A stretch of 64,000 nt of DNA, taken from positions 18,310 through 82,309 of the forward strand of contig JAISKB010000022.1 of NCBI GenBank assembly GCA_031261085.1. The letters run 5' to 3'. The translations under genes were made by a program, and so were the position numbers. The DNA comes from Christensenellaceae bacterium (lineage in GTDB: Bacteria; Bacillota; Clostridia; Christensenellales; CAG-138). This document shows, one piece after another, positions 1 through 64,000 of this stretch; positions within the stretch are counted from its first letter, which is position 1; the number at the start of each line of letters is the position of its first letter. The notes beneath the pieces are model-generated. The model had not been told where the DNA came from, did not search any database, and worked only from the letters and a program-made list of their open reading frames with translations.

Positions 1-323
1 ATAACCATGCCCGGTGTGCAGAAGCCGCACTGCACCGCGCCTGAATCTATAAATGCCTGCTGTATGCGGTGCAGCTTCGCGCCTTCGGCAACACCCTCTA
101 TGGAGGTGATGCGGGCGCCCTCGGCTTTGCGCACCTGCACAAGGCAGGCGTTGATGGCCTCGCCCTCAAAGATGATTTTGCACGCGCCGCAATCACCGGT
201 GCTGCAGCCGCACTTCGTGCCGGTGAGTCCCAGCACATCGCGCAGCACGCGAAGCATCGTCCAGTTTGGCTCGGCATATACGGTGACAGCATCCTCGTTG
301 AGAATGAAGTGAAATTCTTGCAT
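1..323 (-). CDS. [2Fe-2S] domain/subunit of a xanthine dehydrogenase-family molybdoenzyme (5' part; runs off the left edge; absent from ORF track)
   Basis: Manual translation from ATG at 323: MQEFHFILNEDAVTVYAEPNWTMLRVLRDVLGLTGTKCGCSTGDCGAC...QCGFCTPG, the CoxS/XdhC Cys motifs; GAGGT RBS upstream. Confidence 0.9.
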   Translation of the reverse strand, partial: MQEFHFILNEDAVTVYAEPNWTMLRVLRDVLGLTGTKCGCSTGDCGACKIIFEGEAINACLVQVRKAEGARITSIEGVAEGAKLHRIQQAFIDSGAVQCGFCTPGMV

Positions 324-409
324 GTGGATTACCTCGTTTGCAGATATCATTGTGCTCGATGCACGTTCTTATTTTAAAGGCACTTGTAAAAAACGGCAAG
401 TACCGCATT

Positions 410-1978
410 CTATCCGGCGCCGCGCAATGCGCCCGCCATCATAAGGCCCAGCGTGTCGGTCTTCACCTCCGCAGCCGGCATCTGACCCACTACTTCCCCC
501 TCATATAGCACGGCCACACGGTCGCTCAACGCCAGTATCTCTTCTATTTCGGTGGATATCAGCAGCACGGCGCAGCCTCGGTCGCGCGCTTCGATGATGC
601 GGTTGTGTACATATGCCGTGGCGCCAAAGTCCAGCCCGCGGGATGGATGCATGGCGATGAGCAGGGAAGGCGCTTTGGACAGCTCCCGCGCCAAAACGAT
701 TTTTTGTTGATTGCCACCCGAAAGGTTCTGCATAAGCGCGTCACGATCGGGCGCTTTCACCTGGTAGCTTGCCATGGCTTCATCGGTAAGGCGATCTATA
801 AGCTTCCAATCCAGCAGGTGCTTATGAGACATAGGCGCTTTATAATAGTTCATCAATATAAAGTTTTCGCGTATGTTCATGGATAGCACCACGCCGCGGC
901 GATGCCTATCCTCGGGGATATGACCCACCCCCTGCTCCAAAAAAGCACGCGCGGATTTGCCGGCCATATCCACGCCGTTTATGCGCACCTTGCCGGATTC
1001 GGGCGTGAGCAAACCGCATATCGCATCCGCCAGTTCGGATTGTCCGTTGCCATCCACACCCGCGATGCCCAGGATTTCACCGCCCGCCAACGAGAGGGAA
1101 AGGTCTTTTAGCGCCATAAGCCCGCGCGTGTTACGGCAGCAAAGCTTTGTGCATTCCAACACGGTTTCATGCAGGGAGGCAGGTTTTTTCTCTATGGCGC
1201 TCAATTCCTCGCCGCCCATCATCAGGCGGGCCAACGTTTGCTGGCAGGTATCGCACACATGTATCGTGCTCGTTATTTCACCCAGCCGCAATATAGAAAC
1301 CCTGTCGCATATGGCCATAATCTCGTTCAGCTTATGGCTTATAAATATCACCGTGTGATTTGCCTCGGTGAGGCGGCGAATCATGTTAAACAGCTCTTCG
1401 GTTTCTTGTGGGGTAAGCACGGCGGTGGGCTCATCGAGTATGAGAAGGTCGGCGCCCTTGTAGAGCGCCTTGAGTATCTCGAGGCGCTGCTGTTGGCCGA
1501 CCGATAGCTGCCAAACCTTCGCCCAAGGATCCAAGGACATATTGTAGGCCTTGGCAAGCGCTTCGATTTTTTTGGCGGCTTCGTTTAGGTTTAGCCTGCC
1601 TTGCCGGCCGCAGTTCATACCGAGCACTACGTTTTCGACCACGCTTAAAGCGGGTATGAGCATGAAGTGCTGGTGCACCATGCCGATGCCTAAAGCAATG
1701 GCATCCTTTGGGCTTTGAATATCCACCGCCTGCCCTTTCCAATATATCTTGCCAGCGGTAGGCGGATAGAGCCCGTAAAGGATGTTCATCAATGTGGATT
1801 TACCGGCCCCGTTTTCTCCCAACAGGGCATGCACCTCGCCCTGGCAAATTTGCAGGTTTATGTTGTGGTTGGCGCGCACGCCGGCAAAGTATTTGCTTAT
1901 GTGGCGCATTTCAAGCAGCGGCGGAGTCGTTTGCTTTTGCGTGAGCGCCTGGTTGTCCATCTGCTTTTTATTTGCCAT
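410..1978 (-). CDS. ABC transporter ATP-binding protein, two-domain nucleoside/sugar (YufO/NupA-like) type
   Basis: Walker A GENGAGKST, LSVGQQQ, DEPT, second cassette LSGGNQQK; next to permeases and a BMP protein. Confidence 0.93.
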   Translation of the reverse strand: MANKKQMDNQALTQKQTTPPLLEMRHISKYFAGVRANHNINLQICQGEVHALLGENGAGKSTLMNILYGLYPPTAGKIYWKGQAVDIQSPKDAIALGIGMVHQHFMLIPALSVVENVVLGMNCGRQGRLNLNEAAKKIEALAKAYNMSLDPWAKVWQLSVGQQQRLEILKALYKGADLLILDEPTAVLTPQETEELFNMIRRLTEANHTVIFISHKLNEIMAICDRVSILRLGEITSTIHVCDTCQQTLARLMMGGEELSAIEKKPASLHETVLECTKLCCRNTRGLMALKDLSLSLAGGEILGIAGVDGNGQSELADAICGLLTPESGKVRINGVDMAGKSARAFLEQGVGHIPEDRHRRGVVLSMNIRENFILMNYYKAPMSHKHLLDWKLIDRLTDEAMASYQVKAPDRDALMQNLSGGNQQKIVLARELSKAPSLLIAMHPSRGLDFGATAYVHNRIIEARDRGCAVLLISTEIEEILALSDRVAVLYEGEVVGQMPAAEVKTDTLGLMMAGALRGAG

Positions 1979-2026
1979 TACTCCATCATCTCCTTAACCC
2001 AAATGCAGGGTCGCGTTTCAAAAATA

Positions 2027-2959
2027 TCATTCTTTTATATAGGGGATGCCGCTGGCGGCCGGGCCTTTATTGCGCCCCACAAAGCCGGCCAGCGTCAATA
2101 TGGTAAGTATGTAGGGCGCCATCAGTATAAACTGATAGGGTATGCCCGTGCCCAGCGCCTGCAGGCGGGATTCCAGCGAAAGCCCGGCGCCAAATAACAG
2201 CGCGGCGCCCAGCACCCCATAGGGCGTATATTTGCCAAAAACCACGGCTGCCAACGCGATGAATCCGCGGCCGGCGGTCATAGATTCCATAAAAAAGCTG
2301 AGAACACCCAGCGAAAGATAGGCGCCGGCGGCGCCGCCGAGCAGGCCGCTGAAAAGAATGGTGCCATAACGCACGCGCACCACGTCGATGCCCACGGTAT
2401 CACACGCCTTGGGATATTCGCCCACGGCGCGTATCTTTAGGCCGATTTCGGTGTGGAACAGGAAATATTGCGAAAGCGGCGCGATGAACAGCGCCAGGTA
2501 TACCAATATGTTCTGCGAAAAAATGGTGGATAGTATCTCGCCCAGCCAAGATATGCGCGCAAGCGCATCCGGGAAAGGCAGCACATGAAACGAAGGTATG
2601 GCGGGCGGCGTGGCGTTCATGCCAAACACGATGCGGTTTACCGTGGTGGTTAAGCCAGCGGCCAGGATGTTGATGCCAGCGCCCACCACGATTTGATCGG
2701 CATGCAGGGAAACCGTGAGCAATGCGAATATGGCGGCCACCAGCAGCCCGGCGAGCATCGCAGCCAGCAGGCCAAGCCAGGCGCTGTTGAGATAGAGCGC
2801 GCCAACGACGCCGGCCAAAGCGCCAAAGAGCATAATGCCTTCCGCGCCGATGTTAACCACGCCTGCTCGCTCGCTGAAGAGAAAACCCATGCCCGCAATA
2901 AGAATGGGCATGGCCATGCGTAAATCAGCGGCCAAAAAGTTACAAATTTGCGATAACAA
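2027..2959 (-). CDS. ABC transporter permease (BPD_transp_2, YufQ-like)
   Basis: SERAGVVNIGAEG, GRGFIALAAV, PYILT motifs; hydrophobic. Confidence 0.92.
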   Translation of the reverse strand: MLSQICNFLAADLRMAMPILIAGMGFLFSERAGVVNIGAEGIMLFGALAGVVGALYLNSAWLGLLAAMLAGLLVAAIFALLTVSLHADQIVVGAGINILAAGLTTTVNRIVFGMNATPPAIPSFHVLPFPDALARISWLGEILSTIFSQNILVYLALFIAPLSQYFLFHTEIGLKIRAVGEYPKACDTVGIDVVRVRYGTILFSGLLGGAAGAYLSLGVLSFFMESMTAGRGFIALAAVVFGKYTPYGVLGAALLFGAGLSLESRLQALGTGIPYQFILMAPYILTILTLAGFVGRNKGPAASGIPYIKE

Positions 2960-3001
2960 GCTGTGTTCAGCTCCCTTCTAAACGCTGTGTTGGGGGTTGG
3001 G

Positions 3002-4162
3002 TTACGGTATCTCCGAAGGAGCGTTGGGTTCTTCGGGAGCGCTGTCGCGGCGAGCGGCCCGCGCAATGGCGCGACGGCGCGCTATTAAAAACACGATATT
3101 GCTCGCTGCAACAAATAAAACTACCAGAGCCTGCAATATGTTCACGATGGATACGGGAACCTTGGAGAGCATCTGCATGAGGTTCGCGCCGCTTCGCACG
3201 ATGCCAAACAGCGCCGCGGCAAAAAATATACCCAAAGGCGTGTTGTGCCCCAGCAGCGCCACGGCTATGCCATCAAAACCGGCGCCGTTGGAGAAGTTGG
3301 GCATGAGCCGCCATTGTATGCCTAGAATATCTGTGGCGCCGGCCAACCCGGCACAACCGCCGGCTAAAAACATGCAAAGCAATACGCTCGAAGAAGGTTT
3401 CATGCCTGCATACGAAGCGGCTTCAGGGTTTGCACCCACCACGCGGGTTTCGTAACCATGTGTTGTCTTCCAAAGGAAAAAATAAAATAAAACCAAACAC
3501 AGCAGCGCGATAAAAATGCCGATGTGCAAGCGCGTACCCGGCAAAAACCGTGTGAGCTGGGAAGATTCGACAATGGGTCTGCTTTGAGGGAAGGTGCCCG
3601 GCGGTTCTTCAAGCGGGCCGCTCACCAGATAATTGATGAGGTATTGGGCAACGTAGTTGAGCATAATCGTCGTGATGACCTCGCTGGAGCCAAACCGCAC
3701 CTTCAGCCAGCCGGATAAAAAGCCCCACAAGCCGCCGCCTACAAAACCGGCCAATACGGCAAAAAGCTGATGGAGCGGGGCGGGGAGGTTGGGAATATAG
3801 ATGCCTACCAGCGCAGCCGTGAGGCCGCCAATATACAGCTGGCCCTCGGCGCCGATGTTTACGAGGCCGCAGCGTGCGGCCAAAGCGTAGGCCAGCCCGG
3901 TGAAGATGAGGGGGCCCATTTTGAGGAGGGATTCGGCGATGGCGTTTTTGCTGCCCAAAGACCCCTCTATCATGTTTTTGGCGGCGGAAATCACATCGAG
4001 CCCGCAAAGGTGTATGATTACGCCGCTCACCACGAATGCTAATAAAACGGAAGCCACAGGAATCCACGAAGACGAGCCCTGCTGCAAAAGCTTTTTAATC
4101 CGTTGTGTGTTCATTCTTACCCGTGCTTTCTGCGCACTGTCCTCGCGTTTGTTTGTGCGCAA
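3002..4162 (-). CDS. ABC transporter permease (YufP-like); true start may be ATG 4114
   Basis: NIGAEGQ, EVITTIMLNY, GFDGIAVALLG motifs. Confidence 0.9.
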   Translation of the reverse strand: MRTNKREDSAQKARVRMNTQRIKKLLQQGSSSWIPVASVLLAFVVSGVIIHLCGLDVISAAKNMIEGSLGSKNAIAESLLKMGPLIFTGLAYALAARCGLVNIGAEGQLYIGGLTAALVGIYIPNLPAPLHQLFAVLAGFVGGGLWGFLSGWLKVRFGSSEVITTIMLNYVAQYLINYLVSGPLEEPPGTFPQSRPIVESSQLTRFLPGTRLHIGIFIALLCLVLFYFFLWKTTHGYETRVVGANPEAASYAGMKPSSSVLLCMFLAGGCAGLAGATDILGIQWRLMPNFSNGAGFDGIAVALLGHNTPLGIFFAAALFGIVRSGANLMQMLSKVPVSIVNILQALVVLFVAASNIVFLIARRRAIARAARRDSAPEEPNAPSEIP

Positions 4163-4291
4163 TCATATGGAACGATCATTGGCATGAATAGCGTACAGCG
4201 ATATAAAAGCGAATGCAAGGGCCGGTTTACCGTGCCAGCAAAACCAGCCCTCGACATTTTATTTACGCTTGTATCTCCGTGTCGTTAAATA

Positions 4292-5329
4292 CTATCGCTG
4301 CACGGCGGCGATAAGCGCCTCTACATCTATTTCGCCGTTAACGATTGCCTGTATCGTGTCTTCTACCAGCTGCACCTTGGCGGGGTCCAGGCTGGGCTTT
4401 AAGGCTTCGTTCCAAAGGACGCCGGTCGCGCCTTCTTTTGTGGCCAGCAGATAGTATTTGGCCTCAAATGTGCCCTGCAGCGCCTCGTTTATAACGAACT
4501 TTATGCCCACAGACAGATCATACTTCGAGCTGGCAACAACGGTTTCGGGGGCTACTTCCGCCTGATCGCCTGCAAAGCCGATGGCCGTCTTCCCCTTTTC
4601 TTTGGCGCCTTCGATAACGCCCAGGCCCGCCTGGTTGGCATTGCCCAACACGACATCGCATCCGTTTTCGATGTAGCTGATGGCCACCTCTTTGGCTTTG
4701 GCAACATCATCCCAGCTGCCTATCAGGGTATCCTGAGGCTCTACGGCTTCGTTCACCAGCCTGGAACCCGCAACGAAGCCATCAGCCGCATCGGTGATGG
4801 GGGGCATTTCTTCGCCGCCTATGTAGGCAATTTTATTGGTTTCCGTGAAAGCGCCTGCCAAAACGCCGCCGATGAAGCCAGCTTCTTTATTGGATACCTC
4901 AAGCGCGGCCAGATTCGGCTCCACCGCGACGCTGGAGCTCGTAACCACAAACTTAATATTGGGGAAATCCTTGGCTACCTTGGTGACGGCATCGTTGAAT
5001 TCGTAGCCGTGCGCGATGATCATGTCGTAACCTTGGTTTGCGAAATTGCGCAGCACTTCTTCTTGAGCCTGCGCCGATACGTTTTCGACACAATCGCCCG
5101 AAACGCCCAAATCAGCGATGGCCGCTTGCAGCCCCTGATAGGCTACGGCATTCCATCCGCTGTCATTGGTGGGGCCGGATACCAACAAGCCCACCTTAAA
5201 CCCCTGAGCGGCTTCGGGTTGCTGTGCGGTGTCGGCCGGGGCGGAAGGTGCAGCGGCAGGGGCGCAAGCCGCCAACACAAACAACAGGGAAAGGATCACT
5301 GCGAGGATGGTACTTAGTTTCTTCATCAT
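4292..5329 (-). CDS. BMP/PnrA-family substrate-binding lipoprotein (purine/nucleoside-like ligand)
   Basis: Lipobox LAAC, Ala/Pro linker, NDSGWN, GYDMIIAHG; BMP fold. Confidence 0.9.
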   Translation of the reverse strand: MMKKLSTILAVILSLLFVLAACAPAAAPSAPADTAQQPEAAQGFKVGLLVSGPTNDSGWNAVAYQGLQAAIADLGVSGDCVENVSAQAQEEVLRNFANQGYDMIIAHGYEFNDAVTKVAKDFPNIKFVVTSSSVAVEPNLAALEVSNKEAGFIGGVLAGAFTETNKIAYIGGEEMPPITDAADGFVAGSRLVNEAVEPQDTLIGSWDDVAKAKEVAISYIENGCDVVLGNANQAGLGVIEGAKEKGKTAIGFAGDQAEVAPETVVASSKYDLSVGIKFVINEALQGTFEAKYYLLATKEGATGVLWNEALKPSLDPAKVQLVEDTIQAIVNGEIDVEALIAAVQR

Positions 5330-5426
5330 GATTTTTCCTCTTTCATTATGGTTATATTTTACCCCGCACAAAGGGGAGTAAACCGTTTGAAAACCCAGTT
5401 TGAGAACCCAATGGAACAGTAAATGG

Positions 5427-6107
5427 CTATAGGTCTTTGTAGTGGTCTTTAAACCAAAGGTCCTCGCGCTTAAACTCGATGCCCTGCTCCTTGAGATAAT
5501 GGCGGCCGGCCTTTAAGATGAGCGCCGCTTCGGCAACGCGCCGGCCAAGCCCTACCACCTTTTCCATGCCAATCAGGTCTTCCTTGGCGCCTTCTTCTTT
5601 GCGGTCTTGGCTCCACACAGAAGCGCCGCAATAGTTACCGCCGGGGCCGCCGGTTTCCAATATCTCATAAGTTAAGAAGCAATTGCGCAAGGTGAGAAGG
5701 CACATTTCCTGCCCGCCGTGGCGCGTGCCGCCGGTGGTGAGCGCGCCGCCCACCCGGTTTGCCAGCAAACCCGGATGCACCAGATATGTGGGGCGTAAAC
5801 GGCTGAAGAAATCTTGAATGAGCGGCGTAGAATTCATCTGATAGACGGGGCTGCCCACCACATAGCCGTCCGCCGCGTGGAATTTTTCCTGTACCTCTTG
5901 GAAATCATCTTTGATGGCGCACAGGGTTCCATCCTTCACGCACTTGTTGCAGTGGATGCAGTGCCCGATCTTCTTACCCCTAAGGGTAACGAATTCCGTT
6001 GTAACGCCCGGCACCTGCGCCGCTGCATTCAGCGCTTCTTGCACACAGTACTCTGTGGCGCCTTTGCGATGGCTGCCGCTGATACCCAAAATCTTCACAT
6101 CAATCAT
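5427..6107 (-). CDS. Iron-sulfur flavoprotein (Isf / FMN_red flavodoxin-like)
   Basis: GISGSHR, CxxCxxC-x6-C, GSPVY, GGQE motifs. Confidence 0.88.
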   Translation of the reverse strand: MIDVKILGISGSHRKGATEYCVQEALNAAAQVPGVTTEFVTLRGKKIGHCIHCNKCVKDGTLCAIKDDFQEVQEKFHAADGYVVGSPVYQMNSTPLIQDFFSRLRPTYLVHPGLLANRVGGALTTGGTRHGGQEMCLLTLRNCFLTYEILETGGPGGNYCGASVWSQDRKEEGAKEDLIGMEKVVGLGRRVAEAALILKAGRHYLKEQGIEFKREDLWFKDHYKDL

Positions 6108-6158
6108 GTTGTTGTGCTCCTTTTTTATTGTACGCTTGCGCGCATTTGTTTTTAATAC

Positions 6159-6205
6159 ATGTCTTCATTATGTCTTCATTGCCGTGCTCATAACCGTGCT
6201 CATAA
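6159..6205. repeat. Two adjacent tandem duplications (ATGTCTTCATT x2; CCGTGCTCATAA x2) in the predicted 5' leader of the isf/ABC operon
   Basis: Read directly: 6159-6169/6170-6180 and 6182-6193/6194-6205. Confidence 0.85.
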
Positions 6206-6247
6206 TAGGATTAGTCTTCTAGAGAGTGAATCACTTTATTATAATAT

Positions 6248-6276
6248 AGTCTACATATGAATATATCTTTTGTCAA
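6248..6276 (-). promoter_or_regulatory. Sigma-A promoter for the isf-BMP-ABC operon
   Basis: Minus strand TTGACA (6276-6271), 17 nt spacer, TAGACT (6253-6248). Confidence 0.7.
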
Positions 6277-6543
6277 GATGGTTCATCTTGGTTGTTCCAC
6301 AATCCGCAGCCTTGCCCCGGCGCCGATATGCTGCCGCCGCCATCGCTATTTAACGACATTCCCTGCAGCAGAACGATGCTTTTTACAGAAAAAGCCATGG
6401 CGTATATGCAAATATTACAAATCACACCGCTGCTTGCAAAATGCAGGAACACCAAGAAGGATGTGTAAAATTTGCCGCGCTGTCAGCGGCAGCGCTTGGG
6501 GGCCGCCCTGCTAAGGCGTACCCCAAAGCGTGCAAATGCTTGC

Positions 6544-7773
6544 TTATTTAATGATTTTGCTCACATACAGCGGCAGGGCGGCGTAGAACCGTATGGCTTT
6601 TAGCAGATCCGCCACCGGCAGGCTATCGTTATAAGAATGGCACAGGGCGCCATCGCCGGGGCCAAAGCCCATGGCGGGTATGCCTTGGCGGCCGCACAGG
6701 GAGGTGGCATTGGTGCTGAAATCCCAGCGGCCCACGGTGGGCGCTTCACCGAAAGAATCCTCATAAGCGCGTATGCCGGCCTGTATGAACGGATGCTCCT
6801 CGGGCATCACCCACGAGGGGAAATAGTCCACGCATTTTATGTTATAGCCGGTATAGGTGGTCACTTCTTCGGTATCGATATCCGCCTTCACACCGGGTAT
6901 ATCCGCAAAGAACTGCCGCGCTTCCTGCAGCAGCTCCTCTATGCTTTCACTGCGCGAAATGCGGCGATCGCAGGTGATGACGGCCTCGCCGGGTATGGTG
7001 TTGAGCGAAGGCGTTTTGGGGTTGACGTGGGTTACTTCTATGGTGCCTTTACCCAAGAATTCATCTTCTTCGAAAGCTTGATATTCGTGTATGCGCTGCA
7101 TGATGGGCAGGGCTTTCACCAGCGCGTTGTCGCCGCGCCAGGCAGCGCTTGCGTGGGCGGCTTTGCCAGGCACAGTGATGCGCAGCAGCGCGCGCCCCTT
7201 GTGCCCGCGCACGATGCGCCCCTCGCTGCTTTCGGCCACCAGCACATACGCAGGCTTAATATCCGGCATTTCTTTAAGCATGGCCTCCACGCAGCTGCCC
7301 TCTACATCTTCTTCGGATATGGAGCCCGACACCCACAGCGTGAAGCCCTTATCAAGCCCCAGCGCCTTAATCGCCTTGCCCGCATAGGCGATGCCGGCCA
7401 GGCAGCCTTTGTCATCCACCGCGCCGCGGCCGTGTATCACCCCGTCCTTCACCTCTCCGCCAAAGGGCGCAAACCCGCCCCACTCGCTTTCGTCGCCGGG
7501 AGCCACGGTATCTATATGCGCGTCATAAAGCAGCGTAATCGGCCCGCTGCCCACGCGCCCCAGCACGTTACCCACCGGATCCACGCGCACCTCGTCATAG
7601 CCGAATTCGCGCATTTTGTCAGCCAAGAAGCTGACGGCGGCGCCTTCTTGATAGGTGACGCTGGGAATGGCGATGAAATCTGCCAAAAATTGGGTGATTT
7701 CCTTTTGGTTGCCAGCGATGTAATCGGCGATTTGATCAACGGCGGCCTTGCATGTAACATTTTTCTCTTCCAC
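6544..7773 (-). CDS. ygeY: YgeY-family M20 metallo-hydrolase
   Basis: DAHIDTV, GRGAVDDKG, EEDVEG, GHKGR, WDFSTN, GFGPG; divergent from the YgeW-like gene. Confidence 0.8.
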   Translation of the reverse strand: MEEKNVTCKAAVDQIADYIAGNQKEITQFLADFIAIPSVTYQEGAAVSFLADKMREFGYDEVRVDPVGNVLGRVGSGPITLLYDAHIDTVAPGDESEWGGFAPFGGEVKDGVIHGRGAVDDKGCLAGIAYAGKAIKALGLDKGFTLWVSGSISEEDVEGSCVEAMLKEMPDIKPAYVLVAESSEGRIVRGHKGRALLRITVPGKAAHASAAWRGDNALVKALPIMQRIHEYQAFEEDEFLGKGTIEVTHVNPKTPSLNTIPGEAVITCDRRISRSESIEELLQEARQFFADIPGVKADIDTEEVTTYTGYNIKCVDYFPSWVMPEEHPFIQAGIRAYEDSFGEAPTVGRWDFSTNATSLCGRQGIPAMGFGPGDGALCHSYNDSLPVADLLKAIRFYAALPLYVSKIIK

Positions 7774-7883
7774 GATAAATTCTCCTTGCTAATATGTTTG
7801 GCTTGTACTACAATAATATCACAAATTGATATAGTAATATAGTGCAATTTATAAAAAACAATAAAAAAGCGGAGGTAATTTTC

Positions 7884-8882
7884 ATGCAGACCGGACTCAA
7901 GGGCAAGCACTTTTTGTGCGAGCAGGATTGGACAAACGAAGAATTGGAAACGCTTATGCTCGTCACCGATGAGCTTAAAAAGCGCTATCTACTCGATTTG
8001 GATACCGATTGGCTCCACAACAAATCATTGTTTATGTTATTCTTCGAAGAATCTACCCGCACCCGCAACGCTTTCGAATGCGGCATCACCCAGCTGGGCG
8101 GCCACGCCAACTATCTCACCCCCAAAGCCACGCAAATTGATCACGGCGAAACCCCGAAAGACACCATCGAGGTGCTCTCACGCATGGGTCATGCCATAGG
8201 CGTGCGCAACTCTTTTGTGGATGGACATAAGTGGATGCGTGAGCTGGCAAAATATTCGAATATCCCCGTATACAACATGCAGTGCGACCTGTGGCATCCC
8301 ACGCAATCCATCGCCGACCTGTATACCATACGCGAAAAGTTCCACAACGAGCTAAAAGGCCGCAAGTTCGTTATTAGCTGGACGAGCGCCGGCAACTATA
8401 TGCGCCCGCTTTCTATGGCGCAGTCTTTGGTGACGCTCATGCCGCGTTTTGGGCTGGACGTAACCCTGGCGCACCCCAAGGGCTTTGAGCTGATGCCCGA
8501 TGTGCTGAAGGTGGCCCGCGAAAACGCCGAAGCATATGGCTCGAAATTCGAAATTGTGAACGATATGGACGAGGCCTGCACCGATGCCGACATCATCTAT
8601 GCCAAGGGCTGGGGCCCCATCATGACCGTGGGTGATGATGAAAAACGCGGCGTGGAGATGATCAACCAAAACCCGGGATGGATTGTGAACCGCGAGCGCA
8701 TCGAGCTTTCGAAGAAGCATTCCATCTACATGCACTGCATGCCTGCCGACCGCGACATAGAGGTGACCAGCGAAGTGATGGATGGCCCGCATAGCGTGCT
8801 TTATGATGAAGCTGAAAACCGCATGCACACCATCAAGGCGCTCATGGCGCTCACCATGGGCAATGTGACTGCCAGAAGATAA
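7884..8882 (+). CDS. YgeW-like (knotted-type) carbamoyltransferase
   Basis: STRT, HPTQ, HCMP, EAENR; loop WTSAGNYMRPLSMAQS resembles YgeW/AOTCase rather than ArgF; RBS GGAGGT before ATG 7884. Confidence 0.8.
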   Translation: MQTGLKGKHFLCEQDWTNEELETLMLVTDELKKRYLLDLDTDWLHNKSLFMLFFEESTRTRNAFECGITQLGGHANYLTPKATQIDHGETPKDTIEVLSRMGHAIGVRNSFVDGHKWMRELAKYSNIPVYNMQCDLWHPTQSIADLYTIREKFHNELKGRKFVISWTSAGNYMRPLSMAQSLVTLMPRFGLDVTLAHPKGFELMPDVLKVARENAEAYGSKFEIVNDMDEACTDADIIYAKGWGPIMTVGDDEKRGVEMINQNPGWIVNRERIELSKKHSIYMHCMPADRDIEVTSEVMDGPHSVLYDEAENRMHTIKALMALTMGNVTARR

Positions 8883-8959
8883 AGGTAATAGAAGATTTTT
8901 TGCGGGGAGGCGCCCGGCGTTCTCCCCGCCACTTCACAAGCGTTTCTAACGGAGGCACT

Positions 8960-10291
8960 ATGCAACGAAGCATCATACTACACGGCGCGGCGGTGCTGAC
9001 GCCGGCAGGCCCGCAACCGCATTGGGGCCTTTGCATAAAAGATGGGCGCATAGCGCAGCTGGGGCCATGGCAGGATTTGAAGCCCGGCCCGCAGGATGAG
9101 TATTTAGATTGTAAAAACCAGATTATCTTGCCCGGTTTCATCAACGGGCACACGCATATGTATGGCGTGCTTTCACACGGCATCAGCACGGATGCCGTGG
9201 TGGAGGAGTTTAATGGATTTTTAGAAGATTTTTGGTGGCCGCATGTTGAAAACCGTATAAGCCGCGAACTGGCGGAGCTTACGGCGGAGTGGGCCTGTGT
9301 AGAGATGATAGAAAGCGGCACGACCGCGTTTTTCGATATATTGGAAGCGCCCCTGTCACTGCCCGGCGCGCTGGAAAGCGAGGCGCTGGCGGTGCAAAAG
9401 GCGGGCTTGCGCGCCACGCTCACATTCGAAGCCTGCGAGCGCGTAAGCGCCGAAAACGCCGCGCTGGGCCTAGAGGAAAACGCCGCGTTCATACGAGCGC
9501 ACAAGGCAGATGCGTTGATAGGCGGCGCTATGAGCATACACACCTTGTTTACCTGTGGGCACGGCTATGTGCTGCGCGCGAGAGAGATGGCGCGGCAGCT
9601 TGGCACGAAGTTCCACATGCACCTGAGCGAGAGCGTTGCCGAACCCGATTGGTGCTTGGCGCATTTGGGCAAACGCCCAGTCGAAACCTATGCCGAGTGG
9701 GGCGTGCTCGATGCCGATGTGCTGGCTTCGCAGCTGGTGCAGCTAAACGAGGCCGAAATAGCCCTCTATGCCAAAAGCGGGGCCGGGGCTGTGAGCATGC
9801 CGCTTTCAAATTGCGAGGTGGGCGGCGGCGTGGCGCCTGTGCCGGCGCTGCTGCGCGCGGGCGTGCAGGTAGGGTTGGGCAGCGACGGATACATCAACAG
9901 CTTCTTCGAGGTGATGCGCGGCGCGTTTTTGATACACAAGGCGCATCTGCAAAACCCGCAGGTAATGGATGCAAAGACCGTGTTCACCATGGCCACCGCC
10001 ATGGGTGCAAAGGCGCTGGGCAACGCGCAGATAGGCGCGCTGGCGCCGGGTATGCAGGCGGATGTGATTACCATACGCACAGACGATACGCCTACGCCCG
10101 TAAACCTAAAAAACATATACGACCAAGTCGTGCTTTTTCGCAACCCGGGCGATGTGGAGCATGTGTTTGTGCAGGGTAGGCCGCTAAAGCTGAACGGCCG
10201 GCTGCAAACGCTGGATAAAGCCGCCATACGCGAGCGGTTGCGCGAGCAAAGCGCACAGTTTTGGGAAGTTCGCCCACAAAGTGGAGGATAA
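8960..10291 (+). CDS. SsnA/MtaD-like amidohydrolase (deaminase fold)
   Basis: PGFINGHTH, HMHLSE, GLGSDG; RBS GGAGG before ATG 8960. Confidence 0.85.
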   Translation: MQRSIILHGAAVLTPAGPQPHWGLCIKDGRIAQLGPWQDLKPGPQDEYLDCKNQIILPGFINGHTHMYGVLSHGISTDAVVEEFNGFLEDFWWPHVENRISRELAELTAEWACVEMIESGTTAFFDILEAPLSLPGALESEALAVQKAGLRATLTFEACERVSAENAALGLEENAAFIRAHKADALIGGAMSIHTLFTCGHGYVLRAREMARQLGTKFHMHLSESVAEPDWCLAHLGKRPVETYAEWGVLDADVLASQLVQLNEAEIALYAKSGAGAVSMPLSNCEVGGGVAPVPALLRAGVQVGLGSDGYINSFFEVMRGAFLIHKAHLQNPQVMDAKTVFTMATAMGAKALGNAQIGALAPGMQADVITIRTDDTPTPVNLKNIYDQVVLFRNPGDVEHVFVQGRPLKLNGRLQTLDKAAIRERLREQSAQFWEVRPQSGG

Positions 10292-10294
10292 CGA

Positions 10295-12658
10295 ATGCCG
10301 CTCTATGGTAAAAAACAATTCAACGCGATAAACCGATCCGTGCCGCGAATCGATGGCTACGACAAAGTGACGGGCCGCGCGCGGTTTGCGGCGGATCTTT
10401 CCATGCCGGATATGGTATATGGCGGTGTGCTGCGCAGCGGGCGCAGCAGCGCCAAAGTGGTGCATATAGATACTTCTGAGGCTTTGCGCCTGCCGGGGGT
10501 GCTGGCGGTAGTGACCGCCGCCGATGTGGAAAAACCGCAGAGCTGGGCATCCTACATGTATATCACCGACAGGGTGCGCTATGTGGGTGATGTGGTGGCA
10601 TGGGCGTGTGCCGAAACGCCGCAGCAGGTGCGCGAGGCTTTGGCAGCCATAAGGGTAGAATATGAAGAGCTGCCGGCGGTATATGACATGCGCGCCGCCC
10701 TGGAACCGGGCGCGCCGGTGGTGCAGGAAAAATATCCCGATAATATCTTCAAAGAATCCGTGTTTCATCTGCGCAAGGGCAATGTGGAAAAGGCGTTTGC
10801 CGAGGCCGATTTCGTCATCGAGCGCGAGTATGAAACCCAATATATTGAGCACGCTTATATAGAGCCCGAAGCCGCGCTTGCCGTGCAGCATGCCGGCAGC
10901 GGCGAAATGACCGTATATGCCGCGGCGCAAAACCCGTTTTTTACACGCCGTTATGTGGCGGATATTTTGGGCGCGCCGCTCAATCGCGTGCAGATATTGC
11001 AGCAGACGCTGGGCGGCTCGTTCGGTGGCAAAGAGGAGGGCTTGGGCCTGCTGGCTGCGCGCGCCGCCTGGCTGTGCAGGCATGTGAACCGGCCGGTGAA
11101 GATGACGTTTACACGCGAAGAATCCTTTTTGGAGAGTTCGAAGCGGCATCCGTTTTTGCTGCGCTACAAGGCGGGCATCATGAAGGACGGGCGCATCGTG
11201 GCCTGGGAGGGCACGCAGATAGACAACTGCGGCGCCTACAACAATCAAACGCAGTTTATGAACTGGCGCGCCAACGCGCATAGCGCCGGCGTATACAGCA
11301 TCGCCAATGTAAAAACCGATACATTTGGCGTGTTTACCAACAACGTGCACGGCGGCGCCATGCGCGGCTATAGTTCACCACAGCTTCTGTTCGCCCAAGA
11401 GCAATTCATAGATGAAATAGCCGAGGAAATTGGCCTGAGCGAGGTGGAAATGCGCCGCATTAACTGCCTCAAAACCGGCAATCAGCACGCCACCGGGGCA
11501 ACGCTCAGCCACGTCACAATCAGCGAGGTTATGGAACATACGCTGGCCGAGACCGACTATGAAAAAAAGCGCGAAACATATAAAAAACAAACGTCTTCTG
11601 TGAAGCGGCGCGGCATTGGCATGGCCATATGCCACCGCAGCTGCGGCTTTGGCGCCGAATCGCCAGATGCTTCCGGCGCGATGCTCATCGCCAATGAAGA
11701 CGGCAGCGTGTTGGTGCACTCCGGCCTTGCCGAAAACGGGCAGGGTCTTAAGACTGCCTACGCGCAGATAGCTGCCGAGGCGCTGGGCGTACCCTATGAA
11801 AACGTCCAGTCCTTTGGGGTGGATACGCACGCGATTGCCGATTGTGGTATGACGGTGGCCTCCCGGGGCACGGTGATGGGCGCGCAGTCCGTACGCAAGG
11901 CCGGCTTGCAGTTAAATGCCGTCATGCGTCAAAACGCTGTAGAGCTAGGGTTCTTTGCGGACATGCGCAAGATCGAACAGGTCAACGGGCTAAAGCCATA
12001 CAGCCTTGATGATTTTAGTGTAAACAGCGGCGAGCAGCTGCTTCTGCGGGACGGTGTGTTTTATCTGCCCGATTACCCGGCTTATACGGTGCCGTTCAAC
12101 GCGGTGACAGGCTCGGGCATATGGGCTGGCAAGCAGCTTTCTTCCTATGCCTGGTTTGTGCCCGAGCCATGCGTACAAGATCACGAAACCGGGCAAGGCG
12201 TGATTGCCCCCACCTTCGCCTATGGCTGCGTGGTGGCCGAGGTAGAGGTGGATATGCGCACCGGCTATGTCGACGTGTTGCACGTTACATCGAGCCATGA
12301 CGTGGGCACGGCCATAAACCCCGCGCTGATAAAGGGGCAGATATATGGCGGCATCGTGATGGGGCAGGGCTTCGCCGTAATGGAAGATGTGGAGCTGCAC
12401 GCCGGCAAGGTGGGCAACCCCAATTTGGATGAATACATATTGCCCACCGCAATGGATATGCCAAACATGCGCGTGAACGTATTCGAGTGCGATGACGAAA
12501 AGGGCACCTATGGCGCCAAGAGCGTGGGCGAGCCCGCCACCGAAGCCGTGGGCGCCGCCATCGCAAACGCGGTATATAGCGCCACCGGCCGCCGCATACG
12601 CAAAAACCCGGCAGGACTGGAGCAGGTGCTGCTGGGCAAAAAATTGAGCAAGGGGTAA
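10295..12658 (+). CDS. Xanthine dehydrogenase-family molybdopterin-binding large subunit
   Basis: KVTGRARF, HAYIEP, GGSFGGK, AMRG, GQG, KSVGEP (catalytic Glu). Confidence 0.93.
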   Translation: MPLYGKKQFNAINRSVPRIDGYDKVTGRARFAADLSMPDMVYGGVLRSGRSSAKVVHIDTSEALRLPGVLAVVTAADVEKPQSWASYMYITDRVRYVGDVVAWACAETPQQVREALAAIRVEYEELPAVYDMRAALEPGAPVVQEKYPDNIFKESVFHLRKGNVEKAFAEADFVIEREYETQYIEHAYIEPEAALAVQHAGSGEMTVYAAAQNPFFTRRYVADILGAPLNRVQILQQTLGGSFGGKEEGLGLLAARAAWLCRHVNRPVKMTFTREESFLESSKRHPFLLRYKAGIMKDGRIVAWEGTQIDNCGAYNNQTQFMNWRANAHSAGVYSIANVKTDTFGVFTNNVHGGAMRGYSSPQLLFAQEQFIDEIAEEIGLSEVEMRRINCLKTGNQHATGATLSHVTISEVMEHTLAETDYEKKRETYKKQTSSVKRRGIGMAICHRSCGFGAESPDASGAMLIANEDGSVLVHSGLAENGQGLKTAYAQIAAEALGVPYENVQSFGVDTHAIADCGMTVASRGTVMGAQSVRKAGLQLNAVMRQNAVELGFFADMRKIEQVNGLKPYSLDDFSVNSGEQLLLRDGVFYLPDYPAYTVPFNAVTGSGIWAGKQLSSYAWFVPEPCVQDHETGQGVIAPTFAYGCVVAEVEVDMRTGYVDVLHVTSSHDVGTAINPALIKGQIYGGIVMGQGFAVMEDVELHAGKVGNPNLDEYILPTAMDMPNMRVNVFECDDEKGTYGAKSVGEPATEAVGAAIANAVYSATGRRIRKNPAGLEQVLLGKKLSKG

Positions 12659-12659
12659 A

Positions 12660-13538
12660 GTGATGCAGCAACTTCAATACATAAAGCCTAAGTCGCTGCA
12701 CGAGGCGTTGCAATATCTGCACGAATATGCGGGCCAAGCCAAGCCCTATGCGGGCGGCACCGACCTGATGGTGCAGCTGCGCGCCGGCGAGCGGCGCCTG
12801 GCCGAAACACGCTATCTTATAGATATAAACGGCCTTGCCGAACTGCACGGCTTCGCTATGAAAGCGGACGGCACGATTTCTATCGGCGCCGCAACGAGTC
12901 ACAGCGCTGTAAGCCAAAGCGCGCTTCTGCAAGAGCACGCGCCGTTTTTATGCGCGGCGGCGTCCTCTGTGGGTTCGCCGCAAATACGCAACATGGGCAC
13001 GGTGGGCGGCAACCTGTGCAACGGTTCGCCCGCGGCCGATACGCTATCGCCCTTCGTGGCGCTGGGTGCAGAAATAGAATTGCACAGCCTGCGCGGCCTG
13101 CGCAGCGTGCCGGCGCCGGATATATATATCGGCGCGGGCAAGGTAAAGCTGGCGCCAGATGAACTGGCGGTGCGCATACATTTTTCGAGCGCCGCGGCAT
13201 ACAACACCGCGTTTGTGAAGCTGGGACGCCGCAAGGCGCTGGCCATATCCCGCATGAACGTGGCGGCGGCGCTGCTGCTCGAGGAGGGCCGCATAGCCGA
13301 TGCGCGCATTGCGCCGGGCTGCGTCTTCCCTGTGCCGGGCAGGGTTCCGATGGCGGAAAAGCTGCTGCTTGGGCAAACGCCTTGCGCCCATCTTTTTTTC
13401 GAGTGCGGGAAAGCCGTGGCCGAAGAGATGAACGCGCGCACGGGCTTGCGCTGGTCCACTCCCTATAAACAGCCGGTAGCCGAAGCGTTGGTGCAGCGCG
13501 CGCTGTGCGCTGCCGCCGGCATAGCCGAGGAGGAATAG
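12660..13538 (+). CDS. Xanthine dehydrogenase-family FAD-binding medium subunit
   Basis: AGGTDL, QIRNMGTVGGN, SPAAD. Confidence 0.92.
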   Translation: MMQQLQYIKPKSLHEALQYLHEYAGQAKPYAGGTDLMVQLRAGERRLAETRYLIDINGLAELHGFAMKADGTISIGAATSHSAVSQSALLQEHAPFLCAAASSVGSPQIRNMGTVGGNLCNGSPAADTLSPFVALGAEIELHSLRGLRSVPAPDIYIGAGKVKLAPDELAVRIHFSSAAAYNTAFVKLGRRKALAISRMNVAAALLLEEGRIADARIAPGCVFPVPGRVPMAEKLLLGQTPCAHLFFECGKAVAEEMNARTGLRWSTPYKQPVAEALVQRALCAAAGIAEEE

Positions 13539-13539
13539 C

Positions 13540-14016
13540 ATGGTTACGTTTTCACTTTCATTCACGCTAAACAGCGCGCCTGTTCACATCGCCATCGAGC
13601 CAAACGCGCGGCTGCTCGATGTGCTGCGCGATCAACTGGGGCTTACCGGCGTTAAGGAGGGCTGCGGCGTGGGTGAGTGCGGCGCGTGCACCGTCATTAT
13701 AGATGGGGAAACGGCCGATAGCTGCCTTGTTCTGGCGGCGAGTGTGGCCGGCAAAAGCGTCACCACTATAGAAGGCCTGGAGCAGGATGGGATATTGCAC
13801 CCCCTACAGCAGGCGGTGCTCGATCATCATGCGCTGCAATGCGGTTTTTGCACGCCCGGCTTCATATTGAGCGCCAAGGCGCTGCTCGATAAAAACCCGC
13901 ATCCCACGCGGAATGAGATTAAAACCGCTATATCCGGCAACCTGTGCCGCTGCACAGGCTATATGCAGCTCATCGAAGCCATAGAAGACGTGGCCGGCGC
14001 ACGGCAGGAAGGATGA
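13540..14016 (+). CDS. Xanthine dehydrogenase-family [2Fe-2S] small subunit
   Basis: GCGVGECGAC, QCGFCTPG, GNLCRCTGY. Confidence 0.93.
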   Translation: MVTFSLSFTLNSAPVHIAIEPNARLLDVLRDQLGLTGVKEGCGVGECGACTVIIDGETADSCLVLAASVAGKSVTTIEGLEQDGILHPLQQAVLDHHALQCGFCTPGFILSAKALLDKNPHPTRNEIKTAISGNLCRCTGYMQLIEAIEDVAGARQEG

Positions 14017-14022
14017 ATTCAT

Positions 14023-15198
14023 ATGACAGAAACCAAAGGCATAGACACCAGCATAGAGTATTGCGGCCGCAGGCTGCAAAGCCCGTTCATTTTGGCATCC
14101 GGCCCGCTCAGCTATGGGGCGCAGGGCATGATACGCGCGCATGAGGCGGGCTTTGGCGCTGTAGTCACCAAGACCATACGCTTGCAGGCCGCCGTGAACC
14201 CCGTGCACCACATAGGCAAGGTTTCGGGGGATACGCTGATAAACTGCGAGAAGTGGGCCGATTTCGACAGGCTCGCGTGGTATGAAAAAGAGATACCCGA
14301 GGCGGTGCGGGCTGGCGCTACGGTGATAGGGAGCGTGGGCCATACCCCGGGTGAAGCGAAGGCGATCGTGCAAGATGTAGAGAAGGCCGGCGCGCACATG
14401 ATAGAGCTCGTATCTTACACCGAAGATACGCTGCTGCCCATGCTCGACTATGCCAAGGCGCATGTGCGCATACCCGTCATATGCAAGCTTAGCGGGAACT
14501 GGGCAAACCCGGCGGCCACGGCGCGGGCCTGTTATGAACACGGAGCCGACGGCGTGGCGGCCATAGATTCTATCGGCCCGGTGCTCAAGATAGATATTCA
14601 CAACCGCCGCCCACTCATGATGAGCGGGGACGGATATGGATGGCTGACCGGCGCCGCCATCAAGCCCATATCCCTGCGCATCAACGCGGATATAGCGCGC
14701 GGCGTGAAGGGATATAAGAACCTCTATTGCATTGGCGGCGTGATGAGCGCCGCAGATGCCCTGGAATTCTTAATGGTGGGCAGCCATGCGGTGGGCGTGT
14801 GCACGGCCACCATCCTTAAGGGCATAGGCTATGTGGGCACCCTGCGCAGGCAGCTTGCTGAGCTGCTGCAAACGTTGGGCTTTGGCAGCCTGCAAGAAGC
14901 CGTGGGCGCGGCATTGCCGAATTTCCCGCAGCGGGAATGCGTCACAGACCTTGCCTTTTCGTTTGCCCCCGAGGCTTGCACCAAGTGCGGCAAGTGTGCG
15001 CTGGTATGCCCTTATGCCGCGCGCAAGCTGGAGTATCCTACCATGCACCTGGATGCCGCGCTGTGCCGCAGCTGCGGCCTGTGCGCCGACTATTGCCCAA
15101 CCGGCGCGCTTTCGTCAAGCTGCAAGGAACCCACCGCAGCGCATGCGCGGCTGGCCGAAGCATCCGCCGCTTTCGATAAGATGATCGCAGGTGAATAA
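14023..15198 (+). CDS. Dihydroorotate/dihydropyrimidine dehydrogenase (PreA)-like FMN protein with C-terminal 2x[4Fe-4S] ferredoxin
   Basis: SPFILASGP, GAVVTKT, ICKL, IGGV; CTKCGKCALVCP and CRSCGLCADYCP. Confidence 0.8.
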   Translation: MTETKGIDTSIEYCGRRLQSPFILASGPLSYGAQGMIRAHEAGFGAVVTKTIRLQAAVNPVHHIGKVSGDTLINCEKWADFDRLAWYEKEIPEAVRAGATVIGSVGHTPGEAKAIVQDVEKAGAHMIELVSYTEDTLLPMLDYAKAHVRIPVICKLSGNWANPAATARACYEHGADGVAAIDSIGPVLKIDIHNRRPLMMSGDGYGWLTGAAIKPISLRINADIARGVKGYKNLYCIGGVMSAADALEFLMVGSHAVGVCTATILKGIGYVGTLRRQLAELLQTLGFGSLQEAVGAALPNFPQRECVTDLAFSFAPEACTKCGKCALVCPYAARKLEYPTMHLDAALCRSCGLCADYCPTGALSSSCKEPTAAHARLAEASAAFDKMIAGE

Positions 15199-15294
15199 AA
15201 CGATGCGGCACTGCCTCCTGCATTGCGCCGGTTAACAGCCGCGTTTCTTCTATCTATGTGGCTGTTTGTATAATTTTTTCTTATCCGGGCGCAT

Positions 15295-15323
15295 TTGCAT
15301 GCACAGAATCTATATGGTATAAT
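15295..15323 (+). promoter_or_regulatory. Sigma-A promoter of the gntR gene
   Basis: TTGCAT, 17 nt spacer, TATAAT with extended TG. Confidence 0.65.
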
Positions 15324-15363
15324 ATATCATTGCATATATGCATAGCATATCATGGGAGGTAGA

Positions 15364-16089
15364 ATGGCAAACGCAAACTACAGCGCCTATATGGAAATAA
15401 AGCGGCAGCTGCTGCAAATCTTCAAAACCGAAACCTTCGTAAATAACAAGCTTCCTCCAGAAGCCACCTTGGCGGCGCGCCTTGGCATAAGCCTGGTAAC
15501 GCTGCGTGAGGCCATGTTGATTTTGGCGATAGAAGGCTATATCACCAAACGGCACGGCGCCGGCAATTTTATCCACCCCAGTGCGCTCGATCACGAAAAC
15601 CGCAGCTTCTACTTTGTCGATTTTTTAAAGAAGGCCGGCTACAAGGTGCGCATACGCCTGCACGCGCAGGCGCAGCTGCACGCCGATGAAGAGGTGGCCA
15701 GCGAATTGCGGCTCCCTGTGGGCGAACCCGTGCTGCGCAACACGATTATCTATTACGCCAACCGTCAGCCCGCCATCGTCACATACGGGTATATACCTAT
15801 CGCCAAGCTGGTGCGCGACGATTGGAACAATATGCACTTCGAATATGTGCACGCGCTGGTGCGCGAATTCATGAACCGCGAGCTGGCGCATTCGCTCAAT
15901 GAGTATTGCCCGTATGCGTTGTCCGAAGAGCTGGCCGCTATATTTGACTTGCCGGTCGGCACGCCCATCGTGGGCTCGAAGCAGGCGTTTTATGATGTGC
16001 AGGATGACACCGTGCTCTACAACCACCACTATTTCTATCCCAATATTTACAAGGTGCGCACCCTGCAAAACTGGGATTTGGGCCGATAA
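15364..16089 (+). CDS. GntR-family regulator, HutC/UTRA type
   Basis: LPPEATLAARLGISLVTLREA...HGAGNF wHTH; UTRA-sized C-terminal domain. Confidence 0.88.
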   Translation: MANANYSAYMEIKRQLLQIFKTETFVNNKLPPEATLAARLGISLVTLREAMLILAIEGYITKRHGAGNFIHPSALDHENRSFYFVDFLKKAGYKVRIRLHAQAQLHADEEVASELRLPVGEPVLRNTIIYYANRQPAIVTYGYIPIAKLVRDDWNNMHFEYVHALVREFMNRELAHSLNEYCPYALSEELAAIFDLPVGTPIVGSKQAFYDVQDDTVLYNHHYFYPNIYKVRTLQNWDLGR

Positions 16090-16138
16090 ACCCATAAAGC
16101 GTTTTCGATAGATATTTCCCGGTTTTAGTGTAAAACGA

Positions 16139-16172
16139 ATGCCATGGGCGAAAATGCCCATGGCGTTTTTTT
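16139..16172. terminator. Intrinsic terminator between convergent gntR and deoD
   Basis: GCCATGGGC-N-GCCCATGGC followed by a T7 tract. Confidence 0.75.
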
Positions 16173-16215
16173 ATTACGGCTGCTAAAGCTGAATCAACCG
16201 AACAATGCGTGGATA

Positions 16216-16914
16216 CTACGCTATCTCCAACGCCAATTCCATCATCTGCGTAAAGGTATCCTGCCGCTCCTCGGCCGTGCATTCCTTGCCGGTCACAAGG
16301 TTGTCGCTGATGGTGCAAATGGCCAGCGCATTCTTGCCTGCGCGGGCCGCCGTCATGTACAGCGCCGCGGCTTCCATCTCTACCGCCAGCACCCCCATCT
16401 TTTGCCATTCCAGCGTGGAGAGCGCGTCGTCATAGAACAAATCGTTGGAAAGCAGATTGCCCACCTGCGCGTGCAGGCCCATCCGGTCCGCCGTATCGGC
16501 CGCCTTTTTAAGCAGATCATAGCTCGCAACGGGCGCAAATGTGCCGTGCAGGCCATATTGCCGCGCAAACGATGAATTGTAGCACGCGCCCAGGCCTATC
16601 ACGATGCTGCGCAGCGGCAGGCTTGCCTGTATGGCGCCCGCGCTGCCTATGCGGATGATGCTCTGCACGCCAAACACGTTAAAAAGCTCATAGCTGTATA
16701 TGCCGATGCTGGGCATGCCCATGCCGCTGGCCATAACGGATACGCGCTTGCCGTGGTAGGTGCCGGTATGCCCCTGCACGCCGCGCACGTTGTTGATGAG
16801 CGCGGCATCCTGCAGGTAGTGCTCGGCTATGTACTTTGCGCGCAACGGGTCGCCGGGCATAAGCACGGTGGGGGCAAAATCCTCGGGGTTGGCATTGATA
16901 TGCGGTGTATGCAT
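16216..16914 (-). CDS. deoD: Purine nucleoside phosphorylase (DeoD type)
   Basis: MHTPHI, MPGDPLRA, GMGMPS, RIGSAG, VEME. Confidence 0.95.
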   Translation of the reverse strand: MHTPHINANPEDFAPTVLMPGDPLRAKYIAEHYLQDAALINNVRGVQGHTGTYHGKRVSVMASGMGMPSIGIYSYELFNVFGVQSIIRIGSAGAIQASLPLRSIVIGLGACYNSSFARQYGLHGTFAPVASYDLLKKAADTADRMGLHAQVGNLLSNDLFYDDALSTLEWQKMGVLAVEMEAAALYMTAARAGKNALAICTISDNLVTGKECTAEERQDTFTQMMELALEIA

Positions 16915-16918
16915 GGTG

Positions 16919-18253
16919 CTATTCCTCCTCTGTATATTCTTCTTCGCCAGCCGCCTCCACCGCCTCGGGCGGCAGATACAGCGCGGCCTCATTGGTGGGC
17001 AGCGACATAACATCCTTCAGGCGCGAGCGTATTTGCCGGGTGCGCACGCCCACGAGCTTATCCAGCTCATCGTTGGCGCTGGTAAGCTGCTTTTGCGTGC
17101 GCGCAAGCACATCGTGGAACCGCTCAAACTCGGTTTTTACGGCGCTGAGCACCTTCCACACCTCGCCGCTGCGCTTTTGTATAGCCACCGAGCGGAAGCC
17201 CATCTGCAGGCTGTTGAGCAGCGCCGCCATGGTGCTGGGCCCCGCGATGCTCACGCGGTACTCGTGCTGCAGCCGCTCCACCAGCCCCAGCTTCACCGCC
17301 TCGGCATACAACCCCTCGGTGGGCAAAAACATGATGCCAAACTCGGTGGTAGCCGGCGGGTCGATGTATTTATCGTGTATATCCTTCGCAAAGGAGCGCA
17401 GACGCGTTTTGAGCGTTTCCTGCGCGGCGTGCACCCGCTCCGCGTCCCCGCCCTCGTAAGCGTCCATCAATTCGGAATAGGCGTCCATCGGGAATTTGGA
17501 ATCGATGGGCATCAGCACGCGCCCGTCGCCATCGGCCGGCAGCTTGATGGCAAACTCCACCCTATCCCTGCCCTGCCGCGTGGGCGCGACGTTTTTTTCA
17601 TATTGCTCGGGGGATAGTATTTCGCTCAATATCGCCTCGAGCTGTATTTCGCCCAATGTGCCCCGCGTCTTTACGTTGGAGAGCACCTTTTTTAAGTCGC
17701 CCACGCCCACGGCCAGCGTCTGCATTTCGCCCAGGCCCTTATAAACCTGCTCCAGCCTGTCGTTTACCAGCTTGAAGGATTGCGACATGCGGTCATTGAG
17801 CGTCCGCTGCAGCTTTTCATCCACGATAAGCCGCATTTCATCCAGCTTTTTGTTGTTATCCTGCTGCATGCCGCCCAGCTTTTGCTCCATGGTGACGCGT
17901 ATGTTATCCAGCTTCTGTTCGCTGGCCAGCTCGCTGGTCTTCAGCCTCGTTTCCAGCTGTATGCTCATCTGCGCAAGCCCGCGCTGCATTTCGACCAGCT
18001 TATCCTCCTGCGATTTACCCTGCGCGCGCGCGGTTTCGCCCAGCATCTCACCCAGCGAGCGTATGCTGCGCTGCACCGTTTCGGCCAGTTCCTCCCGCAG
18101 GGCGCGTTCACGCTCGCGCGCTGTGCGCTCCTTTTCCAAAAACTCCCGCCGCAGGCGCTCCGATGCGCCGTTTTGCCGCAGCAGCAGCGCGAAGCTGGCA
18201 ATCGCAAGCGCCAGCAGCAGCCAAATGCCGATTTCTCCCATCTCCATAACCAT
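16919..18253 (-). CDS. rmuC: DNA recombination protein RmuC
   Basis: N-terminal TM, coiled coil, NVKTRGTLGE, PIDSKFP, FLPTEGLY. Confidence 0.93.
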   Translation of the reverse strand: MVMEMGEIGIWLLLALAIASFALLLRQNGASERLRREFLEKERTARERERALREELAETVQRSIRSLGEMLGETARAQGKSQEDKLVEMQRGLAQMSIQLETRLKTSELASEQKLDNIRVTMEQKLGGMQQDNNKKLDEMRLIVDEKLQRTLNDRMSQSFKLVNDRLEQVYKGLGEMQTLAVGVGDLKKVLSNVKTRGTLGEIQLEAILSEILSPEQYEKNVAPTRQGRDRVEFAIKLPADGDGRVLMPIDSKFPMDAYSELMDAYEGGDAERVHAAQETLKTRLRSFAKDIHDKYIDPPATTEFGIMFLPTEGLYAEAVKLGLVERLQHEYRVSIAGPSTMAALLNSLQMGFRSVAIQKRSGEVWKVLSAVKTEFERFHDVLARTQKQLTSANDELDKLVGVRTRQIRSRLKDVMSLPTNEAALYLPPEAVEAAGEEEYTEEE

Positions 18254-18772
18254 TTAGGAACGATCCTCATGGGGGGCTTGCAGCCTATCCAAAGCCTGAA
18301 TGAGCAGCAGACCCAGCGCCGCGCCGCCCGCATATTGGATTAGGTTGAACACCACGCCCGCCCAGGCCGCGCCCACGCCATACAAAGCGCATTCATATAA
18401 AAAGTACCCGGCCGGCATCAGCAGGCCGCTCGCGCAAACCGCGAGCAAGCGGCGCATAAAGCCGCTTTGCCCCGCCAAAAGCTTGCCGGCGACAAACGCC
18501 ATAGCCGCCTTAATCAGCAGCGTGGCCGGCGCATATAGGGCGCTGCCCAGTATCAGATCGGCCAACGCGCTGCCTATGCCCGCCGCCACGGCGCCCCAAG
18601 GCCCGCCCAGCAAAAACGCGGCGGTATATACCACGGCATCCCCGGCGTTTACATAAGCGCCCGAAATATTGGGTATGGGTATGACGATGGCAATCGTCAC
18701 CACGGCCACCAACGCACAGAGCATGGCCACCCGAATCATAAGCTGTATCTTTTTATCATTTGGTTGTTTCAT
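18254..18772 (-). CDS. ECF transporter S component
   Basis: YVNAGDAVV, GIGSALAD; small hydrophobic protein downstream of the ecf module. Confidence 0.85.
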   Translation of the reverse strand: MKQPNDKKIQLMIRVAMLCALVAVVTIAIVIPIPNISGAYVNAGDAVVYTAAFLLGGPWGAVAAGIGSALADLILGSALYAPATLLIKAAMAFVAGKLLAGQSGFMRRLLAVCASGLLMPAGYFLYECALYGVGAAWAGVVFNLIQYAGGAALGLLLIQALDRLQAPHEDRS

Positions 18773-18802
18773 ATATATGCCTCCTGGTCATATTCTAAAT
18801 TA

Positions 18803-19564
18803 TTATATATATTCCGCGGTATCGAAGCCCGGGTATTCCACCCGGTAAAGCATGAGCCCGTGCGCCGGTGCGGTGGCCCCGGCATCGTTGCGGCTGCCGC
18901 TTTGAAGGGCCTGCGCCATACAGCCCGGCTCCCGCTTGCCCCCGCCTATTTCCAGCATGGTGCCCACCAAAATGCGCACCATGTTGTATAAAAAGCCGCT
19001 CCCGGTCACGTCATAGCAAAGCAAATTCCCCGCCTGCGTCCACTCGGATTGATAGAGCGTACGCACCGTGTTTTGCATCTCCACCCCGGCGGCCTTAAAC
19101 GCCGCAAAGTCATGCTCGCCCAGCAGCGGCGCCGCCGCTTGCCGCATGCGCGCTATCTCCAGCGGGTAATGCACATGCAACGCGGTATTGCGGTGGAACA
19201 CATCGGCGTGGGGCGCTTGGCGCACCGTGTAGCGATAGTGCTTTTTGACCACATCAAACCGCGCATGAAAGCCCTCGGGCGCCTCCTCGCTGTGCAGCAC
19301 GCGGATATCGCCGGGCAGCCCCGCGTTGAGCGCATAGCAAAATTTTTCGGGCGGGATGCGGCAACCCGTATCGAAGTGCGCCACCTGCGCGCGCGCGTGC
19401 ACACCGCTGTCGGTGCGGCCGGAGGCGTGCAGGCGCGTGCTCTCCCCGGTCAGCTTATAAAGCTCCGCCTCCAGCACCTGCTGTATAGCCAAGCCGTTGG
19501 CCTGCACCTGCCAGCCCACATAGGCGGTGCCGTCGTATTGGAGTATCAGCCGTATGCGCTTCAT
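18803..19564 (-). CDS. truA: tRNA pseudouridine(38-40) synthase
   Basis: YDGTAYVGWQ, GRTDSGVHA, FLYNMVR. Confidence 0.96.
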   Translation of the reverse strand: MKRIRLILQYDGTAYVGWQVQANGLAIQQVLEAELYKLTGESTRLHASGRTDSGVHARAQVAHFDTGCRIPPEKFCYALNAGLPGDIRVLHSEEAPEGFHARFDVVKKHYRYTVRQAPHADVFHRNTALHVHYPLEIARMRQAAAPLLGEHDFAAFKAAGVEMQNTVRTLYQSEWTQAGNLLCYDVTGSGFLYNMVRILVGTMLEIGGGKREPGCMAQALQSGSRNDAGATAPAHGLMLYRVEYPGFDTAEYI

Positions 19565-19998
19565 GGCGCGCTGTCCCCCTCGATGGGTTTGATTTCGCCC
19601 GTCGTGATGGATTGTATAAACCCCAGCTCCACTCCGTCATCCCGCACAAACAGCGTTATCACATCTTTGTTTTGCAGTGCGCACAGCAGCAGGGTTAAAT
19701 CCCCCACGGCGTTTGCGTCGCTGGGGAAGCCGCCCCGCTCGCTCGCCTCCACCGCCTCCCGCACATCCACACCCTGCAGCGCCTGTGAAATGGATTGGCC
19801 GGCAAAGCTGCCCGCGCTATACAGGTCGCCGGCCTGCACGGTATAGCCCCGCGCCCGCAGCAATGCCGCGATGGGCTCATAGGGGTGCTGTGCCCGCAAT
19901 TGAAAGCTTAGCACCAAGCCCAGCGCCAGCAACGCCAGCCCCAGCAGGAGCGCAACGCGCTTCCACACATGCTTTTCTTCCATTTTTGCTTCCATCAC
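19561..19998 (-). CDS. Hypothetical membrane-anchored protein
   Basis: Single N-terminal hydrophobic helix; overlaps the ecfT stop and truA start. Confidence 0.65.
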   Translation of the reverse strand: MMEAKMEEKHVWKRVALLLGLALLALGLVLSFQLRAQHPYEPIAALLRARGYTVQAGDLYSAGSFAGQSISQALQGVDVREAVEASERGGFPSDANAVGDLTLLLCALQNKDVITLFVRDDGVELGFIQSITTGEIKPIEGDSAP

Positions 19999-20798
19999 GC
20001 CCTCGCCTGCACGATTATGATGAGCGCGGCCAAGGCCAGCATCACCGCCGCGGCCAAGCCATCCCCCACGCTAAAGCGCAGCACATGCATGCGCGTGCGC
20101 CCCTCCCCGCCATGGTAGCAGCGGCTTTCCATCGCCATGGCCAGCTCGTCCGCCCGGTGGAACGCGCTCACGAACAACGGCACCAATATGGGCACCATGG
20201 CCTTGGCGCGCCGCACCAGGCTGCCGGTTTCAAAATCGGCCCCGCGCGAAAGCTGCGCCTTCATGATTTTATCCGCCTCTTCCAGCAATGTGGGTATAAA
20301 CCGCAGCGCGATGGTCATCATCATGGCCAGCTCGTGCGCGGGGAACTTAAGCTTGCTCAGCGGCAGCAGCAGCCGCTCCAACCCATCGGTCAGCGCGATG
20401 GGGGTGGTGGTGAGCGTCATGAGCGAGGTGCCCGATACCAGCAATATCAGCCGCAGAGCGAAATAAAACGCCTGCCGCACACCGCCGGTGGTGATGTGAA
20501 TGATGCGCCAATCCCACAGCGGCGCGCCCCCCGGCGTAACCAGCAAATTGATGACGAACATGAATATCAATATCCACTTGAGGGGCTTTAGCGACCGATA
20601 CACATAGCTGAGCGGCACTTGCGCAAGCAGCGTAACGCCCACCACAAACGCGGCAAGCGGCAAAAACAGCCACATATTTTGCACCGAAAACGCCACCGCG
20701 ATAAACGCCATCATCAGCAGCAGCTTCGTGCGCGGATCCAGCCTGTGTATGGGGGAATTCCCCGGGAAATACTGGCCCAGCGTAATATCTTTAAACAT
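19995..20798 (-). CDS. ecfT: ECF transporter T component
   Basis: LDPRTK, RFIPTL, AMESR motifs. Confidence 0.93.
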   Translation of the reverse strand: MFKDITLGQYFPGNSPIHRLDPRTKLLLMMAFIAVAFSVQNMWLFLPLAAFVVGVTLLAQVPLSYVYRSLKPLKWILIFMFVINLLVTPGGAPLWDWRIIHITTGGVRQAFYFALRLILLVSGTSLMTLTTTPIALTDGLERLLLPLSKLKFPAHELAMMMTIALRFIPTLLEEADKIMKAQLSRGADFETGSLVRRAKAMVPILVPLFVSAFHRADELAMAMESRCYHGGEGRTRMHVLRFSVGDGLAAAVMLALAALIIIVQARA

Positions 20799-21642
20799 GG
20801 CCGCCCCCCCCGCTCAACAGGAATTGCGCCATTTCATTCACATCGTATATAGAGGGAACCTCCACGCCGCGCGCGCGGAGCGCGCGGGCCAAGCGGCACA
20901 TTTCGGGCAAATCCAAGCCGATGGAAAGCAGCTCATCCTCCTGCCCAAACACCTCGGCAGGCGTACCCACCCTAAGCAGCTCGCCGCCGTTGAGCACCGC
21001 GATGCGGTCGCAGCAGCGGGCGATATCCTCCATGGAATGGGAAACCATCACCACCGCGCAGCCTATTTCCTGCCGCAGCGAATCGATGGTGGTGAGTATC
21101 GCCTGGCGGCCGACAGGGTCCAGCCCGGCCATAGGTTCATCCAGCACCAGGTACTTGGGGCGCATGGCGATGATGCCGGCCAGCGCCGCGCGGCGTTTTT
21201 CACCGCCGCTCAGCTCAAACGGCGATTTTTCGGCAAAGCGCGCATAGGGCAAGCCCACCAGCTGCATGGCCTCTTGCACCCGCGCTTCTATTTCGGCATC
21301 GCTTAGCCCCATGTTATGCGGGCCATACGCAATATCCCTGGCGACCGTTTCTTCAAACAACTGATATTCGGGGTATTGAAACACCATGCCCACCTTGCGG
21401 CGGCCCAAAACGCGCTGTTTTTTATCGGCCATGTTCAGGCCATCCACCAAAATAGCGCCGGCAGTGGGTTGCAAAATGCCGCCCATGTGCTGTACAAGGG
21501 TGGTTTTGCCGCTGCCGGTATGCCCAATGAGCCCCAAGAATTCCCCATCGCAAACCGTCAGGTCGATATTGCTAAGCGCAGCGTGCTGCAGGGCGCTGCC
21601 CTGCATATAGTGGTGGCTTACACCACGGATTTGTATTGGCAT
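20791..21642 (-). CDS. ecfA2: ECF transporter ATPase A'
   Basis: GHTGSGKT, FQYPEYQLF, SPFELSGG. Confidence 0.92.
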   Translation of the reverse strand: MPIQIRGVSHHYMQGSALQHAALSNIDLTVCDGEFLGLIGHTGSGKTTLVQHMGGILQPTAGAILVDGLNMADKKQRVLGRRKVGMVFQYPEYQLFEETVARDIAYGPHNMGLSDAEIEARVQEAMQLVGLPYARFAEKSPFELSGGEKRRAALAGIIAMRPKYLVLDEPMAGLDPVGRQAILTTIDSLRQEIGCAVVMVSHSMEDIARCCDRIAVLNGGELLRVGTPAEVFGQEDELLSIGLDLPEMCRLARALRARGVEVPSIYDVNEMAQFLLSGGGGHV

Positions 21643-22439
21643 ATCGCGTCCGCAAGCTCCTCGCTGGTAAGGCACACGGGCAATTCCATACCGCCCGCGG
21701 CCAGTTTATCTCTTAACTGCGCGGCGGCCGGCAGCGCCAGCCCATGCTCCCGCACAAATTCACCCCGGCTGAACACCTCGCGCGGCGTGCCCACGCAAAT
21801 CAGCCGCCCGCCATCCATCAGCGCCACCCGGTCACATAAGACGGCCTCCTCCATATATTGCGTGATCATCACCACGGTAATGCCCTGGCGGTGCAAGTCC
21901 TGCACGATTGCGAGCACATCCCTTCGCCCCTTAGGATCCAGCATGGCGGTCGCTTCATCGAGCACCAGCACAGCAGGCTGCATAGCCAGCATGCCCGCTA
22001 TGGCGATGCGCTGCTTTTGCCCGCCGCTGAGCATGTGCGGCGCGCTCTTCGCAAACGTCTCCATGCCTACACTGGCCAGCGCGGCATCCACCCGCTCGCG
22101 TATTTGCGCGCTGGGGACGCCCATGTTCTCGGGTCCAAAGGCTACGTCCTCCTCCACCACGGTGGTAACCAGCTGATTATCCGGGTTTTGGAACACCATG
22201 CCCACCTTTTGCCGTATGCCCAGCGTATTCGCCTCGTCCCGCGTATCCATACCCATTACCGTAACGCAGCCCGCATCAGGCAGCAGCAGGGCATTAAGAT
22301 GCTTGGCCAGCGTGCTTTTGCCGCTGCCGTTATGGCCCACCACCGCCAGCAGCTCGCCGCGTTCTATCGTGAGTGACACATCGCAAAGCGCCACGTTTTC
22401 GGCATCGTAGTGGTATGTCACATGTTCAAGGGTTATCAT
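21618..22439 (-). CDS. ecfA1: ECF transporter ATPase A
   Basis: GHNGSGKST, FQNPDNQ, LSGGQKQR, DEAT. Confidence 0.92.
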   Translation of the reverse strand: MITLEHVTYHYDAENVALCDVSLTIERGELLAVVGHNGSGKSTLAKHLNALLLPDAGCVTVMGMDTRDEANTLGIRQKVGMVFQNPDNQLVTTVVEEDVAFGPENMGVPSAQIRERVDAALASVGMETFAKSAPHMLSGGQKQRIAIAGMLAMQPAVLVLDEATAMLDPKGRRDVLAIVQDLHRQGITVVMITQYMEEAVLCDRVALMDGGRLICVGTPREVFSRGEFVREHGLALPAAAQLRDKLAAGGMELPVCLTSEELADAICQYKSVV

Positions 22440-22506
22440 GCGCGCGCATCCTTTCGCCGCCCAATATAAAACGCCCACGCGGGGCAAAAGCGGTCGGTAA
22501 TGATTT

Positions 22507-22535
22507 ATTATAACCCGCTTGCCTTTTTATTACAA
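22507..22535 (-). promoter_or_regulatory. Sigma-A promoter of the ecf-truA operon
   Basis: Minus strand TTGTAA, 17 nt spacer, TATAAT. Confidence 0.6.
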
Positions 22536-22589
22536 TCATCTTATGGTATAATACTTTTGTCTATAATATAAAAATGGAGGTATTATACC

Positions 22590-22967
22590 ATGCTTTGTTC
22601 CAACTGCGGTAAACAAAACGACAACGGCACGATTTTTTGCGTAAGCTGCGGCGCCAAGCTCCCCGAAGCGGAGGTGCAGCCGGTATCCTCTTATGTCGTT
22701 AGGGAGGATGCGCCCCGCAAGCCGCTCGGCGTAGGGGATTTTATTCTGATGGAGCTGCTCGCGCGCATCCCGCTCGTAAACCTGATTATGTTCTGCGTTT
22801 GGGGGTTTAGCAGCGACACCGAACCAAATCGCAAAAACTGGGCGATTTCCCGCCTGATTTGGATTGGTATCGGCATAGCGCTATCCGTTATTTTCGGGTT
22901 CGTCCTTGTAGCCATCGCCGGCGCCGCATATGGTTCGCTCTCTAACTTCCCGGGCTGGGGCATATAA
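22590..22967 (+). CDS. Zinc-ribbon membrane protein
   Basis: CSNCG...FCVSCG N-terminus, two TM segments, GGAGG RBS. Confidence 0.8.
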   Translation: MLCSNCGKQNDNGTIFCVSCGAKLPEAEVQPVSSYVVREDAPRKPLGVGDFILMELLARIPLVNLIMFCVWGFSSDTEPNRKNWAISRLIWIGIGIALSVIFGFVLVAIAGAAYGSLSNFPGWGI

Positions 22968-22990
22968 CCACCGCATCTGCATCAAAAGCT

Positions 22991-23022
22991 AAAAAGCGCG
23001 CCCAAGCTTGGGCGCGCTTTTT
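22991..23022. terminator. Bidirectional intrinsic terminator ending the alpha operon
   Basis: Perfect 32-bp palindrome AAAAAGCGCGCCCAAG/CTTGGGCGCGCTTTTT between convergent genes. Confidence 0.85.
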
Positions 23023-23049
23023 GAAGCGTTTCGCTTATGCGGCAGAGCG

Positions 23050-23541
23050 TTAGATAAGCTCCAATACCGCCATTTCGGCGCCATCGCCGCGGCGGGGCCC
23101 CATCTTGAGTATACGGGTATATCCGCCCTTGCGCTCTATGTACTTGGGCGCTATCTCACGCAGCAGCTTTTCTACCACGGGATGCGCCGTTTCCTTGGCG
23201 CGCGTTTTGTATTCACCCTTTGTCTCTTTATCTTTGCGGGGCACAGGGATGTCATACAGGTATGCCATGATCTGGCGGCGCGCATGCAGCTTGCTCGGCA
23301 GGTCATTTTGCTTTTCGACCTTAACGATTTGTTGCTTATCGTTGCGGGTCTCTTTTTCGACTGTAACGGAGTTGTTATACTCGCGCACGGCGAGAGTAAT
23401 CAGCTTTTCGGCAATGGGGCGCACTTCCTTCGCGCGCGCTTGTGTGGTGATGATCTTGCCGTTCCACAACAGCGCGGTGGTGAGGTTGCGCAGCATGGCA
23501 TCGCGCTGATCGGTCGCCTTACCAAGCTTACGGTTTGGCAT
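23050..23541 (-). CDS. rplQ: 50S ribosomal protein L17 (with internal insertions)
   Basis: RKLG...[21 protein letters not shown]. Confidence 0.96.
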
Positions 23542-23567
23542 GTTGGTTCCTCCTTAATAATATCGGG

Positions 23568-24509
23568 TTAGTCTTCGCTGTGGCGCAGGCCCAGCCCCAA
23601 AGCGGTGAGCTTTTGCTGCACCTCCTCGAGCGACTTGCGGCCAAGGTTGCGCACCTTCATCATTTCTTCTTCGTTGCGCTGCACCAATTCATCTACCGTG
23701 TTGATACCGGCGCGCTTTAGGCAGTTATACGAGCGGACGGAAAGCTCAAGCTCCTCGATGGTCATCTCGAGTATCTTCTCTTTCTTATCCTCTTCCTTCT
23801 CCACCAATATCTCTACGCCCTGCACATGCTCGGTGAGATTGATGAACAGCGAAAGATGCTCGGTAAGTATCTTGGCTGCCAGCGACACCGCCTCATCGGG
23901 CTTGATGGTGCCATCGGTCAATATCTCCAGCGAGAGCTTGTCGTAGTCGGTAATTTGGCCTACGCGGGTATCCTCAACGGTGAAATTCACCTTGCGAATC
24001 GGCGTGAATATGGAATCGACCGCGATTTGGCCGATAGGCATATCCGCCCGTTTGTTGCGCTCCGCCGCCACATAGCCGCGGCCGCTTTCCAGTATGATCT
24101 CCATATAGAGCCTGGCGCCGTCATCCAGCGTGGCAATATGCAGCTCGGGGTTCACGATTTCTACATCGCTATCCACCGTCATATCCCCCGCGGTCACCTC
24201 GCACGCGCCTACCGCATCGATGATGACCTTTTTGGGGCCGTTTGCGTGCATCTTTACGCACAGGTTCTTCAGGTTGAGGATGATTTCGGTTACATCCTCC
24301 CGCACGCCTTCTACAGTGGAGAATTCGTGCAGCACGCTGTCGATCTTAACGGAAGATACCGCAACGCCGGGCAGAGAGGAAAGCAGAACCCTGCGCAGCG
24401 AGTTGCCCAGCGTGATGCCGAAGCCGCGTTCCAGCGGTTCCACGACAAACTTGCCATAGTCTTCGCCAAGTTCTACACATTCTATCTTGGGCCGTTCGAT
24501 TTCTATCAT
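23568..24509 (-). CDS. rpoA: RNA polymerase alpha subunit
   Basis: [29 protein letters not shown]. Confidence 0.98.
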
Positions 24510-24567
24510 TCACATATCCCCTCTCTTTGTTTGTTGCTCCGTCGATTAGGGCTGTACGCGCGTTTCA

Positions 24568-25197
24568 TTACCTGGAGTAGAACTCGACGATGAGGTGCTC
24601 CTCAACGGTCAGGTCTATGTCGTCGCGCTGCGGCATCGCAATCACCTTGCCGGTGAGCGCGTCGGCATCAAGCTCCAGCCACTTGGGGATAGGCTTGGAA
24701 GCGCCCTGTTCGCGCAGTTCCTTCAAGCATTCCATATCGCGGCTGCGGTCTTTTACCGTGATGACCTGGCCGGACCTAACCAAAAAGCTCGCGATATCGA
24801 CCTTGCCGCCATCCACACGGATATGCCCATGGTTCACCATTTGGCGCGCCATGGGGCGGCTATCGGCTAACCCTAAGCGGTATACGACGTTATCCAACCT
24901 GCGTTCCAACAGAGAGAGCAGATTTTCGCCCGTAGCGCCGCGCATATTGGCAGCCATTTCATAGTATTTCCTAAACTGGGATTCCAATACACCGTATGCG
25001 CGGCGGCACTTTTGCTTTTCACGAAGCTGGATGCCATACTCGCTTTGCTTCCTCTGGCGGGCTGCACCGTGCTGGCCGGGTATGGTGTGCCGCTTTACCA
25101 CGGCGCACTTGGCGCTGTAGCACCGGTCGCCCTTGAGGAACAGCTTGACGCCTTCACGGCGGCACTGCCTGCAAACGGAATCTGTATATCTTGCCAT
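24568..25197 (-). CDS. rpsD: 30S ribosomal protein S4 (Zn-binding Cys type)
   Basis: [27 protein letters not shown]. Confidence 0.97.
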
Positions 25198-25211
25198 ATC
25201 GTTTGCCCTCC

Positions 25212-25616
25212 TTAGACTCTTCTGCGCTTGGGCGGACGGCAACCGTTATGCGGTATGGGCGTCACGTCCTTGATCATGTTGACCTCCAGGCCGGCGCTCT
25301 GCAGCGCGCGGATAGCGGCTTCACGGCCGCTGCCGGGGCCCTTCACATATACCTCTACGGTGCGAAGGCCATGCTCCATCGCAGCCTTGGCTGCGGTTTC
25401 GGAGGCCATTTGCGCCGCGAAGGGCGTGCTCTTTCTGCTGCCGCGGAAGCCTAGGCCGCCGGCGGAAGCCCACGAAAGGGCGTTGCCCTGCAGGTCGGTG
25501 ATGGTCACCATGGTGTTGTTAAAAGAGGAACGGATATGCGCAGCGCCACGCTCAATGTTTTTCTTCTCGCGACGCTTGCGGCTGGTCTTTTTGACCTTAC
25601 CTTTTGCTGCTGCCAT
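25212..25616 (-). CDS. rpsK: 30S ribosomal protein S11
   Basis: [25 protein letters not shown]. Confidence 0.98.
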
Positions 25617-25630
25617 CTTACAATTCCTCC

Positions 25631-25999
25631 TTACTTCTTACGGCCGCCCGCGCTGCGTTTGGGGCCCTTGCGGGTACGGGCGTTTTGCTTGGTGCTCTGG
25701 CCGCGCACGGGCAAGCCCTTGCGATGCCGCACGCCGCGGTAACAGCCAATTTCGATAAGGCGCTTGATGTTCAACGAGGTTTCACGCCTTAAATCGCCCT
25801 CAACCTTCACGTGGTGGTCGATATACTCTCTGAGTTTGTTCACGTCCGTTTCGGACAGATCCCGCACCCGGATATCAGGGTCCACGCCGGTTGCGGAAAG
25901 AATGTTGGAAGCGGTCTTACGGCCGATGCCAAAGATGTATGTCAGGCCGATCTCGACTCGTTTTTCCCTTGGCAGATCCACGCCGGATATACGTGCCAT
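25631..25999 (-). CDS. rpsM: 30S ribosomal protein S13
   Basis: [17 protein letters not shown]. Confidence 0.97.
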
Positions 26000-26143
26000 G
26001 AATATTACCTCCGTACTTATTTGGGTTTTATATGCTACACCCGCCGGGAACCGCAGGCAGTTTTGCCGCGGCAGCCGCCCCAACGAGATTTTCTTCATTT
26101 GGAGCCCTGTGTTAGAGCCCCGGCTCTGCAGGGGAACTTACGT
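26000..26143 (-). promoter_or_regulatory. Candidate structured leader upstream of rpsM (S4-type autoregulatory RNA)
   Basis: 144-nt GC-rich intergenic region with nested hairpins (CCCTG-AGAGCC/GGCTCT-CAGGG; CCGC-GGCA/TGCC-GCGG). Confidence 0.5.
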
Positions 26144-26495
<352 letters not shown>

Positions 26496-26496
26496 G

Positions 26497-26775
26497 CTAT
26501 CCCTCCTCCAAAGTACTATCTTGATGGGTCAACGCGCGCAGTTCGCGGCGTATGTTCGCATCCGCGGCATCGCCGCGCAACAGCTGTGGTTCTACCCCAT
26601 GCGCCTCCAGCTGGAGGTGCCTGCGCTTTTTGCGCTTGGGCTTATTTAGCTTGCGGGTGCGGCCATCGCAAAGCAGCAAATATTCCGCGCCCTCCTCGGC
26701 CACCACCACAAACCGTTTCCCCTTGCCCCGCCCCGCCGTTGCCACGGCGACGCGGCCAATGCTAGTTTTCGGCAT
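26497..26775 (-). CDS. KOW-domain RNA-binding protein (L14e-like)
   Basis: [20 protein letters not shown]; typical Clostridia position between map and infA. Confidence 0.8.
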
Positions 26776-27532
26776 AGGCGGCCTCCAGCGTTAACAGTTC
26801 GGGCTCGCCCTCGGTGATGACGATGGTGTTTTCGTAATGGGCGCTGGGCAATCCATCTTTGGTTATGACCGTCCAGCCATCGCTCAGCTGATATACTTCC
26901 TTGCCGCCCATGTTGATCATGGGCTCAATCGCCAGCGTCATGCCCGGCACCAGCCGCACGCCATGCCCCATCGCCTTGCTCAAAAAGTTTGGCACATCGG
27001 GCGACTCATGCATATCCCGCCCTATGCCGTGGCCCACCAGCTCGCGCACCACGCCGTAGCCGTTGGCCTCGGCATGCGCCTGTATGGCGCCGGAAATATC
27101 GCTGATGCGATACCCCCGCTTGGCGAACTGAATGCCCGCAAAAAAACATTCTTTCGTGACCTGTACCAGCCTTTGCACCTCGGGCGTTACGCCGCCTACG
27201 CACAGCGTGCGGGCCGCGTCCCCGTGGAAGCCGTTTAGCTTGGCGCCCACATCCACACCCACGATATCGCCCTCACGAAGCTTGTAGCTGCCGGGTATGC
27301 CATGCACCACCTGTTCGTTCACGGAGGCGCATATGCTTTTGGGGTACCCGTACAGCCCCAAAAAGGACGGCTCCGCGCCATGGCTTCGGATGCAATCCTC
27401 GGCGGCGGCATCGAGTTCGGCAGTGGTTACGCCGGGCTTTGCCAGCTCGGCCAACCGTTGCAGGGTATCGCCTACCACCCGCCCCGCGGCGCGCATCTTT
27501 TCGATATCCGCCGCATTTTTGATGGTCATCAT
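26762..27532 (-). CDS. map: Methionine aminopeptidase type I
   Basis: VVHGIP, GHGIG, IEPM, SAHYE. Confidence 0.95.
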   Translation of the reverse strand: MMTIKNAADIEKMRAAGRVVGDTLQRLAELAKPGVTTAELDAAAEDCIRSHGAEPSFLGLYGYPKSICASVNEQVVHGIPGSYKLREGDIVGVDVGAKLNGFHGDAARTLCVGGVTPEVQRLVQVTKECFFAGIQFAKRGYRISDISGAIQAHAEANGYGVVRELVGHGIGRDMHESPDVPNFLSKAMGHGVRLVPGMTLAIEPMINMGGKEVYQLSDGWTVITKDGLPSAHYENTIVITEGEPELLTLEAAYAEN

Positions 27533-27552
27533 CGCGTTTGCTCCCATGGCCA

Positions 27553-28179
27553 TCATTGCAGCTGTTCTAACAGCGCCGCAATTTCGGCTTGCACATCGGC
27601 GGGTTTACGATTGCCATCCACGTTGCGCAGCAAGCCCTTGCCTTCGTAGTATTGGATGAGCGGCTGCGTCTTTTCATTATACACCTGAATGCGGCTGGAT
27701 ACCGTATCGGGCTTATCATCATCGCGAATATACAGCGCGGCGCCGCATTTATCGCATGTGCTTTTATCGTACATGGCCACATGGAAGCCTGCCCCGCAGC
27801 CCGTGCACATACGCCGCCCGCTTATGCGTTCCACCAGCACCTGCTCCGGCACATCGATGTTGATGGCCAAATCGATGGTGGTGATGCCGCCCAGCGCATC
27901 GGCTTGCGCAATGGTGCGCGGGAAGCCATCTAGCAGGAACCCCGCGGTGCAGTCCGGCTGCTTGAGCCGGTTTTTGACCATGCCGATGATGATATCATCG
28001 CTCACCAGCCCGCCCGCTTCTATCACCGATTTGGCCTTTTGGCCCAGCTCGGTGCCATCGCGCATCTCCTTGCGCAGCATATCGCCGGTGGAGATATGCG
28101 CAAGGCCAAACCGCTTGCAGATCGTTTCGGCCTGGGTGCCTTTGCCGGCGCCCGGAGGGCCTAAGAATACCAAATTCAT
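27553..28179 (-). CDS. adk: Adenylate kinase (Zn-LID)
   Basis: GPPGAGKGTQ, LDGFPRT. Confidence 0.97.
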   Translation of the reverse strand: MNLVFLGPPGAGKGTQAETICKRFGLAHISTGDMLRKEMRDGTELGQKAKSVIEAGGLVSDDIIIGMVKNRLKQPDCTAGFLLDGFPRTIAQADALGGITTIDLAINIDVPEQVLVERISGRRMCTGCGAGFHVAMYDKSTCDKCGAALYIRDDDKPDTVSSRIQVYNEKTQPLIQYYEGKGLLRNVDGNRKPADVQAEIAALLEQLQ

Positions 28180-28195
28180 CAGCTACCTCGCTCCA

Positions 28196-29455
28196 TTAAC
28201 CCAAGAAGCCCTTATAATGCCGCATGAGCATCAGGCTCTCGAGCTGTTCGCTGGTTTCCAGCGCCACGTTTACGAGTATCAGCACGCTGGTGGGGCCAAA
28301 CATGGAGTTCATCCCGAAGCCGTTCATAAACAACGCCGGGAATATCGCCAGCAGCATGAGGAAGAACGCGCCAAACAGCGTGAGGCGGTTGCAGATTTTG
28401 GCGAGGTAATCGCCCGTGGGCTTGCCCGGGCGTATACCGGGGATGAAGCCGCCGTTTTGCTGCAGGTTTTTGCTGATTTCCACCGGGTTAAAGGTGATGG
28501 CGCTGTAGAAGTAGGCGAAGCCCACAATCAGCAGAGCGTAAATCACATAGTACACCGGGGTACCGGCGGACAGATACTTTAGGTAAAACTGGTAGAAGCT
28601 GCCGTTGGGCCAAAACTGGCCTATCATGCCGGGCACCTGCATCAGCGTAACGGCGAATATCAGCGGCATAACGCCGTTGGCGTTCGCTTTGAGCGGGATG
28701 TGGGTTGCCTGGCCGCCATACATCTTGCGGCCCACAACGCGCTTGGCATACTGCACTGGGATGCGGCGAACCGCACGATCCACCAGCACGACCAGCGCGA
28801 TGATGGCCAGCGCTATCACGATCAGCGCGGGGATAATCCACCAGCGGTAGGTTGACGAGATAAACACGCCGCGGAATATGGATATGAACACGCGCGGTAC
28901 CTGCGAGCAGATGGAAGCGAATATCACGATGGAGATACCGTTGCCGATACCCTTTTCGGTGATGCGCTCACCCATCCATACCAAAAAGGCCGTGCCCGCC
29001 GTACATACGATACCGATGGTTACATACACATACCAGGCGGTGGATATGACCACGTCGCTGCCCAAGCCGATTACGATACCCACGCTCTGTATCAGCGCAA
29101 GGCCGATACCGGTATAGCGGGTGATCTCCTCGAGCTTTTGGCGGCCGTCCTCTTCTTTAGAGAGACGCTCCAGCGAGGGGATGGCAATGGTGAGCAGCTG
29201 GATTACGATGGAGCCCGTGATATAGGGCGAAATACCCATCGCAAAAATCGTAAACTGGCCAAAGCTGCCGCCCGAGAGCAGATTGAGGAAGTTGAGGATG
29301 TCGTACTGCCCGGCTGCCTCCGCAATTTTGGTTGCGTCTACAAACGGCACGGGTATAAAGGAACCAAACCGATACACCATGATTAAAAGCAGCGTGAACA
29401 GCATCTTGGTGCGGATATCCTTGATATGCCAAGCATTGATGATGGTTTTAAACAT
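28196..29455 (-). CDS. secY: Preprotein translocase SecY
   Basis: GISPYIT, GIGNGIS, IPGIRPG. Confidence 0.97.
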   Translation of the reverse strand: MFKTIINAWHIKDIRTKMLFTLLLIMVYRFGSFIPVPFVDATKIAEAAGQYDILNFLNLLSGGSFGQFTIFAMGISPYITGSIVIQLLTIAIPSLERLSKEEDGRQKLEEITRYTGIGLALIQSVGIVIGLGSDVVISTAWYVYVTIGIVCTAGTAFLVWMGERITEKGIGNGISIVIFASICSQVPRVFISIFRGVFISSTYRWWIIPALIVIALAIIALVVLVDRAVRRIPVQYAKRVVGRKMYGGQATHIPLKANANGVMPLIFAVTLMQVPGMIGQFWPNGSFYQFYLKYLSAGTPVYYVIYALLIVGFAYFYSAITFNPVEISKNLQQNGGFIPGIRPGKPTGDYLAKICNRLTLFGAFFLMLLAIFPALFMNGFGMNSMFGPTSVLILVNVALETSEQLESLMLMRHYKGFLG

Positions 29456-29895
29456 CAAACCACCTCAACACTTCCGCCTGCGGCCTCTATGGCTGCCTTC
29501 GCTGTCTCGGTGAACTTGGCAGCTTTAACATCCAATTTTTTGGTCAGCTCGCCGCGGCCCAATACCTTAAGGCCATCCTTTTCGATTTTGCTGATCACAC
29601 CGCTCTGCTTAAGCAGCTCGGCGGTAACCACCGCGCCATCATCCAGCCTGTTGAGCGTTTCGATGTTGATGGTGGTGTATTCTTTAGCGAATATGTTGGT
29701 GAAGCCGCGCTTAGGCAAACGGCGCGCAAGAGGCATTTGGCCGCCTTCGAAACCGTTCTTTTTGCTGCCGCTGCGGGCCTTTTGGCCCTTATGGCCGTAG
29801 CCTGCCGTTTTGCCCAGGCCCGAGCCCGTACCGCGGCCAACGCGCTTTTTTGCGTGTGTAGAGCCTTCTTGGGGCCGTAATTCATGTAGTTTCAT
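29455..29895 (-). CDS. rplO: 50S ribosomal protein L15
   Basis: [19 protein letters not shown]. Confidence 0.97.
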
Positions 29896-29906
29896 ATGCA
29901 CCTCCG

Positions 29907-30089
29907 TTATACTTCTTCGACCTTGACCAGGTGCTTAACCTTAAAAACCATGCCGCGGATACAAGCGTTATCGGGCTTGATAACGGTATGATTGGTCTTG
30001 TGAAGGCCAAGAGCCTTCACAGTGGCCTTCTGGTCTTTGAGGGCGCCGATGGTGCTCTTTACGAGCGTAATTTGTAGGTTGTTAGCCAT
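29907..30089 (-). CDS. rpmD: 50S ribosomal protein L30
   Basis: [15 protein letters not shown]; spc order. Confidence 0.95.
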
Positions 30090-30102
30090 TGTTGCATCCT
30101 CC

Positions 30103-30606
30103 TTAGCCCAGGATATCTTCTACGGTTTTGCCGCGAAGTTTGGCGATTTCCTCGGCGGTGCGCAGCTGCGTTAAGCCATCGATGGTGGCCTTCACACAGT
30201 TTGCGGGGTTGTTAGAGCCAAAGCTCTTGGTGCGAATATCCTTCACACCCACCATTTCGAGCACCGCGCGCGCGGGGCCGCCCGCTATAACGCCGGTACC
30301 TTCTTCGGCAGGCAGCATACGCACATGGCCCTTGCCAAACCGGCCCTCTACCGCATGCGGGATGCTGGTGCCCACGATAGGCACCTCTACCATGTGACGC
30401 TTGGCGTCCTCTACCCCTTTGCGCACGGCTTCGGGGATTTCGGCCGCTTTGCCCATGCCCACACCAACGTGGCCGTTTTCATCGCCCACTACCATGAGCG
30501 CGGAAAAGCGGAAGTTGCGGCCGCCCTTTACGACTTTGGCAACGCGGTTGATGGAAACAAGCCTCTCTTTTAAATCCAGTGCGGATGCATCAATACGTTT
30601 CTGCAT
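30103..30606 (-). CDS. rpsE: 30S ribosomal protein S5
   Basis: [18 protein letters not shown]. Confidence 0.97.
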
Positions 30607-30617
30607 GTTGTACCTCC

Positions 30618-30986
30618 TTAGAATTCCAGCCCGGCTTTGCGGGCGGCTTCAGCCAGTTCGGCAATGCGGCCCGCATACAGGTACCCGCCACGGTCGAACA
30701 CGACCAGCTTGATGCCCTTTTCCACCGCGCGCTTGCCGATGAGCTCGCCCACCAGCTGCGCCGCTTGCTTTTTGTTTTTACCCTCGAGCTGACCCTTTAT
30801 TTCAGCATCCAGCGTAGATGCCGAAGCAATGGTATGGGAGGTTTCGTCGTTGATGACCTGCGCGTAGATGTTGTTGAGGCTGCGATATACGTTGAGCCGC
30901 GGACGCTCGTTCGTACCCACGATATGCCTGCGGGTGCGGTCGTGACGAGCCTTACGCACAGCGTTTTTATCGAGTTTTGAAATCAT
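30618..30986 (-). CDS. rplR: 50S ribosomal protein L18
   Basis: [15 protein letters not shown]. Confidence 0.97.
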
Positions 30987-31008
30987 ACTGCTACTCCTTC
31001 TCTACGCA

Positions 31009-31548
31009 TTATTTGCCCGTCTTGCCTTCTTTGCGGCGGACGTGCTCGTTTTCGTAACGGATGCCCTTGCCCTTATAGGGTTCCGGCTCGCGTACCGCAC
31101 GGATATCTGCCGCCACCTGGCCGACCTGCTGTTTGCTGATGCCCTTTACCACGATGCGAGTAGGGGCCGGTACTTCAAAAGAAATACCCTGGGGGGGCGC
31201 AACCTCAACGGGGTGCGAATACCCTACGTTGATCACCAGCGTGGTGCCCTGCATTTGCGCACGGTAACCTACGCCTACTATGTCGAGGTTCTTTTGGTAG
31301 CCATCCGTTACACCCACCACCATGTTGTTGACGAGGGAACGGGAAAGGCCGTGCAGCGCCCGGTGCTGCTTCGCATCGCTTGGACGCTTTACGCTTAAAA
31401 CGCCGTCTTCGATGGTGAGCTGCATCTCTTTGGAGATCTTTTCGCTCAACTCGCCCTTGGGGCCTTTTACAATCACGGTGTTATCGTCGCCGACCGTGAT
31501 TGTCACTCCGCCGGGAATGTTGATCGGAAGTTTTCCGATTCGTGACAT
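31009..31548 (-). CDS. rplF: 50S ribosomal protein L6
   Basis: [17 protein letters not shown]. Confidence 0.97.
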
Positions 31549-31581
31549 GGATTACACCTCCATTGTGTGAATTTGTTTTTT

Positions 31582-31649
31582 AATACCGCTGGGGAAGACG
31601 ATGAACCATCCCCCTGGGAACCGCCACTGGTGCGGTGCCCGGCAATACT
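31582..31649 (-). promoter_or_regulatory. Candidate three-way-junction RNA between rpsH and rplF
   Basis: Closing stem AGUAUUGC/GCGGUAUU enclosing two hairpins (see findings). Confidence 0.45.
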
Positions 31650-32048
31650 TTACCAGATATACGCGAGCACTTCGCCGCCAACGCCCTGCTTGCGGGCTTC
31701 CCTGTCGGTCATGATGCCGCGGGATGTGGATAGCACGGCTATGCCCAAGCCGTTGAGCACCCGGGGGATATTATCCCTGCGGGCATACACCCGTAAACCG
31801 GGCTTGGAGATGCGCTTGAGGCCGGTGATGACCTTGGCGCGGTTGGCGCCGTACTTGAGGTTGATGTGGATGCTTTTGGCCACGCCCTCCTCACGCACGT
31901 CAAACCCTTTGATGTAGCCCTCCTCGAGCAGGATCTCGGCGATCGCCTTTTTCACTGTGGAAAGGGGCACATCCACCTCATCGTGCCTAGCGATGAGAGC
32001 ATTGCGGATACGAGTGAGCATATCAGCGATGGGATCAGTAGTAACCAT
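31650..32048 (-). CDS. rpsH: 30S ribosomal protein S8
   Basis: [24 protein letters not shown]. Confidence 0.97.
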
Positions 32049-32070
32049 GATGTTGTCTCCTTTCTGCAGT

Positions 32071-32256
32071 TTACCAGCTCGCCTTGCGCACGCCGGGAAT
32101 CTCGCCTTTGTAAGCCATTTCGCGGAAGCAGATACGGCAGATGCCATACTTGCGCAGCACGCTGTGCGGCCGGCCGCAGATACGGCAGCGGGTATAAGCC
32201 CTGCTCGAAAACTTTGGCGCGCGAGATTGCTTTATTTTCATGCTAGTCTTAGCCAC
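32071..32256 (-). CDS. rpsZ: 30S ribosomal protein S14, type Z (Zn-binding)
   Basis: 61 aa, CRICG...CRICFR. Confidence 0.95.
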
Positions 32257-32274
32257 TATTGTCTTCCTCCTTCA

Positions 32275-32892
32275 TCAAGCCTGCGCAAAGGGCATGCCCA
32301 GCAAGCTGAGCAACGCTTTTGCTTCTTCATCGGTCTTCGCCGTGGTGACGAACACAATGTCCATACCGCGGGTCTTATCTACATCGTCGTAGTTGATCTC
32401 GGGGAAGATCAGTTGCTCCTTTACGCCCATGGCATAGTTGCCGCGGCCGTCAAAGCTGGCATCCGAAATGCCGCGGAAGTCGCGCACGCGGGGCAGCACG
32501 ATATTCATCAGCTTGTCGGCGAAATAGTACATACGGTCGCCGCGCAGGGTGACCTTTGCACCGATGTTCATGCCTTCGCGCACCTTAAAGTTTGCAACGG
32601 ACTTTTTGGCCTTGGTGACGACGGGCCTTTGCCCGGCGATAAGGCCCAGCTCGTTTACGGCGACCTCCAGCCCTTTGGCGTTGTCCTTTTCGGCGCCCAA
32701 GCCCATGTTCAGCACGATTTTATCGAGCTTTGGCACTTCGTTGGGGTTTTTATAGCCAAACTGTTCTTTCAGCTGCGGCACCACTTCGGAAGTATACCGG
32801 CCCTTGAGGCGAGGCGCTTCGGTAAAGGACTTGGCTTCCTGCTGTTGCTTCTTCTTGGCGGGTGCCGAAGACGCGCTTTCTTTCTTTGCCAT
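32275..32892 (-). CDS. rplE: 50S ribosomal protein L5 (N-terminal extension)
   Basis: [13 protein letters not shown]; RBS GGAGG before ATG 32892. Confidence 0.95.
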
Positions 32893-32909
32893 TCTCTTTT
32901 CCTCCTGCC

Positions 32910-33227
32910 TTAGTCGATATTCTTGCCGCACTTTTTGCAAACGCGGACCTTCTTGTCGCCCTCAAACGCGTGGGCAACGCGCGTGGCCTTGTTACACTTG
33001 GGGCAAATCAGCATCACGTTGGATGCGTTGATGGTGCCCTCTTTGTTGATGCGCCCGCCCTCTTCGCCCTCTTTGCGGGGCTTGGTGTGGCAGATGATCA
33101 TATTTACGTTCTGCACGATCACGCGCTCGTTGCGGGGAAAAGCCGCCATGATCTTGCCCTTTTTGCCCTTATCCTTGCCGGTGATGACAACGACGGTATC
33201 GTCTTTTTTTACATTGAGTTTGTTCAT
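32910..33227 (-). CDS. rplX: 50S ribosomal protein L24
   Basis: [14 protein letters not shown] motif, ASNV. Confidence 0.96.
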
Positions 33228-33241
33228 GCTCTCATCCTCCC

Positions 33242-33610
33242 TCAAAGCACTTCGGGCGCGAGGGATACGATTTTCATGTAATCCTTCTCGCGCAGCTCAC
33301 GCGCTACTGGCCCGAAAATACGGGTGCCGCGGGGCTGCTTTTGGTCATTGATGATGACCGCGGCATTATCGTCGAAGCGGATGTGGCTGCCATCCGAGCG
33401 GTGTGTGCCCGTTATGGTGCGCACGACGACCGCGCGGACAACATCCTTCTTTTTGACCGCGCCGCCGGGGGAAGCCGACTTGACGGAAGCGACGATTACA
33501 TCGCCGATGTTGGCGGTTTTACGGTGGGAGCCGCCCAGCACGCGGATGCACATAATCTCTTTGGCGCCGCTGTTATCCGCAACTTTCAATCTGGTTTGGG
33601 GTTGTATCAT
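33242..33610 (-). CDS. rplN: 50S ribosomal protein L14
   Basis: [16 protein letters not shown]. Confidence 0.98.
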
Positions 33611-33628
33611 ATCGGTCTCCTTCCTGGC

Positions 33629-33886
33629 TTACTTGGCCTTTTCGATAATTTCGACCATGCGCCAGCGCTTATCTTTGCTCAGCCGGCGGGTCTCCATAAT
33701 TTTAACGGTATCGCCGATGCCACAGGCGTTCTCTTCGTCGTGTGCTTTAAACTTGCGGGTGCGGTTTACCATCTTGCCATAGAGGGGATGGCGCACCTTG
33801 GTCTTGATGGCGACCACAATGGTTTTATCCATTTTATCGCTGACCACCACGCCGGTTTGCGTTTTACGATAGCCTCTGTTTTCCAC
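33629..33886 (-). CDS. rpsQ: 30S ribosomal protein S17
   Basis: [17 protein letters not shown]. Confidence 0.97.
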
Positions 33887-33907
33887 GATGATATTCTCCT
33901 TTCACCC

Positions 33908-34108
33908 TTACTCGGCCGCTTTGAGCTCACGCTCACACAGGAGCGTTTTTACTCGGGCGACATCCTTTTTGCATTCACGAATGCGCTGCGGGTTGGTGAG
34001 CTGGCCGGTGGCCAACTGGAAACGGAGGTTGAAAAACTCTTTCTTGAGCTCCTTTTCCTTGGAGATGAGCTCCTCGGTCGAAAGTTTTCTAAGTTCGTTA
34101 GCCTTCAT
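33908..34108 (-). CDS. rpmC: 50S ribosomal protein L29
   Basis: [17 protein letters not shown]. Confidence 0.96.
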
Positions 34109-34535
34109 TGCTCTCGCCTCCTGCCTCGGTCTCTTTCTTGAGGACTTTGCACTTGATGGGCAGCTTGTTCATGGCCAAGCGCAGCGCCTCGTGGGCGACT
34201 TCTTCTTCTACCCCGGCGATTTCAAACATAACGCGGCCGGGCTTTACAACGGCTACCCAATATTCCGGCGCGCCTTTACCAGAACCCATACGGGTGCCGA
34301 TAGGCTTGGCGGTTACGGGTTTATCGGGGAAAATCTTTATCCATACCTTGCCGCCACGCTTGATATAACGGGTCATGGCAACACGGGCCGCTTCTATTTG
34401 GTTGCTGGTTATCCAGCCGGGCTGCTGCGCCACAAGGCCGAAATCACCATATGCCACAAAGTTGCCGCGGTGGGCTGTGCCCTTCATGCGGCCACGGTGC
34501 ACTCTCCTGTGCTTGACTCTCTTAGGCATCAACAT
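34098..34535 (-). CDS. rplP: 50S ribosomal protein L16
   Basis: [21 protein letters not shown]. Confidence 0.97.
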
Positions 34536-34549
34536 GGTTATTTGCCTCC

Positions 34550-35194
34550 TTACGCTTTCTTTTGTTTGCTCAGCACTTCGCCTTTGTATATCCACACCTT
34601 GCAGCCGATGCGGCCATAGGTGGTGTGGGCTTCGGCGAAGCCGTACTCGATATCGGCGCGCATGGTCTGCAGCGGGATGGACCCGTCGTGGTACCCTTCG
34701 TTGCGCGCGATTTCGGCGCCGCCCAGGCGGCCCGAGCACAGGAGCTTGATACCCTTGGCGCCCGCTTTCATGGAGCGCTGCATCGCCTGCTTCATGGCAC
34801 GGCGGAAGCTGATGCGCTTTTCGAGCTGCGCGGCGATATTTTCGGCCACGAGCTGGGCATTGGTATCGGGGTTGCGGACTTCCATGATGTTCACGTTCAC
34901 GGGTTTGCCCACCAGCGCCGAAACATCCGCCTTGATGGCGTCTACGCCCAAGCCGCCCTTGCCTATCAGCATGCCGGGGCGCGCGGTGAAAATGCTTACC
35001 GTCACTTTGTTGGCGGCGCGCTCGATTTCTATCTTAGAAACACCGGCGGAAAAATGCGCTTTCTTCAGGTGATCGCGGATCTTCCTATCCTCGATGAGGT
35101 AGTCGGAAAATTCCTTCTTCGAAGCGTACCAGCGGGTGTTCCAATCGCGGATAACGCCTACGCGGAAGCCATTCGGATTAACTTTTTGTCCCAT
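34550..35194 (-). CDS. rpsC: 30S ribosomal protein S3
   Basis: [17 protein letters not shown]. Confidence 0.97.
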
Positions 35195-35204
35195 ACTTTC
35201 CTCC

Positions 35205-35591
35205 TTATTTGGCCTGATCCAGGATCACGGTAATGTGGCTGGTGCGCTTGCGGATGCGGCTTGCGCTGCCTTTTGCGCGGGGGCGGAAACGCTTGAGCGT
35301 TGGGCCCTGGTTGGCAAAAACCTCTGCGACATACAGCGTATCGGCGGAAAGGCCCAGGTTGTTCTCCGCATTGGCTATGGCGCTGTTGAGCAGCTTGAGC
35401 ACCGGCTCAGAGGCCGCTTTGGGCGTAAACTGCAATATGCCTTGCGCCTCTCGAACGCTTTTACCGCGGATCAAATCGATGACGATCTTGATCTTGCGGG
35501 AGGAAATACGGATGTAGCGGGCAATCGCATGGGGACGCCTATCGGCGTTTTCACGGCGCGCCGCTGATTTGAGTTTGGATCTGGTTGCCAT
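35205..35591 (-). CDS. rplV: 50S ribosomal protein L22
   Basis: [16 protein letters not shown]. Confidence 0.96.
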
Positions 35592-35608
35592 CTGGTTTGC
35601 CTCCTTCC

Positions 35609-35890
35609 TTACCTGCCGCCCGTGCTCTTTTCAGAGCCGCGGTGGCCACGGAATGTGCGGGTGGGGGCGAACTCGCCCAGCTTATGACCCACCATCTCCT
35701 CGGTTACATATACAGGGACATGCTTCCTCCCATCGTGCACCGCAATGGTATGACCTACCATATCGGGGAAGATGGTGGAGGCGCGCGACCATGTTTTAAT
35801 CACGGTCTTTTTGCCGCTCTGGTTCATATCCTGTACGCGTTTGAGCAAACGCGCTTCAATAAACGGGCCTTTCTTAATTGACCTGCTCAT
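35609..35890 (-). CDS. rpsS: 30S ribosomal protein S19
   Basis: [16 protein letters not shown]. Confidence 0.98.
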
Positions 35891-35908
35891 GCTGTACTCC
35901 TTTCCCTA

Positions 35909-36742
35909 TCACTTACCGTCCCTGCGGCGGACGATGAACTTGTCGTTGACGTTCTTTGTCTTGCGGGTTTTATATCCGAGCGCGGGCTTACCCCAAGGGG
36001 TAACCGGGCCGGGATGGCCGATGGGGCTTTTGCCCTCGCCGCCGCCGTGCGGGTGATCGCACGGGTTCATGACGGAACCGCGTACCGTGGGGCGGAAGCC
36101 TTTGTGCCGGGTACGGCCGGCTTTGCCCAGCATGATGTTGCCGTGATCCGCATTGCCCACCTGGCCGATGGTCGCCTTGGCGTTCATCGGGATGCGGCGA
36201 ACCTCGCCGCTGGGCAGGCGAACCTGCGCATACGCGCCCTCTTTGGCCATGAGCTGCGCGGCGTTGCCCGCCGAGCGCACCAGCTGCGCGCCCTTGCCAG
36301 GCTTAAGCTCGATGCAGTGTATCATGGTACCCACGGGGATGTTCTTGATTTCGAGCGCGTTGCCTACTTTAATATCGGCGCCTTCGCCGGAGAGCAGCGT
36401 GTCGCCTACCTGCAGGCCCAGCGGTGCGATGATGTAGCGCTTTTCGCCATCCGCATAGTGCAGCAGTGCGATGTTGGCGCTGCGGTTGGGGTCGTACTCG
36501 ATGGTAGCGACCTTGGCGGGAACGGCATCTTTATTGCGCTTAAAGTCGATGATGCGGTACTTGCGCCTTGCGCCGCCGCCGCGATGCCGCACGGTGATGC
36601 GGCCCTGGTTGTTGCGGCCGCCCGAGGAACGAAGGTCTTCGAGCAGGGAACGTTCCGGCGTGGTGCAGGTGATCTCTTCAAAAGCGGAAACCGTCATGCC
36701 GCGTTGGCCCGGCGTTGTCGGCTTAATCTTTCTGATTGCCAT
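35909..36742 (-). CDS. rplB: 50S ribosomal protein L2
   Basis: [17 protein letters not shown]. Confidence 0.98.
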
Positions 36743-36760
36743 AGGTGTGTGCCCCCTTCC

Positions 36761-37057
36761 TTACTGGGTGATGCTATCGAAGAACTCGATGCCTTTGGAG
36801 TCCTTCTTCAGCTTCACATACGCTTTTTTTACGGAAGGACGGCGGCCTTCGTGCGCGCCCTGCCGCTTGATTTTGCCCAGCACATTAACCGTGTGGACGC
36901 TATCGACCTTTACGCCAAAAACCTCTTCAACGGCTTGCTTTACTTCCGTTTTGCTGGCCTTCTTATCAACGATGAAGGTATATACCTTGGAAGGAAGGAA
37001 ATCATAGCTCTTTTCGGTAAGAACGGGCCGTATGATAATATCGTGAGCGTTCTGCAT
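36761..37057 (-). CDS. rplW: 50S ribosomal protein L23
   Basis: PVLTEKS, KKAYV. Confidence 0.96.
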
Positions 37058-37677
37058 TACGCATACACCTCCTCGATTTTGGCAAGCGAATCCTTGGTGA
37101 GGATCAACGTGTCGTACTTGAGTATTTCGTAAACGTTCAGCGTGCCCACCAGGGTGGTTTTCACATTGGGGATGTTGCCGGTAGCCCGCTCTACGATTTC
37201 ATCCCGCTCGGGCAAAACCACGAGCGCTTTGTTGGCCTTTATGGCCGCGAGCACCTTAATCATCTCCTTGGTTTTGGGGGCCGCTATATCCAGCGCGTCA
37301 AACACGATGACGGCTTTATCGTTGGCCTTGGCGGAGAGCGCGCTCTTCATGGCAAGGCGCTTTACCTTCTTGTTGACGCTGATGCGGTAATCCCGCGGCT
37401 TGGGCGCAAACACCACGCCGCCGTGCGTCCACTGCGGGGAGCGGATGGAGCCTTGACGGGCGCGGCCCGTACCCTTTTGACGCCACGGCTTAATGCCGCC
37501 GCCGCGCACCTCGGCGCGGGTGAGGGCGCTTTGGGTGCCCTGACGCTGGTTGGCCAAATACGCGCGCACAACCGTGTGCAGAACCGTCGCGTTGACTTCC
37601 TGCGCGAAAATGGCGTCGCTCAGCTTCACCTTGCCGATCTTCTCGCCGGCAATATTGTACAATGCAACACTAGGCAT
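37057..37677 (-). CDS. rplD: 50S ribosomal protein L4
   Basis: [15 protein letters not shown]. Confidence 0.97.
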
Positions 37678-37691
37678 TCTTGCTTCCTCCT

Positions 37692-38318
37692 TTACTTAAC
37701 CGACTCACGAACCATAACCAAGCCGCCCTTTGCGCCGGGGATGGCGCCCTTAATCAGCAGCAGGTTGCGGTCGGCATCCACACGCACCACCTCGAGGTTT
37801 TGCACGGTAGAGCGCTCGAAGCCCATATGACCGGGCAGATGCTTGGAACGGAATACCTCGCCGGGGTAAGAGCAGGCGCCCATGGAACCGGCTACGCGGT
37901 AGGAGTGGGAACCGTGCGTTTTGCGCCCGCGGGCTTGATTCCAACGCTTGATGTTACCCGCAAAGCCTTTGCCCTTGCTGGTGCCCGTTACGTCTACCGC
38001 ATCGCCGTTTGCGAAGATGTCAGCTTTGATGACCTGTCCTACCTCGAAAGCAGCGGTATCATCGAACTTAAACTCGCGGGTATAGCGGTGGGCCTGCGCG
38101 CCGGCCTTTTTGAAGTGGCCGAGCATGGGCTTGGTGCAGAGCTTTTCGCGGATGGGCTTGAAGGCGACCTGTACGGCCTCATAGCCATCATGTTCCTGGG
38201 TTTTCTTTTGCACAACGGGGCAGGGGCCGGCCAAAACCACGCTTACGGGAATCATGGTGCCGTCTTCCCTAAACAACTGCGTCATGCCGACTTTGGTGCC
38301 CAAAATAGCTTTTTTCAT
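37692..38318 (-). CDS. rplC: 50S ribosomal protein L3
   Basis: [14 protein letters not shown]. Confidence 0.97.
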
Positions 38319-38337
38319 CTTTGTTCACCTCCGAAAC

Positions 38338-38646
38338 TCAAAGCTTTATCTCGATGTCGACACCGGCGGGAAGATCGAGCTTCATCAGCGCATCCACCGT
38401 TTTGGCGGAAGGCTGCAGTATGTCGATCAGGCGCTTATGGGTACGCATCTCGAATTGCTCGCGGCTATCTTTATATTTGTGGGGCGAGCGGAGAATGGTA
38501 ACGATTTCTTTCTCGGTAGGAAGGGGGATGGGGCCGGATACGCGTGCGCCGGTCCGTTTGGCCGTATCGACGATTTTTTCGGCGCTCTGGTCAATCAAAT
38601 CGTGCTCATAGGCCTTGAGCTTAATGCGAATCTTTTGGTTTGCCAT
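38338..38646 (-). CDS. rpsJ: 30S ribosomal protein S10
   Basis: [22 protein letters not shown]; AAGGAGG RBS. Confidence 0.97.
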
Positions 38647-38659
38647 ATTATTTTGCTCC

Positions 38660-38845
38660 TCCTTTAAAGTATCGGGCAGTACACGCACTCGAGTGTTTCT
38701 TTTTAAAAATACTCGCGCGGGCAAGCCCGTTGCCCGTTTGTGGGCGCCCCGCGGAAATTACCCGGATGGCAATAGCCGGCAACCTCCCGCCTGGGCTGAT
38801 TTCGCATATAACACGCGAAAACAGCTGCGCTTTTTGCGCAACGTG
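38660..38845 (-). promoter_or_regulatory. S10-operon structured leader RNA (S10-Clostridia/Bacillota-type)
   Basis: About 200-nt leader containing GGGAGGTTGCCGG...CCGGGTAATTTCCGCGG, similar to Bacillota rpsJ leaders as I recall them; multiple hairpins. Confidence 0.6.
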
Positions 38846-38848
38846 TTT

Positions 38849-38877
38849 ATATTACATGAAAAACACCGCAAGCGCAA
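38849..38877 (-). promoter_or_regulatory. Sigma-A promoter of the S10 operon
   Basis: TTGCGC, 17 nt spacer, TAATAT, with an A-rich UP-like tract upstream. Confidence 0.65.
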
Positions 38878-39095
38878 GCTTTTTTTTAAGTTTTTTGGAT
38901 TTATTTTGAAATGTCCACGCACCCGCGTGTTTCATGCTATATGTTGTGGTATGAGTTGGTGTGGGATACAAGGGTTTTGTGCCCATCCCCCGCCAAAGCA
39001 TAACCCGTTTCCAATTTTTCCGAAATGGTATGAAACGGATTCTCTCTGCGGGGCAAGGGAAGAAGCCTCCATAATATCTTATTCCCTCCATGCGA

Positions 39096-39153
39096 GGGGG
39101 TCTGGAGGCGTAGCAACGCCTCCAGACGGGGTGCGGGGACAGGAGTCCCCGCA
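39096..39153. repeat. Tandem GC-rich hairpins (REP/BIME-like)
   Basis: GTCTGGAGGCGT-AGCA-ACGCCTCCAGAC and TGCGGGGAC-AGGA-GTCCCCGCA, each led by GGGGT. Confidence 0.6.
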
Positions 39154-39208
39154 AAACGTTTCCTAAAAAGCCCCCTCACAGTGAGAGCGGGTTAAGGGTG
39201 GAAACCCA

Positions 39209-40024
39209 TCACTCCTTGCAATCGAAGTAGCTGTTCATCCATTTTAGCGCCGCACGCATACCGTCGCGTTCGGCAACCTCATTGAACTTTTGACGTTCCT
39301 CCGGAACCATCAACATGCTCAGCGCGCACATATCCATGCCCCAATGGTCGATGGTATCATACCCTTGCAGCTCCATCGTTTTGTTGCACAGCTGCTTAAT
39401 CATGCGCATCGTTTCCTTCGGCAAGCGCGAAAGCTTTTTGGCCAGCAGCATATATTCCTTCTCAAAATCCGCCTGGGGCACAACCTTGTAGACCAGCCCC
39501 ATCTCCTGCGCCTTATAGGCGTCATAGCGTTCGCCCAGCATAAGGGAGGCTTTGGCCTGGCTCACCGTATTAAACGACCAGATCGTGCGCACCAAGGGCA
39601 TCATGCAGTGACGTATTTGGGGCGTGCCAAACCTGGCCGTATCCGCCGCAATCACAAAGTCGGAAATCAGCGCCAGCTCGAAGCCCGCGCCCAAGCAGTA
39701 GCCATCCACCGCGCTCACGGTAGGCTTGGGCAAGTGAAACAGCTTTTTATAGGACTGCAATTCCTCCTGCAGCCTATCCCACCGATGATAGATGGGTTCC
39801 TCGCCTTTTTTAAGGTCGGTTCCCACATCGAAGCCGGAGGAGAAGTTATCTCCTTGGCCGCGCAGCAGCAGCACGCGGATGTCGTCATCCTTTGCCACCA
39901 TGTCCGCCACGCGCTCCAGCTCCGCATAGGATTCCGCCGTAACGGCGTTGAGCTTTTGCGGCCTGTTTAGCGTAACGATGGCGATATGATCCTTTACTTC
40001 AAATAATATGTTATTAAATTCCAT
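39209..40024 (-). CDS. Crotonase-superfamily protein (atypical enoyl-CoA hydratase/isomerase)
   Basis: TLNRPQKLNA, FSSGFD, GAGFELALISD, FGTPQ. Confidence 0.88.
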   Translation of the reverse strand: MEFNNILFEVKDHIAIVTLNRPQKLNAVTAESYAELERVADMVAKDDDIRVLLLRGQGDNFSSGFDVGTDLKKGEEPIYHRWDRLQEELQSYKKLFHLPKPTVSAVDGYCLGAGFELALISDFVIAADTARFGTPQIRHCMMPLVRTIWSFNTVSQAKASLMLGERYDAYKAQEMGLVYKVVPQADFEKEYMLLAKKLSRLPKETMRMIKQLCNKTMELQGYDTIDHWGMDMCALSMLMVPEERQKFNEVAERDGMRAALKWMNSYFDCKE

Positions 40025-40051
40025 GGGGATGCCTCCAATCCAGTCGCACCA

Positions 40052-41218
40052 TCAAATGATGTTTCTATTGCGGTAATCGTCATACTCGGCGCGATCCATG
40101 CCCAGCAGCTCCAAGTATACTTCTTCATTATGCTCGCCGATTTCCGGCGGGCGCGTATACTGTTCTACCGGCCGCTCCGAAAGCTTGACCGGGCTCGCGA
40201 TATACGGCACGGGACCTACGCCGGGTATATCGATATCGATGATTTGGTTGTTTGCGCGCAATTGCGGGTTCGCCAATATCCGTTTCTGGTTCGCAACAAC
40301 AGCGACGGGCAGAGCGGCCTTTGCGAAGATTTCTTCCACCTCATCGCAGGTCTTATCCGACATCCATTTTTCAATTGCGGCCAGCAGCTTGCTCACATCC
40401 CGCACGCGGGCTTCCATTTGATCATACTCCGGGTTGTTGAGCGCATCGTCGTTTAAGAATTCCCGCAGCCGCTTAAACATGGGCGTGGTTGCGGCGTTGA
40501 TATAGATGTAACCGTCCTTTGCCTTAAGCACGCCGCGCGGTGCGGATTCCGGGGCCAATTCCAGCGGGCCGCCCATAGCGTAGCCGGCCAAAACGGGCGA
40601 TTGCAGCACCACCATGCTATTGAGCATGGCCATATCCAAAAACTGCCCTCTCCCGGTGCGTTCCCGGTCGTAGAGCGCAAGCAGGATGCCAATCGTAACA
40701 TGGGTGGCCGTCATCGTATCGGAAATTGCGCCATGGCCGGTCCCGGGGCGTCCACCCGGCTCCGCCGGCGCCGTCATGCCGCTCATGGCCGAAACAACGC
40801 CGTCAAAGCTCACGCGGTCGCTATACGGGCCCGTTTGCCCAAACCCGGTAACCGAGGCCATGATGGCGCGTGGATTGATCTTTTTCACCTCGTCGTATGT
40901 AAGGCCCATCTTGGCCATAACGCCCACGCGGAAGTTTTCAACGATAACGTCGCATTTTTCTACCAGCTTGCGGAGCAAAGCCTTGCCCTCATCGCTGCGA
41001 AAATCGACAGTAATACTCTTTTTATTGCGGTTGTACGCGGGGAAATACAAGCTGACGCCATCTTTCCAGGGCCCGAATAGACGGGTATCCTCGCCGGTGC
41101 CGGCCCGCTCCGCTTTGATGACCTCGGCGCCCATATCCGCCAAAATCATGGTGCAATAAGGCCCGGCAATATATCTTGAAAAGTCCAATACCCGAATGCC
41201 CTCTAATATTCCGCCCAT
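40052..41218 (-). CDS. Class III CoA-transferase (CaiB/BaiF family)
   Basis: GIRVLDFS, LADMGAEVIK, NRNKKS, ENFR, catalytic Asp in AISDT, PEIGEH. Confidence 0.92.
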   Translation of the reverse strand: MGGILEGIRVLDFSRYIAGPYCTMILADMGAEVIKAERAGTGEDTRLFGPWKDGVSLYFPAYNRNKKSITVDFRSDEGKALLRKLVEKCDVIVENFRVGVMAKMGLTYDEVKKINPRAIMASVTGFGQTGPYSDRVSFDGVVSAMSGMTAPAEPGGRPGTGHGAISDTMTATHVTIGILLALYDRERTGRGQFLDMAMLNSMVVLQSPVLAGYAMGGPLELAPESAPRGVLKAKDGYIYINAATTPMFKRLREFLNDDALNNPEYDQMEARVRDVSKLLAAIEKWMSDKTCDEVEEIFAKAALPVAVVANQKRILANPQLRANNQIIDIDIPGVGPVPYIASPVKLSERPVEQYTRPPEIGEHNEEVYLELLGMDRAEYDDYRNRNII

Positions 41219-41267
41219 TTTAATCACTCCTGACTACCTTAAATTCAAAATAAAATGTGTTTTATAC

Positions 41268-42083
41268 TCAACTTTTGCCAAACTTTTCATCCCGCCAGGC
41301 AAAAGCAGCTTTTAAGCCCTTTTCCGCGACCACATCGTTAAACGCCTGCGCCTCCGCGGATTTGCATACCAGTGAATAATGCGCCGCATCCAAGCTCATC
41401 TTGACGGCTTCCGGAACGCCCATCAAATCGTATGCCCTGTTTAAAGCGCGCTTGTTCAATTGCAGCGTGCCATAAGGCAGTTTGCACATGCGGCCGCACA
41501 GGTTGGCCACCACGGTATCGATTTCTTCCTCCGACACGACATAGTTGACCAAATTTGCACGCAACGCCGTTTGCGCATCGATTTTTTCGCCGGTTAACAT
41601 AAGCTGCTTGCAGATGCGCAGGTCTATCACATAAGGCAGCATCAAATATTGGCTGGTTCCGCCAAATAGTATTTCCGGCTCCCCAAACATAGAATTTTCT
41701 GTACAGACAACCAAATCACAAGCCGTCATCATATCAAACGCGCCCGCAAGGCAATGCCCCTGCACCTGCGCGATAACAGGCTTCCCCATCTCCCATATGG
41801 TTTGGAACGCATTGTTGTTGGATTGCAGATGCGCCCTCCATTCTATGCCGTTTTGCGGTTTATGCCCCCTATCCGGCGAAAGGTCAAACCCGGAGGAAAA
41901 CGCCTTGCCGCCGGCGCCCTTTATCACCACCACACGAACTTCATCATCCGCCTCGGTGCCAAGCAGCATGCGCCGCATTTCTATCAGCATGTCCTGCGTG
42001 AGCGCGTTATGCTTCTGCGGCCGGTTGAGGGTAATCGTGCCGACAAAATTTTCTTTCGAATAGAGAATATCTTTATGCTCCAC
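41268..42083 (-). CDS. Crotonase-superfamily protein (paralog of 39209-40024)
   Basis: TLNRPQKHNA, FSSGFD, AGAFDM, FGEPE. Confidence 0.88.
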   Translation of the reverse strand: MEHKDILYSKENFVGTITLNRPQKHNALTQDMLIEMRRMLLGTEADDEVRVVVIKGAGGKAFSSGFDLSPDRGHKPQNGIEWRAHLQSNNNAFQTIWEMGKPVIAQVQGHCLAGAFDMMTACDLVVCTENSMFGEPEILFGGTSQYLMLPYVIDLRICKQLMLTGEKIDAQTALRANLVNYVVSEEEIDTVVANLCGRMCKLPYGTLQLNKRALNRAYDLMGVPEAVKMSLDAAHYSLVCKSAEAQAFNDVVAEKGLKAAFAWRDEKFGKS

Positions 42084-42342
42084 GTTTTTGTTACCCCAAA
42101 TTCTTTAAAAATTGCTAAACGATCCCAATCGGCAAAAGAATCCCTGTTTGCCAATGTAGTTGACCTTATTAATTAAATTAAGTGCGAATCAAGCGCCTAT
42201 TCATTCAGACCGCGGCAAAACAGCCTTGCTTTGAGAAACCGCGCCAACAGCTTGCGCTTTTGTTACATGTGGCGGCCCATCGGCCTTTGCTGGGCCGCCA
42301 CCGTTATATTGGGATTTGCGTTTTATGCAATGCCTTACCTTA

Positions 42343-43356
42343 CTAGTCTAAAACAAACTCCACTACGATTTCGCCCGCAAGTATCTTATCGAGCAAAACC
42401 TGAACCTTATCGCGTACATCCTGCGGCACTACATCGTTACAGTAAACGAAGTCGTTCACGCCTTCCGCATACCCATACATCTTCTGTACGCTCATCTCCA
42501 GCTTGCCTTCCTTGGCCTTTTCGATTACCTGCACCATCATCTTATCCGCATAGGTAAGCGCGGCGGCAATCTCTTTGCCGTTGGAAATCTCATCGAAGTG
42601 GGTTTCGAATGCAATCGCGTACTTTGCGCCTTCCGCTTCGGCCGCAGCCTGCACCACGCCCGCGCTGGCGCCGCTGGCGGAGAAGCCGATTACATCAAAG
42701 CCCTGCGCATACAGGTTTGCCGCCAGCTCACGCGTGATGGTGGTATCGGCAAAGGTATCCGCGATTACATATTTATCCTCGATATCCGGGTTTACATACT
42801 TTACGCCCTGCTGCCAACCGGCGGCCTGCTTTTGAATGGATTCAATCTCTTTGCCGCCGATAAAGCAAACCTTATTGGTCTGCGTCATATAGGCCGCGCA
42901 AGCGCCGGAAAGGAAGCCGTTTACCAAGCGGTCCCCGCCCTGGCCCTCTGTGATGTTTGGATACTCGGCTACGTTGTTGATCATGCCATCGTAGCTAAAG
43001 AACTGGATGTCCGGGTAATCCTTGGCAACGGCGATAGTCGCCTCCACATGGCCGCTGAACTGCGTCATAATCAAGTCGTAAATGCCCTGCTCCGCGAGCG
43101 CGCGGATCTTGGGTTCGTATTGGCTGGTTTCGGATACCTCTACCATCTTGATATTGACATCGTCATGCTCTTCGTTATACTTCGTTAGCGTCTCAACCAT
43201 GTTGGAGAGCCAAACGGCCTGATCGAAGGGGTATATGGCACAAAATGCCACGTTGAATACGTCCTTTTGTTCCGTTTCTTTCGCTTTGGAACCGCAACCG
43301 GCAGCCAACATGCCCAACATAAGAATGCACAGGGTGACGCTCAGAATCTTTTTCAT
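42343..43356 (-). CDS. BMP-family ABC substrate-binding lipoprotein
   Basis: Lipobox AAGC; BMP-fold motifs (VAKDYP, GVKYVNP). Confidence 0.85.
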   Translation of the reverse strand: MKKILSVTLCILMLGMLAAGCGSKAKETEQKDVFNVAFCAIYPFDQAVWLSNMVETLTKYNEEHDDVNIKMVEVSETSQYEPKIRALAEQGIYDLIMTQFSGHVEATIAVAKDYPDIQFFSYDGMINNVAEYPNITEGQGGDRLVNGFLSGACAAYMTQTNKVCFIGGKEIESIQKQAAGWQQGVKYVNPDIEDKYVIADTFADTTITRELAANLYAQGFDVIGFSASGASAGVVQAAAEAEGAKYAIAFETHFDEISNGKEIAAALTYADKMMVQVIEKAKEGKLEMSVQKMYGYAEGVNDFVYCNDVVPQDVRDKVQVLLDKILAGEIVVEFVLD

Positions 43357-43466
43357 AGTCTTTCTCCTTTATGTGTAGTGTGGTTTATTCAAATGCGGCG
43401 GCCCGCCGTCCCGAGTGAACCGCCGCATTGCATAATGCTATCGCTACAGGTTAAAATGGAAACAGA

Positions 43467-44552
43467 TTAATAATGGAAATCGCGCGTAATCGTAATCTTG
43501 CCATCCAGCACATCAGCCAGTATTTCGGCAAAGCGGTCCTGCACATCCTGAGGAACGGCATCGCCCGCGCAGAAGGGAACTTCATTCACGCCATCCGGGA
43601 AGCCGTAGATCTTCACGATGCTCATCTGCAGCGTGCCATCCATCAGCGCTTTGATTGCGTTCACGCCCATCACGCCGTTGTGCGCAACGCCGGAAGCCAG
43701 CTCGTGCCCATCGGCGATTTCATGGAAGTGCGATTCGAAGGGCAGTACCCAAGCATACAGGTCGCCCTTAAATTCCGCAGCCGCCTGCACCACGCCGGCA
43801 TTCGCGCCGCTGGCGGAAACGCCTATGATGTCATAGCCTTGCTGATAGAGCGAGGTGGCCATTTCACGGGTGATGGTGGTATCGTTGAACGTATCGGGAA
43901 TCACGAATTTCTCTTCCACATCGGGGTTAACATACTTGATGCCCTGCTGCCACCCGGCCGCGATCATCTGCACGTTTTCAATATCCTTGCCGCCCATGAA
44001 CACGACCTTGCCGGTCTTGGTCATCAAAGCCGCCAGGGCGCCGGTCAAAAAGCCGGTGGATAGACGGTCACCGCCGCGGCCTTCCGTCACGTTGGGGTAT
44101 TGCTCGATGTTGGGCACCATGCCATCCTGATTGAAGAACACGATGTTTGGGTAATCCTTCGCCACGGCCAGCGTCGCTTCTACATGGCCGCTGAACTGGG
44201 TCATAATCATGTCATAGATGCCCTGCTCGGCCAGCGCGCGGATTTTGGGCTCGTATTGGCTGGTTTCGGATACTTCCACGATCTTGATATTGACATTGTC
44301 ATTCTCGTCATCGAACTTGCGCATGTCTTCGATCATTTCCGTAAGCCAAACCGCCTGGTCAAATGGGTAGATTGTGCAAAGGGCTATATTCCAAACCTTT
44401 GCGGGTTCTTCCGCCGGCGCATCCGGTGCTGCCTGTGCGGCCGGGGCAGCCGGCGCGGGCGCAGGCGTTGCCGCCGGAGCCGCACAGGCCGCTAACAGAA
44501 AACAGCAGACCAGTACAAGGGCCATTGCAACCGTTCCAGTTCTTTTCATCAT
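43467..44552 (-). CDS. BMP-family ABC substrate-binding lipoprotein (paralog)
   Basis: Lipobox LAAC, Ala/Pro linker; long near-identical block shared with 42343-43356. Confidence 0.85.
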   Translation of the reverse strand: MMKRTGTVAMALVLVCCFLLAACAAPAATPAPAPAAPAAQAAPDAPAEEPAKVWNIALCTIYPFDQAVWLTEMIEDMRKFDDENDNVNIKIVEVSETSQYEPKIRALAEQGIYDMIMTQFSGHVEATLAVAKDYPNIVFFNQDGMVPNIEQYPNVTEGRGGDRLSTGFLTGALAALMTKTGKVVFMGGKDIENVQMIAAGWQQGIKYVNPDVEEKFVIPDTFNDTTITREMATSLYQQGYDIIGVSASGANAGVVQAAAEFKGDLYAWVLPFESHFHEIADGHELASGVAHNGVMGVNAIKALMDGTLQMSIVKIYGFPDGVNEVPFCAGDAVPQDVQDRFAEILADVLDGKITITRDFHY

Positions 44553-44647
44553 TGAATCCTCCATTTATTTTTTGGTATTTTTTCGTAGTGTTATCACACC
44601 ACCTTACATTTTTGTAAAGTGGACATCTAACTTTTATGGGACCGCGT

Positions 44648-45628
44648 TTACTCCTCGCTGTTCACACTATGGTGAAACGCCCTGCTGGCTAATATCTCCG
44701 GGTCATTTTGCCTAATGCGCAGCTGCAATTTGGAGAATGCCGTCCTTTCCGATAGCTTCCGTATCACCGGCGGCATCACCGCGAACAAAATTGCCAAGAT
44801 ATATGGAAGCATGGAAAGGAATTGAATCGGTATCCCCTCGCTGCTCAAATTCAGCACCAAAGCATCGCACAGGCCAAACAAAATGCAGCCGAGGAACGCC
44901 CGAATAGGCTCGCCCGCCGAAAGTACGATTGCCGCAAGCGCCGTAAAGCCGCGCCCATCCGTCATGCCCACGTTGAACAAGTTGGCGGTAAGCGAGAGCT
45001 GGGCGCCGCCCAATCCCGCTAAACAGCCGGTGGTCATAAGCGCGATATACCGCACCTTTCTGGTGCTGATGCCTACCGCAACCGCCGCCTCTTCATACGC
45101 GCCGGTAGCGCGCAGCGAAAGGCCGTAGTTGGTTTTGTAGTACACAAACTGTATTACGAACGGCAGCAACAGCGCCACATATACCAATGCGGAATGGTTG
45201 TTAAAAATATCGGCGACAATGGGGATGCTCTTTATGATGGGCACCTGAAAGCGGGGAAGCGCCAGAGCACTGTCTAAATAGATGCGCCCGCTGGAACCAA
45301 ATACGGGTATCATCAAAAAGCGCGTCATGCCGGCTACGATGGTATTGATGGCAAATGCGCAAATAACCGGGTTTACGCTGAGTTCTATCACGAAAAAGGC
45401 AAATATCAACGCGAGCAGCATCACCAATATCGCCGCAAAGGCCATGCCCAAATAGGGGGAACCAAAAAGGTAGGTGCCCGTTACCGCCAAAAAGCAGCCG
45501 GCCAGCATATATCCTTCTAACCCAAGCGGGAATACCTTGATGCGGAAAGAGAAGATACCGCCCAAAGCAACCAGTAACGTTGGCACCAGCAGGCGCACAG
45601 TCAGACCCAGCAGCTGCGTAATATTCAT
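44648..45628 (-). CDS. ABC transporter permease
   Basis: GLEG, GRGFTALAA, LPY. Confidence 0.88.
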   Translation of the reverse strand: MNITQLLGLTVRLLVPTLLVALGGIFSFRIKVFPLGLEGYMLAGCFLAVTGTYLFGSPYLGMAFAAILVMLLALIFAFFVIELSVNPVICAFAINTIVAGMTRFLMIPVFGSSGRIYLDSALALPRFQVPIIKSIPIVADIFNNHSALVYVALLLPFVIQFVYYKTNYGLSLRATGAYEEAAVAVGISTRKVRYIALMTTGCLAGLGGAQLSLTANLFNVGMTDGRGFTALAAIVLSAGEPIRAFLGCILFGLCDALVLNLSSEGIPIQFLSMLPYILAILFAVMPPVIRKLSERTAFSKLQLRIRQNDPEILASRAFHHSVNSEE

Positions 45629-46722
45629 TGTGCCGCCCTCTCTTCTTTATGATATTTTCTCCTTTTGCGGCTGTCCGTAATTCTGCCAATCATCACGGCC
45701 AGGTTGACGGAGGAGAAGAACATGATGAAGCCTTCCACCACGGATACGATTTCGGGCGATACATCCGTGGTTGTGGAGAGCATGACCGAACCGCCCTGCA
45801 GCGCGCCCAGCAGCAGCGATGCAAACAGCATGCCCAGCGGGTTGTGCATGCCCAGCAGAGCAACCGTAACCCCTTTAAACCCAAGCGCCGACGCGAAGTT
45901 GTTATATACCACATGGTATACGCCCAACACCTCGCTGATGCTTGCAAGGCCGGCCAAGCCGCCGCCCAATACCGCCGAAAAGAGTATGGTTTGTGTAACG
46001 GGCAACCCGCTCGCTTTTGCGTAGGCCGTGTTTTGGCCCACCATGCGCAGCCGGTAACCGGGGATGCTCTTTTTAATCAACAATATAAACAAAATCAGGA
46101 TGGCGATTACGCCAATATACAACGCCACAGTAGATATCGTGGGCGCAACGGCTATGGACTTGGGATAGCTTGCGGAATCCGGATTGCGAAGCGGGCTGTG
46201 CAGGAAAAGATATTCCACCAACAGCAGGGAGATATAATTCAGCATAACGAATACCATCGCTTCGTTTACGCCGAAGTAGTGCTTGGTAATAGCCGGTATC
46301 AGCGCGCACACCACAGCCGCCACGATGCCGCATATAACCATCAGTATCATCATGAGCGGCTGCGGCAGGTGCGGCAGGTAGCACTGCACGCATACGAGCA
46401 GCAGCGCGGCCGCATACATTTGTCCCTCTTGGCCAATCGCGAAAAAGCCGCCCCTGGAACATACGGAGAAGGACAGACCCAGCAAGAATATCGGGATGGT
46501 GTAACGAATGGTCTGCTTGATGCTGGATACGCTCCCCAAAGCCCCTTTGAACAGCGCCGTATACGCCTCCAGGGCATTGGCACCGGTGGCGGTAACCACC
46601 AGCCCCGCGGCAACCAGGGAGAGAAGCAACGCCACGAACGGCGATATGCGGTGGGCAATCTTATCCTTTCGAATCAGCTCTTTCCATAACCCACGCAGAG
46701 TATCAGTGAGCTTCTGCTTCAT
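45625..46722 (-). CDS. ABC transporter permease
   Basis: IGQEGQ, MLNY, GFKGVTVALLG. Confidence 0.88.
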   Translation of the reverse strand: MKQKLTDTLRGLWKELIRKDKIAHRISPFVALLLSLVAAGLVVTATGANALEAYTALFKGALGSVSSIKQTIRYTIPIFLLGLSFSVCSRGGFFAIGQEGQMYAAALLLVCVQCYLPHLPQPLMMILMVICGIVAAVVCALIPAITKHYFGVNEAMVFVMLNYISLLLVEYLFLHSPLRNPDSASYPKSIAVAPTISTVALYIGVIAILILFILLIKKSIPGYRLRMVGQNTAYAKASGLPVTQTILFSAVLGGGLAGLASISEVLGVYHVVYNNFASALGFKGVTVALLGMHNPLGMLFASLLLGALQGGSVMLSTTTDVSPEIVSVVEGFIMFFSSVNLAVMIGRITDSRKRRKYHKEERAAQ

Positions 46723-48283
46723 GCTTACCCCCATTCTCTTTCGCAATGGCGTCCTTTACGATACCGCCCATCAATAAGCCAATCTCCTGAATGCTCTCTT
46801 CGGATACATTGCGCACTTCGCCGGAAAATTCGCCTTCGTACATAACCAATATCCTGTCGCTCAAAGCAAGCAGCTCTTCCAAATCCGCCGTAATCAGCAA
46901 CACCGCGGCGTCTTTCTCCTTTTGCGCAATTAGCTGCTCGCGCACAAAGTTGATGGCGCCAATATCCAAACCACGGGTAGGATGCGCCGCGATGAGCAGC
47001 TTCGGGTTTCGGCTGATTTCCCGGGCCAATATTACCTTTTGCATGTTGCCGCCCGAAAGCGACTTAACCGGGAGGTTTAGCCTGCCCCCGCGGATATCGA
47101 ATTGGTCGATAAGCGCAAGCGTCTTATCGTTGATGGCGCCGTTGCGCAGCAATCCGGCCCTTGAAAATTCCGCACTGCTTTCCTTGCCGCCAACTATGTT
47201 TTCCTGAATGCTCGCTTCGGCGCTCACCCCGGTAATCATGCGGTCTTCCGATATGTAGCCCAGCCCGGCTTCCCGCCTTTCGTGCACGCCGGTATGGGAT
47301 ATATCCTTCCCATCCAGCGAAATCTCTCCTTCCAGCTGCTTGGTAGCGCCCCAAATCAGCTCGATCAGCTCCTGCTGCCCATTGCCTTCCACGCCGCCAA
47401 TGCCCAATATTTCGCCCTTTGCCACCGAAAAATTCAGGCCCTTGATCTTTAGCGATTGCGTATGCGGGTCGCTTGCCCAAAGGTTTTTAACCTCCAATAT
47501 GTTCTCTGCGCCAACGGGTTTTTTCTCGCTCACCACCATCTCGAATTCATCCTGACCTACCATGGAGGTCGCGAGCCGTACCCGCGTCATTTCCCCGCTC
47601 TCACGGGTCATATAATCCACAACCTTGCCACGGCGCATCACCGTAGCCATATCCGCTATTTCCGTTACTTCATTGAGTTTATGGGAGATATAGGCGATTG
47701 CCTTCCCTTCTGATTTAAGCTGATTGATGATTTTAAACAGTTCTCCGCTTTCCTGCGGGGTGAGCACCGCCGTGGGTTCATCGAATATCAGTATGCGCGC
47801 CCCTATGTATAGCGCCTTTATGATTTCCACCTTTTGCCGCTCGCCTACCGACAACCGCTGCACCAGCATATCCGGGTTCAGCTTCATGCCCATATCCTGC
47901 AACAGTTTTTGGATGCGCGTACGCGCGCTTTTATAGTCGATAATGCCCCTGGCTTTTGTCTGCGGCGCGTGCCCCAATATGATGTTCTCCAGCACGGACA
48001 TCTGCGGGATTTGCATAAAGTTTTGATGCACCATGGCGATGCCCAGCTTTTGCGCGCCCGCAACGGTATACGACTGCCGTTTGCCCGCGATGAGGATTTC
48101 CCCTTCATCCTGGCGGTACATGCCAAACATGATGCGCATCAAGGTCGTTTTTCCCGCACCATTTTCGCCAACCAACGCATGAACCTTCCCGCCATCCAAA
48201 AAGAAGTCTACCTTATCATTGGCCAGAATATTGGGGAATTCTTTTACGATCCCCCGCATTTCCACTAAAGATTCCACGGGCAA
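46703..48283 (-). CDS. ABC transporter ATP-binding protein (two-domain)
   Basis: GENGAGKTT, LSVGERQ, DEPT, LSGGNMQK. Confidence 0.92.
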   Translation of the reverse strand: MPVESLVEMRGIVKEFPNILANDKVDFFLDGGKVHALVGENGAGKTTLMRIMFGMYRQDEGEILIAGKRQSYTVAGAQKLGIAMVHQNFMQIPQMSVLENIILGHAPQTKARGIIDYKSARTRIQKLLQDMGMKLNPDMLVQRLSVGERQKVEIIKALYIGARILIFDEPTAVLTPQESGELFKIINQLKSEGKAIAYISHKLNEVTEIADMATVMRRGKVVDYMTRESGEMTRVRLATSMVGQDEFEMVVSEKKPVGAENILEVKNLWASDPHTQSLKIKGLNFSVAKGEILGIGGVEGNGQQELIELIWGATKQLEGEISLDGKDISHTGVHERREAGLGYISEDRMITGVSAEASIQENIVGGKESSAEFSRAGLLRNGAINDKTLALIDQFDIRGGRLNLPVKSLSGGNMQKVILAREISRNPKLLIAAHPTRGLDIGAINFVREQLIAQKEKDAAVLLITADLEELLALSDRILVMYEGEFSGEVRNVSEESIQEIGLLMGGIVKDAIAKENGGKHEAEAH

Positions 48284-48292
48284 TTCTCTCCC

Positions 48293-48871
48293 TTACTTCC
48301 AGATTATTTCCACTTCTTGTCCACTCTCTATATTGGCGGCGTTTACTTCATCCGTATCCAGATGCAATTCATTTTTAAAGTCCGCCGATGCCCGCACCAA
48401 TACCTGCTCAAATATGGTTGCGCGATCCCCGGGGATATATGCACTTACCCACTGCCCATCCTTTAACCCATGTTCCAGAGCTTCCTCGTTGGAGAGGTGC
48501 AAATGCCTTGCGGCAACCATGGCGCCCTCACTCAATTCCACCTGGCCGGCCGGGCCGATGACCAACAGGCCGGGGGTGCCGGCAAGGTCGCCGGATTGAC
48601 GGATGCATCCCTTTATGCCCAGTTTGTAGCAATCGGTTCTGCTCAGCTCGACCTGGGTCTGCTTGCGCTCCGGGCCCAACACGCGCACGCCGGTCATGTG
48701 CCCCTTGGGGCCGTGCAGGGTCACGCATTCCTGCATGGCATACTGCCCTTTTTGATAGAGCTCATGCTTGGGCGTCAGCGAATATCCAACCCCAAAAAGG
48801 GCGGCTACATGTTCTTTCGATAGATGAATATGTCTGTTGGATATACCAACCGGTGCGTATAGCTTGTTCAT
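48293..48871 (-). CDS. pduL: PduL-type phosphate acyltransferase
   Basis: ISNRHIHL, VRVLGPERKQTQVE, ARHLH, HLDTDE. Confidence 0.92.
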   Translation of the reverse strand: MNKLYAPVGISNRHIHLSKEHVAALFGVGYSLTPKHELYQKGQYAMQECVTLHGPKGHMTGVRVLGPERKQTQVELSRTDCYKLGIKGCIRQSGDLAGTPGLLVIGPAGQVELSEGAMVAARHLHLSNEEALEHGLKDGQWVSAYIPGDRATIFEQVLVRASADFKNELHLDTDEVNAANIESGQEVEIIWK

Positions 48872-49129
48872 TTCCCTGTCCTTTGCCCGCCAAATTAATT
48901 ATTAATTTATTAATTGCCCAATAAACCACTATAGAATATATTACCTTGGGCCAATATCCATCCTGTTGTAAAACGTTAGTTATTTGCTGGTAAAGTATCC
49001 GTTGATGAAAGAATATTTTTATTTAATTATAGTTCGGGCCGCCATACAATTGCATCAGGTGTTTGTATAACACAAAAAATGATTTATTGTCATTATGCAT
49101 AATTCCAAATATTTCCTTTCATTTCGGTA

Positions 49130-49167
49130 AACTAAAAACGCGCCCTAAAAAGGGCGTGTTTTTAGTT
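49130..49167 (-). terminator. Intrinsic terminator after the CdaR-like regulator
   Basis: AACTAAAAACGCGCCCT-AAAA-AGGGCGTGTTTTTAGTT. Confidence 0.75.
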
Positions 49168-49206
49168 GTTTGCTACAAATTGCCGCAATCCGCATGATGC
49201 GTTTTG

Positions 49207-50307
49207 CTATAGGGACTGTGAACTTATTTTTAGTTTATAGAGCACGACCGCCATATACAAATAAAACGAGTCCGTAAAATTCAATGGGTCTTTCCCCGTC
49301 ATTTCAAATATTTTATTCAAGCGGTATTTGAGCGTATTCCTGTGGATGTACAGCTTTTGCGCCGTATTGGTCACCTCCCCGTTACACTCCACATAGGTTT
49401 GGAAGGTATCCACCAAGTTCATGCCGTGGCTGTTTTCTTCCAGCGATTCAATCAGCGTTATCATCTCCTTGCTTTGATGTTCGCTCAAAATATGTGCAAA
49501 TTGATAATCCTTATAAAAATGGACGCGTTTGTTGGGGGCCAGCGCACGCCCCAGCCGCAGCGCCGCCCTCGCCTGCTCGTAAGATTTGGATACGGGCAAG
49601 CTCTCTAACCCCACGCCGATTTTGCCCGGAATATATTTCATGATATACTGCAGCTTTTCTTCAAGGGTATCGATGTAATGCGGCATCAGCACGAAGGAAT
49701 GGCTATCCAGCCGCAGCCTGCGGTCTATTTGATCCATCATGATTTTTAAGTGCTCATGCGCCTCCGCGATATTCTCGATCTCCTCGATCAATATCACGCA
49801 ATAGGGTTTGCGCACATCCGTGTTGAGCGAAAGCCCCCTGTTTATAAAGCCCTCGGTATATTCTTCGGTCGTATCCTTGTGGAGCCATTCCCGAATGAAC
49901 TCGCCCAACGTTTGGGATTCATCCTGCTTGACCAGCATCGTATACTGCTGACGGATCAGCAATTCCGCCAGCATCTTCGCCAATAGGATGAACTTGGACA
50001 CGGTTGCCGGATCCCCGCTGATGCTGATGACGCCAATCGGATAATCGTTGAACAGCACGGGCGCGTTTACGCCCCGGCGCAGTAAATCGGTATCCTCATG
50101 CACCTCCAATATCTTTTCGGATGCGATACACTGCAAGGCGCCATAGTGCAGCGTGCCTACCCTGGCGGGGTCGCCGCTTGCCAGCACGATGCCATCCCTG
50201 CTGATGTAGCTAACATAGCTATCCGGCAGCACCTGCATCAGGGTATGCACGATTTGATCCATCTGTATTTTGTTCAAGAAATAGCTCTCGCGCGTCAAGT
50301 TCATCAT
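49207..50307 (-). CDS. CdaR/PucR-family transcriptional regulator (sugar-diacid recognition domain)
   Basis: GIVLASGDPARVGTLH, GVNAP, C-terminal LYIHRNTLKYRL HTH. Confidence 0.9.
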   Translation of the reverse strand: MMNLTRESYFLNKIQMDQIVHTLMQVLPDSYVSYISRDGIVLASGDPARVGTLHYGALQCIASEKILEVHEDTDLLRRGVNAPVLFNDYPIGVISISGDPATVSKFILLAKMLAELLIRQQYTMLVKQDESQTLGEFIREWLHKDTTEEYTEGFINRGLSLNTDVRKPYCVILIEEIENIAEAHEHLKIMMDQIDRRLRLDSHSFVLMPHYIDTLEEKLQYIMKYIPGKIGVGLESLPVSKSYEQARAALRLGRALAPNKRVHFYKDYQFAHILSEHQSKEMITLIESLEENSHGMNLVDTFQTYVECNGEVTNTAQKLYIHRNTLKYRLNKIFEMTGKDPLNFTDSFYLYMAVVLYKLKISSQSL

Positions 50308-50658
50308 TCCGGCACCTCATCCTGTAACATTCGTTATTCTCTTACCATCCATACATTGTTCGCACGCACAACAAGTTTGTTATATCTATTTAAAGGCAGG
50401 TTTGGGAAACGCAAGAGGCTTTGGTATTTTATCCAAATTGTTAATGATAATCGCTTTTCGCAATTGTCATTATACCCAATCAAACGCATTAGAGCAAGTG
50501 GAATAATCCGCATGGATTGTGCAATTGAATAACAGAACCAAGTATGCATTAGTGCGGAGGACAGTGTAAAAAAACGTTGCTTTTGCTAGAATAATAACAA
50601 AGATAGCGTATCCTTGTTCGAATGCATTTCAAGCAGTATTATAGCAGGAGGAAAGCAA

Positions 50659-51837
50659 ATGAAAGAAGTAGTTGTTGTGAGCGGTGTTCGCACCGCTGTA
50701 GGCACAATGGATGGCTCACTCAAGGATATACACGAGTCGGATCTTGGCGGGCTTGTGATTGCGGAAGCGGTAAAGCGGGCGGGCATCGATCCGGCCTGTG
50801 TGGATGAAGCCATCGTTGGCTGCGTAGGACAAATCGCGGAAAGCGGGTTTATTGGCCGCACCTGCTCGTTAAAGGGCGGGCTTCCCTTGGAAACCACCGC
50901 ATATTCGGTAAACCGGCAATGCGGCTCTGGCCTGCAGGCCATCAACAGCGGCGTACAGGCCATACAATGCGGGCAGGCGGATGTTATCGTTGCCGCAGGC
51001 ACCGAAAACATGGATTTGCTGCCCTATTATGCGCGCAACGCCCGCTACGGCTACCGCATGGGCGATGGCGTATTGCAGGATGGTATTATCAGCATTTTAA
51101 CCTGGCCGATGGGCCCCTATCACAACGGCACAACGGCCGAAAACGTTGCGGAAAAATACTCCATTTCCCGCGAGGATCAAGATGCGTTTGCGCTTTTGAG
51201 CCAGGAAAAGGCGCTGAAGGCCATTGCGGAAGGCAAGTTTAAGGAAGAAATACTCCCCATCGAAATCAAAGAAAAAAAGACGACGCGCATATTCGATACG
51301 GATGAGCACCCGCGCGCCGGCCTCACCCTGGAAAAGCTGGGCAAGCTCCGGCCCGCGTTTAAAACGGGCGGTTCCGTTACTGCGGCCAACTCTTCCGGCA
51401 TCAACGACGGCGCCGCGGCGGCGGTGTTGATGAGCCGCGAAAAAGCCGATGCGCTTGGCGTAAAGCCGCTGCTGCGCGTCGTCGATTATGCCGTGGCGGG
51501 CAACAGCCCGGATTATATGGGGTTCGCGCCCGCGCTATCCACCGCCAAGCTGCTCAAGCGCACCGGCCTTTCGGTAGCCGATATAGATCTTTTTGAGCTC
51601 AACGAGGCGTTTGCCTCCCAGTCGCTGGCCGTCATCCGGGATTTGAACCTGCCCATGGACCGCGTCAACGTAAACGGCGGCGCCATCGCGCTGGGTCACC
51701 CTATCGGCGCTACCGGCGTTATCCTGACGGTAAAGCTGATGAACGAAATGCAGCGCAGAAAAGCCTGCTATGGCCTTGTGACCATGTGCATTGGCGGCGG
51801 GCAGGGCATTTCCACCATATTTGAAAGGGTAGTGTAA
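50659..51837 (+). CDS. thl: Acetyl-CoA acyltransferase (thiolase)
   Basis: NRQCGSG, NEAFA, GHPIGATG, CIGGG. Confidence 0.93.
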   Translation: MKEVVVVSGVRTAVGTMDGSLKDIHESDLGGLVIAEAVKRAGIDPACVDEAIVGCVGQIAESGFIGRTCSLKGGLPLETTAYSVNRQCGSGLQAINSGVQAIQCGQADVIVAAGTENMDLLPYYARNARYGYRMGDGVLQDGIISILTWPMGPYHNGTTAENVAEKYSISREDQDAFALLSQEKALKAIAEGKFKEEILPIEIKEKKTTRIFDTDEHPRAGLTLEKLGKLRPAFKTGGSVTAANSSGINDGAAAAVLMSREKADALGVKPLLRVVDYAVAGNSPDYMGFAPALSTAKLLKRTGLSVADIDLFELNEAFASQSLAVIRDLNLPMDRVNVNGGAIALGHPIGATGVILTVKLMNEMQRRKACYGLVTMCIGGGQGISTIFERVV

Positions 51838-51848
51838 GGAGAAGCACG

Positions 51849-52688
51849 ATGAAAAAAGTAATGGTAGTAGGCGCGGGCCTGATGGGCGCCGGCATAGCGC
51901 AAACCTGTGCGCAGGCCGGGTACAGTGTTGTATTGGTAGATGTAAAAAAGGAATATGTAGAGGGCGCCATCGCCAAGCTGCAAACGCAGCTGGATAAGCT
52001 GGTTGCCAAGGGCAAGTTCACGCAGGAACAAGCGGACGCCACACTCTCGGGCATTACCCCCGCCACCGAATATGCGGCGGGCAAAGATGCGGATTTGGTG
52101 ATTGAGGCCGTGAATGAAAACCTCGATTTAAAGAAAAAGGTTTTCGCGGAACTGGATCAGGCCGTGGGCGCAAACGCGATCCTGGCATCCAACACCTCCA
52201 CGCTCTCCATCACCGCGCTCGGCGGGGTCACCAAGCGGCCGGAGAAGTGCATTGGCTTGCACTTTTTTATCCCGGCGCCGGTCATGAAGCTGGTGGAAAT
52301 CATCCCCGGCCTAAACACCGCTCAGGAAGTAGTGCAGCAAATACAGGACTTCGCCAAAGACATTGGCAAAACCGCGGTATTGTGCAACGATTACCCCGGC
52401 TTTACCGTAAACCGGCTTGCCGTGCCCATGTGGAATGAAGCCATGAACCTGGTAATGGAGGGGTTGCGCCCCGAAGATGTGGATACCGCCATGAAGCTGG
52501 GCGGCAATCACCCCATGGGGCCGCTGGAGCTGGCAGATTTTGCGGGGCTGGATACCGTGCTGGCCGTGATGACCGCACTGTGGGAGGGCTTTAAGGATCC
52601 AAAATTCCGTCCTTCCCCGCTGCTCGTAAAGATGGTGGAAGCGGGCAACTTGGGCCGCAAAACCAAAAAAGGATTTTACGAATATTGA
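51849..52688 (+). CDS. hbd: 3-hydroxyacyl-CoA dehydrogenase
   Basis: GAGLMG, SNTS, GLHFF, HPMGPL, GRKTKKGFY. Confidence 0.9.
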   Translation: MKKVMVVGAGLMGAGIAQTCAQAGYSVVLVDVKKEYVEGAIAKLQTQLDKLVAKGKFTQEQADATLSGITPATEYAAGKDADLVIEAVNENLDLKKKVFAELDQAVGANAILASNTSTLSITALGGVTKRPEKCIGLHFFIPAPVMKLVEIIPGLNTAQEVVQQIQDFAKDIGKTAVLCNDYPGFTVNRLAVPMWNEAMNLVMEGLRPEDVDTAMKLGGNHPMGPLELADFAGLDTVLAVMTALWEGFKDPKFRPSPLLVKMVEAGNLGRKTKKGFYEY

Positions 52689-52732
52689 TATAGCCCTATG
52701 GATGCAGCCCCAATAAACAAGGCGGTAATGGT

Positions 52733-53938
52733 ATGGTTTTGATTTCTTGCAACGCAGGAAGCACGTCCCTTAAACTGGGCGTTATCGAAATGCCCGGCGG
52801 TAAAACGCTCGCTTCCGAAAAGATAGAGCGCATCGGCTCTTTGGATTCCACCTTAAACTTCAAAGACGCCGCAGGTATCGAATGGACCCGCAATATCTAT
52901 ATCGACAACCACGTTTGCGCCGCGCGGGCGGCGCTGGGCGCGCTAAAGGAAGAGGGTATCATCAAGAGCACCTCTGGCTTGGATGGCATTGCATTTAAGG
53001 CCGTCCACGGCGGAGCGTTAACCGAGCCTACCTTGATAGACGATGAAGTGCTGGCCGTGATGGAACGGTTTATCACCGTTGCGCCGCTGCACAATCGGGT
53101 CTATTTGGATGTGATACGCGCATTCCGGCAGGTAGCGCCAAAGCTGCCCATGGTAGCGGTGTTTGAAACCGCGTTCCATAACACCATGCCAGAATATGCC
53201 TATACCTATGCCGTGCCGCTGGAATGGAAGGAAAAATACGGCGTGCGCAAGTATGGCTTCCACGGCGCTTCGCATTCCTACATCAATAAGCGCATACAAG
53301 AGCTTACCGGCCGCACGGACTTAAAAGTAATCTCCTGCCACCTGGGGGGCAGCTCCTCCTTATGCGCACTCCAAAGCGGCGTCTCCATCGATGCCACGCA
53401 GGGGTTTTCCCCACAATCCGGCATCTCCATGGGTACCCGCAATGGGGATTTGGACGTATACATTATCTTCTACCTAGTGGCCAATGGCTTTACGCTCGAG
53501 GAGATCAACGATGCACTGTATACCAAGAGCGGCCTCAAAGGGCTTTCCGGCATCAGCGAGGATACCCGCGATATCGAATTGGCCGCCTCGCGCGGCGATA
53601 AGCGGGCGGAGCTTGCGCTGCAGGTATACTGTTATGATATAGTAAAGTATATCGGCGCGTATTGGGCGCTGTTGGGCGGCCTCGATGCCATCGTATTTAC
53701 GGGCGGCATAGGCGAAAACAGCATTTTTATCCGCGCAAAGGTGCTGCGCATGCTGGAGCACATGGGCGTGGTGCTCGATGCGGATAAAAACCAGAACAAC
53801 ATCCCCAACCAGCGTATATCGACCGAAGCCTCCAGGGTGGATGTATATGTCATCCGCACAAATGAAGAGCTTATGGTAGCTGAAAAAGCGGCGGAAGTAC
53901 TTTCTCAATTTGAAGGAGAGGATACACAACATGCCTGA
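52733..53938 (+). CDS. ackA: Acetate/propionate kinase family (variant active site)
   Basis: NAGSTSLK, APLHN, YGFHG, MGTR, FTGGIGEN, TNEE. Confidence 0.88.
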   Translation: MVLISCNAGSTSLKLGVIEMPGGKTLASEKIERIGSLDSTLNFKDAAGIEWTRNIYIDNHVCAARAALGALKEEGIIKSTSGLDGIAFKAVHGGALTEPTLIDDEVLAVMERFITVAPLHNRVYLDVIRAFRQVAPKLPMVAVFETAFHNTMPEYAYTYAVPLEWKEKYGVRKYGFHGASHSYINKRIQELTGRTDLKVISCHLGGSSSLCALQSGVSIDATQGFSPQSGISMGTRNGDLDVYIIFYLVANGFTLEEINDALYTKSGLKGLSGISEDTRDIELAASRGDKRAELALQVYCYDIVKYIGAYWALLGGLDAIVFTGGIGENSIFIRAKVLRMLEHMGVVLDADKNQNNIPNQRISTEASRVDVYVIRTNEELMVAEKAAEVLSQFEGEDTQHA

Positions 53939-54710
53939 AGCAATTCGCGTCATCAAAAACGCCGGCATTGGCGAACTGATTTTTGACAAGCCGGAGAACC
54001 GCAACACAATGGACGAGTTTTTTTTAGAAAGCCTGCTTGCCGGTATCGACGCGCTTGATGGCGATACGCAAATTCGCGCCATCATTTTAAAAAGCACGCA
54101 CCCCAAGGTGTTTTTGGCGGGCGCGGACATCGCTTACATGGTCGGCAACACGCCCATAAAGGCCAAACGCTTTTGCGATTTAGGCTGCGCCGCCTTCTCC
54201 CGCATCCATACTTGCGCCAAGCCAGTTATTGCGGCCATCAATGGGCATTGCCTGGGCGGTGGGCTGGAATTGGCGCTGGCCTGCGATATCCGCATAGCGA
54301 GCACAAACTGCAAGCTGGGCTTCCCCGAAGTGAAGCTGGGCATATCGCCCGGTTGGGGCGGGCTATACCGCTGCGCCCGGCTGATTGGCGAAGGCCGTGC
54401 GAAGGAGCTGCTGTATACCGGCAAGCTGATTGCCGCGCAGGAGGCCGAGCGGATGGGGCTAATCAACCATGCGGTGGAGCCGGAGCAGCTGCAAGCCACC
54501 TGCGAGCAGCTCGCAAACGAGATTGCCGCGAACGCGCCCATCCCCGTTTCGCTGATTAAAAAATGGCTGCCGCAGGCGGTGGACGCCGCGGATGATGTGG
54601 CAGACCATATCTCCGGCACCCTCGTGGCGGAATGCTTCGCATCCGAGGACCAAACCGAAGGTATGCGCGCTTTCCTCGAAAAACGGGAAGCGAAATTCAC
54701 AGGCAAGTAG
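53931..54710 (+). CDS. crt: Enoyl-CoA hydratase (canonical crotonase, both catalytic Glu present)
   Basis: AGAD, GGGLELALACD, FPEVKLG, AFLEKR. Confidence 0.88.
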   Translation: MPEAIRVIKNAGIGELIFDKPENRNTMDEFFLESLLAGIDALDGDTQIRAIILKSTHPKVFLAGADIAYMVGNTPIKAKRFCDLGCAAFSRIHTCAKPVIAAINGHCLGGGLELALACDIRIASTNCKLGFPEVKLGISPGWGGLYRCARLIGEGRAKELLYTGKLIAAQEAERMGLINHAVEPEQLQATCEQLANEIAANAPIPVSLIKKWLPQAVDAADDVADHISGTLVAECFASEDQTEGMRAFLEKREAKFTGK

Positions 54711-54721
54711 GGGAGTTTTAC

Positions 54722-54768
54722 CCCACCCTTTTAACCCCCTCCCGCCGGGAGGGGGTTAAAAGGGTGGG
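54722..54768. repeat. Perfect 22-bp inverted repeat, REP-like, between convergent genes
   Basis: CCCACCCTTTTAACCCCCTCCC-GCC-GGGAGGGGGTTAAAAGGGTGGG; related copies at 39171-39201 and 62037-62068. Confidence 0.85.
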
Positions 54769-54778
54769 TCGCGCCTGT

Positions 54779-55957
54779 TTATTCAAAACAACTTTCCAGC
54801 ACCTGCTGTACATACTCCCGCTTAATCAGCCCGCGCCCGGGGTATGCCATAACGTTATCGACGATTTCCGGCAGCTGCTCCTTCTTCACGCCAAGGCCTT
54901 TCAGCGTTGTGGCAAGTCCCCATCTTTCATACATCGCGCGCAGCGCCAAAATACCCTCGCGACCAACATCCTTGTCGCTCATCCCGGGCCTTTGCTCTAT
55001 GCCGAACACCTGCAGGGCAAAGCGCTTTGTCTTGATGGGGTTTTCTTCATTCACCTGCAAAAAGCAGGCGGGCAGCAACACCGCCAAGCCATCCCCATGC
55101 CGCGTGTTGGTCACGGCGCCAACGCCCGTTTGTATGGCGTGCGCCGGCCAGCGCGCAAAGGGGTTGATACGGCGTCCAATACCGCCCAATCCATCGATGG
55201 ATTGTGACGACAGCCAGCATACGCGGCCGCGCAGCTCCACATCCTCCAAATGATCGAGTACGCCGGAGCAGCCGATCATACAGCGCACCAGCAATTCCAC
55301 ATATTCATCCATAAATGGCTGTACCGCGAAATCGTACATATACGCTTCGCAGGCATGGGCAATCGCATCCGCCATGCCCGCCGCCGTTAAGTGCCGGGGC
55401 ACGCTTACATGCAGTTCCGGATCCATAATGGCAAACGCGGGGTAGGCGTGGGGCGAAAATACATTCCACTTTGCCGGGTCGTTCCCGCTCCTGTCGTTGG
55501 ATACGATGGTGCTGCCGTCCGTTTCGGAGCCGGTGCCCGATATGGTGGTTACCGCGCCGATTTTTAGCGCGCCGGCAGGCTTGGCCGCGCCGCTATAAAA
55601 ATCCCATACATCGCCGTCATAAACCGCGCCCAGCGCAATAGCCTTGGCGGAATCTATCGTGCTGCCGCCGCCAATGCCTACCACAACCTCAACCTTTTCC
55701 CGCTTGCAAATCGCAATCCCTTCATCTATTTTGCTAAGATGCGCGTTGGGCAACACGCCGGGCAGCTGAATCGCCCTCACGCCGGCCGCCTCCAAGGAGT
55801 TTACCGCGCGTTGGAATACGCCCAGCTTCTCCAGCGGGCCGGCATCCTGTACCAATAGCGCCGTCCTACCCAGCGGCGCTACCTGTTCGCCCAATTCATC
55901 GTATTTGCCGGGGCCAAACAAAATTTTCGTAGGTTTACAGTATTGAAATGGTTCCAT
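54779..55957 (-). CDS. Iron-containing alcohol dehydrogenase (BdhA/YqhD-like clade)
   Basis: GGGSTIDSAK, TGSE, DAIAH, HAIQ...HGDG. Confidence 0.88.
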   Translation of the reverse strand: MEPFQYCKPTKILFGPGKYDELGEQVAPLGRTALLVQDAGPLEKLGVFQRAVNSLEAAGVRAIQLPGVLPNAHLSKIDEGIAICKREKVEVVVGIGGGSTIDSAKAIALGAVYDGDVWDFYSGAAKPAGALKIGAVTTISGTGSETDGSTIVSNDRSGNDPAKWNVFSPHAYPAFAIMDPELHVSVPRHLTAAGMADAIAHACEAYMYDFAVQPFMDEYVELLVRCMIGCSGVLDHLEDVELRGRVCWLSSQSIDGLGGIGRRINPFARWPAHAIQTGVGAVTNTRHGDGLAVLLPACFLQVNEENPIKTKRFALQVFGIEQRPGMSDKDVGREGILALRAMYERWGLATTLKGLGVKKEQLPEIVDNVMAYPGRGLIKREYVQQVLESCFE

Positions 55958-55975
55958 GTTGTTTTCTCCTGTCCT

Positions 55976-56788
55976 CTATTTATATATCCCTGAAAGGTCA
56001 AAGGTTTCTTCCAATACGCTGATTTCCTCCGGCGCGCCCACCGCGGCCAAACCGCCATCCACCTTAAGCACCGCGCCCGATACATACGACGCGTTTTCCG
56101 AGGCAAGCCAAACCACCGCTTTGCCTATATCCGCCGCGCGCCCATTTTTGCGCAGGGGCACAAACCGGTGGGTGTTTTTGTAAAAGGGATGCTCGCTTTC
56201 TTCCTCGGGGGCACACCTTACGTTGATAATGCCCGGCGCAAACCCATTGACGCGAATGCCGTAGCGGCCCAGGTCCATCGCAAAGGATTCGATGGCACGG
56301 TTCATGCCCGCCTTAAACGCGCCGTATATGCAATCATGCATGTGCGCATTGTAGGCCCGCACCGAGGTGTTGAACAGCAGACTGCCTTCGACATTGTTTT
56401 CGACCATATACTGCGCGGCCGCCTTTGCCCCCAATATCATGCCGCGAAAGTTTACATGGTACAGCCAATCCATCGCGTCCGCCGTGAGCTCCATCAGCTT
56501 CTGTCCGCGAAACGCCCCTGCGTTGGCAACATATACATCCAACCTGCCAAGCTGCGCTATGGTTTGCTTCACCAACCGCTCCGGCACATCGGCCTCCCCG
56601 GTATCCCCCTGCAGCAGGATGCACTTCACACCCAGCGCGGTTATTTCATCGCAGGCGCTAAGCCCTTCCTCTTTGGAGGTGTTATAATGCACGGCGACTT
56701 CGTAGCCGGCCCTGGCGAATTCCAGCGCGATGCCGCGGCCGATGCCTTTGCCGGACCCTGTAACCAATACCACTTTCTCGTTTCGCAT
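55976..56788 (-). CDS. Short-chain dehydrogenase/reductase
   Basis: TGSGKGIG, NAG, YGAFK, VDGG; AGGAG RBS before ATG 56788. Confidence 0.9.
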   Translation of the reverse strand: MRNEKVVLVTGSGKGIGRGIALEFARAGYEVAVHYNTSKEEGLSACDEITALGVKCILLQGDTGEADVPERLVKQTIAQLGRLDVYVANAGAFRGQKLMELTADAMDWLYHVNFRGMILGAKAAAQYMVENNVEGSLLFNTSVRAYNAHMHDCIYGAFKAGMNRAIESFAMDLGRYGIRVNGFAPGIINVRCAPEEESEHPFYKNTHRFVPLRKNGRAADIGKAVVWLASENASYVSGAVLKVDGGLAAVGAPEEISVLEETFDLSGIYK

Positions 56789-57127
56789 AGATTTTCTCCT
56801 TATGATAGATTGGGAAGCGGATAGGGACATAAAGATGTATATATTTATGATGCCACACGCTTCCCCTGTATGCATTATAACGGCGCATAATAGTGATTGG
56901 CAATTCGCCTAAAATGTAAAAATACTATTTTTCATGCTTAGTATGAAATGCGGCGGTTTTCTTAATACGCGCCAAACAGTTCAACTGGTTGCCCGCATAA
57001 AATATGCATAAAACTATTGTTGTGGCCAACATTGTTAGATGGCTGCCGTTATTGTATAGTGCTATTATATCCTATCGCAATTGGGATGCCTTATCCACAT
57101 AAAAAGAATGCAGAGCGAGGTAGGAAC

Positions 57128-57889
57128 ATGGAAAACTTAAAGGTAACGGCAATCAAGTATGGCGCTTATCGTATGGAAAAAAAGTTTTACGATTATGAGC
57201 CCGGCGGCATCATCAGCCAGCCTATTTGGGGCGCGCTCATCCAGGGCGCGGGCAGGAACATACTGGTGGATACCGGGCTTGAATATAACCTGGAATGGCT
57301 GAATAAAAACGCGCTCCCCACCACGATAGAAGAGGATGAGATATTTGAAAACGCGTTGGCAAAGGCCGGCGGCATTACCCCAAATGATGTCGATATCGTA
57401 ATCAATACGCATATGCATTACGACCATATAGGCAACAACCGCTTGGTAAAAAACGCGTTGTTCTATGTTTCGCAAAGGGAATACCAAATCGCCTTCGCCC
57501 CCATGAAATGCCAAGCCAAATTATACGAAAACACCCACCACCTGTTTGATGAACGGGCGGTCGATCCGTTTGCCTGGCGGTTTGTTACGGGCATCACGGA
57601 TGTTGCCCCCGGGGTGCGCATCATACCCACGCCCGGGCATACCGATGGCCATATGTCCGTATTCGTAAAAACGGCGGAAGGCACGCTTTGCGTCAGCGGC
57701 GATGCCGTCAACTTAATCGAAGCACTGGAAAACCGCTATATCAATAAGTTCCATAGCAGCATACCCGATTGTTACCGCAGCTATGATGTCATTTTAGACA
57801 ACGCTGTTTGCATACTACCCGGTCATGAACCCTCCCTCCAAAAGTTCCAAAGCAGCGATTTCCCGCGTATCGACGGTTTTCGCAGGTAA
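57128..57889 (+). CDS. Metallo-beta-lactamase-fold lactonase (AiiA/AttM AHL-lactonase-like)
   Basis: LVDTG, THMHYDHIG (HxHxDH), TPGHT, GDA, PGHE. Confidence 0.82.
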   Translation: MENLKVTAIKYGAYRMEKKFYDYEPGGIISQPIWGALIQGAGRNILVDTGLEYNLEWLNKNALPTTIEEDEIFENALAKAGGITPNDVDIVINTHMHYDHIGNNRLVKNALFYVSQREYQIAFAPMKCQAKLYENTHHLFDERAVDPFAWRFVTGITDVAPGVRIIPTPGHTDGHMSVFVKTAEGTLCVSGDAVNLIEALENRYINKFHSSIPDCYRSYDVILDNAVCILPGHEPSLQKFQSSDFPRIDGFRR

Positions 57890-57899
57890 GGAGTAGAAT

Positions 57900-59054
57900 A
57901 TGGCAAGCTACCCGCGTTTTTATTTCCCTACCCGCATTTTTAGCGGCGCCGGGAGTATCGAACAGCTCATAGCATTTGTGGGCGCGCAGGACGCCGTGTT
58001 TTTAATAACGGATGCCACCCTCGTGCAGCTGGGCTTGGTAAAACGGGTAACCGATATGCTCGATGGCCATGTGCGGGCGCTGCGCGTATATGACAGCGTG
58101 CTGCCCGACCCGGCTATCGAGATGGTATGTGAAGCCACCGAGCAAGCCCACGCGTTTGGCGCTACCGCCATCGTATGCGTGGGCGGCGGCAGCGTGATAG
58201 ACGCGGCCAAATCGGTCGCCATGCTGCTGGCCCACTTCCCCGATTATCAGCCCTATGCCCTGCGCAAGCGCCCGCCGGAGCATCCCTCCCTCCCCTGCTA
58301 TGCCATACCCACCACGGCGGGTACCGGCGCGGAGGCCAGCAGCGCCGCTGTGCTCTCCTACAACCATGTTAAGGGCGGCATAAAGGCCGAAACCATGTTT
58401 TTACCCGCCGTTTTTTTGGATGAAACCATGATGCTGGGCCTGCCCCAAAGCATCACGGCCGAAACCGCAATGGATGCGCTGACGCATTCCGTAGAGTCCT
58501 ACATTGGACTGCACCGGCAAACGATATTGGATGCTTTAAACCTGCATGTCGTGCGGTTGATATTCCGTTACCTGCCCCGCGCCTATGCGAATGGTGCTGA
58601 CCAGGAAGCACGCGCCGCGCTTACCCAAGCTGCCTGCATGGGCGGCCTGGCGATGGGACATAGCGGCACCGGGCTTGTGCATGCTTTCAGCAACACGATG
58701 TGCGAAGAATATCACGACCTTTCCCACGGGCGCAGCAATTCGATCTTCCTGCCCTATTGCACGCGCTACAACGCGCCGGCAGTGCTGGATAGGTTGGCGG
58801 ATATTGCACAGGCCGCAGGCATCCAAACCCTTGGGCTTACCGCCGAGCAGGCGGGCTTTGCCGCTGTGGAGGCAATCGAACAGCTGAGCGATACGGTGAA
58901 CATTCCCAAGCGGGTCACGGGGCATACGCTCAGCGCGGCGCGCATTGCGGAGCTGGCCGAAAATACGCGCACGCATTTTATTACCGCCAACAACCCCCGG
59001 GTACCTTCCAAAGAGGACCTTATAAAAATCATTCACCAGGCGATGCCATTATAG
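57900..59054 (+). CDS. Iron-containing alcohol dehydrogenase
   Basis: GGGSVIDAAK, PTTAGTG, DALTH, GLVH...HG, NNPR. Confidence 0.9.
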   Translation: MASYPRFYFPTRIFSGAGSIEQLIAFVGAQDAVFLITDATLVQLGLVKRVTDMLDGHVRALRVYDSVLPDPAIEMVCEATEQAHAFGATAIVCVGGGSVIDAAKSVAMLLAHFPDYQPYALRKRPPEHPSLPCYAIPTTAGTGAEASSAAVLSYNHVKGGIKAETMFLPAVFLDETMMLGLPQSITAETAMDALTHSVESYIGLHRQTILDALNLHVVRLIFRYLPRAYANGADQEARAALTQAACMGGLAMGHSGTGLVHAFSNTMCEEYHDLSHGRSNSIFLPYCTRYNAPAVLDRLADIAQAAGIQTLGLTAEQAGFAAVEAIEQLSDTVNIPKRVTGHTLSAARIAELAENTRTHFITANNPRVPSKEDLIKIIHQAMPL

Positions 59055-59074
59055 GCGCAAAAAAGGAGAGCACG

Positions 59075-60253
59075 ATGGTACCATTTACCTATCAAAAGCC
59101 GACGAAAATCATATATGGCCCGGGACAGGTTGCCGAAATTGGGAACATCAGCGCGGGGTACGGTAAAACCGCCCTGTTCATCAAGGGTTCCCGCTCTATG
59201 GAGCGCAATGGCGTAATCGGCGCATCCATAGAGGCGCTAAAGGCCGCCGGTTTGCGCGTGCACACGATTGAGGGCTGGGAGCCAAACCCCAAGCTGACGG
59301 CGGTGGACGCGGCCATTGCGCTCGCCCGAAAAGAAGATGTGGATTTGATCCTCGCGTTTGGAGGCGGTTCCGCCATTGACCTTGCGAAAGCGATTTCCAT
59401 CGGCGTACCCTATCATGGGGATGTTTGGGGTTTTTTTAGCGGTACATGCGCGCCGAAGGCCGCACTGCCCGTCGGCGTAGTCACCACCATAGCCGGGGCG
59501 GGTTCCGAGGCGGGCGCCGCCTGTGTTATCACCTGCGACCGCCCCGGTTTTGCACGCGCAAAATGGAACGTATTTTCCCCATTGCTCGCGCCCAAATTCG
59601 CCATATTGGATGCGCAGCTGCATGTAAGCGTGCCCCCTCGCCTAACCGCCGCCGGCATGATAGATATGTTTGCCCACGCTTGTGAAGCCTACTTTCTCGA
59701 TACCAGCGAGCCCGCGCTGCAGGATGGCACCGTAGAGCTGATTGCGCGCACGATTATCGCCTGCGAGCCGGTGCTAAAGCACCCGGAGGACTTGGCGCTC
59801 CGCGGTATGCTGGCTTGGATGTCCGCGCTCTCCATCGATACGCTGGGCAACGCCGGCCGCTCCATCAAAATGGGGGCCCGGTGGCCGGGGCATACGATAC
59901 AGGCCGGCATTGGCGCCATTACGGATACCCGTCACGGAGATGGGCTTGCCGTGCTGCTGCCCGCGTGCTGCCTGGAGTTGAACAAGAGGAATCCTGCGCG
60001 CACCAAAAAATTTGCACAAAATGTATTTGGCATTGTACCACAAGCCGGCATGAGCGACCAGGATATTGGTGAAGCGGGCTGCATCGCCATGCGAGATACC
60101 TTCCGCCGCTGGGGGCTCCCCACCACCTTTGCCGAAATGGGTATCGATCCAAACACCCTGGAAGTGGTTGTTAAAAACCTGAAGCAATATCCGAATCCGG
60201 GCACCATTACCGAGGAATATGTCCGCCGGATTTTTAGCCTTTGCGCAAAATAA
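59075..60253 (+). CDS. Iron-containing alcohol dehydrogenase (paralog of 54779-55957)
   Basis: GGGSAIDLAK, AKWNVFSP, DMFAH, HTIQ...HGDG. Confidence 0.88.
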   Translation: MVPFTYQKPTKIIYGPGQVAEIGNISAGYGKTALFIKGSRSMERNGVIGASIEALKAAGLRVHTIEGWEPNPKLTAVDAAIALARKEDVDLILAFGGGSAIDLAKAISIGVPYHGDVWGFFSGTCAPKAALPVGVVTTIAGAGSEAGAACVITCDRPGFARAKWNVFSPLLAPKFAILDAQLHVSVPPRLTAAGMIDMFAHACEAYFLDTSEPALQDGTVELIARTIIACEPVLKHPEDLALRGMLAWMSALSIDTLGNAGRSIKMGARWPGHTIQAGIGAITDTRHGDGLAVLLPACCLELNKRNPARTKKFAQNVFGIVPQAGMSDQDIGEAGCIAMRDTFRRWGLPTTFAEMGIDPNTLEVVVKNLKQYPNPGTITEEYVRRIFSLCAK

Positions 60254-60327
60254 ATATGGATTGATTGCGGCTTTGCCGCAGCCCTGTTCTTTGCTTTCAA
60301 AATTATGGCAGTATGAAGTCGCGCCCC

Positions 60328-61200
60328 TCACGCAAGCGGCAGCCGGCGCGGGCCGGCAAGCGCACTGCGGCTGATGTAGAGCGCGCCATCCATATGGGCC
60401 TTAACGCTCCATTTCACCAGCGTGATAGTCCCCTGTTCTATCTCGAGCGCCGTGATGCAGCGCGGGTGCACCATACAGCCATCGTTAAAATAGGGCGGCT
60501 CACCCTCTTCCGCAAACATGGGCCTGTGCGTATGCCCAGCAATCAGCGCCGTCCTTTTTTTGGAGGCCCAATCGCCGAGCGCCCATTCGATTTTCAGCTT
60601 TTTTTCGTGGCTGCCCTGCGCGTTCCCGGGGTCGCGTATTCCAATCAGCTCCAAAGGCCGCCAAAGATAGCGCACCAAAAACCGGGCGACCCGCCAAAGC
60701 TCGTCGTTTAAAAAATCCGCCTGGTGCCCGTGCAGCAAAAGCATATCCCGCCCCTTGTAGGTGAGCACCAGCCCCTCGTGCATAGGCACATTGGGGAACA
60801 GCGGCAAGCGCTTGTTTTTGCGCATAAACGCCGCCATATTGGCATCCACCCATCTTTTGCCGCGCTTGACCATGTCGTGGTTGCCATAGAGCAAATATAA
60901 GCGGGAGGCCACATAAAACCGCCGCAGCAGCTCAAACGTATTGCCATGCGCCCCGGTGATGCTGGCAAAGCGCCGATTCGCCCAAAGCTCATCGCCATCG
61001 CCCAGCTCGATATAGGTAAACCCTTCCCGATAATAGTGCGACAACGCGTGGTAGGCAATATTTTGGTTTTTACAGTATCCATCCGCGCCGCTGCCATCGC
61101 CGCGGTGGCAATCGCTCATGATGATGATCCTGCTGGCGTCATCCAGCGCAATTCGCTTTGCCGATTTATACACCCTATCCAGCTTTTTCGATATCGACAT
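60328..61200 (-). CDS. Calcineurin-like metallophosphoesterase
   Basis: SDCH, GDGD, GNHD, HGH, GHTH. Confidence 0.85.
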   Translation of the reverse strand: MSISKKLDRVYKSAKRIALDDASRIIIMSDCHRGDGSGADGYCKNQNIAYHALSHYYREGFTYIELGDGDELWANRRFASITGAHGNTFELLRRFYVASRLYLLYGNHDMVKRGKRWVDANMAAFMRKNKRLPLFPNVPMHEGLVLTYKGRDMLLLHGHQADFLNDELWRVARFLVRYLWRPLELIGIRDPGNAQGSHEKKLKIEWALGDWASKKRTALIAGHTHRPMFAEEGEPPYFNDGCMVHPRCITALEIEQGTITLVKWSVKAHMDGALYISRSALAGPRRLPLA

Positions 61201-61335
61201 ACGCCCGCCCGCTCCTTTACCCGCCGTTATTACCCATGGTATTCGGCGCACTAAAGAAGGGTGCTGTTTTTTGCGCTCCCATAAAAAGCGCGGCGCAACA
61301 GCCTAAAGGCTAAGCTTGGACAAAGGCGAAGGGCA

Positions 61336-61833
61336 TCATATAAATTGCCGCAGCAGGCGCTCGAAGGTTTTTACATGCGATTCCTCATCGCGGAGTACGC
61401 GCTCCAACGCTTGCACAATATGCGGGTCGGCAATCGTTTTTGCCTGATGCTCGTATTTGCGGATGGCATCCCGCTCTTCCTTAAGCGCGTTGCGCAGCAC
61501 CGTGTCTACCCGGCGCGGGTAATGGATGTAGCCTGGCGACCAATACCGCATCAGCCCGCGCTGCCTTTCCCAAAGGCGCGGGTCGGCGCCCAGCAGGCGG
61601 GTGAGCGTGGCGAATATTTCAAGATGGTGCATTTCAGCAATGCTGATCGTATGGAACGCCCTGGCAACATCCGCATGCTCGGCGGTGACGATGTGGCTGT
61701 AAAAATATGACGCCACCGCCGACATCTCCGAATTTTTCCCGCCCACGTTGCCCAGCATGGCATACGCGTATTCCGGGTTTTTTCCGCTGATTTGAAGCAG
61801 TGGATAAGGCTCCTCCATGTGGTGTTCCGGCAT
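61336..61833 (-). CDS. Ferritin-like protein (Mn-catalase/CotJC-like)
   Basis: SEMSAVASY, EMHH, EERDA, DEESH dimetal motifs. Confidence 0.75.
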   Translation of the reverse strand: MPEHHMEEPYPLLQISGKNPEYAYAMLGNVGGKNSEMSAVASYFYSHIVTAEHADVARAFHTISIAEMHHLEIFATLTRLLGADPRLWERQRGLMRYWSPGYIHYPRRVDTVLRNALKEERDAIRKYEHQAKTIADPHIVQALERVLRDEESHVKTFERLLRQFI

Positions 61834-62036
61834 ATGATCACCCCTTGTCTGTTTTATCTATTGTTTCCAGTATATTGCGCGCCTGCCTATAAAATGCCTT
61901 GTTTCCGGCAGGGGCAAGCGACGGGCGCTCTTGATTTTAAGCGGATTGCCTTATGGAGTTCCATCCTGCCAATCATTTTGGATTAAAAGATGGTTCGGGG
62001 CTTTGCTCCCAATTGCGGCGCGGGCGCAAAAAAATG

Positions 62037-62068
62037 CCCCCTCCGGTGGGAGGGGGTTAGGGGGTGGG
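62037..62068. repeat. REP-like hairpin copy downstream of prfB
   Basis: CCCCCTCC-GGTG-GGAGGGGG-TTAGGGGGTGGG. Confidence 0.65.
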
Positions 62069-62083
62069 CACATTCCCACCAGC

Positions 62084-63185
62084 TTACGACTGCACCAAAA
62101 ACGCCTGAATGAAGGAATCCAGCTCCCCGTCCATCACGGCCTGAATGTTGCCGTTTTCGACGTTGGTACGGTGATCCTTCACCAATGTATAGGGCTGAAA
62201 CACATAGCTGCGGATTTGGCTCCCCCACTCGATATGCTTCATTTCGCCCTTGATTTGCGCCATCTGTTCCAGGCGTTCCCGCTCGCGCAGCTCGGCCAGC
62301 TTGCCCTTTAGCATGCGCAGCGCCACATCCCGGTTTTGGAACTGACTGCGCTCGTTTTGGCACTGCACCACCGTGCCGGTAGGCAGGTGCGTCATGCGGA
62401 TGGCCGAGCTGGTTTTGTTAACATGCTGCCCGCCCGCGCCGCTGGCGCGATAGGTATCCACCCGCACCTCATCCATATTGATTTCGATATTGCCATCCTC
62501 TTCATCGAATATGGGGGTGACATCCAGCGAAGCAAAGGAGGTGTGCCGCCGGCCGGAAGCATCGAACGGGGAGATGCGCACCAGGCGGTGCACCCCCTTT
62601 TCGGCTTTTAAGTAGCCATAGGCGCTTTCGCCCAGCACCTCGAAGGTAACGCTTTTGATGCCCGCTTCCTCCCCATCGAGGAAATCCAGCTCGTGCACGG
62701 TATAGCCCCGCTTTTCGCAATATCGGCCATACATGCGGTAGAGCAGGCTCACCCAATCCTGCGCCTCGGTGCCGCCCGCGCCCGCGTGCAGCGAAAGCAC
62801 GGCGTTGCAGCTATCATAAGGCCCCTTCAACAGGGTGCTCAGGCGGAGCGTTTCCACATCCTTCTCGAGCTGGGCATACTCCGATGCGATTTCGCCCAGC
62901 AGGTTTTCATCCTCTTCCTCCTCGGCCATCTCCATCAGCGTGCGCACATCCTCCAGCGCGCCGAGCAGCTTTTTATAACCCTCCAGCTTGCCGGTCACGG
63001 CCTTCATGCGCTGGTTGACCTTGTTGCCGGCTTCCACATCGTTCCAGAAGCCTTCCTGATTCATCAGCGCCTCAAGCTCTTCTTTTTCGGCCCTTAAACC
63101 AGCCAGGTCAAAGGGATTCACCTGCCTCTTTCAGCACTTGGGCGGTGGTTTCGAGCTTAAGCCGGTATTCATCCAACTGTACCAA
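62084..63185 (-). CDS. prfB: Peptide chain release factor 2, with +1 programmed frameshift at CTT-TGA-C (63113-63107)
   Basis: Frame 0 from TTG 63185: MVQLDEYRLKLETTAQVLKEAGESL-TGA; +1 frame continues DLAGLR...; SPF and GGQ motifs. Confidence 0.95.
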
Positions 63186-63255
63186 ATGATCACTTCCTCT
63201 TTATGAATGTATTTTGGGGATATATTTTTATGCACCCGTATGCGAAGGGGCAATT

Positions 63256-64000
63256 TTACGCATCCTTGCCGCAGCACTGCTTATATTTTTTGCCGCTGCC
63301 GCAGGGGCAGGGCGCGTTGCGGCTGATTTTATCGCCCACGCGCTTGGGCTGCCTGGGGCTATCCCCCGCGGTTTCGATGGGTTTGGCCAGCTGCTCGCGC
63401 TGCGGCGCGCCGCTCGTGAGCACCACATGGTACAGGCTGCGCACCGTCATCTCGCGGATGCCCTGCACCATTTCATCGAACATATCGAACCCGGCGTTGC
63501 GGTAGGCTACCACAGGGTCCTTTTGGCCGATGGCCTGCAGGCCTATGCCCTGGCGCAGCTGATCCATCGCGTCGATATGATCCATCCAGTGCGCGTCCAC
63601 CGCGCGCAGCAGCATGCTGCGCTCAATTTCCCGCATATCCACATCCGCGCCAATCTTTGCCGCCGCGCCCAGTATATCCGCCTCTCTGGCGGCATAGGTC
63701 GCCTCGGCCAGCGCCTGCACGGCCCGCTCTATCTCCGCGGCGGTTGCGGCGCCTTGCACGGCGGGCAGGCAGTCCGCGCCGGTCAGCTGTCCCATCTCGC
63801 TGCGCAGCCCCGCAATGTCCCACTCCTCCGCATTCAGCGAGGCGGGGCAATACTGCGCGCAGCGCAGCGCAACGCTCTCTTGAATCATCTGACCGATGTT
63901 CTCGTGTATATCCTCCCCCATGAGCACCTTGCGGCGCTGGCCATAGATAATTTCACGCTGGCGGTTCATCACGTCGTCGTATTGCAGCACGTTTTTGCGG
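63256..64000 (-). CDS. secA: Preprotein translocase SecA, 3' part
   Basis: YDDVMNRQR, WMDHIDAMDQLRQGI, SEC-C CPCGSGKKYKQCC. Confidence 0.96.
   Translation of the reverse strand, partial: RKNVLQYDDVMNRQREIIYGQRRKVLMGEDIHENIGQMIQESVALRCAQYCPASLNAEEWDIAGLRSEMGQLTGADCLPAVQGAATAAEIERAVQALAEATYAAREADILGAAAKIGADVDMREIERSMLLRAVDAHWMDHIDAMDQLRQGIGLQAIGQKDPVVAYRNAGFDMFDEMVQGIREMTVRSLYHVVLTSGAPQREQLAKPIETAGDSPRQPKRVGDKISRNAPCPCGSGKKYKQCCGKDA

Follow-up and report, generated by a model that had tools for sequence, protein, structure and literature searches.

What does an accessory gene cluster do that joins an ABC importer and a lactonase-like hydrolase to enzymes of acyl-CoA cleavage in an uncultured, anaerobic Christensenellaceae bacterium? 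The cluster lies at positions 39209–60253 of the window (the whole 64,000-nucleotide stretch analysed), and the original prediction read it as 18 genes for an undescribed fermentation of a lactone or hydroxy acid. Pfam and NCBIfam profiles bear out all claimed families at these coordinates, while the ORF list gives 19 genes: three crotonase-family proteins, a family III CoA-transferase, two BMP-type binding proteins, two permeases, a fused ABC ATPase, PduL, a CdaR/PucR regulator, thiolase, Hbd, AckA, three Fe-ADHs, an SDR and an MBL hydrolase. The ORFs form five transcription units on alternating strands. We put at about an even chance that they constitute a self-contained, CdaR-governed catabolic island, which would convert an imported sugar-like lactone-former to acetyl-CoA and on to acetate and ATP without an acyl-CoA dehydrogenase.

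Assembly support and host metabolism

A single 25,286-nt contig from run X1, possibly the source run, covers 40300–60290 with zero differences, and near-identical short contigs from run X2, of a second study, are scattered over 40457 to 60290; an assembly artefact as the origin of the cluster is excluded. The host genome (G000, 2.22 Mb) carries its sole thiolase, Hbd, crotonase, PduL and family III CoA-transferase in the island, and a housekeeping pta-ackA pair outside it (G000:C6:97914–100133). No acyl-CoA dehydrogenase (PF00441) or BMC shell gene (PF00936) was found anywhere in this 95.5% complete genome, so the absence first noted for the island holds genome-wide; a search of the genome for a BKACE gene was likewise negative. 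Since no acyl-CoA dehydrogenase was found, the cluster does not encode a butyrate pathway. Aldehyde dehydrogenases are encoded elsewhere in the genome and, as the original prediction stated, not in the island.

Importer and PduL

The importer operon lies on the minus strand. BMP1 (42343–43356; Pfam Bmp, 142.5 bits; lipobox LAAGC) is a BMP/PnrA-family lipoprotein with an 86% identical orthologue in G064, a genome of a different genus. Its solved relatives, labelled mostly as lipoproteins or basic membrane proteins, score at most 66 bits and thus give little information on the ligand. The paralogous lipoprotein BMP2 (43467–44564; Pfam Bmp, 130.6 bits; lipobox LLAAC) has a Pro/Ala-rich linker, is 61.6% identical to BMP1 and has an 81% orthologue in G064. 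Two BPD_transp_2 permeases, Perm1 (44648–45628) and Perm2 (45625–46746), have orthologues there at 77% and 81%, as does the fused double ATPase (46703–48283; ABC_tran in two stretches) at 77%. Because the genome encodes four or more further ABC systems of the BMP type, this importer type may be the lineage's default.

Heading the operon is a PduL-type phosphotransacylase gene (48293–48871; Pfam PTAC, 241 bits), the product of which exceeds the NCBIfam cut-off for phosphate propanoyltransferase (249.8 bits against 209). The ATPase gene is 9 nt away; PduL has the same position in G064, and in both genomes is translationally close to the importer genes.

Lactonase-like hydrolase, SDR and Fe-ADHs

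The candidate entry enzymes all score far below the curated NCBIfam cut-offs. The SDR (55976–56875, minus strand; Pfam adh_short) is of the sugar 1-dehydrogenase type, with L-rhamnose 1-dehydrogenase (174 bits) and glucose 1-dehydrogenase (170 bits) as top sub-cut-off matches and 131 bits against solved glucose 1-dehydrogenases. Sugar 1-dehydrogenases yield lactones. On the opposite strand, the MBL-fold lactonase-like hydrolase (57017–57889; Pfam Lactamase_B) carries the metal motif HMHYDH, conserved in G064. It matches AiiA (90.6 bits) and 4-pyridoxolactonase (88.7 bits) far below their cut-offs, and the corresponding solved structures at about 70 and 64.5 bits. Its nearest relative in 398 other genomes of the class is 45% identical, at a locus with LacI, an aldo-keto reductase and a sugar ABC system. 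Translation probably starts at internal Met30 of the SDR (56788) and Met37 of the hydrolase (57125), because orthologue alignments begin at residue 30 for the former and at 42 or 39–42 for the latter, and because promoter-like sites lie between the two genes.

All three alcohol dehydrogenases were assigned by Pfam and have intact catalytic motifs. Fe-ADH 1 (54779–55957, minus strand) belongs to the butanol-dehydrogenase/YqhD-type aldehyde reductase clade and shows, by eye, Asp and His residues that we take to be the metal ligands; Fe-ADH 3 (59075–60253, plus strand), its 49.5% identical paralogue, is followed by a terminator-like hairpin at 60265–60281. Fe-ADH 2 (57900–59054, plus strand) resembles lactaldehyde reductase and methanol dehydrogenase, scoring 251 bits against the NCBIfam lactaldehyde reductase model (cut-off 523) and 190–205 bits against solved relatives. 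The best solved relative of Fe-ADH 1 is 7w9x (246 bits), described in the available text of PMC8836905 as the Bacillus subtilis furan aldehyde reductase YugJ. The three enzymes are assigned to no particular step; action on the substrate is as possible as a role as electron sink.

Could these genes instead act on a hydroxymethyl-bearing heterocycle such as vitamin B6, with an alcohol oxidised to an aldehyde and its cyclic hemiacetal passing through a lactone to an acid? Both BMPs and both permeases match only putative B6 ABC transporter models (NCBIfam, E ≤ 1e-10), such a model is also the top NCBIfam match of the ATPase, and 4-pyridoxolactonase comes close behind AiiA for the hydrolase. These scores are nevertheless far below the cut-offs (58 of 400, 135 of 465, 427 of 670 and 89 of 325 bits), the island encodes no means of O2-free pyridine ring opening, and thiolase, Hbd and Crt would be left without a role. 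We regard this reading as very improbable.

CoA-transferase and two atypical crotonases

The family III (CaiB/BaiF) CoA-transferase (40052–41227, minus strand; Pfam CoA_transf_3, 371.5 bits) is flanked by two crotonase-fold proteins on the same strand. ECH_A (39209–40024; Pfam ECH_1, 146.7 bits) retains the first catalytic Glu (GAGFE) and has Gln in place of the second (TPQ), a pattern seen in no other of 131 aligned single-domain representatives drawn from the 150 best listed matches; its nearest relative is 43% identical. Given this unique Gln, ECH_A may be a decayed enzyme. ECH_B (41268–42083; Pfam ECH_1, 136.3 bits; best solved relative 4k29, 180 bits) has Asp at the first position (AGAFD) and retains the second Glu (EPE). 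Its G064 orthologue has the identical D/E pattern, which recurs in 25 of the 120 best ECH_B homologues, 93 being E/E. Judged by these residues, the pair are not canonical hydratases, a point overlooked in the original prediction.

The transferase bears on a different substrate. The importer and CoA operon might degrade a C5–C6 dicarboxylic hydroxy acid such as 3-hydroxyglutarate, which would take CoA from succinyl-CoA, be dehydrated by one of the two crotonases and be decarboxylated by the other to crotonyl-CoA, to be processed by Crt, Hbd, thiolase, PduL and AckA. The best characterised relatives of the transferase act on dicarboxylates: succinate–hydroxymethylglutarate CoA-transferase, its best solved relative (229 bits), and in NCBIfam the succinate–glutarate (252 bits) and mesaconate (234 bits) transferases. 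The sugar-diacid recognition domain of the regulator fits this reading, the need for Crt would be accounted for, and polyketide beta-branching uses crotonase-fold dehydratase/decarboxylase pairs. Yet the transferase scores all fall far short of the 700–750-bit cut-offs, neither ECH_A nor ECH_B bears any testable known decarboxylase signature, and the SDR, lactonase and ADH modules go unaccounted for; moreover, we know of no BMP-type importers for dicarboxylates. On balance a dicarboxylate appears improbable.

We assign a similarly low probability to side-chain shortening of unsaturated acids, for example plant cell-wall hydroxycinnamates, either through a CoA-dependent sequence of hydration, oxidation and thiolysis or through cleavage by a hydratase-lyase, with the Fe-ADHs reducing the released aldehydes. 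A 2-enoyl substrate would fit the absence of acyl-CoA dehydrogenase, the YugJ-like ADHs are aldehyde reductases, and cinnamoyl-CoA:phenyllactate transferase is a family III enzyme. The p-hydroxycinnamoyl-CoA hydratase/lyase model matches ECH_A at 130 bits and ECH_B at 118 bits, but these values are far below its 276-bit cut-off and not above those of many other crotonase models. Aromatic-acid enzymes are absent, and this reading has no use for the BMP importer, the lactonase or the SDR, which resembles sugar dehydrogenases.

Thiolase–Hbd–AckA–Crt module

Four plus-strand genes follow the regulator. The BktB-like thiolase (50614–51837; Pfam Thiolase_N/C; NCBIfam BktB subfamily, 498 bits) has its catalytic Cys/His/Cys motifs and probably starts at Met16. 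Hbd (51849–52688; Pfam 3HCDH_N/3HCDH) has a 79% orthologue in G064 and is at most 54% identical to every other homologue in the family, which marks it by sequence as a lineage distinct from the family's usual Hbd. Crt (53910–54710; Pfam ECH_1, 200 bits) is a canonical crotonase with both catalytic Glu residues (GGGLE, FPE), motifs conserved in G064.

The kinase (52733–53938; Pfam Acetate_kinase, 388.5 bits) had been called a variant AckA. We drop that label because it scores 378 bits against TIGR00016 (cut-off 293) and 325 bits against a solved acetate kinase; it is an ordinary acetate/propionate kinase, 41.7% identical to the housekeeping AckA. The PduL–AckA pair, originally proposed as the source of ATP, is additional to pta-ackA.

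A probably mobile island shared with a second genus

The cluster sits within an accessory insert of about 23 kb between the S10 ribosomal operon and prfB. In three of the four same-genus genomes examined the site is empty, with an S10 operon–prfB spacing of 1.4–2.4 kb. The remainder of the insert encodes a metallophosphoesterase (60328–61251) and a ferritin/rubrerythrin-like protein (61336–61833), both on the minus strand and assigned by Pfam. Neither gene has a DNA match in any of seven same-genus genomes, where the adjacent prfB does match, and neither protein was found in a protein search of the three cluster-bearing G064 contigs; they have no demonstrated tie to the pathway.

Co-occurrence elsewhere, suggested originally as a check, was found in G064 (98% complete, fragmented), where 17 of the 19 genes have orthologues (60–86% identity) on three abutting contigs. 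The SDR–ADH1/MBL–ADH2–ADH3 block is inverted there as a whole and remains adjacent to the rest of the cluster, with a large serine recombinase adjoining the block. A contig ends where the CoA-transferase and ECH_A would stand, and a search of the remaining assembly did not recover the transferase, which leaves the conservation of both genes uncertain. Absence of the insert from three of four same-genus genomes, together with the 17 orthologues kept together in G064 despite the inversion, supports inheritance of the island genes as one unit, and the island is probably mobile. Among 5.8 billion proteins, the regulator has just two close relatives (79% and 73%) and the nearest relative of the CoA-transferase is 53% identical; the cluster is therefore very rare outside these two genomes.

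The CdaR/PucR-type regulator (49207–50307, minus strand; Pfam Diacid_rec and HTH_30) forms a separate transcription unit with a terminator-like hairpin at 49156–49141 on the minus strand. A close orthologue occurs in one of 239 other family genomes, and solely where the remaining cluster occurs. Upstream of the PduL operon lies a perfect palindrome, TTATGCATAA (49093–49102), a candidate operator to which TATGCATWA sites at 50543–50551, 56869–56877, 57003–57011 and 57412–57420 are related. All six matches of this motif, chosen post hoc, in the 64-kb window fall inside the cluster against 1.76 expected; the 2.22-Mb genome has 47. An unbiased tally of shared 7-mers did not exceed chance, and the idea of a common operator fails this control. 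REP-like palindromic elements mark the left border (39172–39194), the interval between Crt and Fe-ADH 1 (54722–54768) and the right border (62037–62068); a stretch of about 100 nt with the right-border copy has some 30 further partial matches across the host genome. The middle copy lies precisely at the junction of Crt and Fe-ADH 1, where the G064 inversion is seen.

Features of this kind could also belong to a patchwork of separate functions on one mobile insert, with no unifying pathway: uptake together with a small operon for CoA esters, an acetoacetyl-CoA/acetate module, and aldehyde detoxification by reductases alongside a lactonase. The five alternating transcription units, the repeat at the inversion junction, the furan aldehyde reductase as best solved relative of Fe-ADH 1, the lack of statistical support for a shared operator and the unrelated cargo all favour it. 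Against it, every module is present in two genera despite rearrangement, the regulator orthologue is confined to genomes with the remaining cluster, and Thl–Hbd–Crt has no alternative role in a genome without acyl-CoA dehydrogenase. We consider a patchwork unlikely.

Proposed pathway and comparison with known systems

Returning to a single catabolic island, the evidence is evenly balanced on whether it performs a β-oxidation-like breakdown of a 3-hydroxy- or 2-enoyl-type acid derived from a lactol or lactone. The flow is drawn entirely from family membership and gene order. The substrate would enter through the BMP-type ABC importer, and the Fe-ADHs and the glucose/rhamnose-1-dehydrogenase-like SDR would produce a lactone by oxidising either an alcohol or a cyclic hemiacetal. 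The MBL lactonase would open that lactone to a hydroxy acid. The family III CoA-transferase could then form the CoA ester, and the D/E and E/Q crotonases may dehydrate, isomerise or epimerise it to a form fit for Crt and Hbd. Thiolase would free acetyl-CoA, from which the dedicated PduL and AckA would yield ATP. Lacking a dehydrogenase step, such a pathway would require an acid already oxidised to the 3-hydroxy or 2-enoyl level at the outset.

Tentatively and at low confidence, we favour 2-deoxy aldoses or 2-deoxy aldonates as the substrate class, for example deoxyribose or deoxyribonate. Their D-configured 3-hydroxyl would have to be inverted by the crotonase pair if an L-specific Hbd were to act, a stereochemical argument of ours rather than a computed result. 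The glycerate kinase that the deoxyribonate idea demands is encoded outside the island, which itself has none.

The original interpretation is thus partly supported. Consistent with its view that no described pathway has this composition, none of the clusters compared maps one-to-one onto the island. Of the two precedents it drew on, deoxyribose/deoxyribonate catabolism is a better analogy than AttLM/BlcBC. The term undescribed suits the gene set and applies less to the logic, because a CoA-bound deoxyribonate route has already been proposed, with genetic support, in Klebsiella michiganensis, as given in the available text of PMC6365646. As outlined there, that route, the closest known system, comprises a lactonase, a CoA-transferase, a hydroxyacyl-CoA dehydrogenase and a thiolase.

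Gene content and layout

The island (39209–60253) comprises 19 open reading frames, one more than the 18 genes of the original prediction, and every protein family listed in that prediction was matched here by Pfam or NCBIfam models. On the minus strand lie, in this order, the genes for PduL, a fused ABC ATPase, two permeases, two BMP-type binding proteins (BMP1 and BMP2, both carrying lipoprotein signal sequences), the crotonase-fold protein ECH_B (41268–42083), a family III CoA-transferase and a second crotonase-fold protein, ECH_A (39209–40024). The CdaR/PucR regulator is encoded upstream of these genes on the same strand, with its own terminator-like hairpin. Divergent from it are the genes for thiolase, the hydroxyacyl-CoA dehydrogenase Hbd, the acetate kinase AckA and the crotonase Crt (53910–54710, plus strand). 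The SDR gene and then that for Fe-ADH 1 converge on this operon, and the genes for the MBL hydrolase, Fe-ADH 2 and Fe-ADH 3 diverge from the SDR gene. Translation of the SDR and MBL proteins probably begins at internal methionines (Met30 and Met37, respectively), since the alignments of their orthologues begin there. One chance hairpin match apart, no Rfam family was matched between 38000 and 62500. A single contig of sequencing run X1, possibly the source of the assembly, spans the cluster, and near-identical pieces from run X2, which belongs to a second study, lie across it; the assembly is sound at this position.

Another BMP-type ABC importer lies at 416–5080 on the minus strand and consists of a binding protein, two permeases and an ATPase, approximately 30–40% identical to the corresponding parts of the island importer; at least three further BMP-type ABC systems are encoded on other contigs of the genome.

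Enzyme families and their place in host metabolism

The SDR is closest to glucose and L-rhamnose 1-dehydrogenases, enzymes that convert cyclic hemiacetals to lactones. The MBL protein carries the HxHxDH motif and weakly resembles AHL lactonases and 4-pyridoxolactonase; a 45% identical relative, in a genome of the same class (G560), is flanked by genes for a LacI regulator, an aldo-keto reductase and a sugar-type ABC importer, which is a sugar-lactone setting. The best characterized relatives of the CoA-transferase are dicarboxylate enzymes, with scores of approximately 230–250 bits that fall far under the family cut-offs. Fe-ADH 1 and Fe-ADH 3 belong to the butanol-dehydrogenase/YqhD clade, the nearest solved member of which is a furan aldehyde reductase, and Fe-ADH 2 resembles lactaldehyde reductase.

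The three crotonase-fold proteins differ at their catalytic residues. Taking the canonical glutamates (GGGxE ... PE) to be those at the positions of rat enoyl-CoA hydratase, Crt alone among the three carries both. ECH_B has an Asp/Glu pair (D/E), found also in its G064 counterpart (from another genus of the same family) and in 25 of its 120 best homologs. ECH_A has a Glu/Gln pair (E/Q), a glutamine at the second catalytic position being found in none of the 131 representative relatives aligned. Neither protein is therefore classed as a canonical hydratase. Several of the better relatives of ECH_A are double-length tandem crotonases (517–576 aa); these were rejected as fusion evidence for joint action of ECH_A and ECH_B, since ECH_A matches their halves no better than ECH_B does.

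The genome has no thiolase, Hbd, crotonase-fold protein, PduL or family III CoA-transferase other than those of the island; a housekeeping pta-ackA pair resides on another contig. AckA, originally predicted to be a variant, looks like an ordinary acetate/propionate kinase, and the additional PduL and AckA would convert acetyl-CoA into ATP. Pfam searches bore out the predicted lack of acyl-CoA dehydrogenase, aldehyde dehydrogenase and BMC shell genes in the island: none of its 19 genes encodes an Aldedh domain, and the whole genome (95.5% complete) gave no match to acyl-CoA dehydrogenase (PF00441, which covers Bcd), to BMC shell protein (PF00936) or to the β-keto acid cleavage enzyme BKACE (PF05853). 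Aldehyde dehydrogenases are present on other contigs, a glycerate kinase is encoded outside the island (G000:C9), and DeoC-family genes also occur elsewhere in the genome. With no acyl-CoA dehydrogenase found in the genome, butyrate formation by Thl, Hbd and Crt is impossible here; these enzymes likely operate in the oxidative direction, towards acetyl-CoA.

Conservation and rarity

Among 5.8 billion proteins, the regulator has two close relatives (79% and 73% identical), the next being 34% identical. A close regulator ortholog (72%) was found in one of the 239 other genomes of the family, G064. Co-occurrence of the genes elsewhere had been named as a check on the original prediction, and it was observed in this genome: 17 of the 19 genes have orthologs, at 60–86% identity, together on three mutually abutting contigs. 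The block comprising SDR-ADH1 and MBL-ADH2-ADH3 is inverted whole in G064 and still adjoins Crt, with a serine recombinase gene next to it. A search of the rest of G064 did not recover the CoA-transferase; this miss does not show absence, because the contig ends inside ECH_B and the positions of the CoA-transferase and ECH_A would fall past its end. Homologs of Hbd are present in 136 of the 239 family genomes, with a close one only in G064 (79% versus at most 54%), and one genome among 398 others sampled from the class has an MBL relative at E ≤ 1e-25.

The closest known relative of the CoA-transferase is 53% identical. When its alignment was searched against the genome collection, the best of the matches listed was 45% identical, and against metagenomes the best of those listed was 39% identical. 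Across the 160 loci listed in the two scans, co-occurring crotonase, thiolase or Hbd genes are all of low identity, and none of the loci combines an E/Q with a D/E crotonase. The locus around the 45% identical CoA-transferase, from an Oscillibacter MAG (L005, 369–12514), encodes an LIV-type ABC importer, an AraC regulator, a thiolase, an SDR, a Zn-ADH and a transaldolase-like protein; it was rejected as the same system on account of this different gene context, and may represent another uncharacterized hydroxy-acid CoA pathway. A second MBL paralog of G560 has a family III CoA-transferase and an HMGL-like lyase encoded approximately 8 kb upstream; it was likewise rejected, lying beside TRAP transporters and citrate lyase genes. 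The catabolic island is real and rare.

Insertion site, probable mobility and a candidate operator

The insert is flanked on one side by the ribosomal protein genes L2, L4 and L3, and on the other by a metallophosphoesterase gene, a ferritin-like gene, prfB and secA. In a DNA search with the right flank, the prfB part alone was matched, in all seven same-genus genomes. The spacing between prfB and L3 is 1.4–2.4 kb at three of the four same-genus sites fetched (G003, G005 and G006), and the fourth, in G001, is occupied by a 15 kb insert of a different kind, which encodes another BMP-type ABC system (L215, G001:C166, about 1450–16570). As the site is near-empty or differently occupied in these relatives, the approximately 23 kb stretch (39.2–62.08 kb) is accessory DNA at a variable site; the G001 insert at the same prfB/S10-operon position makes this site look like a hot spot for accessory uptake genes.

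The G+C content of the insert is 53.8%, compared with 56.4% for the genome. A REP-like, G+C-rich palindromic element with the core CCCCCTCC..GGGAGGGGGTTA is present at the left border (39172–39194), at the Crt/ADH1 junction (54722–54768) and at the right border (within 61971–62072); the approximately 100-nt stretch holding the right-border copy has about 30 more partial matches across the genome. In G064, a large serine recombinase (Resolvase, Recombinase, Zn_ribbon_recom and DUF4368 domains) is encoded directly beside the cluster (L109, 9778–11367, minus strand), which hints at a mobile element. The island is probably mobile.

The cytoplasmic-looking metallophosphoesterase and the ferritin/rubrerythrin-like gene at 60328–61833 are part of the insert; they had no DNA match in any of the seven same-genus genomes and neither turned up on the cluster-bearing contigs of G064.

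A candidate operator, the palindrome TTATGCATAA, picked after inspection, is confined within the window to the three promoter regions, each of which contains it or its variants; TATGCATWA and GCAATTG are present in each. The number of 7-mers common to the three regions (3, versus a mean of 3.2 in Markov simulations) is at chance level, and co-regulation through the candidate operator is therefore without support. A patchwork of modules gathered on one mobile insert is a serious rival to a single pathway, to be set beside this chance-level sharing on the one hand and the 17 orthologs found together in G064 on the other; were it a patchwork, the island would be an ordinary accessory island.

A candidate pathway

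The most likely mechanism treats the island as a single pathway, which would begin with a lactol-lactone-acid entry. With no dehydrogenase to make the double bond, only a CoA ester that is a 3-hydroxy- or 2-enoyl-acyl-CoA from the outset would fit, and this requirement, combined with the entry steps, suggests 2-deoxy aldoses or similar 3-hydroxy lactones as substrates; assignment to the 2-deoxy sugar class is a guess. A 2-deoxy aldose, such as deoxyribose from DNA, would be oxidized to the lactone, the ring opened, and the resulting deoxy sugar acid activated by the family III CoA-transferase. By our own stereochemical reasoning, the 3-hydroxyl of 2-deoxy-D-ribonate is D-configured and would be unacceptable to an L-specific Hbd; it could be inverted through dehydration by an atypical crotonase and rehydration by Crt, which would give a role to all three crotonase-fold proteins. 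We infer that oxidation and thiolysis would then yield acetyl-CoA and a short hydroxyacyl-CoA, that the latter could serve as CoA donor for the transferase, and that the hydroxy acid so released, for example glycerate, would be the kind of ligand expected for a CdaR-type regulator. The dedicated PduL-AckA pair would supply ATP, and the gene set would travel between gut anaerobes as a mobile cassette. In its entirety, with every step and the mobility of the cassette, this fermentative "β-oxidation of a deoxy sugar acid", undescribed in anaerobes, is a proposal that we regard as rather improbable.

If the reading is true, the island would, as a compact and transferable module, open up a new energy substrate to an anaerobe with a small genome, and hydroxy acids at the 3-hydroxy level would be fermented via CoA esters with atypical crotonases in place of a flavin dehydrogenase. 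Its main interest is as a well-defined target for substrate discovery. Its roughly 19 tractable genes also open a way to assign functions in four groups that are still poorly understood: binding proteins of the BMP type whose ligands may not be nucleosides, a clade of family III CoA-transferases that has been sparsely sampled, the D/E crotonase subclade, and CdaR-type regulators of Gram-positive-like anaerobes.

Comparison with known systems

In the γ-butyrolactone catabolism of Agrobacterium (BlcABC/AttKLM), an MBL-fold lactonase adjoins an Fe-ADH, as in the island. That system requires succinic semialdehyde dehydrogenase and proceeds without CoA chemistry, whereas the island has CoA chemistry and no aldehyde dehydrogenase. 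The island MBL protein, with its MBL fold and HxHxDH motif, scores 61.6 bits with the AttM equivalog model (cut-off 390) and is not of the AttM/BlcC type; scores with the 4-hydroxybutyrate dehydrogenase model are 114–192 bits against a cut-off of 500.

The clostridial Thl-Hbd-Crt-Bcd-EtfAB core likewise has Thl, Hbd and a canonical Crt in one operon. The island differs in that no Bcd was found in its genome, AckA is embedded in the operon and Hbd is unlike the common type of the family, which together argue for the oxidative direction. Microcompartment loci of the Pdu/Eut type place BMC shell proteins beside PduL, unlike this genome, which has no PF00936 match. Vitamin B6 degradation and a putative B6 ABC transporter were rejected, all NCBIfam matches falling far below the equivalog cut-offs (58/400, 50/400, 135/465, 109/400 and 427/670 bits for the transporter parts; 88.7/325 for 4-pyridoxolactonase).

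The anaerobic phloroglucinol cluster of Clostridium scatologenes is also a self-contained anaerobe cluster, in which an SDR and a ring-opening hydrolase are joined to a thiolase and an enzyme of the hydroxyacyl-CoA dehydrogenase family, with acetate kinase as the source of ATP (PMC10470551). It relies on a cyclase-family dihydrophloroglucinol cyclohydrolase and a BKACE-family triacetate acetoacetate-lyase as key enzymes (PMC10470551); both families are absent from the island, and a search of the genome for BKACE gave no match.

In the oxidative deoxyribose pathway of P. simiae, a dehydrogenase and a lactonase take the sugar through the lactone to the aldonic acid; an SDR then acts, and cleavage gives acetyl units and glyceryl-CoA (PMC6365646). 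The island has a candidate counterpart, by enzyme type, of both the lactonase and the SDR, encoded by divergently transcribed genes; the P. simiae route needs BKACE, for which this genome gave no match.

Of the described systems, the K. michiganensis M5al cluster for CoA-bound deoxyribonate catabolism comes closest; it encodes a CoA-synthetase, a hydroxyacyl-CoA dehydrogenase, a thiolase, a CoA-transferase, glycerate kinase, a lactonase and two MFS transporters (Price et al. 2019, PMC6365646). Lactonase, CoA-transferase, β-hydroxyacyl-CoA dehydrogenase and thiolase are clustered in both, a likeness of enzyme class only. The proposed logic is also common to the two, from hydroxy acid through CoA ester and 3-keto ester to acetyl-CoA and a short hydroxyacyl-CoA, and neither needs an acyl-CoA dehydrogenase (PMC6365646). 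K. michiganensis activates its substrate with the CoA-synthetase, whereas the CoA-synthetase, glycerate kinase and MFS families are absent from the 19 island genes; conversely, that account of the cluster mentions no crotonases, Fe-ADHs, PduL or AckA (PMC6365646). Features of the island's own are the BMP-type ABC importer, three crotonase-fold proteins, three Fe-ADHs, the sugar-dehydrogenase-like SDR, the dedicated PduL/AckA pair, the CdaR regulator and the anaerobic host. A literature search, covering the main text of mostly non-subscription articles, found no cluster of this composition, and, in keeping with the original prediction, which did not recognize the combination as a described pathway, none of the systems compared carries the island's gene set. 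With K. michiganensis, enzyme classes overlap and gene sets do not (PMC6365646); the island would represent a CoA-dependent hydroxy-acid/lactone catabolism that is new in its gene set.
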